A stretch of DNA of 64,000 nt from Barthelona sp. PCE (lineage: Eukaryota): assembly GCA_040285745.1 (NCBI GenBank), contig JAUFOR010000003.1, positions 1,054,001 to 1,118,000 of the forward strand, given 5' to 3'. Below are positions 1 through 64,000 of this stretch, piece by piece. Below the pieces are notes generated by a model. That model saw only the letters and a list, made by a program, of their open reading frames with translations. It had not been told where the DNA came from and made no database searches. The first letter of the stretch is position 1; every line of letters begins with the position of its first letter. A program made the position numbers and the translations under genes.

Positions 1-1275
1 GAGGAAAGCATTATAGTTCTGCAGTGTGGTGAGGGCTTCCATGCCGTACACAGTGATGAGGTCGTCGTAGCGAGAATTGATGGGACGTACGTTGTCGAGG
101 TTGTCAAGCGTGGGCTTGAACATACAGGGTGTTTCCTCGAAGAAACAAAATTGTTTGATAGGTGTGAACTTTCTAGACACGGCCTTGAGGGCCTCCTGGG
201 CGACAATACCACCAAGTGCAGCAGCAGTGGGATTGATAGAGGTGAACCAACCCATGAAGAGTGCACGGAAAACAGGGAATTCCTCCTTTTCAATATCAAA
301 GGTGGTGTCGCTCACGAGGGAATCAAACATTTCGTACGCTTGCTCAGGCGACTCAAAGTTATAGATGCCCAATTCATCCATGAAGCGACCGGTAGACACA
401 AAGAACTTGTGAAGCTTACTGCTTTCGATCTTGTTTCCAAAGATCTCGATAATGTCAGGTGTGGCAACGGCCTCCTGATAAGACTTGAACTCAAAGGTGG
501 CGGGTTGTTTAACCTCAGCAACATAACCTCCGGAAATATACTCTCCGAATTCAGTTGCATCGACGCCTTCAAGCTCCATTGTGATACGGCCAACCTTCTT
601 GATGGAGAACTCTCCCTCGTTGAGCTGATCTGTGCCGCGCACATGCGTTAGCTTAACAATTGTGCCATCTGGTACGGAAATACTGTTCTCGTCACAGAGA
701 GTAACGAGACAGGGGTTTGTGTTTGACACACCATCGACAAGACCGGTCCATGGCTGGATATCGTCTGCCTGTGTGACTGTGAACTTGTCACCGAGATCGC
801 AGAAGAGACGACCGACAAAGCCACGCGCGCTTGCAACAATTACCTTTGTTCCGTGGTTGCGGGCTTCACTAGTGATGCCGTTGATCTCCTCCTCACGTGC
901 ATCAGTCAGAATAATGAGATCATACTTGTCATAAGGGATACCATCCTCCTTTGTAAGCTGACAATAGGGGTTAAGTTCTGTAAGATTTGCAAAGGCAGCG
1001 TCGACGCGGGTTGTGGTGCCAACGTGTTCCTCTTCAACGTAGAAATTACCGCAACGATCACGTAATTCGCAAGTGTTGTTATCGTGAACACCAACAACAG
1101 GAATACCGGCAAGAATGAGGTTTTTAGCGACCTCAACACCGAGACCACGAAGGCCAACGATCAATACTCGACTGGACTGCATAGCTTGCATCGCATCTTT
1201 ACCAAGAGCGTAAATCTGTCGAGAGTAGCGATCTTCGTCGATCTCTATCTCAGGTGATGATTGAATAGGTTCCAT
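1..1275 (-). CDS. UBA1: Ubiquitin-activating enzyme E1, N-terminal part (3' end beyond left edge; absent from ORF track)
   Basis: ATG at 1275 reads MEPIQSSPEIEIDEDRYSRQIYALGKDAMQAMQSSRVLIVGLRGLGVEVAKNLILAG, the E1 YSRQ...GLGVEVAKN motif; later AQEALKAVSRKFTP. Frame continues to the window edge. Confidence 0.95.
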   Translation of the reverse strand, partial: MEPIQSSPEIEIDEDRYSRQIYALGKDAMQAMQSSRVLIVGLRGLGVEVAKNLILAGIPVVGVHDNNTCELRDRCGNFYVEEEHVGTTTRVDAAFANLTELNPYCQLTKEDGIPYDKYDLIILTDAREEEINGITSEARNHGTKVIVASARGFVGRLFCDLGDKFTVTQADDIQPWTGLVDGVSNTNPCLVTLCDENSISVPDGTIVKLTHVRGTDQLNEGEFSIKKVGRITMELEGVDATEFGEYISGGYVAEVKQPATFEFKSYQEAVATPDIIEIFGNKIESSKLHKFFVSTGRFMDELGIYNFESPEQAYEMFDSLVSDTTFDIEKEEFPVFRALFMGWFTSINPTAAALGGIVAQEALKAVSRKFTPIKQFCFFEETPCMFKPTLDNLDNVRPINSRYDDLITVYGMEALTTLQNYNAFL

Positions 1276-1596
1276 GTATGTGTAAAAGAGTTAAAAATGG
1301 AGTAGCAAGGGCTCTTTGTGACCAAAGGTTCTAGATGTACTTTTTTAGGGTTGTGGTATCTGCTATAGGTATAGTAGCGGCAATAAACGTGGGTGGAGCA
1401 CATGATTGTGTTATGTGAAGAACTGGTCTGTTAAACCTGCACTTGTAGTACCTATATGTTTGAGCTATCTTGCTGTGATGTATGCGGGGTAAAGAAGTTA
1501 TTGGTCAGTATAGGCTGCTATTTATCTTTTGAGGAAGAGAATTGGTGCTGCATATAGTTTTATCTTCCTTTTACAGGGCTTTCTTTTTTATTTGGT

Positions 1597-2718
1597 CTAG
1601 TTCAATTCGGGTATAGGGAACATATGTAGGTGGCCCATTGAGGTTCCTATGTAGGCATATCCAACGGAGGATAGTGAGAGTGTTGTTGGTTCACCAATGT
1701 TGAGCTCTTCTTTCCCAATAACTTCCACAGTGCGCGTGTACATATCATTGATCACGGTTGCATACAGCCTACTGCTGACACTCCAGTGTAGCACAAGGAA
1801 GATATTTGCTGCACCAGCGAGAAGAAAGTTTTCGAGCACAGGTGTTGTTCCAACGCAATTGCCGTCATCTCGGTAAAGAACAACGCGCCCACCCAAGTTG
1901 AAGAGGACAGCGTTCCCACTGACAACGTAATGGAGAGACATGACGGGGAAATCAGTGAGACTCCTGCAGATTTCGGATTCATGGACCTTGTTCAAGAGAA
2001 TTCTCAACCATCCGGTTTCAGTGTGCACAAAAATTACATATCGCAAGTTGATGATTTCGTGGATCTTTGAGATGGCGTTGGAACACATTTTTCTTGCGTG
2101 AACCATGCTACCATCATCTATCAATTTAAGTATAAAATCAAATATGAACTTTTCAGAATCGGTGGAGTGCATACTGACACACACATGCAACTTACTAACT
2201 GCAAACAACTGGTTTTTAATGTACTCCATACCTCGTGTGTAAGGTTGGTGAAAAAATTTAAGTGACAGATCTTCAAGCGAGAATATGCTATATGCACCCA
2301 TCACTTCATCGTGAGTTATAACATAGTGCTCAGTAGCCCAGATTTTTGACTGGGTGGTAAGACCCTCAACCAATGTATATGGAACAGATTCGTTTTCGAG
2401 ATTTTCATTAATGCTGTATAGATAGAAAAGAACATTTTGATCGGTATAAGTCCATATTAAAACGATGTTTGCTTGCTCTTTAATGAGAAATGTCCCACCA
2501 AATGCGTAAGAGTCATTATTTTTTTTCCAAGCTCCGACTGCAATTCCATCTTTGTAAAATACAACGTTTCCAGATTCGTATATCGCTGCTGCGTGCCTTT
2601 TTCTACAAAATGTTGCTATAATATTATGTGGTAAGTTGTTGAATTCCTCATATAATGCGAAAGTTGTAGATGCGGAGGAAAGAATTTGCCGACGAGTGTA
2701 TCTGTTCCAGATACACAT
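1597..2718 (-). CDS. Hypothetical protein (~373 aa), beta-strand rich
   Basis: Long ORF; first ATG at 2718 follows a CCTTT-rich leader; TGTAAA downstream at 1570-1575. No family recognised. Confidence 0.7.
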   Translation of the reverse strand: MCIWNRYTRRQILSSASTTFALYEEFNNLPHNIIATFCRKRHAAAIYESGNVVFYKDGIAVGAWKKNNDSYAFGGTFLIKEQANIVLIWTYTDQNVLFYLYSINENLENESVPYTLVEGLTTQSKIWATEHYVITHDEVMGAYSIFSLEDLSLKFFHQPYTRGMEYIKNQLFAVSKLHVCVSMHSTDSEKFIFDFILKLIDDGSMVHARKMCSNAISKIHEIINLRYVIFVHTETGWLRILLNKVHESEICRSLTDFPVMSLHYVVSGNAVLFNLGGRVVLYRDDGNCVGTTPVLENFLLAGAANIFLVLHWSVSSRLYATVINDMYTRTVEVIGKEELNIGEPTTLSLSSVGYAYIGTSMGHLHMFPIPELN

Positions 2719-2884
2719 ATTCAGCAACTTTTAAAAGAGGGAAAGGATGATAGAAGTGAAAGCTGAAAACAGGTTTTTGCATTTCATTTTTCAACAAGTT
2801 TTACAGTATTGCACAGCGCAGAGATTCAAGAATAATAGTTTTCAAGGTTAATATTTCCTTGAAACAAAACAAAAACGCCACAAT

Positions 2885-3858
2885 CTACTGCATCAACGGT
2901 TGATTATATTGTGTTGAAGGAGCAGCATAAAAAGAATTTCTGGTAATTGAGGTCTTCTTTAAGAAAAACAACGTAGCGATTAATGGTAAAAAGAAGCATA
3001 ATTCATAAAGAAAAACGACACCGAAACTATTGGTCATCTGATCATTGCCGGATGGATATCTGTGATACTTTAACAGATGGTAGCTGTTGTAAAAGTCGAT
3101 AGAGCTTTGCAAAAACAAACAAATAAAGGCTATAACACCTATAACGATTAAAAATTGAATTTTAACCTTGAGTGTTTTTTGAGTTAAAGTAAGAGAAGCT
3201 GTGCTATAGATCTTGTAGTAAGCACAGTACGTGCATATGAAGAAGGAGATTGCGGTGACGAGAAGATAAACTGCTAGACTTAAATTAATAAAGCAAGCAA
3301 ACGTTGAAATTTCTCGATTGTGTGTTTTCCAAGGTGATGACATGTACATAATACTGAAAATGCACAAAAAGGATACGCTCAACACGAGTACAGGGTAATA
3401 AACCATTTTGAAGACCTTGTAAAACTTATGTCGGGGGAGGAATAATTTAAGATTATCCAAATAGAGTTGAAGCATCAAAGAATAGACAAAGTAACAACAC
3501 AGGGTGGAAACAAGGAAAGCAAAGTGTCTGAAAGGGTCAATACCTTGTGCATAATGAGAGAATCCTAAATGGTACAAGTCCCAGAACCATTTGGCACCTA
3601 GAGCTAAAAATTAGTGTTATGAATTGTTGCTGAGCCGATTTAGGAAAAAAAAAATCCAAACCTATTTTGAAAAAAGATAGAATCTCAACATAACAACATA
3701 CAAATACTGAAAATAAGGATAGAGATTGCCACAAACTGCTGATTCATGCGTTCTTTGTACTGTCCATGGTTTTTCTTAAACGTGGAAAGAAGAGCATATA
3801 AGATACAAATCAAACTCAGTAAGAGAAAGCAAACTCGAAGAATAGCTAATTCAATCAT
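2885..3858 (-). CDS. Multi-pass (~7 TM) membrane protein, THH1/TOM1/GPR137-like; exons 3702-3858 and 2885-3603 (291 aa)
   Basis: Exon 1 MIELAILRVCFLLLSLICILYALL...AISILIFSI joins in frame (phase 1) across intron 3604-3701 to the 230-aa hydrophobic ORF. Family call from topology only. Confidence 0.7.
3604..3701 (-). other. Spliceosomal intron, 98 nt
   Basis: GTATGT donor, ACTAATTTTTAG branch/acceptor; removal restores a continuous ORF with an ATG start. Confidence 0.85.
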
Positions 3859-4315
3859 CGATGTGTTGATCTGGGGAACGCGTCACCGTTTCAAAAAAGT
3901 GTCGAAAGAGGTGAAAAACGGGGAAACAGCCATTCACAAGTGAACTTTGCTTTGAGATCATTACATTCCGAATACTTGCGTTTAATGATTGTAGTTAGCC
4001 ACTAAATGTATGTAAAAATTCGGTGCGAGTGAGAGTTTCAGGGGAAATAGCAGTTTTCTTCTCTAAACTATAAAAGCTTGAAAAACAGATTTTTAACGAG
4101 CGTTTAGGCATTCAAGTACGTCTAGATAGCTTATGTTAAAACTAAACACGCATTTATAGATTTTAGTTTTCCCGGCATCTTTTATTTCATTTTGCACATT
4201 TTTCATTTTTAAATATGTCTCATGTGGTCTATTATTCTACGAGCAGTCAATTAAGGTCAGAAAAAAGTACCAATCATCGACTATAATAAGCTGTTTTCTC
4301 TTCTTCACCGCTTAT

Positions 4316-7300
4316 ATGAATTACCTTATTTTTATCATCGTAATAGCACTAGTTGCTACGGGATGTTTGGGGTTTGATGTCACAGAGTGTTCGTCAACAG
4401 AGTATTTCGATGTTGCATCTCTTAACTGCGTTTCTTGCGGCACAAATCAACGCGCAACCAACGATGGGCTTTCTTGTGAGTGCTTCCCAGGTAATTACAC
4501 AACTTCTGTGCCTGGCGCATCCACCCCTGCGACAAGAATTACTTGTACGGCATGCGGTTCTGGAAACGGTACGGACTCGAGTGGATATACATGCGCAAGT
4601 TGTGACTCAGGCTCAGGAGCATCTCTAGACAGCACTTTGCAGACTTGTATGTGTGCAGATGCAGGGAAATATGTTGATTATTCCACTGGTGTTGGTGTAT
4701 GTCAAGATTGTCCCAGCGGAACTGGATCGCGCGCTGACAAGCCATGGCAGTGCCTCAAGTGTGGCCCCAGACTGTCGTATTCATCATCATCTAAGACATG
4801 TGAGTGCGCCACTGGTTACCAATTAGTAACGCTAAACTCAGCTGTGTTCCCTGTTGAGGTAAGCGACAACCAACAAAACCCGCACTACTACACGATAGAC
4901 GATGCTAACCGTGGGTTTACATGTGTCGAGCAAACGGTTCTGAGCGCCTTCCTTTCTCAGTATCCTTCTTACAACAAAGTCGACATGAGAAAGGTATATT
5001 CAACTTCTACCGATACGTACAAGACGGTGACATTGACTAGCGCCCTGCTCACATCAATGCTCCCGACTGCTGCGGTTCGTTGTCGTCAGGAGAACGATGC
5101 GCGTATGTGTCAGGTATTGGGAAATCTCTGTGCTCTGGTCTACTTTGATAAGACGCATGCTGCATGCAAGTACTACGATCTGGTGTACCAAGAGCACATG
5201 GCCGTGACCAATGATCGGAGTGATTGGCCTGAGTTACTTCCTTTCCTCTATTATGATAACGCTTTGGCCACAACCATTTCCACTGAGATTGAGCAGAAGT
5301 ACGTGTTTAACACGGCAGACACGAGCGATCTGGACTCGTTTGAAGACAGAATAGATCTTATTGTTGCTAAATATGCTCTCAATGGTTCCTTTGTTGGTTT
5401 TGAACCAGTTGGTCCTCAGATTCATTCATGCGTTCGAACAAACACAGAGGCTGCACAGTGGCAGGCTTTCGGAGTCTCCCAGACTAAGCAGTGCCAGTTG
5501 GATCTCAGCGGAGCTATGCTTGAGCAGCATTTTTTTTATGACATTTACATCAGAGACATTGACCCAACTTTCGACGGTACATCAGACGGGCCCGTTTCCC
5601 TGGTGCCCGTTCCCGTCAGGGTGAAGAACCTGAGGAGCTCTTCGGGCGAGTATGTTAATCAAAATAGTGATGACTCTCAGTTGTCAGTCTCGGACGATAT
5701 ATTCACCAGGAGACTTTGGACGTTCGACCACACCCTCCCGCGCGATGATCTTGGCCAAGATTCGAGCTACTGTCGATATATGAAGAATATGAAGCTGAGT
5801 ATCACGCTTCAAGTATCAACACAATCACGAATTTACCCCCCTATCATCACAGTTGACTACGAGGAGGGCGCGTGCACGTCTTATAACTCTGGAAACGACC
5901 GCATTATGCCGCGTATTAGGGCAGCAGCCGCGCAATTCCGCAGCAATATGTTTGAAGTCGTCTACTCAATGAATCTTGATTCGATGTGGACGACAGTCAA
6001 TGTCTTCTTCTGGTCTGTGTTGGTGATGGTCCTCATCTTCCTCTTTATCAGAATGTACTTCTTCAACAGACAGCACGAGGCGAAGTTCCACGGCGTTCAG
6101 GGTACCATGTCACCACAGACGCATTCATCAAACTCTGTTCTCTTCTTCTTCAGGCAGATGAGTATAGTCGGGTCAACGGCATTCTTTATTTTCTCAGCGA
6201 TTCTCAGCATTTATTTTGTCCTCTTCTTTAAGTTCCAGGATACCGTGTACATGCTCCTCCCCACCGACTATTCCCAGTTCTACTTCATTGCAGGTGTATC
6301 TTTTGTCTTCCAGATATTAGCCATTTTCATAGATCTCATCCTTGTTTCCAAGACCCGAATTAACACCATCGACTGGGAGTACTCCAATGAGGAAGCGGAC
6401 GAGAACGATAAGAGAATGAGCACCGGTATTGACGAGAGCAGTGGTGACGTTAAGACTAATGTTTGGCGAAAACTGTATGTTTTAAATCAGTATCGTAAGC
6501 TACAAGCCAAGACACCTTATCACCGTTACCTGGTGATGATGACCATCTACCTTCTCTTTGACAAATTCGGAATCAGCGACACAGCCGCTCCGTTCCCCAG
6601 CAACAACGCCAGCGTCTTTGCTGACGATGACACGCTTGACAGCATGCACCCCCTCCTCCTACTGGGAGTCATTGCGTTCTGGTACATTACAGTGAGCGTT
6701 GTGGTTTTTGTTGTGGTGAGAATATTCAATGCTTATGTCTTCGACCCCTACTATCATTTCATCGACAGCACAACCCTCAGCAACATGTCTCTTCTTATAT
6801 CGAACCCGATGATCGACACTCTGTATCTCCACGGTAAGAATCCAAGTGGTCACAGCGATGTGTCAATGTATCGCGTGCTGGATGGTCTCAACCGAGAGGA
6901 GAAGGCACTGGTGGCTGGCAGAGCACTGAAGGTGCGTGGGCAGGGTCAGATGATGGGCGATGAGAAGACCATATCAAAGGCTAATACACAAGTTTTCAGG
7001 TTATTTATTCCTATCGATCTCCAATTGAAGATAAACCGTGCTTTAGTTAACGACAAGGACTACTCCATGTCGAAGATAGGCCAAATCGAGCAGAAAGAGG
7101 TTGATTTCACCAAAGAACTGAAGACTTTATTGAACAGCGTTGAGGAAGGTCAGATCGGATCCATCGTAAAGAATCAAACACTAGTACAGAAGGTATTCGG
7201 CTTCATTCCCGAGTTTGGCAACGTCAGCCAGACAGGAGAAGAGGATTTGTCAAAGAGAAGAAACTTTGTTTTCTTAAACCTCAGTGATCGTCAAATTCAA

Positions 7301-7507
7301 CATAGTTTCTTTTTCCAAAATTCTTTATGGAGGAGTGTGATCTTTGAGATTATGTTTATCTATATTTTCTGGTTGTTTTTGGAAAATTTCTTTTATAGTG
7401 TATTTTTTACTGCCTTGATTTGTTTTTTCCAAGGTATTATCAGGAATTTATTGATCAAAAACGCAATGTCAAAGTACTCGTTCATGGATATGAGGTTCTT
7501 AGATTAG
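4316..7507 (+). CDS. TMEM67: Meckelin (ciliary transition-zone protein)
   Basis: Signal peptide, Cys-rich repeats, CQVLGNLCAL, IDWE, VWRKLYVLNQYRKLQ, YLHGKNPSGHSDVSM and multiple C-terminal TM helices match MKS3/meckelin. Confidence 0.93.
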   Translation: MNYLIFIIVIALVATGCLGFDVTECSSTEYFDVASLNCVSCGTNQRATNDGLSCECFPGNYTTSVPGASTPATRITCTACGSGNGTDSSGYTCASCDSGSGASLDSTLQTCMCADAGKYVDYSTGVGVCQDCPSGTGSRADKPWQCLKCGPRLSYSSSSKTCECATGYQLVTLNSAVFPVEVSDNQQNPHYYTIDDANRGFTCVEQTVLSAFLSQYPSYNKVDMRKVYSTSTDTYKTVTLTSALLTSMLPTAAVRCRQENDARMCQVLGNLCALVYFDKTHAACKYYDLVYQEHMAVTNDRSDWPELLPFLYYDNALATTISTEIEQKYVFNTADTSDLDSFEDRIDLIVAKYALNGSFVGFEPVGPQIHSCVRTNTEAAQWQAFGVSQTKQCQLDLSGAMLEQHFFYDIYIRDIDPTFDGTSDGPVSLVPVPVRVKNLRSSSGEYVNQNSDDSQLSVSDDIFTRRLWTFDHTLPRDDLGQDSSYCRYMKNMKLSITLQVSTQSRIYPPIITVDYEEGACTSYNSGNDRIMPRIRAAAAQFRSNMFEVVYSMNLDSMWTTVNVFFWSVLVMVLIFLFIRMYFFNRQHEAKFHGVQGTMSPQTHSSNSVLFFFRQMSIVGSTAFFIFSAILSIYFVLFFKFQDTVYMLLPTDYSQFYFIAGVSFVFQILAIFIDLILVSKTRINTIDWEYSNEEADENDKRMSTGIDESSGDVKTNVWRKLYVLNQYRKLQAKTPYHRYLVMMTIYLLFDKFGISDTAAPFPSNNASVFADDDTLDSMHPLLLLGVIAFWYITVSVVVFVVVRIFNAYVFDPYYHFIDSTTLSNMSLLISNPMIDTLYLHGKNPSGHSDVSMYRVLDGLNREEKALVAGRALKVRGQGQMMGDEKTISKANTQVFRLFIPIDLQLKINRALVNDKDYSMSKIGQIEQKEVDFTKELKTLLNSVEEGQIGSIVKNQTLVQKVFGFIPEFGNVSQTGEEDLSKRRNFVFLNLSDRQIQHSFFFQNSLWRSVIFEIMFIYIFWLFLENFFYSVFFTALICFFQGIIRNLLIKNAMSKYSFMDMRFLD

Positions 7508-7558
7508 ATTGATGTGTAAAATGGTGTTTCTTATTTTTTCACTTTTCCAAAGTTTTTA

Positions 7559-8161
7559 ATGGCAAAGAAACGCAGATCATCGGGCAGGAAACGTCTGAAT
7601 CAGGTGAAGAATCTTTCTAAAACTAAAGAAACTAAAAACCCACTCATAGCTAATGCAATTGTTGATACTCAAAAGCTTCCTCGTTCATTGCAGTTGATAA
7701 ACCAGGCACTTGAGCGTAATGTGAAGAACCAGGGTAGGAAACAGAAGGCAAAGAGCAATCCTAACAATCCCAAAAATAATGATGTAATGAAGTTGCGTCA
7801 AGAACCAGGAGAGAACTTCTATCAGTTCAAGAACCGTTTATACCAAAAGTCTGAAGATTTACAACCAACAATGCGAGCAGAATCGAAGAGTGCATTGAAA
7901 AGAAGAGAGCGTAACAAACAAAAGCGGGAGAAAGCTCGTTTGAAGAAGCAGGAGCGTAGAGAGCGCAATGAAGAGAAACGTAGGCAGCGTGAAGAGAATA
8001 TTGACAAGATTGAGTTCGGCGAGGTAGTTCATGCTCCTCCTGATCTTCGAGAATATGATAAACACTTCAAAAAGCACGTCGTCAGCATTGAGGACATGGA
8101 GGAAAGAGATGAGGTCATTGCACTTTATCGTGCTATGAAGGGAAAGTATAAGAGTACTTAA
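7559..8161 (+). CDS. CCDC137: CCDC137-like basic coiled-coil nucleolar protein
   Basis: K/R-rich; RQEPGE..F..RL, DKIEFGEVVHAPPDL and ERDEVIALYRAMK motifs. Confidence 0.75.
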   Translation: MAKKRRSSGRKRLNQVKNLSKTKETKNPLIANAIVDTQKLPRSLQLINQALERNVKNQGRKQKAKSNPNNPKNNDVMKLRQEPGENFYQFKNRLYQKSEDLQPTMRAESKSALKRRERNKQKREKARLKKQERRERNEEKRRQREENIDKIEFGEVVHAPPDLREYDKHFKKHVVSIEDMEERDEVIALYRAMKGKYKST

Positions 8162-8162
8162 A

Positions 8163-8483
8163 TCATTTATCATTCTTCTTATTGGACACAGATTTTTTAG
8201 CCCTGGACTTCTTCGGTTTCACAACAATCTTAGATGCAAAATGTTCACGAAGATAGTCATTGTGGCGGAGTAGAACAAGTAAATCTTGCATATTAATAGT
8301 TTTACGTTTTCCATGTGCTGCAAACGTGACAAGATCATCAAGGTATCTTTCAAATAATTGTCCAAAAAGCTCTGTCGAAACGTGAAGCCCAACATTATCG
8401 AAATTCGCAATGTTATTTAAAGTCTGGCTAATTTGATATCTGAGGACCGTCCGTGGGTCCGTGGAACTGTCAGTTGGTTCCAT
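8163..8483 (-). CDS. CENPS: Centromere protein S / MHF1 histone-fold protein
   Basis: DLVTFAAHGKRKTINMQDLLVLLRHN matches the CENP-S signature; basic C-tail. Confidence 0.85.
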   Translation of the reverse strand: MEPTDSSTDPRTVLRYQISQTLNNIANFDNVGLHVSTELFGQLFERYLDDLVTFAAHGKRKTINMQDLLVLLRHNDYLREHFASKIVVKPKKSRAKKSVSNKKNDK

Positions 8484-8542
8484 GAGATGGTAAAGAAAAG
8501 AGACAGCTGGTTCGTTCCATTTCTCCTACCCATATCACAAAA

Positions 8543-8956
8543 ATGAATCTGGCAATCAGTTCAGTGATGCCAGCGAACGAAGATGTTCCGTTGAGAATGC
8601 TTAAGGGATTGTCAAGAGATATTGAAGATTGTTTGCAAGTTCTAAATCATATTTGGGCACGTTATAGCGATAAGGGAAACACGTCCAGGATACAGGAGTC
8701 GATTCTATCGATTCTAGACAATATAGGAGCTATTGAACAACGGTACGGACAGGTGTTTGATAATTTTCCCACACTTGTTACCCCCGTCAACTTCAGAATG
8801 GTACCTAATATTTCCATGCAGGACGTCAAGGAGATGAAGGCGTGTCTTAACCTGGCCCCTAAGACGGTGTATGATCCGGAACCAATAGAAATAGACAACG
8901 TTGATGAAGAAGCAGCACGCATGAATGCCAATATAACAAGTCTTTTCGAAACATGA
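8543..8956 (+). CDS. Hypothetical 137-aa protein (weak resemblance to Mediator MED8)
   Basis: ATG after pyrimidine leader and AAAA; helical N-terminus and KTVYDPE recall MED8 RTKPDPE; unverified. Confidence 0.6.
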   Translation: MNLAISSVMPANEDVPLRMLKGLSRDIEDCLQVLNHIWARYSDKGNTSRIQESILSILDNIGAIEQRYGQVFDNFPTLVTPVNFRMVPNISMQDVKEMKACLNLAPKTVYDPEPIEIDNVDEEAARMNANITSLFET

Positions 8957-8968
8957 CCACTTTTTACA

Positions 8969-10336
8969 TTATTCCATTTTGTTTGCTGTTGCTGCATCAA
9001 TGAGCTGATCTAGTTGCTGGTTCTCCATCGTTTTCATCTTAAGGAGCAGTGCTAACTTGTTGATCATTGTCTCGTGATTCTCTATCCTTTCAGCCACGCT
9101 GTTTATCGCCTCCGTGTTGCCTGTCGTGGCCGCTGTGCTGTCTGTAAGCACTTTCTTGACGGTTGGGATGATATCCTGAAACTTTGCTTGTTCGGCGACC
9201 ACGTTTTTGATAATTCCCACGAGAGAGTCTTTTAACTGAATAAATCCCTGCTCCAGCTGCCCATTCCTCTGCTTAAGTACGTTATTCTCCTCAGCAAGCA
9301 GTTTCATCATCTGTGGAAGACTCAACATCTCTTCAAATACCTTGGAATGCTCTTCCAGACGCTCATTCACCTTATCAAGGACCCCCACATCGGAAACAGA
9401 TGATTCTGCCTTAATTTCGGCTAGACTCTGTTCCAATGCCTTGAATCTGCTAGCAAGTTCATTGCTGAACTCACAACTCTTCTCAAATCCCTCAGTCATT
9501 GTCGAAAACTGGCTGTTGACCTGTGTTTCGAACTCAGACATCTTGGGAATGATTTCCTGCATTTGAGGAACTGCGTTTGCCATTTTTGATACAAGCTCGA
9601 ATAAGCTACCATAGTTTTCCTGCGAAACACATTGATTCAACACGATATCCTTGAACCCCTCCATCTGCTTGTTGTGGTGATCGGTGATCTCCATGAAACG
9701 CTCATGTGTACTTTTTTCCAGACTTGTGTGCTGTTCATTAACATTTTCAAAACGCTGATTTATGTTCTGAGCATAGCTGACACGTTCCTCGCCCATCCTT
9801 TGAAAAGTATCGCGGGTGGTCTGCGAAAGATCATCTACTTTTGCTGTTAGCCCATCCATATCTCTTTTCACTTCATAGTAATGATTCTGTTCATCCTTTA
9901 AAAGCTTAATAGACTGAGAAAGAGATTCAATGCGACTATCCAGTGTATCCATTCGAAGAGATTGGGTTTCATTAAGTCGGTTTGAAACAGGTGCCTGTTC
10001 GAATGGCTGTTTATGGCTCATTGTGCTGAATCGCACATTCTCTATCTTGTTATCGACAAGAGCAATAGCGTTCTGGTTCTTCAGATCCTGCTCACTGATT
10101 TTATCATTCAATAAGCGGAGCATTGACTTGAATTGAGAAATTCGTTCATCTAATACACCAAATTGTAGCTGGTGATCCGACATCTTGGCATCAATCGAGT
10201 GAATTGAATCTGTGACATCCCCCAAACGCTCAAGTTGCAATTCCAGATATCCTTGATATGCAATGCTATCCATTGTTATGGATTTAGCTGTTCTTGTCAG
10301 GGAGCTAGGCCTATTCCTACTCCTTGAAGAGTACAT
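8969..10336 (-). CDS. Coiled-coil protein (455 aa)
   Basis: Long heptad-rich ORF; AACCCTT leader motif; TGTAAA directly after the stop. Confidence 0.8.
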   Translation of the reverse strand: MYSSRSRNRPSSLTRTAKSITMDSIAYQGYLELQLERLGDVTDSIHSIDAKMSDHQLQFGVLDERISQFKSMLRLLNDKISEQDLKNQNAIALVDNKIENVRFSTMSHKQPFEQAPVSNRLNETQSLRMDTLDSRIESLSQSIKLLKDEQNHYYEVKRDMDGLTAKVDDLSQTTRDTFQRMGEERVSYAQNINQRFENVNEQHTSLEKSTHERFMEITDHHNKQMEGFKDIVLNQCVSQENYGSLFELVSKMANAVPQMQEIIPKMSEFETQVNSQFSTMTEGFEKSCEFSNELASRFKALEQSLAEIKAESSVSDVGVLDKVNERLEEHSKVFEEMLSLPQMMKLLAEENNVLKQRNGQLEQGFIQLKDSLVGIIKNVVAEQAKFQDIIPTVKKVLTDSTAATTGNTEAINSVAERIENHETMINKLALLLKMKTMENQQLDQLIDAATANKME

Positions 10337-10408
10337 TTGTCTTCGTTAAGGGTTAAATAAATTGTTACAGTTTTTAAAACTTTATCAAGCCATAACTTCT
10401 CCATCGAA

Positions 10409-11797
10409 ATGCCTAAGAACGATTATACCGTCGTCCGAAAGGTGGCTAACGATGTGTATCTGGGCATTCATAAGGAACAAAACACAGAATGTTACATTGC
10501 ATTTCATAGGTTCGATCCTGACGATGCGGATACGGTGGACAGGATCGAGGGGCTCATTCGATGTGCAGACGAGGAAGCAATATATCTGGTGGACACGTGG
10601 TTAGAAGATGCAGCATATGAACGAATTCTAGCAATGGTGATGCCTCTGGATCTTCCGTCTGTGGGCTCATACATTTCGAACAATAACCTGGACTACCATT
10701 TATCACTTGAAATATTGGAATACACACTTTATTCACTGAGTGTTATTGAGAAGTATTGCGGGGGTCATGGATCCATTCGACCTGATACAATTCTAATCAA
10801 CGAGACACCCAGAGGCATCCACGTACTCTTCGCCCCTATGACGCTATTTCCCTTCTACCAAGAAGGAGATGCGTATGCAGCTCCAGAAACTATATTCAAT
10901 GGTGTCCCTACGCTGCCGTATTCTGACACCTGGGCGATCGGGTGCCTTGTTGCTGACCTCTTCCTAACGCATAAGCATCTCTTTGCAAGCGTTGATGCTG
11001 CTGACCATATTGCAAAAATTGGATTGATTATCGGAAAGCCAACACTCAATTCTTTTTCTTACTTGAGTCCTCGCAGTGCAAGTGAGCTGGCTGGGGTATC
11101 TACACCAGCACATAGCTCTCTGTCGTTGGAGAATTTGTGCAGAAATCTGAACCCAGTTGTTGAAGAGTTGATTTCGTTGTGTTGCCGCTGGGAAATGACA
11201 AAGAGGCCTTCTATTAACGAAATACTGGACGTTCTTGCGCACACATCAGTCAAGCCATTGGGATTTTCAGAGCTACAAATGCAGACACCCGTGGTGGAGC
11301 GTGTTTCAACCACCACAACACCTCTCAGCAAACAATACTCATCAGGCACCACGCAATGGATAGATCAGACAGTAACGGAAGCACACGCCCAGTCAAGGAT
11401 GTTTGAACGCATCACAGCAGAACAATCTCAACCATCCCAAGATACACAAATGTTATCTGTTAAGATTGTGGATATCAAGAGCGAGTTTCCGTTTTTCCCC
11501 ACACAATGCAGTGAATCACAGCCAATGGAATGTCTTCTGTACATGAAGGGCAACGCAGACCCCACTCATCATATGTTTTTAACTGGAACAGGATCGCTCC
11601 ACTTTCCTTTTAATGATTTGAGTTTACTAAACGAATTAATGATATTGATTGATGAACGACAGTACGTATGTCGCATAGACCCTACAATCCTACGCTTCTT
11701 CGCCATCGATGGGTGGTATTCAGTATATCCGAAGGATCATGTGCTAGAAGAAGAACATGTGGTTGCAAATCTTCGCGTGACCGTAAACCTTACTTAA
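10409..11797 (+). CDS. Pseudokinase (CMGC-like C-lobe) with possible C-terminal C2-like domain
   Basis: YAAPE, SDTWAIGCLVADL and KRPS retained; catalytic loop reads HGSIRPDTILI; no DFG or VAIK Lys; C-terminal IDGWYSV. Confidence 0.75.
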   Translation: MPKNDYTVVRKVANDVYLGIHKEQNTECYIAFHRFDPDDADTVDRIEGLIRCADEEAIYLVDTWLEDAAYERILAMVMPLDLPSVGSYISNNNLDYHLSLEILEYTLYSLSVIEKYCGGHGSIRPDTILINETPRGIHVLFAPMTLFPFYQEGDAYAAPETIFNGVPTLPYSDTWAIGCLVADLFLTHKHLFASVDAADHIAKIGLIIGKPTLNSFSYLSPRSASELAGVSTPAHSSLSLENLCRNLNPVVEELISLCCRWEMTKRPSINEILDVLAHTSVKPLGFSELQMQTPVVERVSTTTTPLSKQYSSGTTQWIDQTVTEAHAQSRMFERITAEQSQPSQDTQMLSVKIVDIKSEFPFFPTQCSESQPMECLLYMKGNADPTHHMFLTGTGSLHFPFNDLSLLNELMILIDERQYVCRIDPTILRFFAIDGWYSVYPKDHVLEEEHVVANLRVTVNLT

Positions 11798-11799
11798 CA

Positions 11800-12873
11800 T
11801 TAGAAGTGAGTGTCCACATCAACCATTGGTTTGATATCCCTGGAGACAACGCAATCGAGGAACACTGTTTTGTGATCGGATTCACCTAAGAAACCTGCAT
11901 CTTCGTATTGAAATACATGCATGTTAATTTCTTCATGGACCTTGTACAGTACACGGTCTGTCCATGCAGGAAGTCTATGCGTAGCGTAATATTTTTCGCC
12001 TTGCTCATTTGTCTTTAATTTAAAAGTAGGATCGAAATGAATATAATGTTCTTGGAATCCTGAAAGTATTGTGTCTGTTGCAATTAATCTGTTTAATTGA
12101 TCTTTTGATAATAAATGATTGAAATTTGTTCGCTGAGCATCCTCAGCATCGGATCTAAAGTTCAAATCGCCTGCAATAATGCAGCAATCAATTTGATTCC
12201 TCTCAATTAGCCCAGAGCCCATAATTGCGGATAGGTCGTTGCATCGTTCTTGATAATTTTCTTTATGAGCAGTTAAATGACAGCAAATTATGCAGAAACG
12301 TATTTCGTCATATGAAAAAGCAGTTATTATTGCGCCTTTGTTCACAAGAACGTTGCCAAGACCGAGCCTCACCGTGCTATATGATACATCTGTGAAAAAA
12401 GAAACGAGAGATGCAGAGACATAAATGTTGCTGTGCGTTGATCCCATCTCGTCAATATTCTGGTTCAGAGCGACGAAACGACGGGGAAGTGCTTCATTAA
12501 GAAGAGTTCTGAACTCTGCAGCACGGGACGGAAGCAGTGCTCCTTGCCCTGCGGACCGACCGCATTCCTGTGAACTGATGATGAGCATGTGATACACATC
12601 CAGCTTGAATTGGCTCAGGAAAGATGTCAACTCCTGGTTGCTCGGAAGTGTCCCACCATGATTTGATGTCAAACATAGTATTCGGAGTCTCTTTGGTTTG
12701 GTGACTGTTTTGAAAGCGGATTGGAGCAACATTTCGCGGTCAAGGCCCGTTTTGCGTTTAAACTGATGAATATTTGGAGTCTGAAGTTTGTTTAATGAAG
12801 AAGAATGTTTTGATTCTATATTTTCAATAGATCTCCCATCTATAGGATACACCCGTGACCCTTTACAGCCCAT
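11800..12873 (-). CDS. Inositol polyphosphate 5-phosphatase
   Basis: SSQE, NKGAI, CCHLTAH, AGDLNFR, PTFK, PAWTDRVLY and SDHKTV are the 5-phosphatase motifs; N-terminal MGCKGS. Confidence 0.93.
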   Translation of the reverse strand: MGCKGSRVYPIDGRSIENIESKHSSSLNKLQTPNIHQFKRKTGLDREMLLQSAFKTVTKPKRLRILCLTSNHGGTLPSNQELTSFLSQFKLDVYHMLIISSQECGRSAGQGALLPSRAAEFRTLLNEALPRRFVALNQNIDEMGSTHSNIYVSASLVSFFTDVSYSTVRLGLGNVLVNKGAIITAFSYDEIRFCIICCHLTAHKENYQERCNDLSAIMGSGLIERNQIDCCIIAGDLNFRSDAEDAQRTNFNHLLSKDQLNRLIATDTILSGFQEHYIHFDPTFKLKTNEQGEKYYATHRLPAWTDRVLYKVHEEINMHVFQYEDAGFLGESDHKTVFLDCVVSRDIKPMVDVDTHF

Positions 12874-12924
12874 GCATAAATGGAAAAGGATAAATTCTTT
12901 AATATATCACATTTATTGAGAAAA

Positions 12925-15900
12925 TCACTTCAAATTGCTCAAAAGTCCGCGCAAATATTGTAACCTATCGTTTTGGGACTTGCCAGAATCTGTTTTCAGT
13001 TTAGGCATGATAGGATGCTTCTTCATTTTCCCAAGCTGGTTATTCATTTCCTCCAGTTCATCATCCATCCTGCTCATCTGTTTACCAATCCTTGTGGGAG
13101 AGTTCACCATTGTGCATGTGTTCTTACTAATTCTTTCACGTAGAGCAGCCATTCTAGTTTCCATATCTTTACCGAAATCAATCTCCTCCTTTTCCTCTTC
13201 CAGTTCAGGTGTTTCAATGTCAATGTCGTCTCGAGTCTCCTTCAAGATGGCGAGGAAGGATCGTGGTAGCTCTGAGAAGTTAATACCTTGATTAACCAGT
13301 GGAATAGAATTTAAAACTTCTGTACAGAACTTTTTTGCACGTGGCACATCATTAAAGCTAATGCTCGCAGTAAGTCCTGACAATGCACTGATTAAATCAA
13401 GATCAGTTCGGTCTATATTCGAGAACTCAATCTTTGACAGACAACGATCAGCCAATTTGACCATTTTATCTGCAGTTTCAACATCCAACTTCTTGACGGC
13501 GCGTGATACGACTCTTGTGAGAGCAACACAACTTAACATCGGATCAACTACCATGGCAGATTGTAACACCCTTTGCACCGCTTTTATAAGGGCCATACCC
13601 AGATATAAATTGTTCGTCAAAGAAGAGAACAGCTCAAAGAGCAAATCAGCAACAGGAGATGCTTCTAGATGAATTTTAATACCTTCAAACTGGAAAATTC
13701 GAGATATCGACTTTAATAAATCATGACCAAGTTGCTGGTTTTCGTCAGATAGGTCTTCCACGCACAGAAGGTCACGGGAACGAGGCGTCAATGCTATAAT
13801 TACTTCACATGCCCATTCCTTAAAGAGCGGGTTCGTGTCCAGTTCAGTGCTCAAAAAGGAGATGGAACGGGTGTTGTTGGGATCAGCCAGCGCCTCCAAC
13901 AGCGTTTCAATGTGCTGTTCGTTTGACATGACCTCCTTCACAGGTGAAGAAAATAAAGATTTTCGCTGTGGCAAGATAGGGGTGTTTACCTCAGAGAATC
14001 GCCTGGAAGTTTGGTCAGGAGATGGTGTCTTGAACTCTTCACTCATGGAGAAAGGCGCAGAACCCGATAGAATAAGTGTATCATCACCCTCAATTTCGCG
14101 AACACGATCTTCGATTTCCCTGCGCTGCTTATTCTCCAGCACGATAGGAAGAGACCCATCGAGCTTGATGAATGCAAGGGCAAGAAACTCGAGGGCGGTT
14201 CTCTTGACCTCAATCTTTGAATGTGAGAGAAGAGCAGTTGCTACATCAAGCACAGTGCTGGAATACTCGACAACAGGAACTAAGCTTGTGAGCTCGTTCA
14301 ACAGCGCAAGGACATGCACCTTGTTCTTACCCTTCAGTGTGGGTGCAACATCACAAATCATCACAAATAGCTGGAAGGATGGCATCTCGTGACACAGACG
14401 CTTAAAGAAATCATGTTCTTCAACGATGGGAGAAGAAAGAAGTGAGGGGAGCACAAAGCCTAGCTCCCACGGCTTGATTTTATACGATATCGTCTTGAGG
14501 GGTTCGTGGATATCATTCAAGAACTTCAAGACACTGGACCAATTAGATTGTTTGGCTTGGATCATGAACGCCAGATATTTAAAGACAATGTCGATGTTGA
14601 TGATGAAAGTTTCACTGTTTGTGACCAGTAGCACTTCCATTCGCGAAAGTCCTTCAGGGTTGGCCGTTAGCATTTGGTTCTTCAGTTTGCCAGTTACGTA
14701 CAGCTCAACCTGGTCTTTGAACAGCTTGGGCGAGTACTCCTTCTCCCTCTTACGGCGCAGGGAGATATCGCGCATTGTGCCGGTTAGGTCACCCTCGAGC
14801 ACTTGTCTAACGGGGGCAATTTGTTCGGAAGCACGACGAGTTTCAGGCATGCGGCGAGCTCTGCGTTCAGCCCTAGGCTTGGGTGCCTTCGCTTCAACAA
14901 CAACAGGCACTGATGCGACAGGGGTTGGTTGCACTGGGATTTTGGGAGCAGCAACAGGTTTTGCCTGAAGATTAACAAGTTCCACTTTCTCTGAGTGATC
15001 GAGCGCACGCTCAAACCAGGTCTTCAGTGTCAACCCATCAGTCTTTTTCTTTGCTTTCTTAATGTACACATCATAATCTACATCTGAAAACATGCGCATC
15101 AAACGACCAAGGAAACACACACAGGTGCCCTTGACATCGTTTCCATGGTTGATGAAGCAAAAGCACAAGCCCTTCACAACGAGAGATATGTATTTTGACG
15201 TCATATTAGGGTTGATAAATTCTTCAATGTGCTTTTGAAGCAGGGTGAAATAGTCAGCGACTTTCCGCTCATTGAGCTTCTTGATGGACTGGAAGAAAGG
15301 GATGATAAAGCTCTTCTGTATATTCTTTTCCAACATTTGTTCAAAGATGGATAAAACCAGTTCATTATTCTTGTTATCAATAAACAACAGGCAGGGAACA
15401 AGAACCTTCCTACAGAAAACCTCAGGACACTTGAGCAGGATGGCCCCAGTTATGTTAATGAGACTAACAATACACGGTTGCACGCTCTCCTCGTTAAACC
15501 TTAGCTCCAGTGTTTGAATAAAGCCTCGGTCGATACTGATGTTCTCTTCATCATTAATAGCCTTGTATATGTTGGTTAATGCTGTAGAACGAGATTTCCA
15601 AGCACGAGCATTGATGTTCTTAGTGTATTCCTCAATAAGCACATTGATTGGAATTTTTTCGATTTTCACCTTCACAATAGGTGACACGTCACCAGTTGCA
15701 ACCACGATCTCCTCTTTCAGACTCTTAGAAAGATCAGGGAAGATCTTATGGAAGTCCACAGCGAGTTTCTTTAACTCAATAGCCAACTTAACTGCGAGTT
15801 TTCTGTTTGCAGAGCTAGGCTTGAGGATGGTGGATGCAATGGGGGAGACTGCAGTGTAGCGGATTTCCTCCATAGTGTCAACAACAAGAGTAACACAGTT

Positions 15901-18027
15901 AAGTTGAGCTTTTTGTGAACGCTGGGCGTTATAAAAGTTAAAAAACCGCTCAAAAACCGTCTCTTTCCCATAACACTTGACCCATCTTACAAAAATAGCA
16001 CACAGGCGACGGAAAAGACGTGTTTCGGTTATTTTTGGTAATGACGCATCCATCATTACTGAAAGGGCAACCATATTATAATCCTCACTGCGCTCCACGA
16101 AAAACATCATCGTTTCGCACGCTGCGATTCTAACTAATGATATAGAATCATTGCAAAAGGAAGAAAGAACACCGCAGATGGCGTCGATATCGATTCCTCT
16201 GCCTGCATTTTCCTGGCGCTTGACAGCGTCCTCCATCCAGTTGACCTTATCCTTCCACTTTGTGATGGTTGTCACAAAATTTCCAAAACCGTCAAAAGAT
16301 TGAGAAGCGAGAGAGCTCAGCGCCTCTGTGAAGACAGGGAGCGCGGTACTACGGTGTTCCTCCTGGGCCTTACTTTTTTGATTCTTCCTCCTTCTTATCC
16401 TCTTGGGAGCTTCCTCTTCGAGCTTGGCATCAGGAACTCTTTCCTTCTTCACTGGCTTTGCAATCGCAGGTTTGGCTGCGGGTTTTGATACTGCCATGGA
16501 AGTTGAGTCCACGTTGCCCTCAAGAAGATCCATAATTGCTTTTTGCTTGTGCTCATCAAGCGACTGGATCTTTACCTTCAGATCTTTAACATCATGGAAG
16601 TGCCTGCACTGTGCAATGCACTCATATGCCTTCCTCCGCACGCTGCTGTCCTTGTCGTTTGTAGCATTCAACAAGTTGGGGAGGAGACTGACAACAAAGC
16701 CTCTGAGGAACTCTTCGTCTTTCAACTCAAGAGCGCGGTGAAGAGAAAATAAAATGAAGCCGATCATGGCGTCCCTGACCTTTGGTTGACCATCGTTTAG
16801 AGCACCAGTGAAGTGCTTCACATAACTTGCGAGCGGTCTCTCACTGGATATGAGGAACCGATACAGGGAGAGCATCACAACTTCGCTTGATCTGCCTCTG
16901 ATAACGCGGACCATACTGTCAACAATATCGTTGCGGTTAACGATATCGGGACCGACGTTCAAACCAATGAAACCGATGACTTCGGCAGATGGTACCTGAA
17001 GATTACGATTGCCACTGTCTAGCGTCGTCTTCGTGGCGTTTATGATCTTTGCCACCTGATTTCCAATGTCAACTGGCCTATTGATGAGGTTCAAAACAGT
17101 GGAGATTGCAGCCTTTTTCTTAGGTACTTTTTGAGCGCTAAACTCATTCACAGCAACGTTTTTAAGGACAGGGCGCATCTTCAGGCGCCAGTAGTGCTCC
17201 GTGGTGTCAACCTCAGCACATACAACATTGATAGAAACGTTGCGTTTTTTTTGAAGGAAAGTGAGTCGGGTTGGATTGAGCACAATTTTATCCATTTCGG
17301 TTTGTATCATGTTAATTTTGGTGGAATTGATGTCTAATGTCTTAATTAAAGCAGGAAAGAATAATTTGGTGAAGTATGCAGTCAACTCAATGGAGATCTT
17401 TCGTACATTACTATCTGACTTATTTAAACAAATTGAAAAGATTGAAACAGCACTCTCAACTTCGATGGGTGATGTTTCAAAGTAAAATTCTTTCATGACA
17501 ATCAACCACATTTGTAATATAACCTTCAGGATCACTCCTCTTTGATTTTGAACATCTTGACGTAGAATATACATAAAGAATATGTCAAGATGGTGCTCGC
17601 ACATCGTGAGAATGAAATCTTGGCAAGAATTTCTCATATTGGATTTTGTTAGGATTTTACCAAAAAGAATTTCAAAATAATCCAAAAGAATAGCTTCTGT
17701 AAGTGTTCTGACATTGAATCTGTAGTATATTTGGAACAACTGGAAGCAAAAGCGTAATGACTTTGCTGTATTTTCTTTGGAAAGCCACTTTTTAAAATCT
17801 ACATTCTCCATATTCAACTGGTCTTTTTCAGGGTCTAGATCTTTCCAAATATTTAATAACTCCTCGTACGCACTACGTCGGAAGTCCTGGAGATCATGCT
17901 TAAGCCTCATACGAAGAGGAACAGCCATGTAATCTGGAGTAACAATGGCATGCTCGTCTTCTTTCGGGCCCAGCTGGACTGCGGTTGTTGGTAAGATGTC
18001 GACAGATGCCGAACTCCCCTGGAACAT
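12925..18027 (-). CDS. CKAP5: XMAP215/Dis1/CKAP5-family TOG-domain microtubule polymerase (divergent)
   Basis: PLRMRLKH...RRSAYEEL TOG1 start, HEAT repeats (DSNVRK, PKVRDA, DSSVRRKA), WKDK and WKSR turns; 1700 aa. Confidence 0.8.
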   Translation of the reverse strand: MFQGSSASVDILPTTAVQLGPKEDEHAIVTPDYMAVPLRMRLKHDLQDFRRSAYEELLNIWKDLDPEKDQLNMENVDFKKWLSKENTAKSLRFCFQLFQIYYRFNVRTLTEAILLDYFEILFGKILTKSNMRNSCQDFILTMCEHHLDIFFMYILRQDVQNQRGVILKVILQMWLIVMKEFYFETSPIEVESAVSIFSICLNKSDSNVRKISIELTAYFTKLFFPALIKTLDINSTKINMIQTEMDKIVLNPTRLTFLQKKRNVSINVVCAEVDTTEHYWRLKMRPVLKNVAVNEFSAQKVPKKKAAISTVLNLINRPVDIGNQVAKIINATKTTLDSGNRNLQVPSAEVIGFIGLNVGPDIVNRNDIVDSMVRVIRGRSSEVVMLSLYRFLISSERPLASYVKHFTGALNDGQPKVRDAMIGFILFSLHRALELKDEEFLRGFVVSLLPNLLNATNDKDSSVRRKAYECIAQCRHFHDVKDLKVKIQSLDEHKQKAIMDLLEGNVDSTSMAVSKPAAKPAIAKPVKKERVPDAKLEEEAPKRIRRRKNQKSKAQEEHRSTALPVFTEALSSLASQSFDGFGNFVTTITKWKDKVNWMEDAVKRQENAGRGIDIDAICGVLSSFCNDSISLVRIAACETMMFFVERSEDYNMVALSVMMDASLPKITETRLFRRLCAIFVRWVKCYGKETVFERFFNFYNAQRSQKAQLNCVTLVVDTMEEIRYTAVSPIASTILKPSSANRKLAVKLAIELKKLAVDFHKIFPDLSKSLKEEIVVATGDVSPIVKVKIEKIPINVLIEEYTKNINARAWKSRSTALTNIYKAINDEENISIDRGFIQTLELRFNEESVQPCIVSLINITGAILLKCPEVFCRKVLVPCLLFIDNKNNELVLSIFEQMLEKNIQKSFIIPFFQSIKKLNERKVADYFTLLQKHIEEFINPNMTSKYISLVVKGLCFCFINHGNDVKGTCVCFLGRLMRMFSDVDYDVYIKKAKKKTDGLTLKTWFERALDHSEKVELVNLQAKPVAAPKIPVQPTPVASVPVVVEAKAPKPRAERRARRMPETRRASEQIAPVRQVLEGDLTGTMRDISLRRKREKEYSPKLFKDQVELYVTGKLKNQMLTANPEGLSRMEVLLVTNSETFIINIDIVFKYLAFMIQAKQSNWSSVLKFLNDIHEPLKTISYKIKPWELGFVLPSLLSSPIVEEHDFFKRLCHEMPSFQLFVMICDVAPTLKGKNKVHVLALLNELTSLVPVVEYSSTVLDVATALLSHSKIEVKRTALEFLALAFIKLDGSLPIVLENKQRREIEDRVREIEGDDTLILSGSAPFSMSEEFKTPSPDQTSRRFSEVNTPILPQRKSLFSSPVKEVMSNEQHIETLLEALADPNNTRSISFLSTELDTNPLFKEWACEVIIALTPRSRDLLCVEDLSDENQQLGHDLLKSISRIFQFEGIKIHLEASPVADLLFELFSSLTNNLYLGMALIKAVQRVLQSAMVVDPMLSCVALTRVVSRAVKKLDVETADKMVKLADRCLSKIEFSNIDRTDLDLISALSGLTASISFNDVPRAKKFCTEVLNSIPLVNQGINFSELPRSFLAILKETRDDIDIETPELEEEKEEIDFGKDMETRMAALRERISKNTCTMVNSPTRIGKQMSRMDDELEEMNNQLGKMKKHPIMPKLKTDSGKSQNDRLQYLRGLLSNLK

Positions 18028-18110
18028 TATGCGTTTATGTCCTGGTTGAAGAAAGAGTTGATGTATGAGAAAACGTTGTTTGTTTCCAATTTTAAACCCT
18101 TATCGATACA

Positions 18111-20525
18111 ATGCGCCCAAATAATCAGCAACAGGCAGCATCTGAGCTTCGCGATAGCTGTTTGAGTCTAGCAGTGGATGCGCAGAAATTTATTTCAAGT
18201 ACTGGTGAGAAACCGGTTCCGGCAGTATCTAAAAGCTTCATGAACATTACAAATACACCATATAATCGTACGCAATATGATCCAATTCAGTCATCCACCA
18301 TTATTGATAATTCTTTGAGTTTGAAGGGTGTGAAGGATGATTTATGCAAGCTTAAGGGTGAAATGAAGGCCCGTCTCGACAGTCTCGATGTACGTGTTAA
18401 CCAGCAAGACAACAAGTCGTTTGAAACTGTTGATGAACTTCACAGATTAATGACAGATACCATTTGCAAGGAGGCAGAGAAGCGAAAGGTCCTCGAGGAT
18501 CGCATTAACCTGATGGAAAAGCATTTCCTGCATGACAAGAAAGACAGTGAACTTACTCTTGCAGCCCTTGAACTTGAGACACAGTTAAAACAGCACGTCA
18601 CTGCAGTTGACGTTATCAAGGACAGGATAGAGGTCCTCGACAAGCACTATAAGAAGGTTAGCTTTGATATTCAGACGCTTTATGACCAGGATGATGAAAC
18701 AAAAATTCAGCTCAACAATATGAGGAGCATTGATGCAGCCATCTCGGCTCTGCAGAGCGAGTACAAGCACGAGATTGGGCTCATCAGAGAGCGCTACACC
18801 AGTCAGTTCGACTCCCTCATCAAGTCAATAAGTGCACTCGAGAAGACAGGAGCCACGCTGCAGACCGTTGTAGGTGAGCACAACGTGTCTATGGTGGAGC
18901 TAGCAGGACAGCAGAGTAGACTTGGAGATCAGATTAGCGAACTGAAGACCTCACAGAAGAGACACACCAAGCAGAACAATCAGAGATTTGGGGTAATCAT
19001 GGGTAATTCAAACGATTTGCTTGAGATGATTAAAACCAATTCTGTCAATCACGGGGAAATAACAGAGAAGTTGGTTGACCTCGAACACCTTGTTGAGAAT
19101 GGTACTTCTGCTTTAGATGACCTCGAAGACCGCGTTGAAGGATCACTGCGCAACATCTATGATTCATTCCATGAGCATACCAATCAACAGACCGAGTACA
19201 TGAGGAAGGTGACGAAGCAAGCAATGCAGAAGACCAAGGAAGAATCTAACAGCGCATTAGTAGGCGAGTTCGAGCGTGTTAGCGAGGAGATGGTGCGTTA
19301 TGAGAAGGGTCTTGATTCTGTGAAGAAGACTTTTGGTCAGTTTGCATCTGCATTCGAGGAGATCAGTAACCGATTTGATGGTGAAATGTCCGACATGAAG
19401 GCCACTCAGAAAAAGGATCGAGACGAGTTGGCAAGAGCGCTCATGACCCACGGCAAGACAATGGAGAGCATTGTCACACAGCTCAAAGATATTGACGGAA
19501 GGCATAACCAAATAGCAACATCCTTAAGTGCTAAGATAAACACCCTGCACGAGAACGATGAGCAGTTGAATGCAGCCATTACAAGGACCGATAAAAGAAT
19601 TGAAGATGTTGAGAACGATGTTCGAGTTAACTTTACTGCATACACTGAACGTGTTGACGCGATGGAGGCAACAACATCAGCTTCATTACGCCATCTCAAG
19701 ACAGGTGTGGAGAACCTTGCTACTAAACACAGCGAAGACTTTGACTACTTGACTACCGAGCTTGAAGCGATCGAACCCAGTGTTGATAATTCTTTGGCGA
19801 CTCTTCGTAATGACATCGATGTCGAGTACAGGCAGATGGAAGAGCGTATTGGAGAGGCTAATCACACGTTCGAGGAGATGCACGGTGAGGTTAACGAGCT
19901 ACTTAAACAGAGCAACGATATTAACGCGCTTGTCATGGCAAATGCCGAGCAGACAAAGCAGCATCATGAATGGCTGAACAGACATAAGAATACAGTGAAT
20001 AGTCTTACAAATCACAGCCAGGAGATCACAAACATGGTGCAAACACTGACGGATGCTCAGAGACAGCTGGCTGATGAGCAAACGCAGATGGTACAACACA
20101 TTGGTAACATCAAGGACTTTAAGTCCCACGTCAGCACATCTCTTGCCAGGTTGGGTGATGTTGTTGGTGCGATTCCTGGTGAAATCACCGGCATGCATAC
20201 GAGGATCAACGATATTAATGATAAGGTATCTTCATTCCATACTGATATCACTCATATCACCCACAAGTTTGACAAATTGGACACAAAGTATGATCAGGTA
20301 AATGGTCTATCAGTATCATTGGAGAAAGACATTGATAATCAGACTAAAAGACTGGGAGAATGCTTCAGATACATTGATAGCGTTAGAGATGAAGCAGCAG
20401 CAGTCAACGCTTCATATTCCAGACTAACTTCAACCATTCATGGTGCTGTTGATACCGTTGATGATGATACAATCAATGAAGAATTGGAAATTAGCAGACT
20501 CCTTGCGCGTTCTCATGTAAATTAA
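18111..20525 (+). CDS. Long coiled-coil protein (804 aa)
   Basis: Continuous heptad pattern; AAACCCTT leader before the ATG. Confidence 0.8.
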   Translation: MRPNNQQQAASELRDSCLSLAVDAQKFISSTGEKPVPAVSKSFMNITNTPYNRTQYDPIQSSTIIDNSLSLKGVKDDLCKLKGEMKARLDSLDVRVNQQDNKSFETVDELHRLMTDTICKEAEKRKVLEDRINLMEKHFLHDKKDSELTLAALELETQLKQHVTAVDVIKDRIEVLDKHYKKVSFDIQTLYDQDDETKIQLNNMRSIDAAISALQSEYKHEIGLIRERYTSQFDSLIKSISALEKTGATLQTVVGEHNVSMVELAGQQSRLGDQISELKTSQKRHTKQNNQRFGVIMGNSNDLLEMIKTNSVNHGEITEKLVDLEHLVENGTSALDDLEDRVEGSLRNIYDSFHEHTNQQTEYMRKVTKQAMQKTKEESNSALVGEFERVSEEMVRYEKGLDSVKKTFGQFASAFEEISNRFDGEMSDMKATQKKDRDELARALMTHGKTMESIVTQLKDIDGRHNQIATSLSAKINTLHENDEQLNAAITRTDKRIEDVENDVRVNFTAYTERVDAMEATTSASLRHLKTGVENLATKHSEDFDYLTTELEAIEPSVDNSLATLRNDIDVEYRQMEERIGEANHTFEEMHGEVNELLKQSNDINALVMANAEQTKQHHEWLNRHKNTVNSLTNHSQEITNMVQTLTDAQRQLADEQTQMVQHIGNIKDFKSHVSTSLARLGDVVGAIPGEITGMHTRINDINDKVSSFHTDITHITHKFDKLDTKYDQVNGLSVSLEKDIDNQTKRLGECFRYIDSVRDEAAAVNASYSRLTSTIHGAVDTVDDDTINEELEISRLLARSHVN

Positions 20526-20536
20526 TCAAGTGTTTG

Positions 20537-22138
20537 TTAGAAACCCAAACTTTCAACACTGTTAATGATGGATATCTCCAGTTCCTCCTCATGGGATTCA
20601 ATCTTTTCATCAATCCCGGGAAGAAACGGGTCAATGAGTTTAGCCTGCATGAACCAGTCATGGGCACTCTTTTCATCACCACTCAACGAGCAGAAACTTC
20701 CAATGTCATAGCACACATTTGCATACATCGCATATGGAATTAGGGCCTTGATGGCTGATGTATAGTCTCTGTTGAAAGCATGTAGACGTGCCTGGCAAAT
20801 TGCAATGTTATGTTCCACATCCCTTGATACTCCAGTTAAAGGCGGCTCATTCATCATGCTAAAATCGTTATATATGCGATCTAGGTGGTTCTTACGTGTC
20901 TGTAAACTCTCCAACAGAGAATCGTGACTCTCACTGTTCATTTTTTGTTTCATGTGTACTTTAGCACGCAGCGTGTATGCGCTGACCACCAACGATCCGG
21001 GGTATCTGACCGTCATCTTTTGCCTGCCCAACTTGTATGCAGCGGCATGCTTACCGTCTTTTAACAGACACCGCAGTCTCTCAAAAACAATGTATGGGTG
21101 TTCATACAGTGGGCTTGGCTGACTTCGCAGCAACTCATCAAGTTTCTCAACGCATTTCTGGCCGCGGTAATCACGCATTTCCAATATTATAGGGACAACA
21201 CCTGTTGGCTTACGAATCTCATCCATATTTACGGCGCCATCTTTTAACGTCATCAGAAAAATGAGTATTGCAATAGCAGTTTGGTTACTCTCTTTATCTG
21301 CCTCCGCCCATAGCGATATATGGCGTTCATTGGGAACCAACTTGCTTGCTAGAAAGAAAAAATCCATTCTATGAATAAAGTGGGGATAATGAGAAATGAT
21401 TAGTTTGTATAAGAACTCAGAAGCTTCCAAATCACCAACAAGACCCATGTTTTCTGCACATTCAACCACATAATAAGGATTGAAAATATCAGTGGAAGTC
21501 ACTGAAAAGAACTTCTTGCGGATTGCGAAATATAGCAATTGTAACGTGGCTCTTCCATACTCTCCTTCAGCCCTGTATACGCACGAGTCATATACTTTGC
21601 TTAAATACTCTGAACCTCCACCATTATTCTCAGACTTCAACTCCTCAATCAATGATTTATACTCTTCCAACTCTCCTTTGGTTTCAATTGTGTTGCCTAG
21701 CTTCTTGAGTGCCTCAAATGCCATGGGCACCGTTTTAACAATCGTTTTGAGAATTTCTTTATACCTTCTTTGACTCCACACAATATCTGTGCATTCTTCC
21801 ATGGCCTTTGAAAAGCATCGAAGCGTGTTTACGTGCATTTCCTCCGTCTTCAGAGTGCCCAACTCGCTCTTCATCTGCCTATAGCGCTTTAAACGATAAA
21901 GAGCTTCAATAAATAAAGAATAGAAATATGCATCCGAAGATAGGGTGTCTTTCACCTTATCCCACACGTCAACAACCATCCCTGGCATGCCCATGTTGAA
22001 ATATGATTCAAAAAGAATACTACAAACAGTATCGAAATGCTCATCACTTCTTTTAGCAGTTACCAGGTATGTGAATGCTAAGCTGCTTGCCTCGTCAAAC
22101 ATACGGGCTTCGAATAAGTGACCTATAACATCTATCAT
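20537..22138 (-). CDS. TPR protein, APC7-like subunit of the anaphase-promoting complex
   Basis: N-terminal MIDVIGHLFEARMFDEASSLA, YKEILKTIVKTVPMAFEAL and C-terminal FMQAKLIDP...GIDEKIE resemble APC7; size fits. Confidence 0.5.
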   Translation of the reverse strand: MIDVIGHLFEARMFDEASSLAFTYLVTAKRSDEHFDTVCSILFESYFNMGMPGMVVDVWDKVKDTLSSDAYFYSLFIEALYRLKRYRQMKSELGTLKTEEMHVNTLRCFSKAMEECTDIVWSQRRYKEILKTIVKTVPMAFEALKKLGNTIETKGELEEYKSLIEELKSENNGGGSEYLSKVYDSCVYRAEGEYGRATLQLLYFAIRKKFFSVTSTDIFNPYYVVECAENMGLVGDLEASEFLYKLIISHYPHFIHRMDFFFLASKLVPNERHISLWAEADKESNQTAIAILIFLMTLKDGAVNMDEIRKPTGVVPIILEMRDYRGQKCVEKLDELLRSQPSPLYEHPYIVFERLRCLLKDGKHAAAYKLGRQKMTVRYPGSLVVSAYTLRAKVHMKQKMNSESHDSLLESLQTRKNHLDRIYNDFSMMNEPPLTGVSRDVEHNIAICQARLHAFNRDYTSAIKALIPYAMYANVCYDIGSFCSLSGDEKSAHDWFMQAKLIDPFLPGIDEKIESHEEELEISIINSVESLGF

Positions 22139-22185
22139 GACCCAATTAAGTAAAAAGACGTATTACATTCTTCATCCTTTACAAA

Positions 22186-23244
22186 ATGGATATTGAGAGG
22201 GTACTGCACATGCATGGGCTTGTTATGGCGCTCAAAGCGCTTAAACGAACTGGATACATGAATCGAAACGTAAGTAATTGTGAGACAGTTGCTTCTCACT
22301 CAGTAGGCACTGGTTTGTTAGCTCTTCTTCTTCCCGTACCAGCTAACATTGCTCACGAGCGACTCATTCAAATGGCCGTTCTCCACGATTACGTTGAATC
22401 TGTCACGGGAGATTTGACACCGTCACATCCTCAGTATGACTCAAAGCATCACGAAGAAATAGCTGCTGCTGAACGAATATTTGCCACGGAGCCACACCTG
22501 TCCCAGCTTATCCGCGAGTATGAGGAGCAGAGCTCGTTTGAAGCGAAACATTTGAAAAAATTAGATAAGATAGAGATGATGCTGACAGCCTTGTGGTATG
22601 AGAAGGAACAAGGTGTTGATCTTTCTGACCTGTTCGGGGAGAACACATTTGCTCCTCTCAATGATTGCCCGTTCTATGAAGATATCGGAACGAAGTTATT
22701 GGCTATACATAACGGAGAGATGAGCATTGATGATATGACACTTACTCGAGATTGGAGGCATATAATGACCCTTAAATCCATGCCAAGGCTGGGGTGGGGA
22801 GACAGAGAGACCATCTTGGAGCATACTTTTGGAGTTTGCTTCTGGACCACAGTTCTGCGACCGAGCAACATTGATGTTATGACAGCAGTACGTTTTGCAC
22901 TTGTTCATGATCTTGCAGAGGCCTTCACAGGCGACATTCATCCAGACAAAAAGTCTACATCACTGGAAGCAGAGGAGGATGAGTTCATGTCTAGCATTTT
23001 TGATGGAGTTTTCAGTCCTGTTTGGGCAGAATATCAGAGTCCACCGTGGATCTCTGCAAAGAACTGGGTATTCCAATGCGACAAGCTCGATATGCATCTG
23101 ACGGGGCATTTTTATAACAATGAAGAGGGAAGTTCGGAAAAATATGAATGGATATATAATTCAAAACAACAGTCTGTTTATTCGAGCGAATCAGTGTTCA
23201 GCGAGCTTGCATTCATGTCTGATTTTTTCATTAACTCCAATTAA
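22186..23244 (+). CDS. Tandem HD-domain 5'-deoxynucleotidase (HDDC2/YGK1-like, two domains)
   Basis: Domain 1: LKRTGY, ETVASHS, LHDYVE..TGDLTP, LDKIEM. Domain 2: MPRLGW, ETILEHT, VHDLAE..TGDIHP, CDKLDM. Confidence 0.9.
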   Translation: MDIERVLHMHGLVMALKALKRTGYMNRNVSNCETVASHSVGTGLLALLLPVPANIAHERLIQMAVLHDYVESVTGDLTPSHPQYDSKHHEEIAAAERIFATEPHLSQLIREYEEQSSFEAKHLKKLDKIEMMLTALWYEKEQGVDLSDLFGENTFAPLNDCPFYEDIGTKLLAIHNGEMSIDDMTLTRDWRHIMTLKSMPRLGWGDRETILEHTFGVCFWTTVLRPSNIDVMTAVRFALVHDLAEAFTGDIHPDKKSTSLEAEEDEFMSSIFDGVFSPVWAEYQSPPWISAKNWVFQCDKLDMHLTGHFYNNEEGSSEKYEWIYNSKQQSVYSSESVFSELAFMSDFFINSN

Positions 23245-23270
23245 CCAGCAATTAAAATTAATCAAATTCG

Positions 23271-24212
23271 TTAATTAAAGTCTGTTTCATCATCAGAATT
23301 AAATTCACTGTTCTCAGTACGAGAAAATTTGAATAAATTATCTAGCTCTGTTTGCTCTGTAGTCCTTTGACTGGATGTTCTAGACTTCATTATCGTCATA
23401 TCTTCTTCCAAACCACTATCATCAAACTTGAATCGAGATCTTGAACTGGTATGTGGTGTTGTTACCGTTGTTGCAGTAGGGATGGTTGTAGTGCTCGTTT
23501 CATCGGGAACATATGACACATCATGGCTTTCACTTGTATTTTGATTAAAAACAGCGTCATTAGATGAGCTGATTGTGTTTTGATTATACACAACATTAAA
23601 AGCGCTGTTCTTATTGGTGATTTGATTTCTATTTATATCATTCAGTATATTAAACTTATCAAGCTCAGATATAAGCACCTCAAACATATGTCTGAAAATA
23701 TTAAGCTCAAAAACTGTAATATTATTTAAAACAAAACCTTGACGCTGTTCAAAAATATCCGGCATAATATTCTGTACAATCTTTTTCCTTATCCTATATA
23801 ACTGATCGAGTAGTGATTGTATCTGTTTTAGAACTGGTTCATCGATTTCATCAGAAAAATTCTTCAACATAATAACACTTGATTCAAAAAAGTGTTGTGA
23901 TGGTAGTTCGAGTAATACTCCATCTTCATTCGACTCGTGGTCGAGCTGCCGTTTGACTAAATCGGTCAGCATCTCTATACTAAGGTAAACTGGCAACTGA
24001 AGTGTGCAAAGGTTTCTTTTTTTGAATTCTAATGCAACCCATAACGGTACTTCAACTGGTATGTGCGGTTGAAGAGGCCCAAAGTTGCCAGAAAGAAGAT
24101 TAAACGTAGGGCCGAAAGGATGAAATTCATTTTGCGGTGGAATTACAAATTTTGGTACAATGAAGACGGTACTGTTGCCCCCTATAAACAGGAAGTCCTC
24201 CTGGTCCAACAT
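23271..24212 (-). CDS. GINS2: GINS complex subunit Psf2 with low-complexity C-terminal extension
   Basis: FGPLQPHIPVEVPLWVALEFKKRNLC..P.YL, ELPSQHFFE, NNITVFELNIFR; first ATG at 24212. Confidence 0.9.
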   Translation of the reverse strand: MLDQEDFLFIGGNSTVFIVPKFVIPPQNEFHPFGPTFNLLSGNFGPLQPHIPVEVPLWVALEFKKRNLCTLQLPVYLSIEMLTDLVKRQLDHESNEDGVLLELPSQHFFESSVIMLKNFSDEIDEPVLKQIQSLLDQLYRIRKKIVQNIMPDIFEQRQGFVLNNITVFELNIFRHMFEVLISELDKFNILNDINRNQITNKNSAFNVVYNQNTISSSNDAVFNQNTSESHDVSYVPDETSTTTIPTATTVTTPHTSSRSRFKFDDSGLEEDMTIMKSRTSSQRTTEQTELDNLFKFSRTENSEFNSDDETDFN

Positions 24213-24510
24213 ATTAATGAATGTGGGTGAATGAAGTTGAGAATGGTAACACAAACGTTGGGTGATGTAGTTAATCTTCAATGGTGTGTTTCATCCTGTA
24301 TCTGGCGTTTTTTGTGGAATTATCAGATGTGTACTGTATTTCTTCTTGAATTCAAACTTTCCGAAAAGCCGGGGAGTGATTCCAACATTTTTGCTGGATT
24401 ATGATAAGCTACATGATCGTTGAGCACGTATCACACTGAATGGTGGACTTGTTGATAGTATCAAAAGATATTGTGCTTGTAATTCAAATTCCACCCTTTC
24501 TCTTCAAAAA

Positions 24511-25173
24511 GTGAATTCATTTGTTTTTTTTGGCTCATTTCTTCTTTGCCTATCAGTTTCTCTTGCATGTGAACCTCTTCATAAAGAGAACAAAACAGTG
24601 ATTATGGATCCCTTAGATAAAGCTTGTCTTTCAATATCAGAGTTGGAAAAGGATTCCACTTACAGGTTTACCTTCATAAACCCCAATTCGACCTTCATAA
24701 CCCTCGTAAAATTTACTGAATTTGATGTTGATCAGAAAGGAGACGCAATATCGTTTGACTCTGATCAGTGCAGCATTGATTCAGATTACGTTACCTGGGT
24801 ACCTTCAAAGCGTCTTTGTGGTAGGATTGATTCCTTTGGTCTGTATATAGTCGGAGAACATCCAGTAATTTTGTACCATACTCGCGTTGGTCAGTCAAAA
24901 TTTAATTTGAGATATGAAACAGTTCTAAATACATCAATGACAGCTTGTAGTGGGGGGTTATGTTACAACGGTTACATGTATCACTCTCATTCAAATTTCA
25001 ATAGTTTGATTGCCAGCATTGTTGATCAACATATTAAATTTATATTTATTGTTATTGGTCTTGTTATTGCCGCTGTCATTTTGACCACCGTGCCTTTGAT
25101 ATATTATACCTACTGTAATAAGAAGAATAAGGTTGTGAAACAGAGTGCATCAGAAGAGTTCGATGTAGTCTAG
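24511..25173 (+). CDS. Type I membrane protein (signal peptide, Cys-containing ectodomain, one TM helix); probable GTG start
   Basis: Hydrophobic N-terminus (NSFVFFGSFLLCLSVSLAC), TM segment followed by KKNK; no in-frame ATG before codon 32. Confidence 0.7.
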   Translation: MNSFVFFGSFLLCLSVSLACEPLHKENKTVIMDPLDKACLSISELEKDSTYRFTFINPNSTFITLVKFTEFDVDQKGDAISFDSDQCSIDSDYVTWVPSKRLCGRIDSFGLYIVGEHPVILYHTRVGQSKFNLRYETVLNTSMTACSGGLCYNGYMYHSHSNFNSLIASIVDQHIKFIFIVIGLVIAAVILTTVPLIYYTYCNKKNKVVKQSASEEFDVV

Positions 25174-25293
25174 CATCCATCAAGCTATTGTTAATAAAAA
25201 ATAATTATTGTTCTTTACTTGTCAGGATACATTCATAAGCATCAACGGATATAAGATCTCCAACATATTGTCTTTAATTTTCTCAAAATACAG

Positions 25294-27006
25294 TTAACCA
25301 ACGATCTTTTCTTCCCTGATTTTATCCAGGTTAAATGCCCGCTCGGCAGCTGTTGTTGTTGCGTTTGGGAAAACTGCATTATTCCTTGTTATTGAATTAG
25401 CTAGTATCTCTTTTGGTTTCAACACCTCTGTTGTATCGTTCAAATTCAATCGAGGCACCTCATCTTTGTACATTATGCTGATGTTATCGTCTGTTAATCC
25501 CAGAACAGACTCCTCACTGCTCACAGAATCGGGACGCATCACAATGGGTGATCGTGTATCCTTGTCAACGGTTCTTGCTGTTACTGGAGCTGAAAAAGAA
25601 GCCATCGATTGCATACCAGGGGCACCTCGGGCACTGAGAGCTTCCTCCAGCTCATCCTTATCTGCTTTTCTGCGCAATCCTATGCGGACCGAAGATTGGA
25701 GGCCTGCAATACGTGTGGACAACACGCTTTGATCTTTCTGCAGCTGCGTTGTCTTGTCTATGAGCTGTATTTCGATATCCTGCTGGGTTGCGAGAGAGTG
25801 ATTGAGCAACGTATTAGTATCGTTGAGATCCACCGACAGGGAATTCAGAGTACGCATGCTTTCCTGCAACACACGCTGCTGCCTTGCCAGGATCTCCGCG
25901 CTTGATGATTGCTGTTTATGCGAACCTTCAATGGCAATGTTAGCCTTTGCTAATCCCTGTTGCAGCATTGTGAGTTGGTCATCCATCTGTGTCTTTTGCA
26001 TCGTTATAGTTTCGCTGGTTGCCTTCTGCATGTCAAGTAACGAGTTCCTGATAATTGAAATCTGAGAATTGATCATTGCGGTCGTGTTCTCAAGGTTCTT
26101 GCTTGTCTTTATGGAATCCAAGGTGGAAGTCGTCAGATCAGACTGCAGCACAGATACGTGCGATCTCATGCCATTCATAGCCATGTTTAGCTGCTTGATT
26201 GAGTGCTTTATGTCAGCCTCGAAATTTTTCAATGATTTACCTACAATTTCATCAGCAGAAGCTCTTAGTACATTCTCCAGGTCCATAACAATTTGCTCTA
26301 CATGCCCGGCCTTCTGCTCAGTGGAATTAATCTTAACAGTTTGGGCAATAATATCCGCTTCTAAATTCCTCACTGTTTGACTGACTTGCTGGCTGGTATC
26401 AACAACAGAACTGAATTGCTTTTTGAGCTCTTCCACACCACCGTGCATTGATGTGAATTTTGTTAAAAGAGGTGTAACAGTGGATAATTCTCTGAATAAA
26501 TCATGACGAAGCGCTCGTAGTCTCCAGTCTATCTCAGCCAACATTTCTTCACGCAGTTGTGTCATCTCTGACCCAAAGTGCGCCTCAACGCCAATTACAC
26601 GGTTCTCAAAACGTTCTTCTACAGCATTGATAGCTTGTGTTGCTTCCTTATCAATTAGTTTGCGGAGAGTGTTATCTAGGTTTTCTACGGTTGTTTCGAA
26701 CAGAGAGTGGAGGTTTGCCTCGACAAATGAAACCTTTCCTTCAATATATCGGCGCAAATCCTCTTCAGTAGAAAGACTTGCAGCACGCAGACTTTGCAGT
26801 TCGCTTCCAAAGTTGTCCTTGTCTGTCTTCTCAGCAAGCCCCTCTACAACATCTCTAATGTATGCTTTGCGTTGTAGCTCAATGTGAAGCGATTTTGTTT
26901 CATCTTGAAGCCCCGTTACCTGTTCAGACAGGCTCTGCAGCTTTAACTTGAGCGATTCTGGCGCCTGAAAGTCCAGGTCATTTGCGCTAAAGGATACTGC
27001 GGACAT
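25294..27006 (-). CDS. Coiled-coil protein (570 aa)
   Basis: Long heptad ORF with RKAY/KTDK/RKADK repeats-like motifs; no family assigned. Confidence 0.8.
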   Translation of the reverse strand: MSAVSFSANDLDFQAPESLKLKLQSLSEQVTGLQDETKSLHIELQRKAYIRDVVEGLAEKTDKDNFGSELQSLRAASLSTEEDLRRYIEGKVSFVEANLHSLFETTVENLDNTLRKLIDKEATQAINAVEERFENRVIGVEAHFGSEMTQLREEMLAEIDWRLRALRHDLFRELSTVTPLLTKFTSMHGGVEELKKQFSSVVDTSQQVSQTVRNLEADIIAQTVKINSTEQKAGHVEQIVMDLENVLRASADEIVGKSLKNFEADIKHSIKQLNMAMNGMRSHVSVLQSDLTTSTLDSIKTSKNLENTTAMINSQISIIRNSLLDMQKATSETITMQKTQMDDQLTMLQQGLAKANIAIEGSHKQQSSSAEILARQQRVLQESMRTLNSLSVDLNDTNTLLNHSLATQQDIEIQLIDKTTQLQKDQSVLSTRIAGLQSSVRIGLRRKADKDELEEALSARGAPGMQSMASFSAPVTARTVDKDTRSPIVMRPDSVSSEESVLGLTDDNISIMYKDEVPRLNLNDTTEVLKPKEILANSITRNNAVFPNATTTAAERAFNLDKIREEKIVG

Positions 27007-27176
27007 GATTATGGATGTTTATGCTATAACAGTTTTTTCATTTTTAAAAGCATGCTAAGTGGCGTAAAGTTATAGGTGGACAGCACCTGCGCTTTTGATA
27101 AGTAAAAAACAAAGGTTCTTACTTCCTAATTTACCACTTTATACATTCTTTTTAAGGAGCACTTATCTACACTCCA

Positions 27177-28511
27177 ATGGGCAAAAAAGGAAAGGGACAA
27201 ACCGTTATGAGGTTGAAGCTTGTTGAAAGAGACTTTGACGATCCGCAATATTTGGTTGAGGGCGCTTCACGTTATGTTTTAGTACCAGAGGGCACAGACG
27301 ATCATCTTCCAGAGCTCCTAAGAGATTCAGTGCATAAAAAATCCCGAGCACAGCGTCGTTTCGAGAAATTGCAGCGTGAAATGGAGGATGAGTTACGCAA
27401 TGGAGAATTTGACCCTGCGTTCCACTCAATGGCTGATATGACCGACGAATTCGTGACGCTTCCTGCACCAGGTGTGGATGATATCAAGAAACAGGCTGAA
27501 GATTTATTCGGAGAAGAAGTTGCTAAAGAAGTTCTCGTTCAGCAGCTTACAAGCAGCAAAGCGGTCCACAACCAACAAGTAGCGGATCTAGACGAAGATC
27601 CGGACCGCCTTGATGAAGAGTTGAAGGAATACCTCTACAATGAAGACGTAGAAATTTTGACAGATGATGAGCTTGATGATGATTTCATACAGGCATTGAT
27701 TGCAGGCGAGCTGGGCACTGACGACGAAGAGGAAGATGACATGTGGGTGTCCAAAGGACCGAGCAAACTTGATGCACTCTGTTTTGATGTTCCTGATGAG
27801 TTACTTTTGGAAGCAATTGAAAACGACGGAAAACTTGATTTAAACAGTGGAATCCTCGCCCAACAGATCCAAAACGCTCTGAACGACTTTGATATCGACG
27901 ATGATGAAATGCCAATGAATATTCTGGATATTAATGATCTTGCAGACGCTGGCATGTTCGAGGAAATCATTCAGAACAAGGATAAGATTCTCTTTGGAAG
28001 CGGTGCCAAGAAAGACGCAGATGTTTACGAGGTACACGACTACGTGGCACATGAGAGTGAGGATGAAGAAGAAATCGATAGGAAATTGGATGCTATGCAA
28101 CAACCGAGGGTGATAGCGATGGACCTTGAAACCGTGCAAACGATGCGCAGTGGTGTGTACAATGCACCCGTCAAGATTGCAGCGCCAGTCATTAAGTTAT
28201 CAAAGAAGACCGGCATGACGCTTGACTTTATAGAGAAAACGAAACGACCCACGCTTGTTGTTGACGAAAGCGACGACGAAGACGAAGAGCTATTCACAGT
28301 TAGCGAGGCTGAACTGATGATTCGTGCGGAGTCAGAAGGCCTTAAGTCTCTATCAAAGCCTGAAAAGAAACGTCACAAGAATCTGGTAAAGAGGCAAAGA
28401 GCCCACCGCCGTCAACAAAAGTCAAAGATGAGGCAGATGGTGAAGGAGAGAACGCAGCAGCAGAAGAGATCCAGCGCCCACAGAATGCCTTCACAGAAAA
28501 ATCTGAGTTAA
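27177..28511 (+). CDS. LTV1: LTV1 40S ribosome biogenesis factor
   Basis: LVERDFDDP N-motif, LDDDFIQA, DLETVQTMRSGVYNAPVKI, IKLSKKTG and EKKRHKNLVK...RRQQK tail. Confidence 0.85.
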   Translation: MGKKGKGQTVMRLKLVERDFDDPQYLVEGASRYVLVPEGTDDHLPELLRDSVHKKSRAQRRFEKLQREMEDELRNGEFDPAFHSMADMTDEFVTLPAPGVDDIKKQAEDLFGEEVAKEVLVQQLTSSKAVHNQQVADLDEDPDRLDEELKEYLYNEDVEILTDDELDDDFIQALIAGELGTDDEEEDDMWVSKGPSKLDALCFDVPDELLLEAIENDGKLDLNSGILAQQIQNALNDFDIDDDEMPMNILDINDLADAGMFEEIIQNKDKILFGSGAKKDADVYEVHDYVAHESEDEEEIDRKLDAMQQPRVIAMDLETVQTMRSGVYNAPVKIAAPVIKLSKKTGMTLDFIEKTKRPTLVVDESDDEDEELFTVSEAELMIRAESEGLKSLSKPEKKRHKNLVKRQRAHRRQQKSKMRQMVKERTQQQKRSSAHRMPSQKNLS

Positions 28512-28537
28512 AGGGGATGAATAAATCTAATAATTCT

Positions 28538-31500
28538 TTACATGAGCAACCCTTCAACGTCCAGATCCTTTGGTGGCTCAGGGTTGTTGTTAATGGTCTT
28601 GAATATCTTTTCAAACCACTCATCTAATTCTTCTTCGTTGTCCAACGATAGCGGGAATACTCGAAGATTAGGTATTACTAGCTCGATCACGTTATCCGAC
28701 ATGTACCTATCCTGTGCGGTGGCATTCGATAGTAACCTTACTGAGTGACCAAGAAAGCGGGAAAGATATATACGTTTGATGGGTTCAGTTTTCTGCGTCT
28801 CGCTCCATGTGATGATACCGTTTTTCAAGGACAACCATCGCCTTTTCCATCGCTGAAAGACAAAGAAACCTCCTCTCTTATCTATCCAACCCTCCTTTTC
28901 TGGCAACGTCGGTGCTTTCTTGACTACAACCTTGGGCGTGTCAGGCACGTCTTCCTCCTCGAACTTTGCATGCTTGTTAACATCTGCATGCACCGTCATC
29001 TGTTCTGCGATCTCACTGGTCTTTACCGGTGCCAGGATGAGGTCAGCCTTGCGCCCAATCTCAATCAGATGCTCGTCTTCACCACAGATTAGCGCAATAA
29101 GTTGGTATATGCGGTCCTTGTACTGTATATCATCGACGAGAGCCTTGAACAAGGCGCACAGATGCTGAAGTAAGGGTTCTATTTCTTCCATCCTGTATAA
29201 ACTGTTCATACGATATATGATATCCTCAACAACATTGAAGTAGTCCTCCATCTTGCTGACAGACATGCCCAAAACCCACGTATTGAACTGAAGAGCATCA
29301 AAAATCCACTTGAAGAGCTCGTCGTCACCCTTACACAGGGACGGCATCCGTTTGGACGCCATGACATACATAGCGTACAGACACTTGATCTGGGGCACCT
29401 CCAACACTGTTTTGAGCGAAATATTCATGAGTTCCATTATTTCAAAGAGAGATGTGACTGAGAGTGAACATCCTTCCGGTGGTTGGATGATGAGCAGCGC
29501 TATGAAAAGTAAGACTGCACTTGCTTCGTCTGCATTGATACTCTGCTCTGTTCTAGCGAAGAATTTAACATCCTCAAGAACCAAGCTTGCAAAATTCATC
29601 ATTGTTGGGTCAATGTTGGCCAAATCAACCTCCTCCAGCACGTGGCACGTCTTGGATACGTAGGCATTGGCGAATTGTGTCTTTGTCATAAGTTCTTCAA
29701 ACTTCTTTGAACAAAATTTGTGGAGAACAGATGCTATTTCAACAAATTCTTTGTTTTCGTACGTTTCAATCAAATAAACATATCGTTTAAAGAACTTCAA
29801 CCCATTTAGCAGACGAACATCACATGCTTCAACGATTATATCTGAAATGGTATCGTTGAATTTGTGGTGGGCGAAAAACATATCTACAATGGTTGGCATG
29901 ATTGGTTTAAGGGATCTGGGACTTGAATACGCGATAGAAACAGCAATGGAGAGGAGGAAATACGTACATTCTTCAATAACTTTTCCATCAGCAAGTTCAA
30001 CACAGTTAAAATCATTAACGAGGTTGAACAAACACCTGTATTCTTCCATATTATCGACGATTAGCTTCCTGTTATCAAGAGAAAACTTATAGAAACCCTC
30101 AGATGCTAAAAACAGATGATTGATCGGAGACTTATGAGAAAGTCCGTTGACAAAAGTAAGAAAATCACAGAAAATTGCCATAATCTCAGCACGAGCACGT
30201 GTTCCCAACCCAGACAACCTCTCACTGTCAAATTCAGGAATGTGCTCAAGGTCAAGGTTCAGTCGTTGTCCAATCTGTAACAACAGTCTTTTACCCGCCT
30301 CACCAACAACGTTATAAAGGTCCTTTAGAATCGAAAGTGGGCTGGGGGACTTGACAGACTGTCGCTGCACCTCAGTAAGAGATGGCAGAGCGACGGTGAT
30401 TGACTTTGCGAATTCTTGCTCAAAAAACTTTTCGTTAATACCAAGCCTATAAAAGAGTTTAATTCTGTTTGTATCTCTCTTTCCAGTGAGGAAATCCAGC
30501 ACAAGCTGAGGATAAACAATGGGGATTAACTTTGTTTCAATACGCGAATGTGGCAGCGTATCATCAAGGAAAATCTCATAGTAGGGATCATCGTTTGAGA
30601 TCGCCTGCTTAAGAAGGTACCTACTGGCCCGTTCAATGAATGGTGTTCCAACGGATAAAAACATACCAGGTGTATTAGGTGAAGTAATAGCAAAAACAAT
30701 AAGGAGCAGGCACGGTGAAAGGTCTTCCTGCGTCAGTCGGTCCCAAAGCTTGATCATCTGGCTTGGGTTGACCTTGATAGACTCTGGTTCCATGATGAGA
30801 AGGACATCCAGCAACGATAGAAGCTGATCAATAGTTGCAACAACGGAAAGCGGTAAAAAATACACATGGAAGACATCAGGATCAACGAGGAGCTCGAGGA
30901 ACGTCTGGAAACGGAAGAAAAGTCGGCTATCAAACTTCTTATATCCTATCGATACACCAGTTGTGATGAAATCAATCACAGCAGCAGGAAGACATGAATC
31001 GTTGGGGATGTTCTCAAGAATCTGGTCGGTAACATGTTCTATAATAGTATCTGCTTGAGCGATTAAAGTTGTGTATTTAGCCAACGTTGAAGAGAACAAT
31101 ATTGTGGATATAAGTGCTATAACTTCTGTTTCTAAAGCTGGGAAGGTATTAATGAGAAACCCCAATAGCCATAAATAAATACTCATTTCAAAGGAGGATG
31201 TTTGAAAAAAAAATGAATCTTGGAAAATTCGTGCAAAACTTAACAAAATACGTCTATCAACCATTGTCAGGTCCAGCTCCGACACGTTCTTCAGATTAAG
31301 ATTCTCAGAAACCACAACAAGAGCTGAAATAAGTTTTCCTTTGAATTCTTTGAGTTCAACGCTATCTGTAATCAACTTGAATGCTTTTTCAAACGTTAGG
31401 TTGGTGTCTATATACTTGCTTGGACATTCTAATCGGTCCCATGCTGTTCGCTTCAACGATGTATTAATAAAAGCATCAGAAGATTCAAGGACAAACTCTT

Positions 31501-31717
31501 CCTCTTCCTTGATGATTGATGGTTGTCTGAGGTATTGCGCACGCACTGGAGAAGGAGCTATGATCGATGAAGGTGTTGTTGAAGCCCCTGCACTGTCTTC
31601 TGGAGATGTAAAACTTGAAACTACAATATGTTGGAAATTATGATCACTGGAAGCGCTTGTCGCGGTCCCCGGTACGATTGAGCTCGATTCATCCTGTGGA
31701 AAATGTATTTCACTCAT
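28538..31717 (-). CDS. Large helical-repeat protein with C-terminal PH domain
   Basis: KEGWIDKRGG..WKRRWLSL...EELDEWFEKI PH domain. ATG at 31717 follows an ACCTTT leader; alternative ATG at 31744. Confidence 0.85.
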   Translation of the reverse strand: MSEIHFPQDESSSIVPGTATSASSDHNFQHIVVSSFTSPEDSAGASTTPSSIIAPSPVRAQYLRQPSIIKEEEEFVLESSDAFINTSLKRTAWDRLECPSKYIDTNLTFEKAFKLITDSVELKEFKGKLISALVVVSENLNLKNVSELDLTMVDRRILLSFARIFQDSFFFQTSSFEMSIYLWLLGFLINTFPALETEVIALISTILFSSTLAKYTTLIAQADTIIEHVTDQILENIPNDSCLPAAVIDFITTGVSIGYKKFDSRLFFRFQTFLELLVDPDVFHVYFLPLSVVATIDQLLSLLDVLLIMEPESIKVNPSQMIKLWDRLTQEDLSPCLLLIVFAITSPNTPGMFLSVGTPFIERASRYLLKQAISNDDPYYEIFLDDTLPHSRIETKLIPIVYPQLVLDFLTGKRDTNRIKLFYRLGINEKFFEQEFAKSITVALPSLTEVQRQSVKSPSPLSILKDLYNVVGEAGKRLLLQIGQRLNLDLEHIPEFDSERLSGLGTRARAEIMAIFCDFLTFVNGLSHKSPINHLFLASEGFYKFSLDNRKLIVDNMEEYRCLFNLVNDFNCVELADGKVIEECTYFLLSIAVSIAYSSPRSLKPIMPTIVDMFFAHHKFNDTISDIIVEACDVRLLNGLKFFKRYVYLIETYENKEFVEIASVLHKFCSKKFEELMTKTQFANAYVSKTCHVLEEVDLANIDPTMMNFASLVLEDVKFFARTEQSINADEASAVLLFIALLIIQPPEGCSLSVTSLFEIMELMNISLKTVLEVPQIKCLYAMYVMASKRMPSLCKGDDELFKWIFDALQFNTWVLGMSVSKMEDYFNVVEDIIYRMNSLYRMEEIEPLLQHLCALFKALVDDIQYKDRIYQLIALICGEDEHLIEIGRKADLILAPVKTSEIAEQMTVHADVNKHAKFEEEDVPDTPKVVVKKAPTLPEKEGWIDKRGGFFVFQRWKRRWLSLKNGIITWSETQKTEPIKRIYLSRFLGHSVRLLSNATAQDRYMSDNVIELVIPNLRVFPLSLDNEEELDEWFEKIFKTINNNPEPPKDLDVEGLLM

Positions 31718-31985
31718 TGGAAAGGTATGAAAACGCGAAAACATTGAGCTTAATGATTTTCAATGTACAACACAGTATTATCTGCTCCTTTTCCTCAAAA
31801 AAGACTTTTGTGATCACGGTATAATGCAACTAGCTTACTACGTAAACCTGATTTAAAAATTCTTCTGCACACATGCATTTTGTTTTTATCTCAAGTGAGT
31901 TGGCTTTATTACGGGTTTCAGAGAGGTGTGTGTAAGGCACAACTGGAAAAAGAAAAACAACAATAATATAAAAAACTCTGTTTAC

Positions 31986-34900
31986 TTATTGAGCAAAAGG
32001 ACTTTGCAACAATAAACTACTATCTCTAGAAAGCAAATTTGCAATTTCATCCTCCAATTTCTTTTTATCTAGTAATTTAAATATATACGTTACCAACAAA
32101 ACTAAGGAAGTAAACCCAAGAGCATAAGTGAAACCACTATAATCATAGTAAGCAGCGAGCACATACACTACAATGCCTCCCATACAAAAGAATGCATTTA
32201 ATATAAACATATTATTTAGCCACTGACTGGAAAAAATCTTTAAAAGAAATATATAAGAAATTAGCGCGATCATTAACATAATATAGGTAGTTACCCATGT
32301 TTCTGAAGTGACTGAAGGTGAAGGTTTCAATGATGATACCACCATGAAAATAAAAAACGTTTTTCGATGAACAGAGAGAACAGGCAACCCAATGTTGGAA
32401 ATTTTAACTATTGCTCTGTATAACAATGCAATGGAAACTACTAGAGAAAACAAAAAAGGTAAACCATAATGCATCCTACAGAATAAATGTGAACACGTAT
32501 CGTTGGGATATGCAATTATGATGTAATCAGAGTTGTTCAATCGTGTCACTCTAATGAGATATAATAGGTGATGCCAGGTGAACACGAAATTGACAATATA
32601 GACGATGAGGAAAACAAACAAACCAATTTGTCTGCGTATGTTTCGGTAAACATGAATAACCAAAGCTAGACCCATAGCATCCATTATAAGACATGAAGCT
32701 AGAGGGGTGAGGGTTACGTTGAACAACCAAGTGGCTGCACAAGCGATATCGATACCAAAACCAGAAACAAAAGGTAAAAATGGTGTCAAGAGAATGGGGA
32801 AAAGAAAAGTGAAGCGCAATGATTCAGGTCCACCCTTTTCACGCTGTTGCTGCTTCAGGTACTCCATATCAACATCTTTATATAGCACTGACTTAACAGC
32901 CATGTTGATATTGGAGATACTACAGGCATAAAATAGAAAGAGGGATACGACAATAATTGTCACAAATGATTTCAACAAAATCTCTCCAAGACTTCTACAA
33001 CGATCACAGACGCCGTTGAAGGGATTCTTTCCAACCACAAAACTATCGCCATACACGGGGTTGATCAGAGTATCGCACTCTAAACAGAGAATGCCGTGAT
33101 GGTGATCACTACAACCATTACTGGGCAGTGATTCTTCCAACAGGTATGTCTCCAGCAGTTCCTGTGTTGATTTACCGTAGTTGAAGACGAACGATTTTTG
33201 GTCGGAACAGAACTGAGTCAAACAGCGATGCTCCTTGTAATATTGCATCTCGAAATCAATCTCGACGAACTTACCCATCGGTGGAGTGATTGAGTTCCCC
33301 TCTATATAAGGAGGCAGTAAGTCATCAGATATACAAGAGGTAGAGTCGCTGTTGCTGATTGTGGCTTTCGGACAAGAAATACAGTACTGTTTGTGTGCTA
33401 GGAATTCGCCCTGTTGACAGGGAGGGAGTATGAATTCAAAATTAAGAGCTGGTGCACCCGGTTGCAGTAATGTAAGATTGAGAATCTGGTTTCGTGGCCA
33501 AACTTTGTTAGATTTAATACGTAAAATAGGTATAGTGGAGCCAAAAGTATGACTCTCATCAACAGAAAATTCAAGTAACTCAGCAGTTTGAGAGTCAAAT
33601 ATTACCAAATCCTTATTGTTAAAAACTTGATGCGTAATGATAAAAATAAACTCAGAACTAACACCATAAAGTGCTTTAGGCTCCAAAAACAATGTTCCCT
33701 TTCGTATCTCCGGGTAATTGACATGTGAGCACTGCGGAATACACTCATCTTGACACGTACACTTACCCTCAAACTCATAGTCAGGTGAGTTGATAACGTT
33801 GCGACACTTCATGTGCAGTTCTTCAACCATATTTCCACCACTTGTAATACTTGCATTACTATTTGGGAGCATTCCCAAGAAACAATGTTCAGCAGACATT
33901 GTAGCAACAGAGGTTAGATTCATATTTTCGCCTACAAAATAAATTGCTCGACCGGCAAAGACATATCCTAAAGTAAAACGGTCAAAAGCCCTTATAATCA
34001 GTGATCTTGAAACAACAATGAGAGGACTTGCCACATCAACGATCTCATACCCTTCGTCCACAACTAGATTACGAACATGTAGACTAGTAGTGAGAGAGCT
34101 CAGAATTAATGGTTGTCTTTGATGTGTATAATTCAATATGTAGTGTTTGGGAGTTAAAGTTACATTCACAAAACTTATAGAAGGTTGAAATGTTGGGTTA
34201 TGAATTGCAATGGTAATGAATGCTGTCTCATATTCGAACTCAATAAATTGCGTATCTTTAATAATGACATTAAGCATAAAATTCCTAGAAACAAACGAGT
34301 CCATCTCTGTACTGATGAACAAACAATCCTCTACATTAAGAGTTAATGGATTTTCGTTGATATTTGTGACAACAAACTGTGTAAACAAACAAGCTTCAAA
34401 AATCGAATTGGAAATTGTTTGCACCAACACATCACTAACAGAAGACATACTGAAGCCAACGCATAGTTTGAATAAGCAGTCCTTTAACTCTATAAAGTTT
34501 GCAATCGGCGTTCCGAAGAAGACTTCTACAAAAGTATTATTAGTAAAAACTGTATTACGGGTTGAAATACAGTAATCTGAATAAGCAACATAGGAGTTAA
34601 CCAAGGACACCGCGCCCACAGTGACAGGGTCGTTGCATCTTATGTTAGTCATTGTTGTTTGGTTAATTTCTAGATATCCAATGTCGAAGAAACCCAAATC
34701 AATCCCTGTAAAATAAGAGCGGCTAAAATATATGCTTTGAGGTTTAGCTCCATTATCGAATGTAAATACACTACCTATGAATGAAGTATCTTGAATTCTT
34801 AATACAATAGGGAGACCTAATTGCTTACCAGAAAGAACAAAATCCATTGTAAATTGAGAATTGATCAACTCAATTGAAGTATCTTGAACAAAAACTATGG

Positions 34901-36185
34901 ATATTGGAAAAGATTGAACAAAATCAACTATTTGTAGTGATATAGAATTCACCAACATTCTTTCGGGCAATGATGTGTTTGTTAGTGTTATTGAAGTGGC
35001 AAACAGTGAACAGTAATCAATTATAGACTTCTGTACATACAAAACTTTAGCGTTGTAAATTTCCAAGTTCTCGAAATAAGAATTCTTGAAATTAACATCG
35101 TATGAATTAGAACATTTCATTACTGATACATTGAATTGATTTAAATATACACGCATGGAGTAATTGACATCGAAATCCATATCTAAATTAACTCGAAAAA
35201 TTGAAACATTGTAAAAACTCGTTATTGCAAAAGGCATATGATTCCCACTGAAAAAAGTTGTATGATCAACAAAAAATGATGACCTATGCGTGTTGACACC
35301 TGTTAATGTGAGTTCACCAGTGTAACAAAATAGGGCACCTTCAAGTATCATATCTTTTCCGATCTTCAAACCAATGAGATCAAAATGTGAATAAAAATAG
35401 ACTTCGCTACGTTTTATCTCAAGCTTATCAAAGTCCCAATAGGATGATTTTGGAAAGGACATTGTTGTGTACAGAACTGATAACTCTCTCACATCCAAAT
35501 CATCTAGTACAACATCAGACTGTAGAAATTTAACTGAATCAGCAATCACAGTGACATTGTCACGTGCGGAAGAGAAAATTACAGAAGAAAACGTTGAGTT
35601 AAAAACAAAATCGCCCATCAATGTAAACTCGAAATTAATGAATCGAATTGTATGATGATTATAGCAGCTCCTGCAGTAAAATATGTTACTGTTAACCACC
35701 AAGATATTGTTTAGATTGAATGTTAAGTCATCCGCTTTGAAATTTGAAAACGTAAATGGTTGGCTTGTTTCCGTATTTATAATTTCTGATTTGTACCCAT
35801 AGAACGTCTCCGTGTAGAACGTATTGTTGAAATACAAGCTTGTATTACTCAATATCAAACTCCTCAACTTGATAGCACCATCAATTTTGACTCCGAGGCT
35901 TTCAGACTTCCATTTCTTGAATGTAATGCGATAGCTCATCAATTCCAAGGGATCAAAGTTGACGATGTGATCGCAATTAATGAGGAAAATACATGATAAC
36001 ATCCCTGTTTTTTTGCAAGCATACAGAGCTGCGTTCACGGTAAGGAAAGGATCATCTGACTTGCCTGTGTTCGTGTCATTGCCCGAATAACAGTCTATAT
36101 GAAAACTGGTTGCTCGCGTTACATTTAAGGTAACGAGGAACAAAAAAATGAGAAGGCAGTGTGTTTTTTGAGCTACTAGAAACAT
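31986..36185 (-). CDS. Large surface receptor-like protein: signal peptide, beta-helix-like ectodomain, Cys-rich region, multi-TM C-terminus
   Basis: FHIDCYSGNDTNTGKSDDPFLTVNAAL (typical beta-helix N-cap), PCQQGEF..CISCPK, GCSDHHHGILCLEC, about 8 hydrophobic helices. Confidence 0.8.
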   Translation of the reverse strand: MFLVAQKTHCLLIFLFLVTLNVTRATSFHIDCYSGNDTNTGKSDDPFLTVNAALYACKKTGMLSCIFLINCDHIVNFDPLELMSYRITFKKWKSESLGVKIDGAIKLRSLILSNTSLYFNNTFYTETFYGYKSEIINTETSQPFTFSNFKADDLTFNLNNILVVNSNIFYCRSCYNHHTIRFINFEFTLMGDFVFNSTFSSVIFSSARDNVTVIADSVKFLQSDVVLDDLDVRELSVLYTTMSFPKSSYWDFDKLEIKRSEVYFYSHFDLIGLKIGKDMILEGALFCYTGELTLTGVNTHRSSFFVDHTTFFSGNHMPFAITSFYNVSIFRVNLDMDFDVNYSMRVYLNQFNVSVMKCSNSYDVNFKNSYFENLEIYNAKVLYVQKSIIDYCSLFATSITLTNTSLPERMLVNSISLQIVDFVQSFPISIVFVQDTSIELINSQFTMDFVLSGKQLGLPIVLRIQDTSFIGSVFTFDNGAKPQSIYFSRSYFTGIDLGFFDIGYLEINQTTMTNIRCNDPVTVGAVSLVNSYVAYSDYCISTRNTVFTNNTFVEVFFGTPIANFIELKDCLFKLCVGFSMSSVSDVLVQTISNSIFEACLFTQFVVTNINENPLTLNVEDCLFISTEMDSFVSRNFMLNVIIKDTQFIEFEYETAFITIAIHNPTFQPSISFVNVTLTPKHYILNYTHQRQPLILSSLTTSLHVRNLVVDEGYEIVDVASPLIVVSRSLIIRAFDRFTLGYVFAGRAIYFVGENMNLTSVATMSAEHCFLGMLPNSNASITSGGNMVEELHMKCRNVINSPDYEFEGKCTCQDECIPQCSHVNYPEIRKGTLFLEPKALYGVSSEFIFIITHQVFNNKDLVIFDSQTAELLEFSVDESHTFGSTIPILRIKSNKVWPRNQILNLTLLQPGAPALNFEFILPPCQQGEFLAHKQYCISCPKATISNSDSTSCISDDLLPPYIEGNSITPPMGKFVEIDFEMQYYKEHRCLTQFCSDQKSFVFNYGKSTQELLETYLLEESLPSNGCSDHHHGILCLECDTLINPVYGDSFVVGKNPFNGVCDRCRSLGEILLKSFVTIIVVSLFLFYACSISNINMAVKSVLYKDVDMEYLKQQQREKGGPESLRFTFLFPILLTPFLPFVSGFGIDIACAATWLFNVTLTPLASCLIMDAMGLALVIHVYRNIRRQIGLFVFLIVYIVNFVFTWHHLLYLIRVTRLNNSDYIIIAYPNDTCSHLFCRMHYGLPFLFSLVVSIALLYRAIVKISNIGLPVLSVHRKTFFIFMVVSSLKPSPSVTSETWVTTYIMLMIALISYIFLLKIFSSQWLNNMFILNAFFCMGGIVVYVLAAYYDYSGFTYALGFTSLVLLVTYIFKLLDKKKLEDEIANLLSRDSSLLLQSPFAQ

Positions 36186-36727
36186 ATATTTTGAGACTTA
36201 ACGTCCCATTTATCCTGAGAAAGGCATTGGAAACCAAATGTCTGGATGAAAGGAGGAAAAAAAGATTTACGTGATATATTTAGCTTAAGCACTTTCCGTA
36301 TCGATTTGTGGGTAGACATGCATTTTTCAACCCGTAAAACTGTAAAATGAACCTTGAAAGTGTGGTTGTCATTTTTAGCTATTATGTTTTCTTTTCAAAA
36401 AGGCAGTAGCTCATCTGTCACATTTGAATGTGGTATATAGAGCTATTTACATGGTTAAAGTAGCGATTTACAAAGATATAAAAAATGGTAGGTAGAAACA
36501 AAGTGGAACGCTGAATGTGATATACAGCATTCATTATTCTGACCCAAACAGGTCACAGCATAAACAAATAGACACAACTAAAGGAATCACTATTTTGGAA
36601 AATTGACAGGATTCTTTAAACACCTTTGCATTATTCATAGAGTAGGCATCATTCCCAGATCAAGCATTCTTTTATATCAAACATTTCAGTTTAGTGATGA
36701 AGTCTTATATTTCTCTTTTTTCCTTTG

Positions 36728-37330
36728 ATGTCTTATCAAGCTCCTCCCGGTTATCAAGCTCCTCCCGGCTACCCAGTTCAGCAACCTGTTACATATGTTG
36801 CCGTACCCGTAGCTCAACCTGGTTATCAAGTGAGTAATCCTCAATATCCTGCTGCTATTCCTGTCGCTGCCCCTCAACCGTCAGTTGTACGAGGCCCCTC
36901 TGCCACAGCTACAGCTGCAGCAGCAGAGTGTGGTTGGTTAACATTACAATTAGTTTTTGTTTGGATCATGCTGATTAGTTTAGGTATTGGAATGGCAACC
37001 ACGCTCATAATGTTTTTTGTCTTCCCTCCGCTCTTTATTGTCTTTGCTATTTGTCTCGTTTTCTTCATAATTGAGATTAAAATTTACAAGGCTCTTACAG
37101 CCAAACCTAAGAATCTTAAGCACCTTGGCAATATATTTGTATACCGCCTCGTCTTTGGTATCCTCTCAGCCATTTCTGCCATTGCAGGAGCTAATAGCTC
37201 TACATTCTTCAGTTTGGTTGTTACATTCTTTGTAGTTTACTCAATGCACAAGACACATGACCACTTTAAGAAGATTTTTGATGCCAGTCAATCAGTAGAA
37301 GCTGCTCCTGTTTATACTGGTCCTCGATAA
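36728..37330 (+). CDS. Membrane protein with P/Y/Q-rich N-terminus and ~4 TM helices
   Basis: MSYQAPPGYQAPPGYPVQQP followed by hydrophobic segments. Confidence 0.8.
   Translation: MSYQAPPGYQAPPGYPVQQPVTYVAVPVAQPGYQVSNPQYPAAIPVAAPQPSVVRGPSATATAAAAECGWLTLQLVFVWIMLISLGIGMATTLIMFFVFPPLFIVFAICLVFFIIEIKIYKALTAKPKNLKHLGNIFVYRLVFGILSAISAIAGANSSTFFSLVVTFFVVYSMHKTHDHFKKIFDASQSVEAAPVYTGPR
36733..36768 (+). repeat. Tandem 18-bp coding repeat x2 (YQAPPG)
   Basis: TTATCAAGCTCCTCCCGG repeated twice. Confidence 0.85.
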
Positions 37331-37350
37331 TTTTTGCTTTTGTTAATAGT

Positions 37351-38496
37351 CTATTGTAAAGCTTTTTGTATCATTGACATGACACTAGCAGATTGTTCTT
37401 GACTGAATTTCCTTAATGTGTGTTCACTAGCAACACGTATGGCATCTGTGACTAATTGGCTGTGATCAATATCAATTACTTTTCTGATTTCTTTCTGAAG
37501 AGTATTATAGCATTTATCAGGCCTTTTGTTTGATGCTAGTTCCTGAACCATTACGTGTATGTGATGTGTGAAGCGATGCAAATATAAAGGTGCAAGATAT
37601 TTCACAAAAATTGGATAACATAGAATCGTAACATCAATATCAATGTCTAAAAATCCTTCTATGAATAATTGTGCCTCTTTAAGATACTCAGATATAGTCT
37701 TTGATTGAATAATCTCCTTTAAAAAATTCTCCAAATTTCTGTTCAACACACTGCTGATGTTTATCAACAAAAATCTTGAAATATGTTCATCATCAATTGA
37801 AAGTACACGGAGTACACGCAATACCTGTCTATATCGCTGGCAAAAGTTTTCACTAATATTTTTTATCGATTTATAAGTTTCTTTTTTGTAAATTTCAATT
37901 GCACCATCAATAATCAAGAACGAAATGATTCTATCATCTAAATCAAGTGTTCTTAGGTAGCCAAAATGCTTTAACATATCCACAGAGGTGATATTATAAT
38001 CTGAAAAAGTATTCAGCAATTCTTTAATTATTAATTGCTTGCATTCTTGCATTGATTCAAAAATTGAACCTAATAATCCACTACCCTTCTCCTTACCAAA
38101 CTTATTAACTAAACTTACAGCATACTCAAACTCTTTTTCTTCTATACATCCATTAACAATATTATAAAGATCTAAAAGCATTATATGCTGATTAAAGTTT
38201 GTTAACACCTTTAAATTAACATTCTTTTCGTCCATGATGTGTGTAAACCGCTCCCTTTGTGTAGATAGATCTATGGTTATGTCTTCTACAATGGAATTAC
38301 AATGGTTAAGAGTTTCTGTTGATTTTTTGTAAAATTGTTCTGTTTCCCGTGTTAAATTGCCCGATTCTATGAGAAGTCCAAAGTTGTTCACTAACATATT
38401 GTGCTCTTCTGCCTTCAATTTTTCTACAGAGTTTTGCAAATCCTCAGGAATCTCCTTTAGGGAATTTATATAAGATAAATTCAACGGAAATGCCAT
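37351..38496 (-). CDS. COG8: Conserved oligomeric Golgi complex subunit 8 (Dor1-like)
   Basis: HNMLVNNFGLLIESG, LLDLYNIVNGCIEEKEFEYAVSL and LKHFGYLRTL align with the COG8 pattern. Confidence 0.7.
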   Translation of the reverse strand: MAFPLNLSYINSLKEIPEDLQNSVEKLKAEEHNMLVNNFGLLIESGNLTRETEQFYKKSTETLNHCNSIVEDITIDLSTQRERFTHIMDEKNVNLKVLTNFNQHIMLLDLYNIVNGCIEEKEFEYAVSLVNKFGKEKGSGLLGSIFESMQECKQLIIKELLNTFSDYNITSVDMLKHFGYLRTLDLDDRIISFLIIDGAIEIYKKETYKSIKNISENFCQRYRQVLRVLRVLSIDDEHISRFLLINISSVLNRNLENFLKEIIQSKTISEYLKEAQLFIEGFLDIDIDVTILCYPIFVKYLAPLYLHRFTHHIHVMVQELASNKRPDKCYNTLQKEIRKVIDIDHSQLVTDAIRVASEHTLRKFSQEQSASVMSMIQKALQ

Positions 38497-38572
38497 TTTT
38501 GCCCTCAATAATTGATCTGAATATTGTTGATCAGGTTGAAAAGGTTGTTTTCCGTATTACATCTTCTTCTAC

Positions 38573-40621
38573 ATGGGTCACAAGTCACAGTATTCTGTAT
38601 TGGTCGACAGCTTCCTTGACAGGTACAGTAAGGTTTGCGAAACCATGAAAACGTCTCCAGAGTCACATCTTCTTGTATCTTTGCTTCAAACAGTCACCGA
38701 TCATAAAGGATCAGACATTAGCACCCCGGACATTAAACTTACGATCTCAGGAACGACAGAACAAGTAACCGCATTCTTTAAATCGTGCGAAAATCATGCT
38801 TTGACTCCTTTTATTATTTCATTGATAGTATGTGATGTCAATGTTCATGAAACCATTCTTATTCAGTCCCTGTGTGGGTTTATCAGAAATAGAAGTTGTA
38901 ATCTACGAGTTTTATCTTTTTCCAATTGTTTTGTGGATATGAAGGCTATTAAACTGATTGTTACAAGTCTCAAGCGTGATATACTGCGTCTAAACCTTCT
39001 GGAATTCATCAGCTGTGGCTTAAATGATGAGATGCTTGAAGTTTTAGGAACATTTTTTTCCTTTGATCCTTCAGTCAAGAGACTAAATCTTTCAAACGAT
39101 TTTTCTTCTGAGAAGGAGATCCCTGTCCCAATTCGCACATTCTGCGCCGATCTAAAGAGTCGTCTGGGCCGTATTAGAACTATTACCGAACCAGACTGGA
39201 AACAAGTCCCCAGTATCGAAGGGTCAGCGAATTTGAACGCATTCAGTTTTGAAGCTTTACAAAGTTTCTTCACCCAACTTGACTCTAATGACACATTGGA
39301 GAGCATATCGTTGTTTGCTCTACCAATTTGTTTACAAGAAGCGTTAATGCTTCTCTTCAAAGCTAAGGAAAGGGATCTGGTCTCTATCGGAATCTCACTT
39401 CCGCATCCGTACATGCCCCATCTAGCGCATTTCAGGCACCAGGTTGGTATTGAACAGGAAGACTTGGAGTTGTTGAGTGAGATTTTAACGTATGATGGTC
39501 TTCTTGTTGATTTTGGAGTTTTAGTCTTTACTACAGCACATAAAGTATTCAATCCGAAGAACACATCCCGCGTTCGTCAGAAAATGAGCATTTCCAAGGG
39601 TGGTGCTCTGAGAAAGAATCGTCGAAATTTAAAGTTTGATGAAAACGCTTATGACCCCACATCAAAGAAATCTGAATTAAGGGTGTCAAGAACACGTAGG
39701 ACAGTAGCATACTCGCCCAAGAACCGCACGTTTAACCAGCCTACGCTTTCATCAAGCTTGAAGAAAGGTAACAGGAATGCAAGACCACTTCGTTCGCCAC
39801 ATGTATCTCCCAGAAGATCCCCAATCAGATCCCCCCGCTATGAATCAGAATATGATGATAGCAGTGAAGAAGAGTCTGTCCCCACTGTAGATATAGCATT
39901 GTCAAATTTAACAGTTTTAAGGGAAGACGAATCTCCTTTAATGAGAAAGACTAAACCTACTATAACTGAGATGAACGATTTGCAGGTGAATTCAATTCGT
40001 TTAACAGAGATGCTTAGTGAAGCGCAGGGTAGGTTAAAAACATTGGAAGGTGATATTGAACTGCGAGAGAGAAAGAAGAAGGGAATTAGTGATATTTATG
40101 AAGGTTTTGGTAAGGTATTACAAGATCTAAGCGTGGAAGATGCATTTTTGGAACAAACAAGAGATAGTATTGTTAAATACGGTGAAACTATAAATGTGGA
40201 ACTGGAAAAGAAGCTGGAACAGCGTGATCAACTCAGAAAAAGTGTCGTTTCCTTGAAGGAATTGCATGAAAAGCAGACAGAGAAGATTATGGAACTACGA
40301 TTTGATATCGATCGTGAGTGCGGTCTGTCACCAGTTGTTGAGAAGAAAGCTCTTATTTCACATTCTTCACCAACACAGTTGTTTAAAGATGCTATTAATG
40401 AAACTGATACTGAAAGTAATACTTCACCGTTCAAGAGCAGACTTGAATCGCCAGATAGACTTTCCGTTGTTAAGGAGGAACCTCTATTTACCAGTCCGCC
40501 TTCTAAACTGGTTGCTAATCTTGCTAAAGCTGTAATGGGTTTTAAGAGAACAGGCGCATCTAGGTCTGATAGTATTGATGAGAAGAAGAAGAGGCTTCAG
40601 GCTTTAAGGGCCCAGCGTTAG
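38573..40621 (+). CDS. RNI-like leucine-rich repeat protein with C-terminal coiled coil
   Basis: LRVLSFSNCFVD, LNLLEFISCGLND, VKRLNLSN repeats; SP-rich linker; coiled coil. Confidence 0.8.
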   Translation: MGHKSQYSVLVDSFLDRYSKVCETMKTSPESHLLVSLLQTVTDHKGSDISTPDIKLTISGTTEQVTAFFKSCENHALTPFIISLIVCDVNVHETILIQSLCGFIRNRSCNLRVLSFSNCFVDMKAIKLIVTSLKRDILRLNLLEFISCGLNDEMLEVLGTFFSFDPSVKRLNLSNDFSSEKEIPVPIRTFCADLKSRLGRIRTITEPDWKQVPSIEGSANLNAFSFEALQSFFTQLDSNDTLESISLFALPICLQEALMLLFKAKERDLVSIGISLPHPYMPHLAHFRHQVGIEQEDLELLSEILTYDGLLVDFGVLVFTTAHKVFNPKNTSRVRQKMSISKGGALRKNRRNLKFDENAYDPTSKKSELRVSRTRRTVAYSPKNRTFNQPTLSSSLKKGNRNARPLRSPHVSPRRSPIRSPRYESEYDDSSEEESVPTVDIALSNLTVLREDESPLMRKTKPTITEMNDLQVNSIRLTEMLSEAQGRLKTLEGDIELRERKKKGISDIYEGFGKVLQDLSVEDAFLEQTRDSIVKYGETINVELEKKLEQRDQLRKSVVSLKELHEKQTEKIMELRFDIDRECGLSPVVEKKALISHSSPTQLFKDAINETDTESNTSPFKSRLESPDRLSVVKEEPLFTSPPSKLVANLAKAVMGFKRTGASRSDSIDEKKKRLQALRAQR

Positions 40622-40842
40622 GCCTTGGTATTTGTTTGTTTATGTTGTTAAATTGTGTTATTTTGGTGTAAAGTGCCGTAGTTTTTTTTTTTTCCAAACT
40701 GAATTCAGGGTTTCTTAGTATTCCTGGCTTCAGTAATATTTTCCACGTGAAAAAATGTCCCAGATCCAGAAAATTCCGTTAAATGTGCTTGTAGTTTGAG
40801 TTAATTTGTTTTTCGGTTCCTTACCCTTTATTGTTGATTCTA

Positions 40843-41832
40843 ATGTTTAACGATCTCTTACAGGGGTTTTTGCGCACACTCTTAGGTTGGTCTGTAATGA
40901 TACCGTTTTTAATTGGATTTGCGTTTTTGTTGTTCTTCTTAGGCTTCGAGTCAGCCAAGAGGAAGCCACATATCAAAATTCCTGCTGGCACAAAGTATTA
41001 CAACGTCGAGGAAAAAGACGTCAGCGATGAGGACGATAAGTACATTTTGTTCAAAAGTTCTGAATACGATTTATCTGTTGTCGTTCCTGCTTATAACGAA
41101 GAGGATCGCATCACGACAATGTTGGACGAGACGACAGGGTTCTTAAAGGGTACAAATCTTTCATACGAAATTATTGTGGTTAATGATGGTTCAGCAGATA
41201 AAACGACTGAGACAGTTCTCAGCTACGCAGAGGACAACAGCATCGATAACATCCGTGTTATTGAATTAGGTGCCAATCGTGGTAAGGGTTTTGCAGTCCG
41301 TTGTGGAGTCTTTCATAGCGCAGGAAATCTTATTCTGTTTGCGGACGCAGATGGTGCTACCGACTTCCAGGACTATGACAAGGTTGCTGATCGCTTGTAT
41401 GCATTAAATAATGAAAAAGCTGTGGCTATTGGTAGTAGAGCTCATTTAGCTGAAGAAGATGATGTTTCCATAAAAAGACATAAGTTAAGAGTATTACTCC
41501 AACAGGGCTTCCATTTATTTGTTAAATTTGTTACTAGATTACCAATAGAAGATACTCAATGTGGTTTCAAGTTATTTACTCGTCGAGCTGCTCAAGAAAT
41601 TTTCACCTCAATGCACGTTAACAGATGGATTTTTGATGTGGAAGTGTTGATTTTAGCAAGGTTAATTGGTTGTAAGGTTGAAGAAGTGCCTGTTAATTGG
41701 GAAGAGATTGATGGTTCAAAGTTGAATGTTGCATCAGCTACCGTGGAAATGTTTATTGATTTGATAAAACTGTCAGTAAGATACTCACTGAAGTTCTGGA
41801 AGCCTATCGATTTCTCTGAAGAAGAATTATGA
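40843..41832 (+). CDS. ALG5: Dolichyl-phosphate beta-glucosyltransferase
   Basis: LSVVVPAYNEEDR, NRGKGFAV, FADADGAT, IGSRAHL, DTQCGFKLFTR, WEEIDGSKL. Confidence 0.95.
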   Translation: MFNDLLQGFLRTLLGWSVMIPFLIGFAFLLFFLGFESAKRKPHIKIPAGTKYYNVEEKDVSDEDDKYILFKSSEYDLSVVVPAYNEEDRITTMLDETTGFLKGTNLSYEIIVVNDGSADKTTETVLSYAEDNSIDNIRVIELGANRGKGFAVRCGVFHSAGNLILFADADGATDFQDYDKVADRLYALNNEKAVAIGSRAHLAEEDDVSIKRHKLRVLLQQGFHLFVKFVTRLPIEDTQCGFKLFTRRAAQEIFTSMHVNRWIFDVEVLILARLIGCKVEEVPVNWEEIDGSKLNVASATVEMFIDLIKLSVRYSLKFWKPIDFSEEEL

Positions 41833-42051
41833 TGATGTAATAAATTTTGAGGTGTTAAAACTTTATTTTTATGATATTGTTGAGTGTAAATGAGGATTGG
41901 TGGTGCATATAATTCATACATGGATCTTTTTCATGTGTTTTTCATTCACGTTTATGGTATTGGTTCACAACTTACTTGTATTCTGGTTTTCGCACTTTTT
42001 CGCAGCCCATTGATCGTATCTTTTCGATCTTACGCTGTTGCATAGCTAAAT

Positions 42052-43266
42052 ATGAGTGGGATAAGTGGGCAAAAAAATTCCAAACAGAATGTAGGTAATT
42101 CAAACCTTTACATAAGCAATCTACCGTTGCAGTTCACCAAAGAGGATTTGGCAGAACTCTGTTCACCTTTTGGAGAGCTTACTAGTTATGTACTAAATAG
42201 AAGAGATGATTATTGCTTTGGATTCGTTAATTTTCTGTTTTTTGAAGATGCACAGAGAGCTTTGAACGAACTAAATGGTTCTCAAGTATTATTTCATCAT
42301 TTTACTAAACGTCAACCGGTTGAGCTTTGTGTTCGACCTGCAAATATATCTTCAAAAGATTTGCATGGTACCCCAAGTAACGTCCTCTATGTTCAAAACC
42401 TTCCCATAATATTTACTGAATATCATGTTCGACGATTATTTGGAGAATTTCACAAACCAACCAACGTAAAAATGTATAATCCTAGAGATAAGCCACATTT
42501 AAAAGCGTTAGTTGAATTTGCAACGGAAGAAGAGGCAACAGCCATTTTACATAAATTTACTGGATATGAAACAGTAGGTAGTTTATTACCTTTACATATT
42601 AAATACATCGAAACAAAAGCAGAGAAGGAGGAACGTCAGCGTAATACTTTAACATATGATGATCGTAATGAACAGAAGACCCTTGAACTAATTAATTTAC
42701 CGTCATCAGTAACAAAATCTTGGATTATGGATGTTTTTGATTCTACTATTATGGTTAGAACAGTCCGTTTATTTAAAAATTTTGCAGACAATAGTAAGAT
42801 AGCATTAATATTTTTTTATCAAAACACTGATGTGGATATGATTGCTAAGAAACTAATTGGATTAAAAGTTAAGAAGAAAGAGATAAGAGTATCAGTTTTG
42901 TCAGGAAAAGTGAATTTGCAACAATACAAAGATTTAAGTAGAATGTCAACAAATGCCGTTGTATATCCACAGTCACCGGAAAAGAAACCTCCTATCCCTA
43001 GAAGAAGGAAGAGGAAAAAATATGATTTGAAGAATTTGCGTTCTTTTGTACCTGGTGCTAGAAGTGAGGCATCTAGTGTGTGTAGTGTTGAAGACAGTCA
43101 TCAAGACAATGGAAAACTTGAAAGCAAAGCGGTTGAAGAAGATTTTCAAAAAGCCCATGCTGTTCAAGATTCTCCTGTTGTCAACTCCACAAACTTTTCA
43201 GTCTACCAGACGACAATCAACCCCACGATGTTTCTAAATAAGACCGGGAACTCTAGTAAAAAATAG
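42052..43266 (+). CDS. RNA-binding protein with three RRMs (ELAV/Sex-lethal-like layout)
   Basis: NLYISNLP/FGFVNF, VLYVQNLP/ALVEF, TLELINLP/ALIFF. Confidence 0.85.
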   Translation: MSGISGQKNSKQNVGNSNLYISNLPLQFTKEDLAELCSPFGELTSYVLNRRDDYCFGFVNFLFFEDAQRALNELNGSQVLFHHFTKRQPVELCVRPANISSKDLHGTPSNVLYVQNLPIIFTEYHVRRLFGEFHKPTNVKMYNPRDKPHLKALVEFATEEEATAILHKFTGYETVGSLLPLHIKYIETKAEKEERQRNTLTYDDRNEQKTLELINLPSSVTKSWIMDVFDSTIMVRTVRLFKNFADNSKIALIFFYQNTDVDMIAKKLIGLKVKKKEIRVSVLSGKVNLQQYKDLSRMSTNAVVYPQSPEKKPPIPRRRKRKKYDLKNLRSFVPGARSEASSVCSVEDSHQDNGKLESKAVEEDFQKAHAVQDSPVVNSTNFSVYQTTINPTMFLNKTGNSSKK

Positions 43267-43303
43267 AAATTCACAGTTTTTTGTTTTACCCTTTTCACTT
43301 TAC

Positions 43304-44041
43304 ATGACTAACTGGTTGATTAACTTGTTAGGAGTAGGATATACCCTGGCATGGTCATTGTCTTTTTATGCTCAACCCTTTCTGCTCTTTAGAAGAAAGC
43401 GCAGTGATGGTTTAAGTAAGGAATTCACTCATCTCAATACCCTGGGTTTTGCTGGATACACCATTTATTCCTTTGTGAACCGTTCAATTGATCCAATGGC
43501 TGTTTCAGTAGAAGATATTGTTTTCGCTACGCATGCTTTAATTTTGTGTTCTATAACATCATTCATGGCGCAATATTACCCCTCGCACGGGAACAACATG
43601 AAGGGATGGTCAAAATTGTTTATTGTCATCTCAATTATTCTTATGCCTATTGTGCACTTTTTTATGGGGTATACTAAGTTAATCTCGTACTTAGGCATCC
43701 TAAAGGCAGTTATTTCATTTATCAAGTACGTTCCACAGGCTTATATGAATTTCCGTCGTAAGAAAACTTGCGGATGGTCTATTGGAAACATTTTACTGGA
43801 CATCACAGGTGCAGTTCTCAGTTTCGCACAGATGTTCATGACTTCTATTATTTATGATACGATGAAACCGTTTAGTAATGTTCCAAAATTACTATTATCT
43901 CTAGAAAGTTTCTCTTTTGATATTTTATTCATCACCCAGCACTATTGCCTGTACTACGACGCCACAATGGCTGCGTACAAAGCTGAAAAATACGGGTGTA
44001 TTGGAGAGACCTCTCCATTAATAGTTTCTATTAGTCAATAG
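43304..44041 (+). CDS. CTNS: Cystinosin-like PQ-loop lysosomal transporter
   Basis: AWSLSFYAQ..RRKRSDGLS, KYVPQAYMNFRRKKTCGWSIGNILLDITG, FDILFITQHYCLY. Confidence 0.92.
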   Translation: MTNWLINLLGVGYTLAWSLSFYAQPFLLFRRKRSDGLSKEFTHLNTLGFAGYTIYSFVNRSIDPMAVSVEDIVFATHALILCSITSFMAQYYPSHGNNMKGWSKLFIVISIILMPIVHFFMGYTKLISYLGILKAVISFIKYVPQAYMNFRRKKTCGWSIGNILLDITGAVLSFAQMFMTSIIYDTMKPFSNVPKLLLSLESFSFDILFITQHYCLYYDATMAAYKAEKYGCIGETSPLIVSISQ

Positions 44042-44045
44042 TTTT

Positions 44046-46529
44046 TTACAGTTCAAAAGTGTTAAAGGCAATATCTCTTGTTGAACACGGGAGCGTATCT
44101 GAAACTACAGTCTCAGAAGGAACGGCTATAGGTTCTAACAAAGTACTCAACCGTTCGCTCTTTTCATTCGTCATTTGGTCTACTACAGTTTTTAACTTAT
44201 CTTCTGCAGTAAACATAGTTTTCATATTTTCTACATCGAGAGTTACATGCTCGAATATTGGTAACTTTCTACCTTGATCATCCCTTGAAGGAACAGCTAC
44301 AAAAACGTCTCGGTTGTCAACGTTAGATGAATAACAGGGCACATCATCTCTTAAATAGTGCTCCATGACGTTCATGACCTTTGCTGTACTGTCTCTCTCA
44401 ATCATTTTATAAAGTGAAGGTATTGAGAGGTTAGTGTGATAAGAGCTTTTGATGTCAAGTACTGATGATAGATCTGGTTCACGCATTGGCTGGATTGCCG
44501 GCGTAGGGCGGACACGTTTCGCCCACGTGGCTGATGATACAATATGCGGTGAATCAAAATTACAAACAGTATCAAAAGATCTTGCCTTTTTGTTAAGATC
44601 CAACTCTGTACTTTTGATCTTGAACGTGGCAGGTTCATGGGCCCTGTTCGTGGCCTTAGGGACCAGTCCAGCATCTCTTAATGAAATAAACGATTTAGGA
44701 AGTGTGAAACTATCGTATCCACTAATGGTAAGCATATCATGCGATACCAGTCCGTGAATCTTGTTCAGTGCCGAGTGGTGGGTGCTGTCGGTGACTTGGT
44801 GCTTGGTGATGTCGTCATCAATCACAACATTCCCTGGAACAAAAGTTTTTGGTAAGGTAAATAAAAGGGAATTTTTGAAATTTGGATGTTGACCAGGCAA
44901 CAGAACGTGCTTCTGCTCCTTCCTCTTCTGCTTCTGCATATCGTCCATTTGATTAATATCATAACACAAAGCACCTTCTATTTCAGAATCATGAGCTACC
45001 TCCTCCGACTTCAGCTTTTTCTTCAAAATACGGAGCTTTGCAATGCGAGAGTCTGCTCTATTGCGGATAATGACGGTGTTGATGGCATTTCTAAGCTTAC
45101 GAACCAACATTTGCCGTTTCGGAAAGTCTACACTAAAGGACAGCCTGAAGTCTGGTTCTAACTCCTTAAATTTCGTTCCTAGCCCGTAATCTTGGTACAT
45201 GGTGGGGCCACAGTGCTCCATAGCATTGATTTCATCGAATAATACACGTTTAGAATGTTTAATACGAGAAGATCTTTTTCTATTCCTAAATAAAAATTCT
45301 TCTTCTTCAAGTGATTTTCTGACCATATCTTTGTTCTTCTTGGTCATACCTTCATCGAATTCTGTTTGTCCAGTACATATCCACGGGTTAAAGAATACAC
45401 CCTTTTGATATTTTTGCACCTGATCAAAACGAGCAAAGAAATCCTTGATTTGGGCCTGAATTTCTCCAGAACGAGAGATAGAATATCCATCATCAGTAGA
45501 TTCATCTTTTTGCAAGAGAAATTTCTGAATGCCTCCCTGCGTCATCATTTTCTCCTTGTTTTTCATTTCCAATTGCTTGTTTTGCAGCATTTTAAGTTGT
45601 GGTGTTAACGAGGGAAGCGTTTTCTCCGCTTTTTTCGCAAATTGTCGCTTAATGTTTTGCGCTTCACTGACAATGTCTCTACTGCTAACTGTATTCGGTG
45701 TAGGCAGCCCCAGGAGCTTCTTAAGCTTCCTCTGTGTTCGTGCTATGACAGCAGCTTCATCTAAAGTGACTTCACCATCTTGGAGCGCAGTGTCCACGTT
45801 CACTCGATACTGGTCCAGCAGGTCAGACAGCTCTTCGTCCTTGGTCTTAATAACCATGCGCTCCATATCATCCAATAGAGCGTCACTGACGATGCCAGGT
45901 TGTGAACTACCAACTAACTCTATAAAGTTCATGGGACTGTCGAATTCTGAAGTTTTAAACACCAGGACGCTCCTTGTTGTCCGGTACCCCTTCGGCGTGT
46001 ATCTAAACGTGATATCCACCTGTCCATCACCCGGTATAACACCTTCTGATGGAAATACTTCAAAACATGGCGGTAAATTTGTCTTTGGTGTTATTTTAAA
46101 CTGAAAATCAACAGGAACCGAGCACGAAAGAGTTATCCGGCGTGTTATTGGTTGGTTGATGCCTACTAAACCGAAATCAATCCGCTTAGGGATGTCAACC
46201 TCGTTCTTTTTTGGATAGGCATGCACAGGAATGTGTATGTTCCCATACTGTGTCTTGATCCTAATAATATCATAATAATAGCGGTATTCAGTCGGGCTAA
46301 AAGCAAGCGTAATGGTTTGACTCAAACCCTGTGGAAGGATAGGCTTTTTTTTGAATTGCAGGTCAAAATACGGAGTTGTCGGCGAGTGGACAACGTACTT
46401 TTGCTGAACTCCTGATTCGTTTGTAAGCTTAAACCGATATAGAACTGTTGTGCCCACCCGAAAGCCTCCAATGTGAATGATAGATGGGTCCGCATAGAAT
46501 AGCGCTCCATCTGTGCCCACTGATGTCAT
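44046..46529 (-). CDS. CFAP221: Cilia- and flagella-associated protein 221 (PCDP1)
   Basis: IIHIGGF, PTTPYF, F.PTEYRYYYDIIRI...IPVHAYP, IDFG, C.VPVDFQF, VIIRNRADSRI. Start placed at ATG 46529 (CCCTT leader) rather than 46583. Confidence 0.88.
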   Translation of the reverse strand: MTSVGTDGALFYADPSIIHIGGFRVGTTVLYRFKLTNESGVQQKYVVHSPTTPYFDLQFKKKPILPQGLSQTITLAFSPTEYRYYYDIIRIKTQYGNIHIPVHAYPKKNEVDIPKRIDFGLVGINQPITRRITLSCSVPVDFQFKITPKTNLPPCFEVFPSEGVIPGDGQVDITFRYTPKGYRTTRSVLVFKTSEFDSPMNFIELVGSSQPGIVSDALLDDMERMVIKTKDEELSDLLDQYRVNVDTALQDGEVTLDEAAVIARTQRKLKKLLGLPTPNTVSSRDIVSEAQNIKRQFAKKAEKTLPSLTPQLKMLQNKQLEMKNKEKMMTQGGIQKFLLQKDESTDDGYSISRSGEIQAQIKDFFARFDQVQKYQKGVFFNPWICTGQTEFDEGMTKKNKDMVRKSLEEEEFLFRNRKRSSRIKHSKRVLFDEINAMEHCGPTMYQDYGLGTKFKELEPDFRLSFSVDFPKRQMLVRKLRNAINTVIIRNRADSRIAKLRILKKKLKSEEVAHDSEIEGALCYDINQMDDMQKQKRKEQKHVLLPGQHPNFKNSLLFTLPKTFVPGNVVIDDDITKHQVTDSTHHSALNKIHGLVSHDMLTISGYDSFTLPKSFISLRDAGLVPKATNRAHEPATFKIKSTELDLNKKARSFDTVCNFDSPHIVSSATWAKRVRPTPAIQPMREPDLSSVLDIKSSYHTNLSIPSLYKMIERDSTAKVMNVMEHYLRDDVPCYSSNVDNRDVFVAVPSRDDQGRKLPIFEHVTLDVENMKTMFTAEDKLKTVVDQMTNEKSERLSTLLEPIAVPSETVVSDTLPCSTRDIAFNTFEL

Positions 46530-46583
46530 TGTACAAGGGGAAAATTGGTAAAACAGTTGTTTCTGATCTTTTAGCCTTTTCAT
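46530..46583. promoter_or_regulatory. 54-bp bidirectional promoter region CFAP221/MAD1
   Basis: Divergent ATGs, each preceded by a pyrimidine motif (TTCCCCTT on -, GCCTTTT on +). Confidence 0.55.
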
Positions 46584-47966
46584 ATGTCCGACGGTGTTTT
46601 GAGACTGACGGATCTGGCGTCGGCGACGCCTTTGATATCAAAGCATCGTGATCCTATTAAAAAGGGCTTCGTTAAGAAATCACAAGCAAATTTCTCTTCG
46701 AATGAGCGGGAATACTCTGAAAGCTTGTTCGAATCACCTGTATTTGAAGGCAGAAGTGAGCTTTCAAGATCTAAACGTTTGATAGATCAAGAGAGGTATA
46801 ATCATCTCACAGAAATTCGTAAATTGCGAAGTGAGAATGATGAAAGGGAGAAGCAGCTCCGCGAGTACCGCATAAAATACGAGAGTGCAATGATCAAGAG
46901 TGATTTAAATGAATCAACAATTTCTGAATTAAAAGAAGCTTTACAAGATAGTAGCAATCGATGTTTTTCACAAAAAGAACAGTTTCTCGAACAAATCAGA
47001 TCGTTGCGGGAAGAAAACAACAAACTGAAGACCAGCTCCACTCAAAGAAGTACATCAAGTGATGAGCTAAAGAAAATGCTTGAATTGAAAAACTCTCAGA
47101 TTGCTGCATTGGAGGAACAAATGACCATCCAAAAGGGCATAACCGATCACTACAGGGCGGACAAGACCGAGAGAAGTGTATTACCAACAATGATCAACCA
47201 GTCTAGTTCGTTATTGCAAAGAGTTTTGAGTGCTTTCGAAATTTCTGTATCAGAGGATGTTGACGATGATCTTGTGCTTTTCATGCTCACTAAGAAGCTA
47301 AATGAGTGGAAGGAGAGATGCATGACACTTGAATCACAGATGTCTAGTGAAAAGAGTGATGAATTAACAATGCAAGAGAAAGAACGTATTTTGGATTTAC
47401 AAAGCACCGTAGAAGAACTGAACCGCGAGTTGGACCGCATCAGAGCGCTCTATTACGGTGGGGGAATCCATCCTTTGAATCAAAAGGTGATGCATTTCAA
47501 AGACAACCCAAAGAATCGATTAATAGAGAGGAAATTGACACGTTTGAAAGAGTTAGAGGAGCAGAATATGAACACGGACGGTATGGACAGCAGCGTACTT
47601 GATTTAGTGAATGCAATTGAGGAGAAGAATTCATCTATTGAGGTTTTGGAGAAAGAAGTTAGTATTCAGAAGAAGAAATTGTTGAGATATCAAGAGATTG
47701 CAGGAAAACAGGTCAAGGGATTCAGGCTGTTGATCTACCGTGTTCTAGGATGGAAAATCACTCAAAACTCAGCAACAAGTTTTATTTTTGAAAATTTATA
47801 CAAAAATGTTCGTGTACACGTAAATCTTGACGACGATGGATATCAAATGACTGAGATTGAGCCAGAAAAAGAGTTTAAGAAAGAAATCAAAGTATTGTGC
47901 GAAGAAGATGAAGAAGTTTTAGGATTGTTCCTTAGTAGAGTTCTGCTTAAATCTCAATATCTGTGA
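46584..47966 (+). CDS. MAD1: Spindle checkpoint protein MAD1
   Basis: Coiled coil, Mad2-interaction motif KVMHFKDNP, RYQEIAGKQVKGFRLLIYRVLGWKI, C-terminal FLSRVLL. Confidence 0.85.
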   Translation: MSDGVLRLTDLASATPLISKHRDPIKKGFVKKSQANFSSNEREYSESLFESPVFEGRSELSRSKRLIDQERYNHLTEIRKLRSENDEREKQLREYRIKYESAMIKSDLNESTISELKEALQDSSNRCFSQKEQFLEQIRSLREENNKLKTSSTQRSTSSDELKKMLELKNSQIAALEEQMTIQKGITDHYRADKTERSVLPTMINQSSSLLQRVLSAFEISVSEDVDDDLVLFMLTKKLNEWKERCMTLESQMSSEKSDELTMQEKERILDLQSTVEELNRELDRIRALYYGGGIHPLNQKVMHFKDNPKNRLIERKLTRLKELEEQNMNTDGMDSSVLDLVNAIEEKNSSIEVLEKEVSIQKKKLLRYQEIAGKQVKGFRLLIYRVLGWKITQNSATSFIFENLYKNVRVHVNLDDDGYQMTEIEPEKEFKKEIKVLCEEDEEVLGLFLSRVLLKSQYL

Positions 47967-47973
47967 ATAAACA

Positions 47974-48729
47974 TTACTCAATATCTTCTATGTCTCCAAT
48001 ATCTCGTTTATCTTCAGATACACATGATGAGTAGATCGGACAGATATCACATTTTGGTTTCTTTGCGTCACAAACTAGTTGTCCGAAACCGACCAGCACA
48101 TGGTTGATGTCGTGCCACTCTTGTTCAGGGATGGTTTCTGTTAAATACCGACTTGTTTTTTTTGGTTCCTTCCACTCTGGTCTCCAACCCAGTCTCTTTG
48201 TCAGACGATGGACGTGGGTGTCAACAGAAACACCTACACACTTATTGTATCCAATCTGAAGTGCTAAAATAGCCATCTTTTGACCTACACCGGGTAAAGC
48301 GACGATATCATTGTACTCTGTTGGTAAGTCACCATCGTATTCCTCTTTTATGATCTTGGTAGCACGCTGTATGTAATCAGACTTGCGATTATGGAAACCA
48401 ACGCTTCGAATGCAATCGTGAACTTCTTCTTCAGTGTATTTAGAGATTGAATCGGCACTGAGGGGTTCTGGGGCCACAAGTTCATGGATGTTATCCATAG
48501 CTTTAAACGTAACTGGATCTTTTGTTTGAGAACTGAGCATGAGTCCCAACAGCAATTGGAAGCGATGTTCTGGCGTTCCTTCTGGAGATCGCGGGATACA
48601 ATGAGCACCCATCTCATCAACAGGTGCCTTATGATCTGTTCTCCAACGGCGGAGGATATTTAGTTGATCCAACCATCCATCGAACATTTGAAAATCATCA
48701 GGAATGGGAAGTGGTTTGCGACGAGGCAT
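47974..48729 (-). CDS. NTH1: Endonuclease III homolog (HhH-GPD glycosylase with 4Fe-4S cluster)
   Basis: APVDEMG, MLSSQTKD, LPGVGQKMA, VDTHVHR, LVGFGQ, C-X6-C-X2-C-X5-C; first ATG at 48729. Confidence 0.96.
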   Translation of the reverse strand: MPRRKPLPIPDDFQMFDGWLDQLNILRRWRTDHKAPVDEMGAHCIPRSPEGTPEHRFQLLLGLMLSSQTKDPVTFKAMDNIHELVAPEPLSADSISKYTEEEVHDCIRSVGFHNRKSDYIQRATKIIKEEYDGDLPTEYNDIVALPGVGQKMAILALQIGYNKCVGVSVDTHVHRLTKRLGWRPEWKEPKKTSRYLTETIPEQEWHDINHVLVGFGQLVCDAKKPKCDICPIYSSCVSEDKRDIGDIEDIE

Positions 48730-49038
48730 ATTAATTATGTGACCCAAATGTAAAACAAAGTGAAAAACTTGTCAGCAACTGAATGTTGTCTTCATTACTA
48801 AATTTACCAGTTAAAACCCTTTAAAGTAGCAAATTGTTCATACTATATTGATAAATAGTAGGTATCGGATAACAAAAAGGCAACAGTTTAGATCAAACAA
48901 AAAACGCAACTTTCATATATGAACGAATTTAATACCTTGATCAAGGATAAACACATGCATGGCAGGATTTTCCACCAAAAACAGATCATTAAATGTTTTT
49001 TGAGCCCCATTACTTTTCTTCCATCGCATTTAAATAGC

Positions 49039-49350
49039 ATGGCTTATACATTTGGACAGGGGGCTGAAAATAGCAATTACACAATGCCCAGCGATAACTA
49101 CTCATCAAATAGCAATGTGGAATTGGATGTTGAGGACATAACTCAGCGTATTGATGATTTCGACGTATGTAACACATCTCCTGTACTAAGAAGCCCACCA
49201 AATCGGAGCCCAGTAACGAGGACACCGCCAACTGGGAGCTCAGAGTCTCGTTCTTTCACTTATGTTGAGCCAACTCCACCACGCTGCATTGGTAGAGCTT
49301 TTCAACCTTTGAACCTGACTCAGATGGGTAGAGAGGGCCACAGTATATGA
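49039..49350 (+). CDS. Small low-complexity SP/TP-rich protein (103 aa; upstream ATG at 48919 possible)
   Basis: ATG after pyrimidine leader; coding-like composition; may splice onto 49406-49581. Confidence 0.6.
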   Translation: MAYTFGQGAENSNYTMPSDNYSSNSNVELDVEDITQRIDDFDVCNTSPVLRSPPNRSPVTRTPPTGSSESRSFTYVEPTPPRCIGRAFQPLNLTQMGREGHSI

Positions 49351-49407
49351 TAATTGAGCATGTATTTGCTTCTTCCATGCTTTTTTTTTTCATGACCCTT
49401 TCAAGCC

Positions 49408-49581
49408 ATGTCTGAAGATATTGATCGTGATGCGATCCTAACAATGGATGGCACTGTTTATTTCAGCACAGATGAATCAGAAGACGAGGAACAGATTATG
49501 AGAAATCAAGAGGGATTGAGAAGCAGTGAACGTTATCAACAGATGCGTGCTAGACAAATGGCTCGTGAACCGCATTCATAA
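49408..49581 (+). CDS. 57-aa acidic ORF below the ORF-track cutoff (own gene or last exon of the upstream gene)
   Basis: MSEDIDRDAILTMDGTVYFSTDESEDEEQIMRNQEGLRSSERYQQMRARQMAREPHS*; preceded by ACCCTTT; fills the gap up to the convergent gene. Confidence 0.55.
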   Translation: MSEDIDRDAILTMDGTVYFSTDESEDEEQIMRNQEGLRSSERYQQMRARQMAREPHS

Positions 49582-49593
49582 ATGGCACATTTT

Positions 49594-50365
49594 TTACTCT
49601 ACATTTTCCTGTTCAGGTTCAATTTCAGGCTTTGTTTTCTCATTTGATTGACCAATCTGATGAAGGAAACTGTCACACAGTTCCTGACAGCTGCCCATTC
49701 TGGCTTGTACATCACTAACAGCTGACAACATAGTTTCTAATTGATGTAAAACTGATGTGATGTCTTGTTCACTACTGCTATAAATAGCATCAGTTTCAGC
49801 TTGTGAGAGCACCTCTGCTTCTGATGTTGTTGCCTTACTCTCCAAAACAGCGTTACTATTCTGTAAATGTGAAATAAGTTGTTCTTGCATCATACTTTCA
49901 CTAGTCTTTGCGTTTAATTGAGTTTGAGAACTTTCTAAGTTGTTCCTCAATTGATCAATTGTTGCCATTGCTTGAGCATAGTTTGCCTTATACTCACTAA
50001 GTTCAATATCAATTTCTAACATTGTTTTCTTAAGACTGGTCTTATCATTCAACAGTGTTTGGATGCGTTCGAGCTGGGATTCGTTCTCTTGAGACTTTGC
50101 TTTAAGATTTGAAGAAAGCTCGTCGGCTTGCAAACGGCTATTCATTAAATCCTCTTTTAATCGTCTGTTACCCTCTTTGGTGCTGTTAAGTTGAAGCTCC
50201 TTAAAGTTAGTTGTTCTTATGGCCAATGAAATGCTGTCATACGAGCTCATTCTCGAGTTCTATTGAACTTGATTGTAAATCGCTAAATTCTTTGCTGATG
50301 GTTTCAATTTCCCGGTCCTTAGACTGGACAAGCAGAATTAGATCTTCCTTTGTGAGTTGATCCAT
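49594..50365 (-). CDS. NudE/NDEL1-like dynein regulator; exons 50243-50365 and 49594-50199
   Basis: Spliced N-terminus ...EFSDLQSSSIELENEL|ELQL matches NudE EFQESSRELEAELEAQL; coiled coil follows. Confidence 0.75.
50200..50242 (-). other. Spliceosomal intron, 43 nt
   Basis: GTATGA donor, ACTAACTTTAAG end; phase 0; restores the NudE motif. Confidence 0.9.
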
Positions 50366-50519
50366 GCTTCGTTTGAAATAGGAAGAAAAAGATGTAACAG
50401 TTCACTTTCTTAATCATTTGTGAAATGCGAGCACAAAACCACACTTACCTCCACATAATGAACAAAAAATTGTTCAATTCCTGTTTCGCAACTCTTCACT
50501 TTTTTATTGGGCAGTCTTA

Positions 50520-52313
50520 ATGCAAAAGGTATACACGGTGGAGGATTACCGCGAAGCCGTACAGTTCATCCAGTCTTATTTGTCAGTTGAGCTGTCAAAT
50601 GACGTACAAACACAGATGATGCAGGTTCTCAGCACATTTCCAAACCCTGATCGAACGAAGAACAAAATGTTACAGTACCTGAAGAGCAAAAATCTTAGGA
50701 GGGCTGAACAGTATACACAGAAGGTTATGAGCGATGTTATTCACAAACTTGTAAGAGATCGCGTTATTTCAACATTCAGCCATTACGGATTTGCCGTATC
50801 TCGGGATGGCATCCAGTATCTAATTGATGAATTGTACAAAAGCGGTACTTTTAGTGACCTGCATGAAATTGTGAAGAAGATTCTGAAAAGCGCAATCACA
50901 GACAGTATTATTACGCTTGACGTGCTGAAGGGTGTTTTGGAGCTGGTGGACGATACAGTATTCGATACAGTACCATTGAAAGAGTGGAGACCAGTTTGTT
51001 ACAGTAAGGAGACATCTACTTATGAGCAATGTTCGCCATTTAATACCAGGCAAGAACACCTTCTTGTAGTGTATGAGCGATTTCGAAGTCAATTGGCAGA
51101 GAAATCATTTCGTCTAGCTTATGTCGGAGATGTTGTTTCTACAAGAGTATCTGCATTTTATCTTGGGCAGTTGGTCTGGAACGAAGAGAACAAGCTCATG
51201 TTGGAGGATCCAAGCGGTCGTATGAAGGTGAGATTAAGTGAGCAGATTAAACATGTACTACGAAAAACACTTTTTCCTGAAGGTTGTTTTGTTGTTGTTG
51301 AAGGACGTTGTGGAAAGGAAGAACGTCTTAACGTGAAGCGAATGATGTACCCAGAGTTTTTTTTCGATAAATTATTGCATATATCATGTGCCTCAGTTGC
51401 CAGTACAGGAATATTCCAAACATCTACCGCGAAAACAACTCAACAATACAGTCCATATGATTTTTTCATCCAAAAGGAACGCACAGAGCTCGAATTAAAC
51501 CGTCTGGCTATCATAAGATCACAAGTAGACAACCAACCAGTCTTTGTTTTTTCAGAATGTATGTTGGCCAAGCAAGCTCACTTTGATTTCTTTTTACAGG
51601 CTGTTACCGAGCTCATCAAGTTGCGTGGGTGCCCCCTGGGTATTATCATGATCGGTCCCTTTACTGATGTTGATGACGAGAATATGTCTAGTAATGATCG
51701 AATTTTTTCATTTATATCAGCACTTAAAGAAGCATGGGCTGCTCTATCTGATCTATTCACTAAGGATAATGTACATTTAATCATTCAAACATCAGAAAAA
51801 GAATATAATTTGGAATTATTCCCCATTCCACCTCTTTCAAAACATTATTTTGAGGAAGTTGGTTTTGATGAGCAATTTATGAAACACCTTATACTCTTAC
51901 CAAACCCAGCACGACTTACCATCTGTGAAATGAATGTTATGTTAGCAAACGTTGATGTCTTTAGAAGGTGTGTAGAGTCAAGTATTTCATCATTTACGTT
52001 TAACGAAGACTTAGATAACGCCGAGATGTTGTTAGATTTCGTGTTAAAACAAAGATGTTTATATCCATTTTCGCAGGGTATTGCTTCGAAGTTTTATCAC
52101 ATTTTTGATTTATATCCTTTGCCAAACTTTATATTTTTAGCAGATAAAACGATCAGATCATTTGTATTAAGTAAGGATTTTGAAACAGAACAGGATGAGC
52201 TTATTCAGCTACGTTTTGTGAATTTTCCTTCCTTTAGAGATATTCAAACAGCCGTATTATTTCCTTTAAAACCTGATAGTAGTGATTTTTGCGAATTTTA
52301 TTCATTTAGTTAG
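50520..52313 (+). CDS. POLE2: DNA polymerase epsilon subunit B
   Basis: LEDPSGRMKV, LFPEGCFVVVEG, IMIGPF, FPIPPL, NPARL, LYPLPNFIFLAD. Confidence 0.85.
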   Translation: MQKVYTVEDYREAVQFIQSYLSVELSNDVQTQMMQVLSTFPNPDRTKNKMLQYLKSKNLRRAEQYTQKVMSDVIHKLVRDRVISTFSHYGFAVSRDGIQYLIDELYKSGTFSDLHEIVKKILKSAITDSIITLDVLKGVLELVDDTVFDTVPLKEWRPVCYSKETSTYEQCSPFNTRQEHLLVVYERFRSQLAEKSFRLAYVGDVVSTRVSAFYLGQLVWNEENKLMLEDPSGRMKVRLSEQIKHVLRKTLFPEGCFVVVEGRCGKEERLNVKRMMYPEFFFDKLLHISCASVASTGIFQTSTAKTTQQYSPYDFFIQKERTELELNRLAIIRSQVDNQPVFVFSECMLAKQAHFDFFLQAVTELIKLRGCPLGIIMIGPFTDVDDENMSSNDRIFSFISALKEAWAALSDLFTKDNVHLIIQTSEKEYNLELFPIPPLSKHYFEEVGFDEQFMKHLILLPNPARLTICEMNVMLANVDVFRRCVESSISSFTFNEDLDNAEMLLDFVLKQRCLYPFSQGIASKFYHIFDLYPLPNFIFLADKTIRSFVLSKDFETEQDELIQLRFVNFPSFRDIQTAVLFPLKPDSSDFCEFYSFS

Positions 52314-52344
52314 TGATAAATAAAAAGGTTTGATTTTTTACATA

Positions 52345-52807
52345 CTAATTACTCTGATTCTCCAGGCGTTCTTTAAACTCTAAAATATCTTGGTTCTTCA
52401 GGGCTAACTCGTTCTGCTTCTCCTCAATAGCCTTTTCAAGTTTGTCAGTTTCATTCTTAATCAATTGTGATTTACGGTTAGTTTCTGCAAAGATCTCATG
52501 AATATCCTTCACCATAAGAGCAGGTCCGGCCTTTTGGTATGTGACTGGTTCTTCATCTTCAGATTTTAACTTGTTCAATTCCTTAAAGTTAGAAAAAGTG
52601 GATCATTGTGCAGGCATTCTGAAATGCCTATTGCACTTTGGTGTGCCCAAAATATGTTCATACGTTGACGACAAGACGGTTCTCATTGTACCTACCGATC
52701 AATTCTTGACGTTTTTGGGTTAGCTTTGAGTATTCCATTTGGAAATTCCTAAACTCTTGAGTTTTGACTTCAATCAATTGCTGCAGTGTTGTGTTATCGA
52801 CGGGCAT
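52345..52807 (-). CDS. PFDN6: Prefoldin subunit 6 (beta type); exons 52664-52807 and 52345-52581
   Basis: Spliced ...KRQELIGRYNENRLVVN|ELNKL...YQKAGPALM...RKSQLIKNE, the PFD6 pattern; 126 aa. Confidence 0.88.
52582..52663 (-). other. Spliceosomal intron, 82 nt
   Basis: GTATGA donor, TCTAACTTTAAG end; phase 0 in-frame join. Confidence 0.92.
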
Positions 52808-53020
52808 GTGATGGACTGTGTGAAAAGGGGAGTTTTGTCGTTATCAGCTTTTTTTCGTTAACTGACCGTCCCATGGGGAATGTATCTCGTTGTTTACGTG
52901 GGTTAGGATAGTGAAAAGCAGTGAACTATATTCTGTGAGGAATAAAAAAAATGCGCAAACCATTCACACATTGCTTCTCTTCACTGTTATTCTTTTTCTA
53001 ACCTTTTATCAATACAAAGA

Positions 53021-54019
53021 ATGCGTAAATCAGGGAGACTTACACATCAGAGGGTATTAAAGATGCTGGGATTAACCAGCGATGCGAATTCACAAAACGT
53101 CAAGACTCTCCATCTTCCAGGGTCTTCAAGCAAGGCAAAGATCACAGAATTGGGGGATGGCCTCGTTGCATTCCCAAATGTCCAAAATCTTGACCTCTCA
53201 CGTAATAAGATCCAAAGTGTTGATGGCTTATTGCATTTAACTGGTCTTAAGACCCTTATTCTCTATTTTAATAGTATCACAAGCATTGAAGAGGTTCTTA
53301 AACTCGGATGCATGGCCTCTTTAAAGGAATTAGATTTGAGGTTAAATGGTGTTACTACAGTCAAAGACTATCGTTTGCTGGTTATTCGTTTTATTCCTTC
53401 TTTAATAATGCTTGATGGAGCTAAGGTGTTCCCGGATGAGCGCATTGCTGCTCAGAATATGCGTTATGTTCTACCGAGTGAACGAAGACCCAAGCGTGTT
53501 CACAAAAAGAAGAAAGAACAAGATGAGCCTTCCAGTTTGATGTCCATTCAAAGTGTTTGTGTACCGTTTGTTTCAATTAAGGACGAGGAAGAATCGGATC
53601 TATTGAGGCTCAAACCATCAAAGAAGGATAAAGAGTTTAGCGGAGAGAGTGAAAGAGTTGTTGATAATTTATTGGAGTTAATTCTTAATTTAGGTGTAGA
53701 AGCAACTGAAGATAAGCTCAGAAACACTTTACGCTACATAATTGATCCGTTAACAAAACATTCAAGTGAATCATTTGCAGAAAAGGAAAAAGAGAATGAT
53801 GAACTGCAAAAACAATTAAATGATTATCAAAAAGTCATTCATGATTATGAAAGCCACACACAGACACTGGATATGCTTAGCAAAAGTCATGAACAAATTC
53901 TTAAAACTAATGAACATCTTTTGGCACAAATTGAAAAGAAAGATCAACATATTGTTCAATTGAACAGGGAATATAGTGAGAGACTGCAACGCATTCATCA
54001 GAAAATCGATAGTATGTAA
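53021..54019 (+). CDS. CEP72/LRRC36-like LRR plus coiled-coil centrosomal protein
   Basis: LHLPG...KITELG, LDLSRNKI, LILYFNSI, LDLRLN, DYRLLVI LRR-cap; C-terminal coiled coil. Confidence 0.8.
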   Translation: MRKSGRLTHQRVLKMLGLTSDANSQNVKTLHLPGSSSKAKITELGDGLVAFPNVQNLDLSRNKIQSVDGLLHLTGLKTLILYFNSITSIEEVLKLGCMASLKELDLRLNGVTTVKDYRLLVIRFIPSLIMLDGAKVFPDERIAAQNMRYVLPSERRPKRVHKKKKEQDEPSSLMSIQSVCVPFVSIKDEEESDLLRLKPSKKDKEFSGESERVVDNLLELILNLGVEATEDKLRNTLRYIIDPLTKHSSESFAEKEKENDELQKQLNDYQKVIHDYESHTQTLDMLSKSHEQILKTNEHLLAQIEKKDQHIVQLNREYSERLQRIHQKIDSM

Positions 54020-54035
54020 TTAAATTAACTAATAA

Positions 54036-54947
54036 TCAATGAAATTCTTCTTTTTCTTCTTTTGTTTTTTGTATTTGTTTAATTCTCTTTGATAATCGCT
54101 CTATAAGAGGAACAAATACAAACCCCTGGATAGAGGCAAGTGAAAAAACATTTAAAATTGGTGTATCAGGAAAATAATGAAAGTTTTCAAAATTCACTCT
54201 AACTTCTGCTCCTCTGAACAAACTAATCATTGGAAACATTTTCTTATCATGCTTCTGACCGATGTCAGCGAAAGCAATCCCTAAAAACTCACCATTTTTG
54301 AAAAAACTGATTTCCGTCTGATATGTCGCTATTTCTGTTTGTAAACGTATATTTGATACTATTAATTCAGGTGAATCACGCCAAAATATTGCGTCTTGTG
54401 TAATAAAAGACTTACGTGCTACATTACTGTAACGAATTGAACAACCAATGATGTCACCTTTTTTGAAACTTTGATTTTTTCCATAAAAATATCCTCTGGA
54501 ATTATGAAAAACGGTTGCTTTATCACTTCTAATACCGTATCCCTTCGTGGTGAACCCACAATATGAATGAATCTCATCATCTTCTTCTGCCCAACCAACA
54601 CGAACGCATCCTTCATCATTAACTAAGACCACTTCATAATACCATGCTAAACCTGTTGGGTCATTGGACAGATCAATGTGAGGGTGGGAAGAAGGTCTAC
54701 TGCTGCCGTTAACACCATGTGTTCCGAAGACACTGCAGTAGGGACCGACACTCTGAGCAGATAAAAGATCACCATCCTCATTTAACCTCATTTGCGGTGC
54801 TCTGTTGAACGGGTTCAGGCATGGGTAATCCGTGGTCCATCGTAAAAACTTCTTCTGAATATCTGCGGCTTTAATTTCAGGATTACTGAAATCAGCATCA
54901 GGTGTGAATTCAATAGATGGTGCTGAGTGGTTTAACACGGGTTCCAT
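54036..54947 (-). CDS. SPRY-domain protein, ASH2L/Bre2-like (COMPASS subunit)
   Basis: Y.SV.GTHGV, WYYEV, VRVGW, YGIRS.KATVFHNSRG..YG, GDIIGC, FFKNG..LGIAF.DI, FPMISLF, VRVNF. Confidence 0.8.
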   Translation of the reverse strand: MEPVLNHSAPSIEFTPDADFSNPEIKAADIQKKFLRWTTDYPCLNPFNRAPQMRLNEDGDLLSAQSVGPYCSVFGTHGVNGSSRPSSHPHIDLSNDPTGLAWYYEVVLVNDEGCVRVGWAEEDDEIHSYCGFTTKGYGIRSDKATVFHNSRGYFYGKNQSFKKGDIIGCSIRYSNVARKSFITQDAIFWRDSPELIVSNIRLQTEIATYQTEISFFKNGEFLGIAFADIGQKHDKKMFPMISLFRGAEVRVNFENFHYFPDTPILNVFSLASIQGFVFVPLIERLSKRIKQIQKTKEEKEEFH

Positions 54948-55100
54948 CTGATTGTTAAGTTACTGTGACTTCAAACTGTTGAAAGAGTTGAGAAATTGTT
55001 ATAACAAATTCTAAAATGAAAATTCATGCATTAATCTTTCCACAACAACAAGTAAATCTCAACTGTGGCATCAAAATCATAAATTAAGAACCTGTTTTTA

Positions 55101-55841
55101 CTAATAAGATTTCATGCATGCTGTGATGTTATCAAAATCTTGGTTCTTCATCTTAAACATATGACGGTGCAAGTAACTGTCTCTTGCTACATCAGCGACA
55201 TTAACAGTAGGTTTCTTCACCTTCTTTTCCATGTGAATACTAGGAACAATTTTTGCTGGTTGGAAGACATCCGGATCGCTTTCTTTTAACCCATGATTCA
55301 AGAATTTCTTTGATATTCTCTGCTTAGGTAAGCTTTCTAAATCAATAGTATTGTACAAATGATCTTGAGGTGCTCTATTAATACGTTTACGAGATTTTTG
55401 ATATTCTTTGCAATTCTTTGTAGGAATATAACGCCTTGAGGGCTTCCAGTTCTCTGTAAAATCCATCTCACCAAGCTTAGTATGTTTAGTATGAGCATAA
55501 AGTCTGGCTTCTCTCTCTTTGCAACGACGACGAATGGGAACTGTTTCTTCTGACACTGGTGGGGGTACAGGTCGCAGTAAAGGTCTGTCTGGACGATTGT
55601 ATGACGTTGGTTTTCCAGCAAATGTTGTGTCATACTTAATTTTTTTGACAGACAAACCTTCACGACGATACGGCTTTTCCTTTGGTGGTGTGACCATTTT
55701 ACGCTTAGGTCTGTGTTCTATTTTAACATAACTAGTGTCAAATATGTGAGATGTAGGTTGTCCATAGCAACGCTTCTGAGGACGAGGTATTTGATAGTCA
55801 ACAGTGTTGAAAGATGTAGCAAACGGTGCAGTTGATGCCAT
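55101..55841 (-). CDS. Hypothetical basic protein (246 aa)
   Basis: K/R/P-rich ORF; start at ATG 55841 after a pyrimidine leader; AGTAAA overlaps the stop. Confidence 0.7.
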   Translation of the reverse strand: MASTAPFATSFNTVDYQIPRPQKRCYGQPTSHIFDTSYVKIEHRPKRKMVTPPKEKPYRREGLSVKKIKYDTTFAGKPTSYNRPDRPLLRPVPPPVSEETVPIRRRCKEREARLYAHTKHTKLGEMDFTENWKPSRRYIPTKNCKEYQKSRKRINRAPQDHLYNTIDLESLPKQRISKKFLNHGLKESDPDVFQPAKIVPSIHMEKKVKKPTVNVADVARDSYLHRHMFKMKNQDFDNITACMKSY

Positions 55842-55971
55842 TTCACAAATAGAAATGGAGTAGAAAAGTGAAAAAAATGAATTCAAAAATTTTTGTTATG
55901 TAAACAACTTGTTTTTCTTTAGTTTTTACTCTGATGCACCACTCCTAACTAGAAATACGAGCCTGAGATTC

Positions 55972-56348
55972 TTATTGGCACTTCTTGGAAGAGAAACCGT
56001 TCTTTGCGACTCTCCTGACGTGCTTAAGGTAACGCATACGGCCAGTACCGGTGGAACGACGACGGGAGTTCTTTAAGGCCCAGTTGTAAGAACGCATCTT
56101 AGCCTCGGGATAACCACAGGAAGCACAGCGGCTCTTCTGGATGTGGTAGCTACGCTTGCCGCAACGAACACACAAAGTGTGGGATTTGGAGTTACGCTTA
56201 CCGAATGAGGCAGTACCTTTGGTCTAAATGTTAAGTGACGTAAAGAAACAAAGAAAATGTGCTAAACCCCCCTTTATACCATGTTGTGCTGTTTAAGTAA
56301 GCACGGCATTGGGCTCTATACACCCTTTTCTTTGTTAAAATATACCAT
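55972..56348 (-). CDS. RPL37: 60S ribosomal protein L37 (eL37); exons 56346-56348 (ATG only) and 55972-56223
   Basis: [36 protein letters not shown]...[14 protein letters not shown]. Confidence 0.96.
56224..56345 (-). other. Spliceosomal intron, 122 nt, forming a long hairpin
   Basis: ATG|GTATAT donor, CTTAACATTTAG end; alternative ATG|GTATAA donor at 56279. Confidence 0.8.
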
Positions 56349-56888
56349 TGTTAAGATATCAGAGAATAAAAGGAAAAGAAGTTGCTTATAACGATACAGT
56401 CTTATTTACTTAGCAAAAAACATGCTTTGTGCCACGGTTCACCGGTACATCAGTGTGATTGGGTGAAATTTTAGCGGAAAAAGTACCCTCCACAGAAAAA
56501 ACTTCATTTTTTCATATGAAAACACTGTGACATGTGTGTAAATGTTATACAACACGAGTTAAATCGCTGCATAACTTGTAAAAGGTAAACAGAAGAAAAA
56601 TGGAATTTCTGTTGCTAAACCCTGTTTGTTGTAAAAATTGGTATTTTTTTGATGCTTTGTATTAAATAATTACCTCTCAATGAACAAAAATTAGTTATTT
56701 GTATGGGTTACCTATTCTAAACAAAAACAGGTTCGTTTTTATAATACTTATGTTGAAGTAAATCAACAAAAAGAAATCCCAATGTATCATAAAGGCCAGT
56801 TTTCGGATCCGGAGCACTATTACTAAAACAGATTGTTGCTATCAATTTTCACCTTTTCTTTATCCATTTTTTACTTAGATTGACTCAT

Positions 56889-58730
56889 ATGTCATCCGTA
56901 CAGATTGCAAGGGAGGAGATGACGCGCTATCTGCACTCGTTACTGAACGAGGACCAGAATTCTCGTTCAATCTCTGATAAGAACGAACTTATCCGTGAGC
57001 TGGGCAAGTGTGCAAACTTCTTCGAGCAAGAGATGCGCACCTCCACGGAACAAATTCAAATGCTTCGTGTTAGTCTTCAATCAAGTGAAAACTCAGCAAC
57101 CTCATTACAGGAAGAACTTGAAGAAATGACCAAACGACTCAAGGCACTGAAGGACGCATCCCACATCCCTCGTAATAAGACCTCCAAGGAGGTTGAAGAG
57201 GAAGTATCAGCCTTACTTCAGGATATTGAAATCTTTGCGATTAACTGCAACGTTGATACAAGTTCTCTGCTCACCAAGAACATTCTTGCCGAAGTATGTC
57301 GTGGTTTTGACAGTGACATTATCTCAGAAGAGGAACGTATTTCGATTTTGCTTGATTTGAAATTTAAGAAATTGAGCGAATTAATTCTTTTATTAAAGAA
57401 CCGTATTAACCTCTATGAAGAGAATCTTTCACAAAAAACAGTTTTGGAGAAGTGGGGTAACATTAATATTTTAATCGAAGAAAATGATCGATTAAAGAGA
57501 GAGAATGATTTGCTTAGACAACGAGAAAAGCGTTATTTCAAGAAACCACTGTTACGCCGTAGAAATCAGGTTAAAACACCTGCTGAACATATGCGTTTTC
57601 TATCTTTTGCTTTACAAAATGAGTTAACAGTTGTTCGTGAACGTTTAGAGAAGTTTGAAGGCCGTTATGTCGATAATCCAGAAGAAATCCCAGCCGAATC
57701 ATTCGAAACAGAGTTGGAGTTCAACGAATTTATTACTAGTCTGCCAGATGGTGTTGAAGAAGAAGCCAAGGCACATGAACTGGCTGTGGAGGGTATGAAC
57801 AGATCGGAGCTCACTAATATGTATGAGACGAAGGTTTCCACACTAGAATTGAAGATTAGTGACTTACAAGATTATATCACAAATTACATCAATATTCAGG
57901 ACTCTATAAATTCTGCAAACAAAATATTAGATAATTTGGGTAAATTGCCAACTAGTAGCTTTAAGAAGAAGGATTACAGAAGAATAGAATCTCTATCTAC
58001 TGAGACTAATCAATTAAGTGAACAGAATTTGTTATTACTCTCTTCTTTGCGAGAAAATCAACAATCTTTGCGTCTTAACACTGATTTAGTCAACGATTTA
58101 GTGATGAAGAACAATTTATTGGAGCAAGTTATTGTTGAAAAGAATCGTCGTAATACACAGTTGTCCAGTGCATTGAAACAATATAACAGCAAGTATATTT
58201 CTATCAAATCCAGTCTTTCTTGCCTGTATTCACTTTGTCTTGAGATGCTGGGCTCAGTCATGGATGATAATCAAAAAGAAGCTATTGTATCAATTGTTAA
58301 ATCATTTGTTGCTGCTAACAACGTTACTTCAGATGAAGTTGATGATTTTGAAAGGATAATTCACGTTGAGAACTATGGTATCAATCTTTCTGAAGACTTT
58401 GTTGTTTTACATCTACTAACAACAATATTAAAGGAGTCTGGTGAGTATATTCCTAAAGAGCATCTGAACTCCTTCCAAAATCTCATCAGCTTGTTGCAGA
58501 ACGAGTTCTCCAGTCAACTGCGTAAGGAGTTCATGGATATCCTGCATAGTTATGACTCTGTACAGAATGAGAATTACGATATTTTGAAGGATAAAATTAG
58601 TAAGTTTATTTTGAAACGAAAGACACAGCGATTTGTACAAACAGATCCATTAGAGGTCACCAACAGACATATTCAAACAGAGACAATTGAAGAAGAACCA
58701 CGCAGAGGTAAGTCAAGAGCTAGAAAATAA
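56889..58730 (+). CDS. Coiled-coil protein (613 aa)
   Basis: Long ORF from ATG 56889; C-terminal VQTD/IQTE motifs resemble LC8-binding QT sites. Confidence 0.8.
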   Translation: MSSVQIAREEMTRYLHSLLNEDQNSRSISDKNELIRELGKCANFFEQEMRTSTEQIQMLRVSLQSSENSATSLQEELEEMTKRLKALKDASHIPRNKTSKEVEEEVSALLQDIEIFAINCNVDTSSLLTKNILAEVCRGFDSDIISEEERISILLDLKFKKLSELILLLKNRINLYEENLSQKTVLEKWGNINILIEENDRLKRENDLLRQREKRYFKKPLLRRRNQVKTPAEHMRFLSFALQNELTVVRERLEKFEGRYVDNPEEIPAESFETELEFNEFITSLPDGVEEEAKAHELAVEGMNRSELTNMYETKVSTLELKISDLQDYITNYINIQDSINSANKILDNLGKLPTSSFKKKDYRRIESLSTETNQLSEQNLLLLSSLRENQQSLRLNTDLVNDLVMKNNLLEQVIVEKNRRNTQLSSALKQYNSKYISIKSSLSCLYSLCLEMLGSVMDDNQKEAIVSIVKSFVAANNVTSDEVDDFERIIHVENYGINLSEDFVVLHLLTTILKESGEYIPKEHLNSFQNLISLLQNEFSSQLRKEFMDILHSYDSVQNENYDILKDKISKFILKRKTQRFVQTDPLEVTNRHIQTETIEEEPRRGKSRARK

Positions 58731-59153
58731 AATTGTAAAATTATTGTTTTTGAAATTTTGTGTTTTTGCATTTTTTGCACATGAATGTGATTGGTATCGC
58801 CTGGAAACCCTGTTTGAGATTGAATTAGGACATAAAAATGGAGAGTAGTGTAACATACATATCTGAGAAAAACCCTCCAAAATATTACCCTTTACATACC
58901 TGTTCATTGTTTATCAAGGGGTATCTACACAATACGACAGTTCAAAAATTGCATAAAGTAATCAACGAAAGTGATTTCTTTTTGGCAGGGTTTCATTGTT
59001 TTTCTTCATTCAAGTTTTGTGTACCGTTATAGGTACTTTATATTCATTTTCTGAACACGATGATCAACGAGGGAACTGAAGGCGTTTATAGACAAATGTT
59101 TTCAATTATCTTTCTTTTTCGAGCTTCTTTTCGTTTGTTATAGCAGGTTTCAC

Positions 59154-60540
59154 ATGCAAAAACCTACAAGACCGCAGAAAAGACAGCATCCATCGCTGGA
59201 AACGTCTTTCTATGCAAATAAGAATCAAAGACAGCTGAGCATGGGTATGCTTCATAATATGTTCAATGAGGGGGTACAGTTCCCCTTTAGAACACGCCTG
59301 TACAGGTTCAAGCTAATATTTAGATGTACATAGTGAGTCAGAAACTTTACACGAGATACAGCTGGGAGAGACTATTTCTGTTCCTTTTGGCGATGCAGAA
59401 AACCCCACAATGATCTCCTACGTTGTACAGAAGATTGTGGGAACAGGTAGTTTTGGTGTTGTTTTCCTAGCTACTTGCACACCCCCTGGAGGTGAGTCTT
59501 ACACGGTTGCCATCAAGAAGACATTGATGGATCGGCGTTTCAAGAACCGTGAACTCGCAACCATGAAATCATTACGGCATTGTAACGTTGTCAGATTCCG
59601 TTTAGCATTTTTTACTCCTTCATCTCAGAACGCAAACGACATATATCTTAATGTCGTCATGGAGTATTACCCAGAGACTCTAGCAAGAGTTATTAGACAT
59701 TATTTGCATCAACGTCAACGTTTATCAATTAATCTAATCCGTTTATATGCATTCCAGTTGCTTCGTGGGTTGTTCTATGTACATTCTAAGAAGATATGTC
59801 ACCGTGATATTAAACCGCAGAATATTCTTCTTAATCCCAGAACATCTCAAATAGTACTATGTGATTTTGGTTCAGCCAAGGCGTTGAAGGTAGGTGAACC
59901 TAATGTTTCTTATATCTGTTCACGTTATTATCGTGCTCCAGAGTTGATTTTTTCAGCTACCCAATATACAACTGCTATTGATATGTGGTCAATAGGATGC
60001 GTTATTGCAGAATGTTTAATAGGAAGACCATTGTTTCATGGTGAAACTGGTATTGATCAACTAATTGAAATTATGAGAGTTTTAGGAACTCCAGATCAGG
60101 ATACTATCACTAAAATGAATCCCAGTGGTTCTACTGTCTATCATCTACCTTCGATCAGACCGCATTCATTAGTTAAAATATTTGGTTTTGGATCAAGGAT
60201 TAAGCGAGATGTCAACATTCAGTATTTAGTGGATTTGATTTCTAGTTTATTGGTGTATGATCCTTCTCAACGTTTGACAGCAAAACAGTCATTATTTCAT
60301 CCATTTTTTGATTGTATTCGTAATGATGACTCAATCCCTATCGTTGTCCAATGGTCAGAAGAAGAATGGGGCCATTTCAGTGAGGATGAACGCCAAAAGA
60401 TTGGTTTCAACCCTCCAGTTAATTCTCATAGCACTCAAAACAATACTGAAAGTTTCAATGTGTCTGCAAACACAAGTACTCCTCATGATGAATCTCTTGT
60501 TAATAGACGAAAGAGGTCACATTCTACTGTGCGTTCTTAA
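59154..60540 (+). CDS. GSK3: Glycogen synthase kinase 3; exons 59154-59244 and 59324-60540 (435 aa)
   Basis: GTGSFGVV, AIKK, DRRFKNREL, HRDIKPQN, CDFGSAK, GEPNVSYICSRYYRAPELIF; N-terminus extended by an intron. Confidence 0.95.
59245..59323 (+). other. Spliceosomal intron, 79 nt
   Basis: GTATGC donor, GCTAATATTTAG end; phase 1 join (ATG G|AT) in frame with the kinase. Confidence 0.88.
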
Positions 60541-60614
60541 AGTATGTAAATGAAAAGTAAGAATATCATTTTACAAATAATTTAGGTTCAGTTGGACGGT
60601 AAAGACAACCGTGG

Positions 60615-63600
60615 TCACTGAAACTGTTTCATACGCTCTTGCACGTGTTCAAGGGTGAATTGTTGCACAGGAGCGACTTGACATTGTCCAAAGTGACTGC
60701 ACGCTGCTGATGGTGCTAGGCATGAGAAACAGAACTCATGAGTGCACGTGTGGCACCTCATGCTCTTACACCCTTCAATGTGCTCGAAAATAGTCAGGCA
60801 CTTCGGGCAGACGCGTATTGATGGCACATTCGAAATGTTGTTGAAGCGAATCGTCATCAGTGGGGCATGTCGAAGGCTGTTGTTAAGTTCATCAACATTT
60901 TTCTGACTCCACTGCTGCAGCTTCTGCGTGATAAAAAGTTTGAACTCGTTAGGGAGGATTCCACGGATGGCAAGTGGAAGACCATCACGAATACTTAAGA
61001 TGTTGTTGGGCAACCGCAATGTTGAGTCACAAAGTGCGACCGATGGAAGCATAGTGTCAACAGGTTGCATGATTACAGTGAATGAATGAAGCTCATGTGA
61101 GCCATTCATCCAGTAAACGAACTGGAGCATGTCGAGGGAGTTAAATCCTTGAAGCAGTTCCTTGAGAGTATCGCGTATATCAGAGGGAACATCATCTCTG
61201 AACGTGAAAGTGGAAAGTACTTGTTCAGCAGTGAAGCGGGGAGGTCCGCACATCAGAGCCTTGATCTCAGAGAAAGTAATGACGCCTAACTGCGCAGTAA
61301 GTTCATAAGCATTGAATGTGACATTCACCTTCCCGGACAGCTCGACCCAGGGTTCTGAAACCATTTTTCGTGCAAGCTGCAAAAATGCATCCATGTTCTC
61401 GGATGTGACTGGCTGATCTTCAACGCCGAAGAAGTTGAAGTTCAGGCCCTCGTGCTTCAACATGTTTAGATTGTAAGCTGAGTTGGTCGGAAACACTCTA
61501 TCAAAGACTGATTTTTCAGTAAGTTTGTCGAAATCTCCGCTAAGTGCATTAAGTATTTTTTGACCAACTTGTATATCGTCAACTGGCACTTGTAACACAA
61601 AGCAGCAGTACAAGAATCCACACATAGCCTGCACAAGGTCATCTGATGCTTCATAATCAAAGAAAGGTAATGATCGATGATCGAAAATGTGTTCCACGAA
61701 CTGAGGAATTGATAGCTGTTCCATACCATGCATTTTAATTGAAGCGCCGAAATAATCAGCACCACTCATGAACGTGTTGACATCTTTGAACACACGAATG
61801 AAAAATTCATCGAAAGTTTCATTTCTTTGAACAAATGATTTTAAACCTTCTTCACGATCATTATCACGTAAAAGCGCCTGCTTGGTGACAACGAACTGGT
61901 TGACCTGACGTCGGATGAGAGTGATACGATCTTGATCAGGTGCAATTGTGCGCCATTCATAGCAGCTGAGCTCATATATCGATGGTCTGAGTTTAGGATC
62001 TTGGGCTTGGCATCGTTGTATGATTTCAGAGTGAGTGCAGTCAGCTGGCAAAATCAAGTTAGTAATATCAGTTCTGTCATGTGCTAAAATATATGCAACA
62101 GTTTTACCAAGTGAAAATAAGTCACTTAGAAATGTTTGCGGTTGTCCAAATAACACTTCAGGGGCCATGTAACCGAAAGTTCCAGCCCCCATGGTTTGGC
62201 CACCCATGGTTTGGTTGATGGAGACACTGACACCAAAGTCGCACAATTTGAGTTTGGGATTGGATCCATCCTCATTACAGAAGACAAGGACGTTCTGGGG
62301 CTTGAGGTCGCGCAGAATGATACCAGTTGCATGCATCATGAACACAGACATTACGAGCTGATGAGCCATATCGTTTCTTGTCGAAACAGCAAGATACTGA
62401 AAATTGTTCAGGTATTGTTCAAGGTCGTAGGGCGCACGCTCAAGCTCGATGCAGACGAATTTCATTGACACTTCACCTCGTCTCATTTCTGGAACGAACA
62501 CCACGTTTTTGAGAGAAACAACACATGGGTGAAGCTTTGTTAGAACACGAAGCTCTCTTCGAAGTGCCTTAATGTTAAGGTTCAGACTTTCTTCTGATAA
62601 TCTTTGTGATACACATATACATTTGATAAACCGATCATTTTGCCTCAAAATTCCATTAGTCAAACCGAAATCTTCCAGACAACCATTCAAATAACTATCA
62701 AAATTAATGATTTTGGGCATGATTGGGAACATGATGGATGAAAGTTGTAGCTGCTCTAACGTTGCTGGCAATTCAACTGCAAAAGAAAACTCACAAATTA
62801 AATTATTCAACTTTCCGATACTTTCTTCAATAATATTCAACAAATTTCTCTTTGCATTCTCGAAAAGTACGGTTTCACATGCGACGATGTCCACACGATG
62901 ACGTTCTATTTGATCTCTTAACGAATAAAGCAAATCAAAATCTAAAGGATGAGGCTCTTCATTCTGGACCATTGCTTCTCTATATTCTGTGAATTGCTCG
63001 GATAACCCCGCTATCTGTCCAGCACTTTCAGTTAACGATGTATGTTTGTCAATAACCAACGTCATTGTGGAAATAACTTGAGAAGCTTGTGATGTTCCTT
63101 CAAAAAATGCGTTTGCACTGAAATAAGCATCAAAATAAGCATCTAAGTACTGCAATTCTTTGAACTTAGCTTCGTAAAGATGCATGTTTAATGCTCTGGT
63201 GACAGGGGATTCAATGCCTTCAAAAAGGGTTGAAAATGTTGAACTTAATGACTCATTGATTTGAAACTCAGCAATTATCCGCTCCATGTTGTGGATGTAA
63301 TTAATAACCAATCCCAACTCTTGAAGGTTTCTATCCAACTCTTCTGCTGGTGGATCAGAAGATAACCACTCAAAGAATCTTTCAGTTGGTATTTCAAGTA
63401 CTCGAATCTCATCAGCATATCCGTCAACCTGAGTTGTTAAATCATTGTACTGATTGTTTAAATCTGGGGAACGTTGGATTAAATCATCACGTAAAATGCA
63501 AAACATCTCAGTGTGAATAGCAAGCCTGAACCACAAATCATTATCTTCTGTTTGATCATCTGCAAGGATACCAAAATGTTCAAAGATCTTAATACGACCA

Positions 63601-64000
63601 AAACCATCGTCTGCACTCCATTCAAGCAGCATTTTTGTTCCATCTTGAAATGAGACGGTGAACAATGAGTCGGTTAGATTAGTAACATCAATAATCCCAT
63701 TAAGATGCATATACTTGGCCTCACTTTTTTGGAGTTGATTAATATGAAGAACTTTTGTATCAAAAAACAGCAAGTAACCATTTTCAACAGGATGAATGAT
63801 GTAGTTTGACTCATATTCTACTGCGTGTACATTAAAAATAAGAAAAAAAGAATGGATTGGATTCTTCAACAATATTAAGCTGTCCGCAAGTCTTTCAAAA
63901 ACCGTTCCTGGTCCTACAAAATCCTTACTTATGATTGCATCAAACCTAAAACACCCAATTTTAAAGACATATGCAATTTTTGGAAACGTGCAAAATAAAT
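60615..64000 (-). CDS. Ser/Thr kinase - HECT-like - RBR RING2(Rcat)-like fusion protein (5' end beyond right edge)
   Basis: Frame open to the window edge. Kinase: LRDLKPQN, CDFG, GTFGYMAPE. HECT: PVTSENMDAF, EIKALMCG, LPSVALCDSTLRLP. RING2: CPKC...EGCKSMRC..C.HEFCFSC. Confidence 0.85.
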   Translation of the reverse strand, partial: LFCTFPKIAYVFKIGCFRFDAIISKDFVGPGTVFERLADSLILLKNPIHSFFLIFNVHAVEYESNYIIHPVENGYLLFFDTKVLHINQLQKSEAKYMHLNGIIDVTNLTDSLFTVSFQDGTKMLLEWSADDGFGRIKIFEHFGILADDQTEDNDLWFRLAIHTEMFCILRDDLIQRSPDLNNQYNDLTTQVDGYADEIRVLEIPTERFFEWLSSDPPAEELDRNLQELGLVINYIHNMERIIAEFQINESLSSTFSTLFEGIESPVTRALNMHLYEAKFKELQYLDAYFDAYFSANAFFEGTSQASQVISTMTLVIDKHTSLTESAGQIAGLSEQFTEYREAMVQNEEPHPLDFDLLYSLRDQIERHRVDIVACETVLFENAKRNLLNIIEESIGKLNNLICEFSFAVELPATLEQLQLSSIMFPIMPKIINFDSYLNGCLEDFGLTNGILRQNDRFIKCICVSQRLSEESLNLNIKALRRELRVLTKLHPCVVSLKNVVFVPEMRRGEVSMKFVCIELERAPYDLEQYLNNFQYLAVSTRNDMAHQLVMSVFMMHATGIILRDLKPQNVLVFCNEDGSNPKLKLCDFGVSVSINQTMGGQTMGAGTFGYMAPEVLFGQPQTFLSDLFSLGKTVAYILAHDRTDITNLILPADCTHSEIIQRCQAQDPKLRPSIYELSCYEWRTIAPDQDRITLIRRQVNQFVVTKQALLRDNDREEGLKSFVQRNETFDEFFIRVFKDVNTFMSGADYFGASIKMHGMEQLSIPQFVEHIFDHRSLPFFDYEASDDLVQAMCGFLYCCFVLQVPVDDIQVGQKILNALSGDFDKLTEKSVFDRVFPTNSAYNLNMLKHEGLNFNFFGVEDQPVTSENMDAFLQLARKMVSEPWVELSGKVNVTFNAYELTAQLGVITFSEIKALMCGPPRFTAEQVLSTFTFRDDVPSDIRDTLKELLQGFNSLDMLQFVYWMNGSHELHSFTVIMQPVDTMLPSVALCDSTLRLPNNILSIRDGLPLAIRGILPNEFKLFITQKLQQWSQKNVDELNNSLRHAPLMTIRFNNISNVPSIRVCPKCLTIFEHIEGCKSMRCHTCTHEFCFSCLAPSAACSHFGQCQVAPVQQFTLEHVQERMKQFQ

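Follow-up and report, generated by a model that had tools for sequence, protein, structure and literature searches.

Barthelona sp. PCE is a free-living flagellate, a relative of Giardia with a very small genome. The stretch of that genome analyzed here, a window of 64 kb, raises the question of whether its longer introns fold into hairpins that shorten them toward a minimal length, as an earlier note on this DNA had claimed, and whether its spliceosome would need them to. The sample consists of four long introns and one short one (n=5), all from this single window, which contains five introns in about 37 genes. A literature search found no paper on barthelonid introns. The introns, and the exons discussed below, are the following (positions are those of the window).

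2885..3603, minus strand: exon 2 of a membrane-protein (TM) gene, with a frame open up to the stop codon.
3604..3701, minus strand: intron of the TM gene, 98 nt, phase 1, GTATGT...CTAAT-TTTT-AG.
3702..3858, minus strand: exon 1 of the membrane-protein gene, first ATG at 3858, spliced translation open.
50200..50242, minus strand: short intron of a coiled-coil gene ('NudE'), 43 nt, phase 0, GTATGA...CTAAC-TTTA-AG.
52582..52663, minus strand: intron of a prefoldin beta-type gene, 82 nt, phase 0, GTATGA...CTAAC-TTTA-AG.
55972..56223, minus strand: exon 2 of RPL37, Pfam PF01907, E 2e-27.
56224..56345, minus strand: intron of RPL37, 122 nt, phase 0, directly 3' of the ATG, GTATAT...TTAAC-ATTT-AG.
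56346..56348, minus strand: coding part of RPL37 exon 1, the ATG only, with an in-frame TAG directly before the exon-2 frame.
59154..59244, plus strand: first exon of the gene for a GSK3-family kinase, 30 codons and one further nt, with the N-terminus MQKPTRPQ... of public protein P0001.
59245..59323, plus strand: intron of the GSK3-family kinase gene, 79 nt, phase 1, GTATGC...CTAAT-ATTT-AG.
59324..60540, plus strand: exon 2 of the GSK3-family kinase gene, Pkinase (Pfam) E 7e-56.

All five introns, of 43, 79, 82, 98 and 122 nt, are genuine, as the earlier note had it. They share the signal GTAT(G/A)N...YTAAY-N4-AG (5/5), and the distance from branch point to AG is invariant, with YTAAY followed by four nt and AG in every case. 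The 5' sites are GTATGT, GTATGA, GTATGA, GTATGC and GTATAT, so that GTAT is found in all five, GTATGN in four and GTATAT in one. The 3' motif with an AT-only spacer occurs nine times on the two strands of the window, five of these at the five introns. Spliced translations are open in all five genes, and every junction except that of RPL37 is identical to the one in the public protein models of Barthelona, which were trained on RNA-seq mapping (PMC11316075, methods). Specifically (with a slash at the junction), P0125 (126 aa) has the prefoldin junction ..RLVVN/ELNKL.., P0001 (435 aa, 100% identical) the GSK3 junction ..QLSM/DVHSE.. and P0121, which starts at an internal ATG of exon 1, the TM-gene junction ..ILIFSI/SLGAKW.., while P0123 (242 aa) agrees with the 43-nt form of the coiled-coil-gene intron and does not fit a 46-nt alternative. 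For RPL37, positions 1-52 of the Pfam L37e profile align from the first residue of exon 2; the protein gains its methionine through splicing and would have no start without the ATG-only exon. Its junction is forced by the in-frame TAG together with this conserved N-terminus.

It is very hard to believe that some of the five are read-through sequence carrying chance motifs. A perfect-consensus decoy does lie within an open kinase frame at 62568-62620, but four of the junctions recur in public protein models, and four of the five introns alter or complete the reading frame as needed, RPL37 otherwise lacking a start codon. Relaxed motif scans for further introns gave sites that were in-frame or frame-breaking within long ORFs, which we attribute to chance, as we do an acceptor-like motif upstream of the ATG of a SPRY gene, which has no donor.

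The identities of the host genes are of uneven certainty. The prefoldin profile of Pfam spans the intron junction, and the product, labelled 'PFD6' earlier, is a prefoldin beta-type subunit by a match that lies under the Pfam cut-off (E 1.4e-5). For the label 'NudE', Pfam gives no support. The closest named relatives of the GSK3-family kinase are shaggy/GSK3 kinases at about 50-56% identity, and its first exon is longer than the 'ATGG' suggested by the junction alone. When this protein was compared with metagenomes, the best identity was 48-55%, and none of the 80 loci kept was barthelonid. The membrane protein is an orphan: a search of 5.8 billion proteins returned the window's own model as sole match and no homologue.

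Are the long introns then more structured than their composition would predict? We compared their folding stability with that of dinucleotide shuffles in a constrained test, with splice signals forced single-stranded and 1000 shuffles per intron, and in an unconstrained test with 200 shuffles per intron. Taken together, the four long introns exceed their shuffles in stability (Fisher p 6e-5 constrained, 1.2e-3 unconstrained), also when RPL37 is left out (2e-3 and 2e-2, respectively). Individually, three of the four reach p<.05 in the constrained test and two in the unconstrained one, in which three of the four folds pair some of the 5' site; the TM intron fails both. The surrounding DNA provides a second control: 468 random length-matched segments of the window have a mean z of -0.11 (sd 1.04; 9/468 at z<=-2.5), and 396 intergenic windows, drawn from the gaps up to the one starting at 50366, have a mean z of -0.02 (sd 1.01), with 6/396 at z<=-2.5 and 0/396 at z<=-3.3. 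The claim that all four longer introns are structured thus holds for the set, against shuffles, window and intergenic DNA alike, but not for the TM intron, which is at chance. The excess is driven by the RPL37, prefoldin and GSK3 introns.

The RPL37 intron has the clearest structure. Here, as had been noticed, a 90-nt hairpin rests on a perfect inverted repeat of 11 bp at intron positions 10-20 and 89-99; this closing stem has a pair probability of 0.98. The intron reaches z -3.32 (p.002) in the constrained test and z -3.35 in the unconstrained one, where 0/200 shuffles are as stable. Of 400 shuffles, 0.5% contain an 11-bp stem (P.005), and the RPL37 repeat is the only one that is individually unusual as a perfect stem, the other three long introns giving P.20-.41.

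The stem described for the prefoldin intron at 52608-52636, with TTTGG/CCAAA adjoining, is there as reported; the predicted fold has two adjoining hairpins, at intron positions 13-27 and 28-56, and pair probabilities of 0.86-0.95. Its stability is z -2.65 (p.014) with constraint and z -1.92 without, where 7/200 shuffles are equally or more stable. In the GSK3 intron, the main hairpin occupies intron positions 16-50 (59260-59294 in the window) and leaves 79-35=44 nt outside the stem, exactly as described earlier, and a 4-bp hairpin follows at 52-63; here z is -2.51 (p.018) with constraint and only -1.43 without, where 20/200 shuffles match or exceed it in stability. The TM intron stays at chance level in both tests (z -0.99, p.142; z -1.12, 25/200 shuffles at least as stable). 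Its inner stems are predicted at intron positions 12-18/68-74 and 40-47/57-65, while the outer stem TGTTATG/CATAACA proposed for it, whose arms do lie at the stated coordinates, is not confirmed, with an ensemble pair probability of 0.02. Among all helices checked, 10 of 11 have pair probabilities of 0.57-0.98. The 43-nt intron was rightly described as lacking a stem: its constrained fold has an MFE of 0.0 and z +0.95, and without constraint it reaches z +1.34, a stability equalled or exceeded by 189/200 shuffles. If anything, this one short intron (n=1) is depleted of structure.

The more specific claim, that folding collapses the long introns toward a minimal length, does not survive comparison with shuffled introns, which reach 33-37 nt likewise. 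The real long introns have collapsed lengths of 34-42 nt in MFE folds and 28-42 nt in Boltzmann ensembles computed at 37, 55 and 65 C; against shuffles, p is.45-.80 for MFE and.13-.83 across the MFE and ensemble tests. Counting strict stems only (>=5 bp, pair probability >=0.7), the four long introns collapse to 46, 40, 74 and 34 nt vs shuffle medians of 62-82 nt (combined p 0.13); when stems must have at least 6 bp, the RPL37 intron alone collapses. Real and shuffled introns are therefore not separated by collapsed length, whether computed from MFE folds, Boltzmann ensembles or strict stems, and since shuffles also collapse to about 35 nt, collapsed length alone is no evidence. It should be noted that collapsed length is the main argument of the published work too, and that we found no shuffled controls in the methods passage of that work (PMC6679479), a control that collapsed length fails here. 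The informative statistic is folding stability relative to shuffles.

Our reading of these data, which we prefer by a modest degree of confidence, is that these are five metamonad-type spliceosomal introns and that the long ones keep their stems because a spliceosome with rigid spacing demands that they be folded out. Downstream of the 5' site and upstream of the branch site, the long introns are made up largely of inverted repeats with predicted hairpin folds. The outer single-stranded path in these folds is 32-38 nt, compared with a path of 43 nt in the short, unfolded intron, and a spliceosome with rigid spacing might tolerate additional length only if it is folded out of the way, so that long introns would be stem-bearing or lost. 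The introns, their signals, the stems and the excess stability of the set are shown by the data; formation of the stems in living cells, and a need for them in splicing, we infer.

Alternatively, the hairpins could be neutral by-products of the way introns lengthen at the DNA level, for example by template switching, by inverted duplication of local sequence or by the arrival of a small palindromic element, with no role in splicing and with a signal partly due to chance. The antisense strands of the four long introns fold about equally well (z -2.23, -1.80, -1.37 and -2.60), which means that the signal consists of DNA-level inverted repeats without an RNA-specific signature, and this speaks for such an origin. 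It is also favored by the presence of only one stem (RPL37, 11 bp) that is unusual as a perfect repeat, the chance-level TM intron and a collapsed length equal to that of shuffles. Against this, the intergenic DNA described above has no general structure excess (z mean -0.02; 6/396 at z<=-2.5), so a purely mutational source would have to prefer introns. The arm of the RPL37 repeat occurs once in the window, apart from A-rich matches with two mismatches, and no matching duplication flanks the hairpin by eye; for these reasons we rejected a repeat-element origin of that hairpin. Moreover, Giardia, Spironucleus, Trichomonas and yeast show the same association between intron length and stems (PMC6679479, PMC12350175). 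On balance we regard a neutral origin as possible but rather doubtful.

We consider it improbable that the hairpins serve another purpose, as an intron-encoded small RNA (snoRNA-like or a Dicer substrate) or as an autoregulatory protein-binding element, especially in RPL37. In other eukaryotes, the introns of ribosomal-protein genes often contain snoRNAs or autoregulatory structures, and this analogy is the only point in favor of such a role, together with the RPL37 hairpin being the longest and most stable. However, no Rfam family is present in the window, at gathering score or at E<=0.1, no C/D box motifs are visible by eye in the RPL37 intron, and hairpins in three unrelated genes would be left unaccounted for. 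The window also contains no tRNAs, and a search of it for U6-like motifs gave four matches vs 2.2 expected, none convincing.

Folding-out for a rigid spliceosome, the reading that we prefer, has close precedents. Structured long cis-introns were described in Giardia lamblia, Spironucleus vortens/salmonicida and Trichomonas vaginalis by Hudson et al. [quoted passage not shown] The YTAAY-N4-AG spacing is the same as in Giardia, VCTRACACRCAG, whose 5' splice consensus is VTATGTT (PMC6679479). Short introns are uniform, at 40-43 nt in Spironucleus and 43 nt in Barthelona (n=1), and in introns of the relatives longer than 50 nt, internal stem-loops leave about 35-45 nt single-stranded (PMC6679479). 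Intron-poor genomes are a further likeness (PMC6679479), though the density in the Barthelona window looks far higher. There are also differences: the spacer is AT-only in Barthelona (TTTT, TTTA, ATTT) and not ACAC, the branch site allows CTAAT and TTAAC, and Barthelona, unlike the organisms of Hudson et al., belongs to the BaSk lineage and is free-living. The architecture known from Giardia and Trichomonas is thus extended here to a new lineage.

The same principle is found in yeast, in which zipper stems occur in RPS17B and others (Rogic et al., 2008; PMC2536676) and an in-vivo DMS study of Saccharomyces from 2025 reports stems enriched in long introns relative to shuffled controls and depleted in short ones (PMC12350175, PMC2536676), as our reading has it for Barthelona. 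Yeast introns, however, are 200-500 nt long, with stems that leave a linker of 42-85 nt and a branch point not fused to the 3' site, and the function of their stems is established by mutants and in-vivo probing, whereas the Barthelona stems are predicted.

In Giardia, the halves of trans-spliced introns are brought together by extended base pairing, and a break in a cis-intron would naturally fall in its hairpin loop (PMC6679479, discussion). All five introns of the Barthelona window, unlike these, are ordinary cis-introns in contiguous genes, and none is split. The inference that RNA structure supplies a short path as a precursor state for split introns, drawn earlier for this DNA, is not new: both the idea of cis-to-trans fragmentation and the inference from structure were already published for Giardia, Spironucleus and Trichomonas, and Hudson et al. 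(2019) have precedence (PMC6679479).

What a new lineage can add is numbers and phylogenetic position. The genome paper of Barthelona lists 5064 predicted proteins (PMC11316075), and extrapolating to these the density seen here (5 introns in about 37 genes) is an estimate, so that what we build on it is tentative and less likely than not. If that density holds genome-wide, the introns of Barthelona are numerous enough for the question to be settled. Giardia and Spironucleus, with a dozen introns, provide no more than anecdotes; Barthelona would, if the estimate is right, be the first organism to allow a statistical test of whether RNA structure substitutes for intron shortness. The BaSk clade, which includes Barthelona, is the sister of Fornicata (PMC11316075), and the presence of the pattern in a free-living sister of that group argues against a quirk of parasites. 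If true, the YTAAY-N4-AG spacing shared with Giardia and Trichomonas would mean that rigid, structure-dependent splicing predates parasitism and was already present in the ancestor that Parabasalia, Fornicata and BaSk have in common, and barthelonids could harbor split introns still to be discovered.

Five introns were located in the window by motif scans and by reading of the sequence:

3604-3701, minus strand: intron of an orphan membrane-protein gene (TM), 98 nt
50200-50242, minus strand: intron of a coiled-coil protein gene, 43 nt
52582-52663, minus strand: intron of a prefoldin beta-type gene, 82 nt
56224-56345, minus strand: intron of the ribosomal protein gene RPL37, 122 nt
59245-59323, plus strand: intron of a GSK3-family kinase gene, 79 nt

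All five begin with GTAT (GTATGN in four, GTATAT in one) and end in YTAAY, four A/T bases and AG, an AT-spacer motif with just nine copies on both strands of the window, five of them these introns. Their branch-to-3' spacing equals that of the published Giardia VCTRACACRCAG (PMC6679479). Public models use the GSK3 junction (..QLSM|DVHSE.., in the 100%-identical protein PCE1_001716, with exon 1 beginning at 59154 and longer than the junction by itself suggests) and the TM junction (..ILIFSI|SLGAKW..). The 242-aa coiled-coil protein agrees with the 43-nt form of its intron and not with a 46-nt alternative, and in the 126-aa prefoldin-type protein the Prefoldin_2 profile runs across the junction ..RLVVN|ELNKL.. 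For RPL37, an in-frame TAG directly upstream of exon 2, together with a match of that exon to Pfam L37e that begins at position 1 of the profile, requires an exon 1 consisting of the ATG only. The splice signals, the public-model junctions in four genes and the RPL37 frame thus bear out the introns of 43, 79, 82, 98 and 122 nt proposed in the earlier note, and indicate that all five are genuine.

Two gene names fared less well: 'NudE', for the coiled-coil gene, lacks Pfam support, and 'PFD6' stands as a beta-type prefoldin whose match falls under Pfam's cut-off. The TM gene (2885-3858, minus strand) is an orphan, with no homologue among 5.8 billion proteins searched and the window's own annotated model as its sole match. 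In the region 2603-3500 (minus strand), the public model PCE1_001338 (P0121, 384 aa) leaves the TM frame after ..FLVSTL and enters the next gene, an ORF at 1597-2730 (minus strand), at KRHAAA... The joining 'intron' of ~0.9 kb (GTGTTG donor, TTTTGTAG acceptor) lacks the splice signals common to the five genuine introns and omits ~190 open codons; the model looks like a chimera of two adjacent genes. At 62568-62620 (minus strand), a 53-nt stretch with a perfect, RPL37-like consensus (GTATAT...CTTAAC-ATTA-AG) lies within the open frame of a kinase/IBR gene, where the kinase domain starts; its excision would break the frame, and it is either a chance occurrence or an unproductive splice. An acceptor-like CTTAAC-AATC-AG (54948-54963, minus strand) directly precedes the ATG of a SPRY-domain gene, with no plausible donor in the 150-nt upstream intergenic region.

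The helices that the earlier note drew in the four long introns appear in place in the predicted minimum-energy structures, and 10 of the 11 checked have ensemble pair probabilities of 0.57-0.98; only the outer stem of the TM intron, TGTTATG/CATAACA, lies outside that range, at 0.02. Stability was compared with shuffled sequences in a constrained test (first 7 and last 12 nt of the intron kept single-stranded, core shuffled 1000 times with dinucleotides preserved) and an unconstrained one (200 shuffles per intron), which gives a weaker signal.

Folding stability of the introns; counts are shuffles at least as good in the unconstrained test
GSK3, 79 nt: constrained z -2.51 (p.018); unconstrained z -1.43 (20/200)
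Prefoldin, 82 nt: constrained z -2.65 (p.014); unconstrained z -1.92 (7/200)
TM, 98 nt: constrained z -0.99 (p.142); unconstrained z -1.12 (25/200)
RPL37, 122 nt: constrained z -3.32 (p.002); unconstrained z -3.35 (0/200)
Coiled-coil, 43 nt: constrained z +0.95; unconstrained z +1.34 (189/200)

The long introns are unusually foldable as a set (Fisher p 6e-5 constrained, 1.2e-3 unconstrained; 2e-3 and 2e-2 when RPL37 is left out), whereas the short intron, in which the earlier note saw no obvious stem, is not. The excess is carried by three of the four, with TM adding nothing, and folding at 25 C gave a similar outcome. The 11-bp perfect stem of RPL37, found in 0.5% of 400 shuffles, is the sole individually unusual perfect stem. 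Both background sets centre on zero: among 468 random length-matched segments of the window, z averaged -0.11 (sd 1.04), with nine at or below -2.5; 396 overlapping intergenic windows, sampled as far as the gap starting at 50366, averaged -0.02 (sd 1.01), with six at or below -2.5 and none at or below -3.3.

The reverse complements of the long introns fold about equally (z -2.23, -1.80, -1.37, -2.60), so that the signal is one of inverted repeats at the DNA level, without an RNA-specific signature, and the strand test speaks neither for nor against RNA function. This likeness of the two strands keeps alive the explanation that the hairpins are a neutral product of local inverted duplication, even though intergenic DNA in the window is not more structured than expected overall and no repeated element of the window corresponds to the RPL37 arm.

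The central claim, that folding shortens the long introns toward a minimal length, finds no support beyond what chance would give. With length taken as the outer unpaired bases and two more for each helix, the minimum-energy folds collapse to 34-42 nt, but shuffled introns average 34-37 nt and 45-80% of them match or beat the real ones; Boltzmann ensembles at 37 C give 28-42 nt for real introns vs 33-36 nt for shuffles, and 55 and 65 C agree. With strict stems (at least 5 contiguous pairs, mean probability at least 0.7), the real introns collapse to 46, 40, 74 and 34 nt vs shuffle medians of 62, 67, 72 and 82 (fractions of shuffles as good.30,.14,.54 and.08; combined p 0.13), and with a 6-bp minimum RPL37 alone collapses. 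In silico, the ends of any RNA of this size come together, and convergence in collapsed length is therefore by itself no evidence; the sole informative signal is the excess stability.

That structure substitutes for short introns is plausible, but the idea is not new, having appeared for sister lineages and yeast and, nearly verbatim, in Hudson et al., 2019 (PMC6679479). There, introns longer than 50 nt in Giardia, S. vortens, S. salmonicida and T. vaginalis are described as able to fold into stem-loops, leaving single-stranded donor-to-acceptor paths of 35-45, ~40-42, 41 vs 43 and 25-44 nt, respectively; structure was concluded to make up for a minimal spliceosome, and the loop was proposed as the break point toward trans-spliced introns. 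A similar argument was made in 2023, when the introns of Giardia were re-analysed (PMC10711314). In yeast, 'zipper stems' cut the distance from 5' site to branch, as supported by mutants (PMC2536676) and by a study that probed structure in vivo and used shuffled controls (PMC12350175).

The window is very compact eukaryotic DNA (~40% GC, ~37 genes in 64 kb, strands alternating). It encodes a full-length Meckelin/TMEM67 (4160-7507, plus strand; E 6e-107), CFAP65/74-type Ig domains (Pfam; 44046-46637, minus strand) and a CEP104/TOG-type protein (12925-18099, minus strand), so that this reduced metamonad keeps transition-zone and axonemal genes; Giardia is not known to have the MKS module. Genes here are often <100 nt apart, and the non-coding gaps of 0.4-0.85 kb at 36186-36724, 48748-49593, 56346-56879 and 58731-59154 are long by that measure; small genes or RNAs absent from the annotation may lie in them, and a 152-codon ORF in one (48892-49350, plus strand) has no Pfam match. 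An intergenic segment between two minus-strand genes (31800-31930, plus strand) is unusually foldable (z -2.46, 2/200 shuffles at least as good) and has no Rfam match.

The genome paper on Barthelona sp. PCE (10.2 Mb, 40.3% GC, 5064 predicted proteins, N50 1,587,787) assigns the organism to BaSk, the sister clade of Fornicata, and describes gene models from RNA-seq mapping followed by GeneMark-ET, AUGUSTUS and PASA; its text has the word 'intron' once, in the methods (PMC11316075). A literature search combining Barthelona or barthelonid with intron or spliceosome terms found no work on barthelonid introns. The sequence observation holds, and what it adds is the lineage, free-living and sister to Fornicata, and an apparent density of five introns in ~37 genes. 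Extrapolated from this one window, and if it is typical, that density would imply hundreds of introns genome-wide, which would make Barthelona sp. PCE far more suitable than Giardia for testing the idea.
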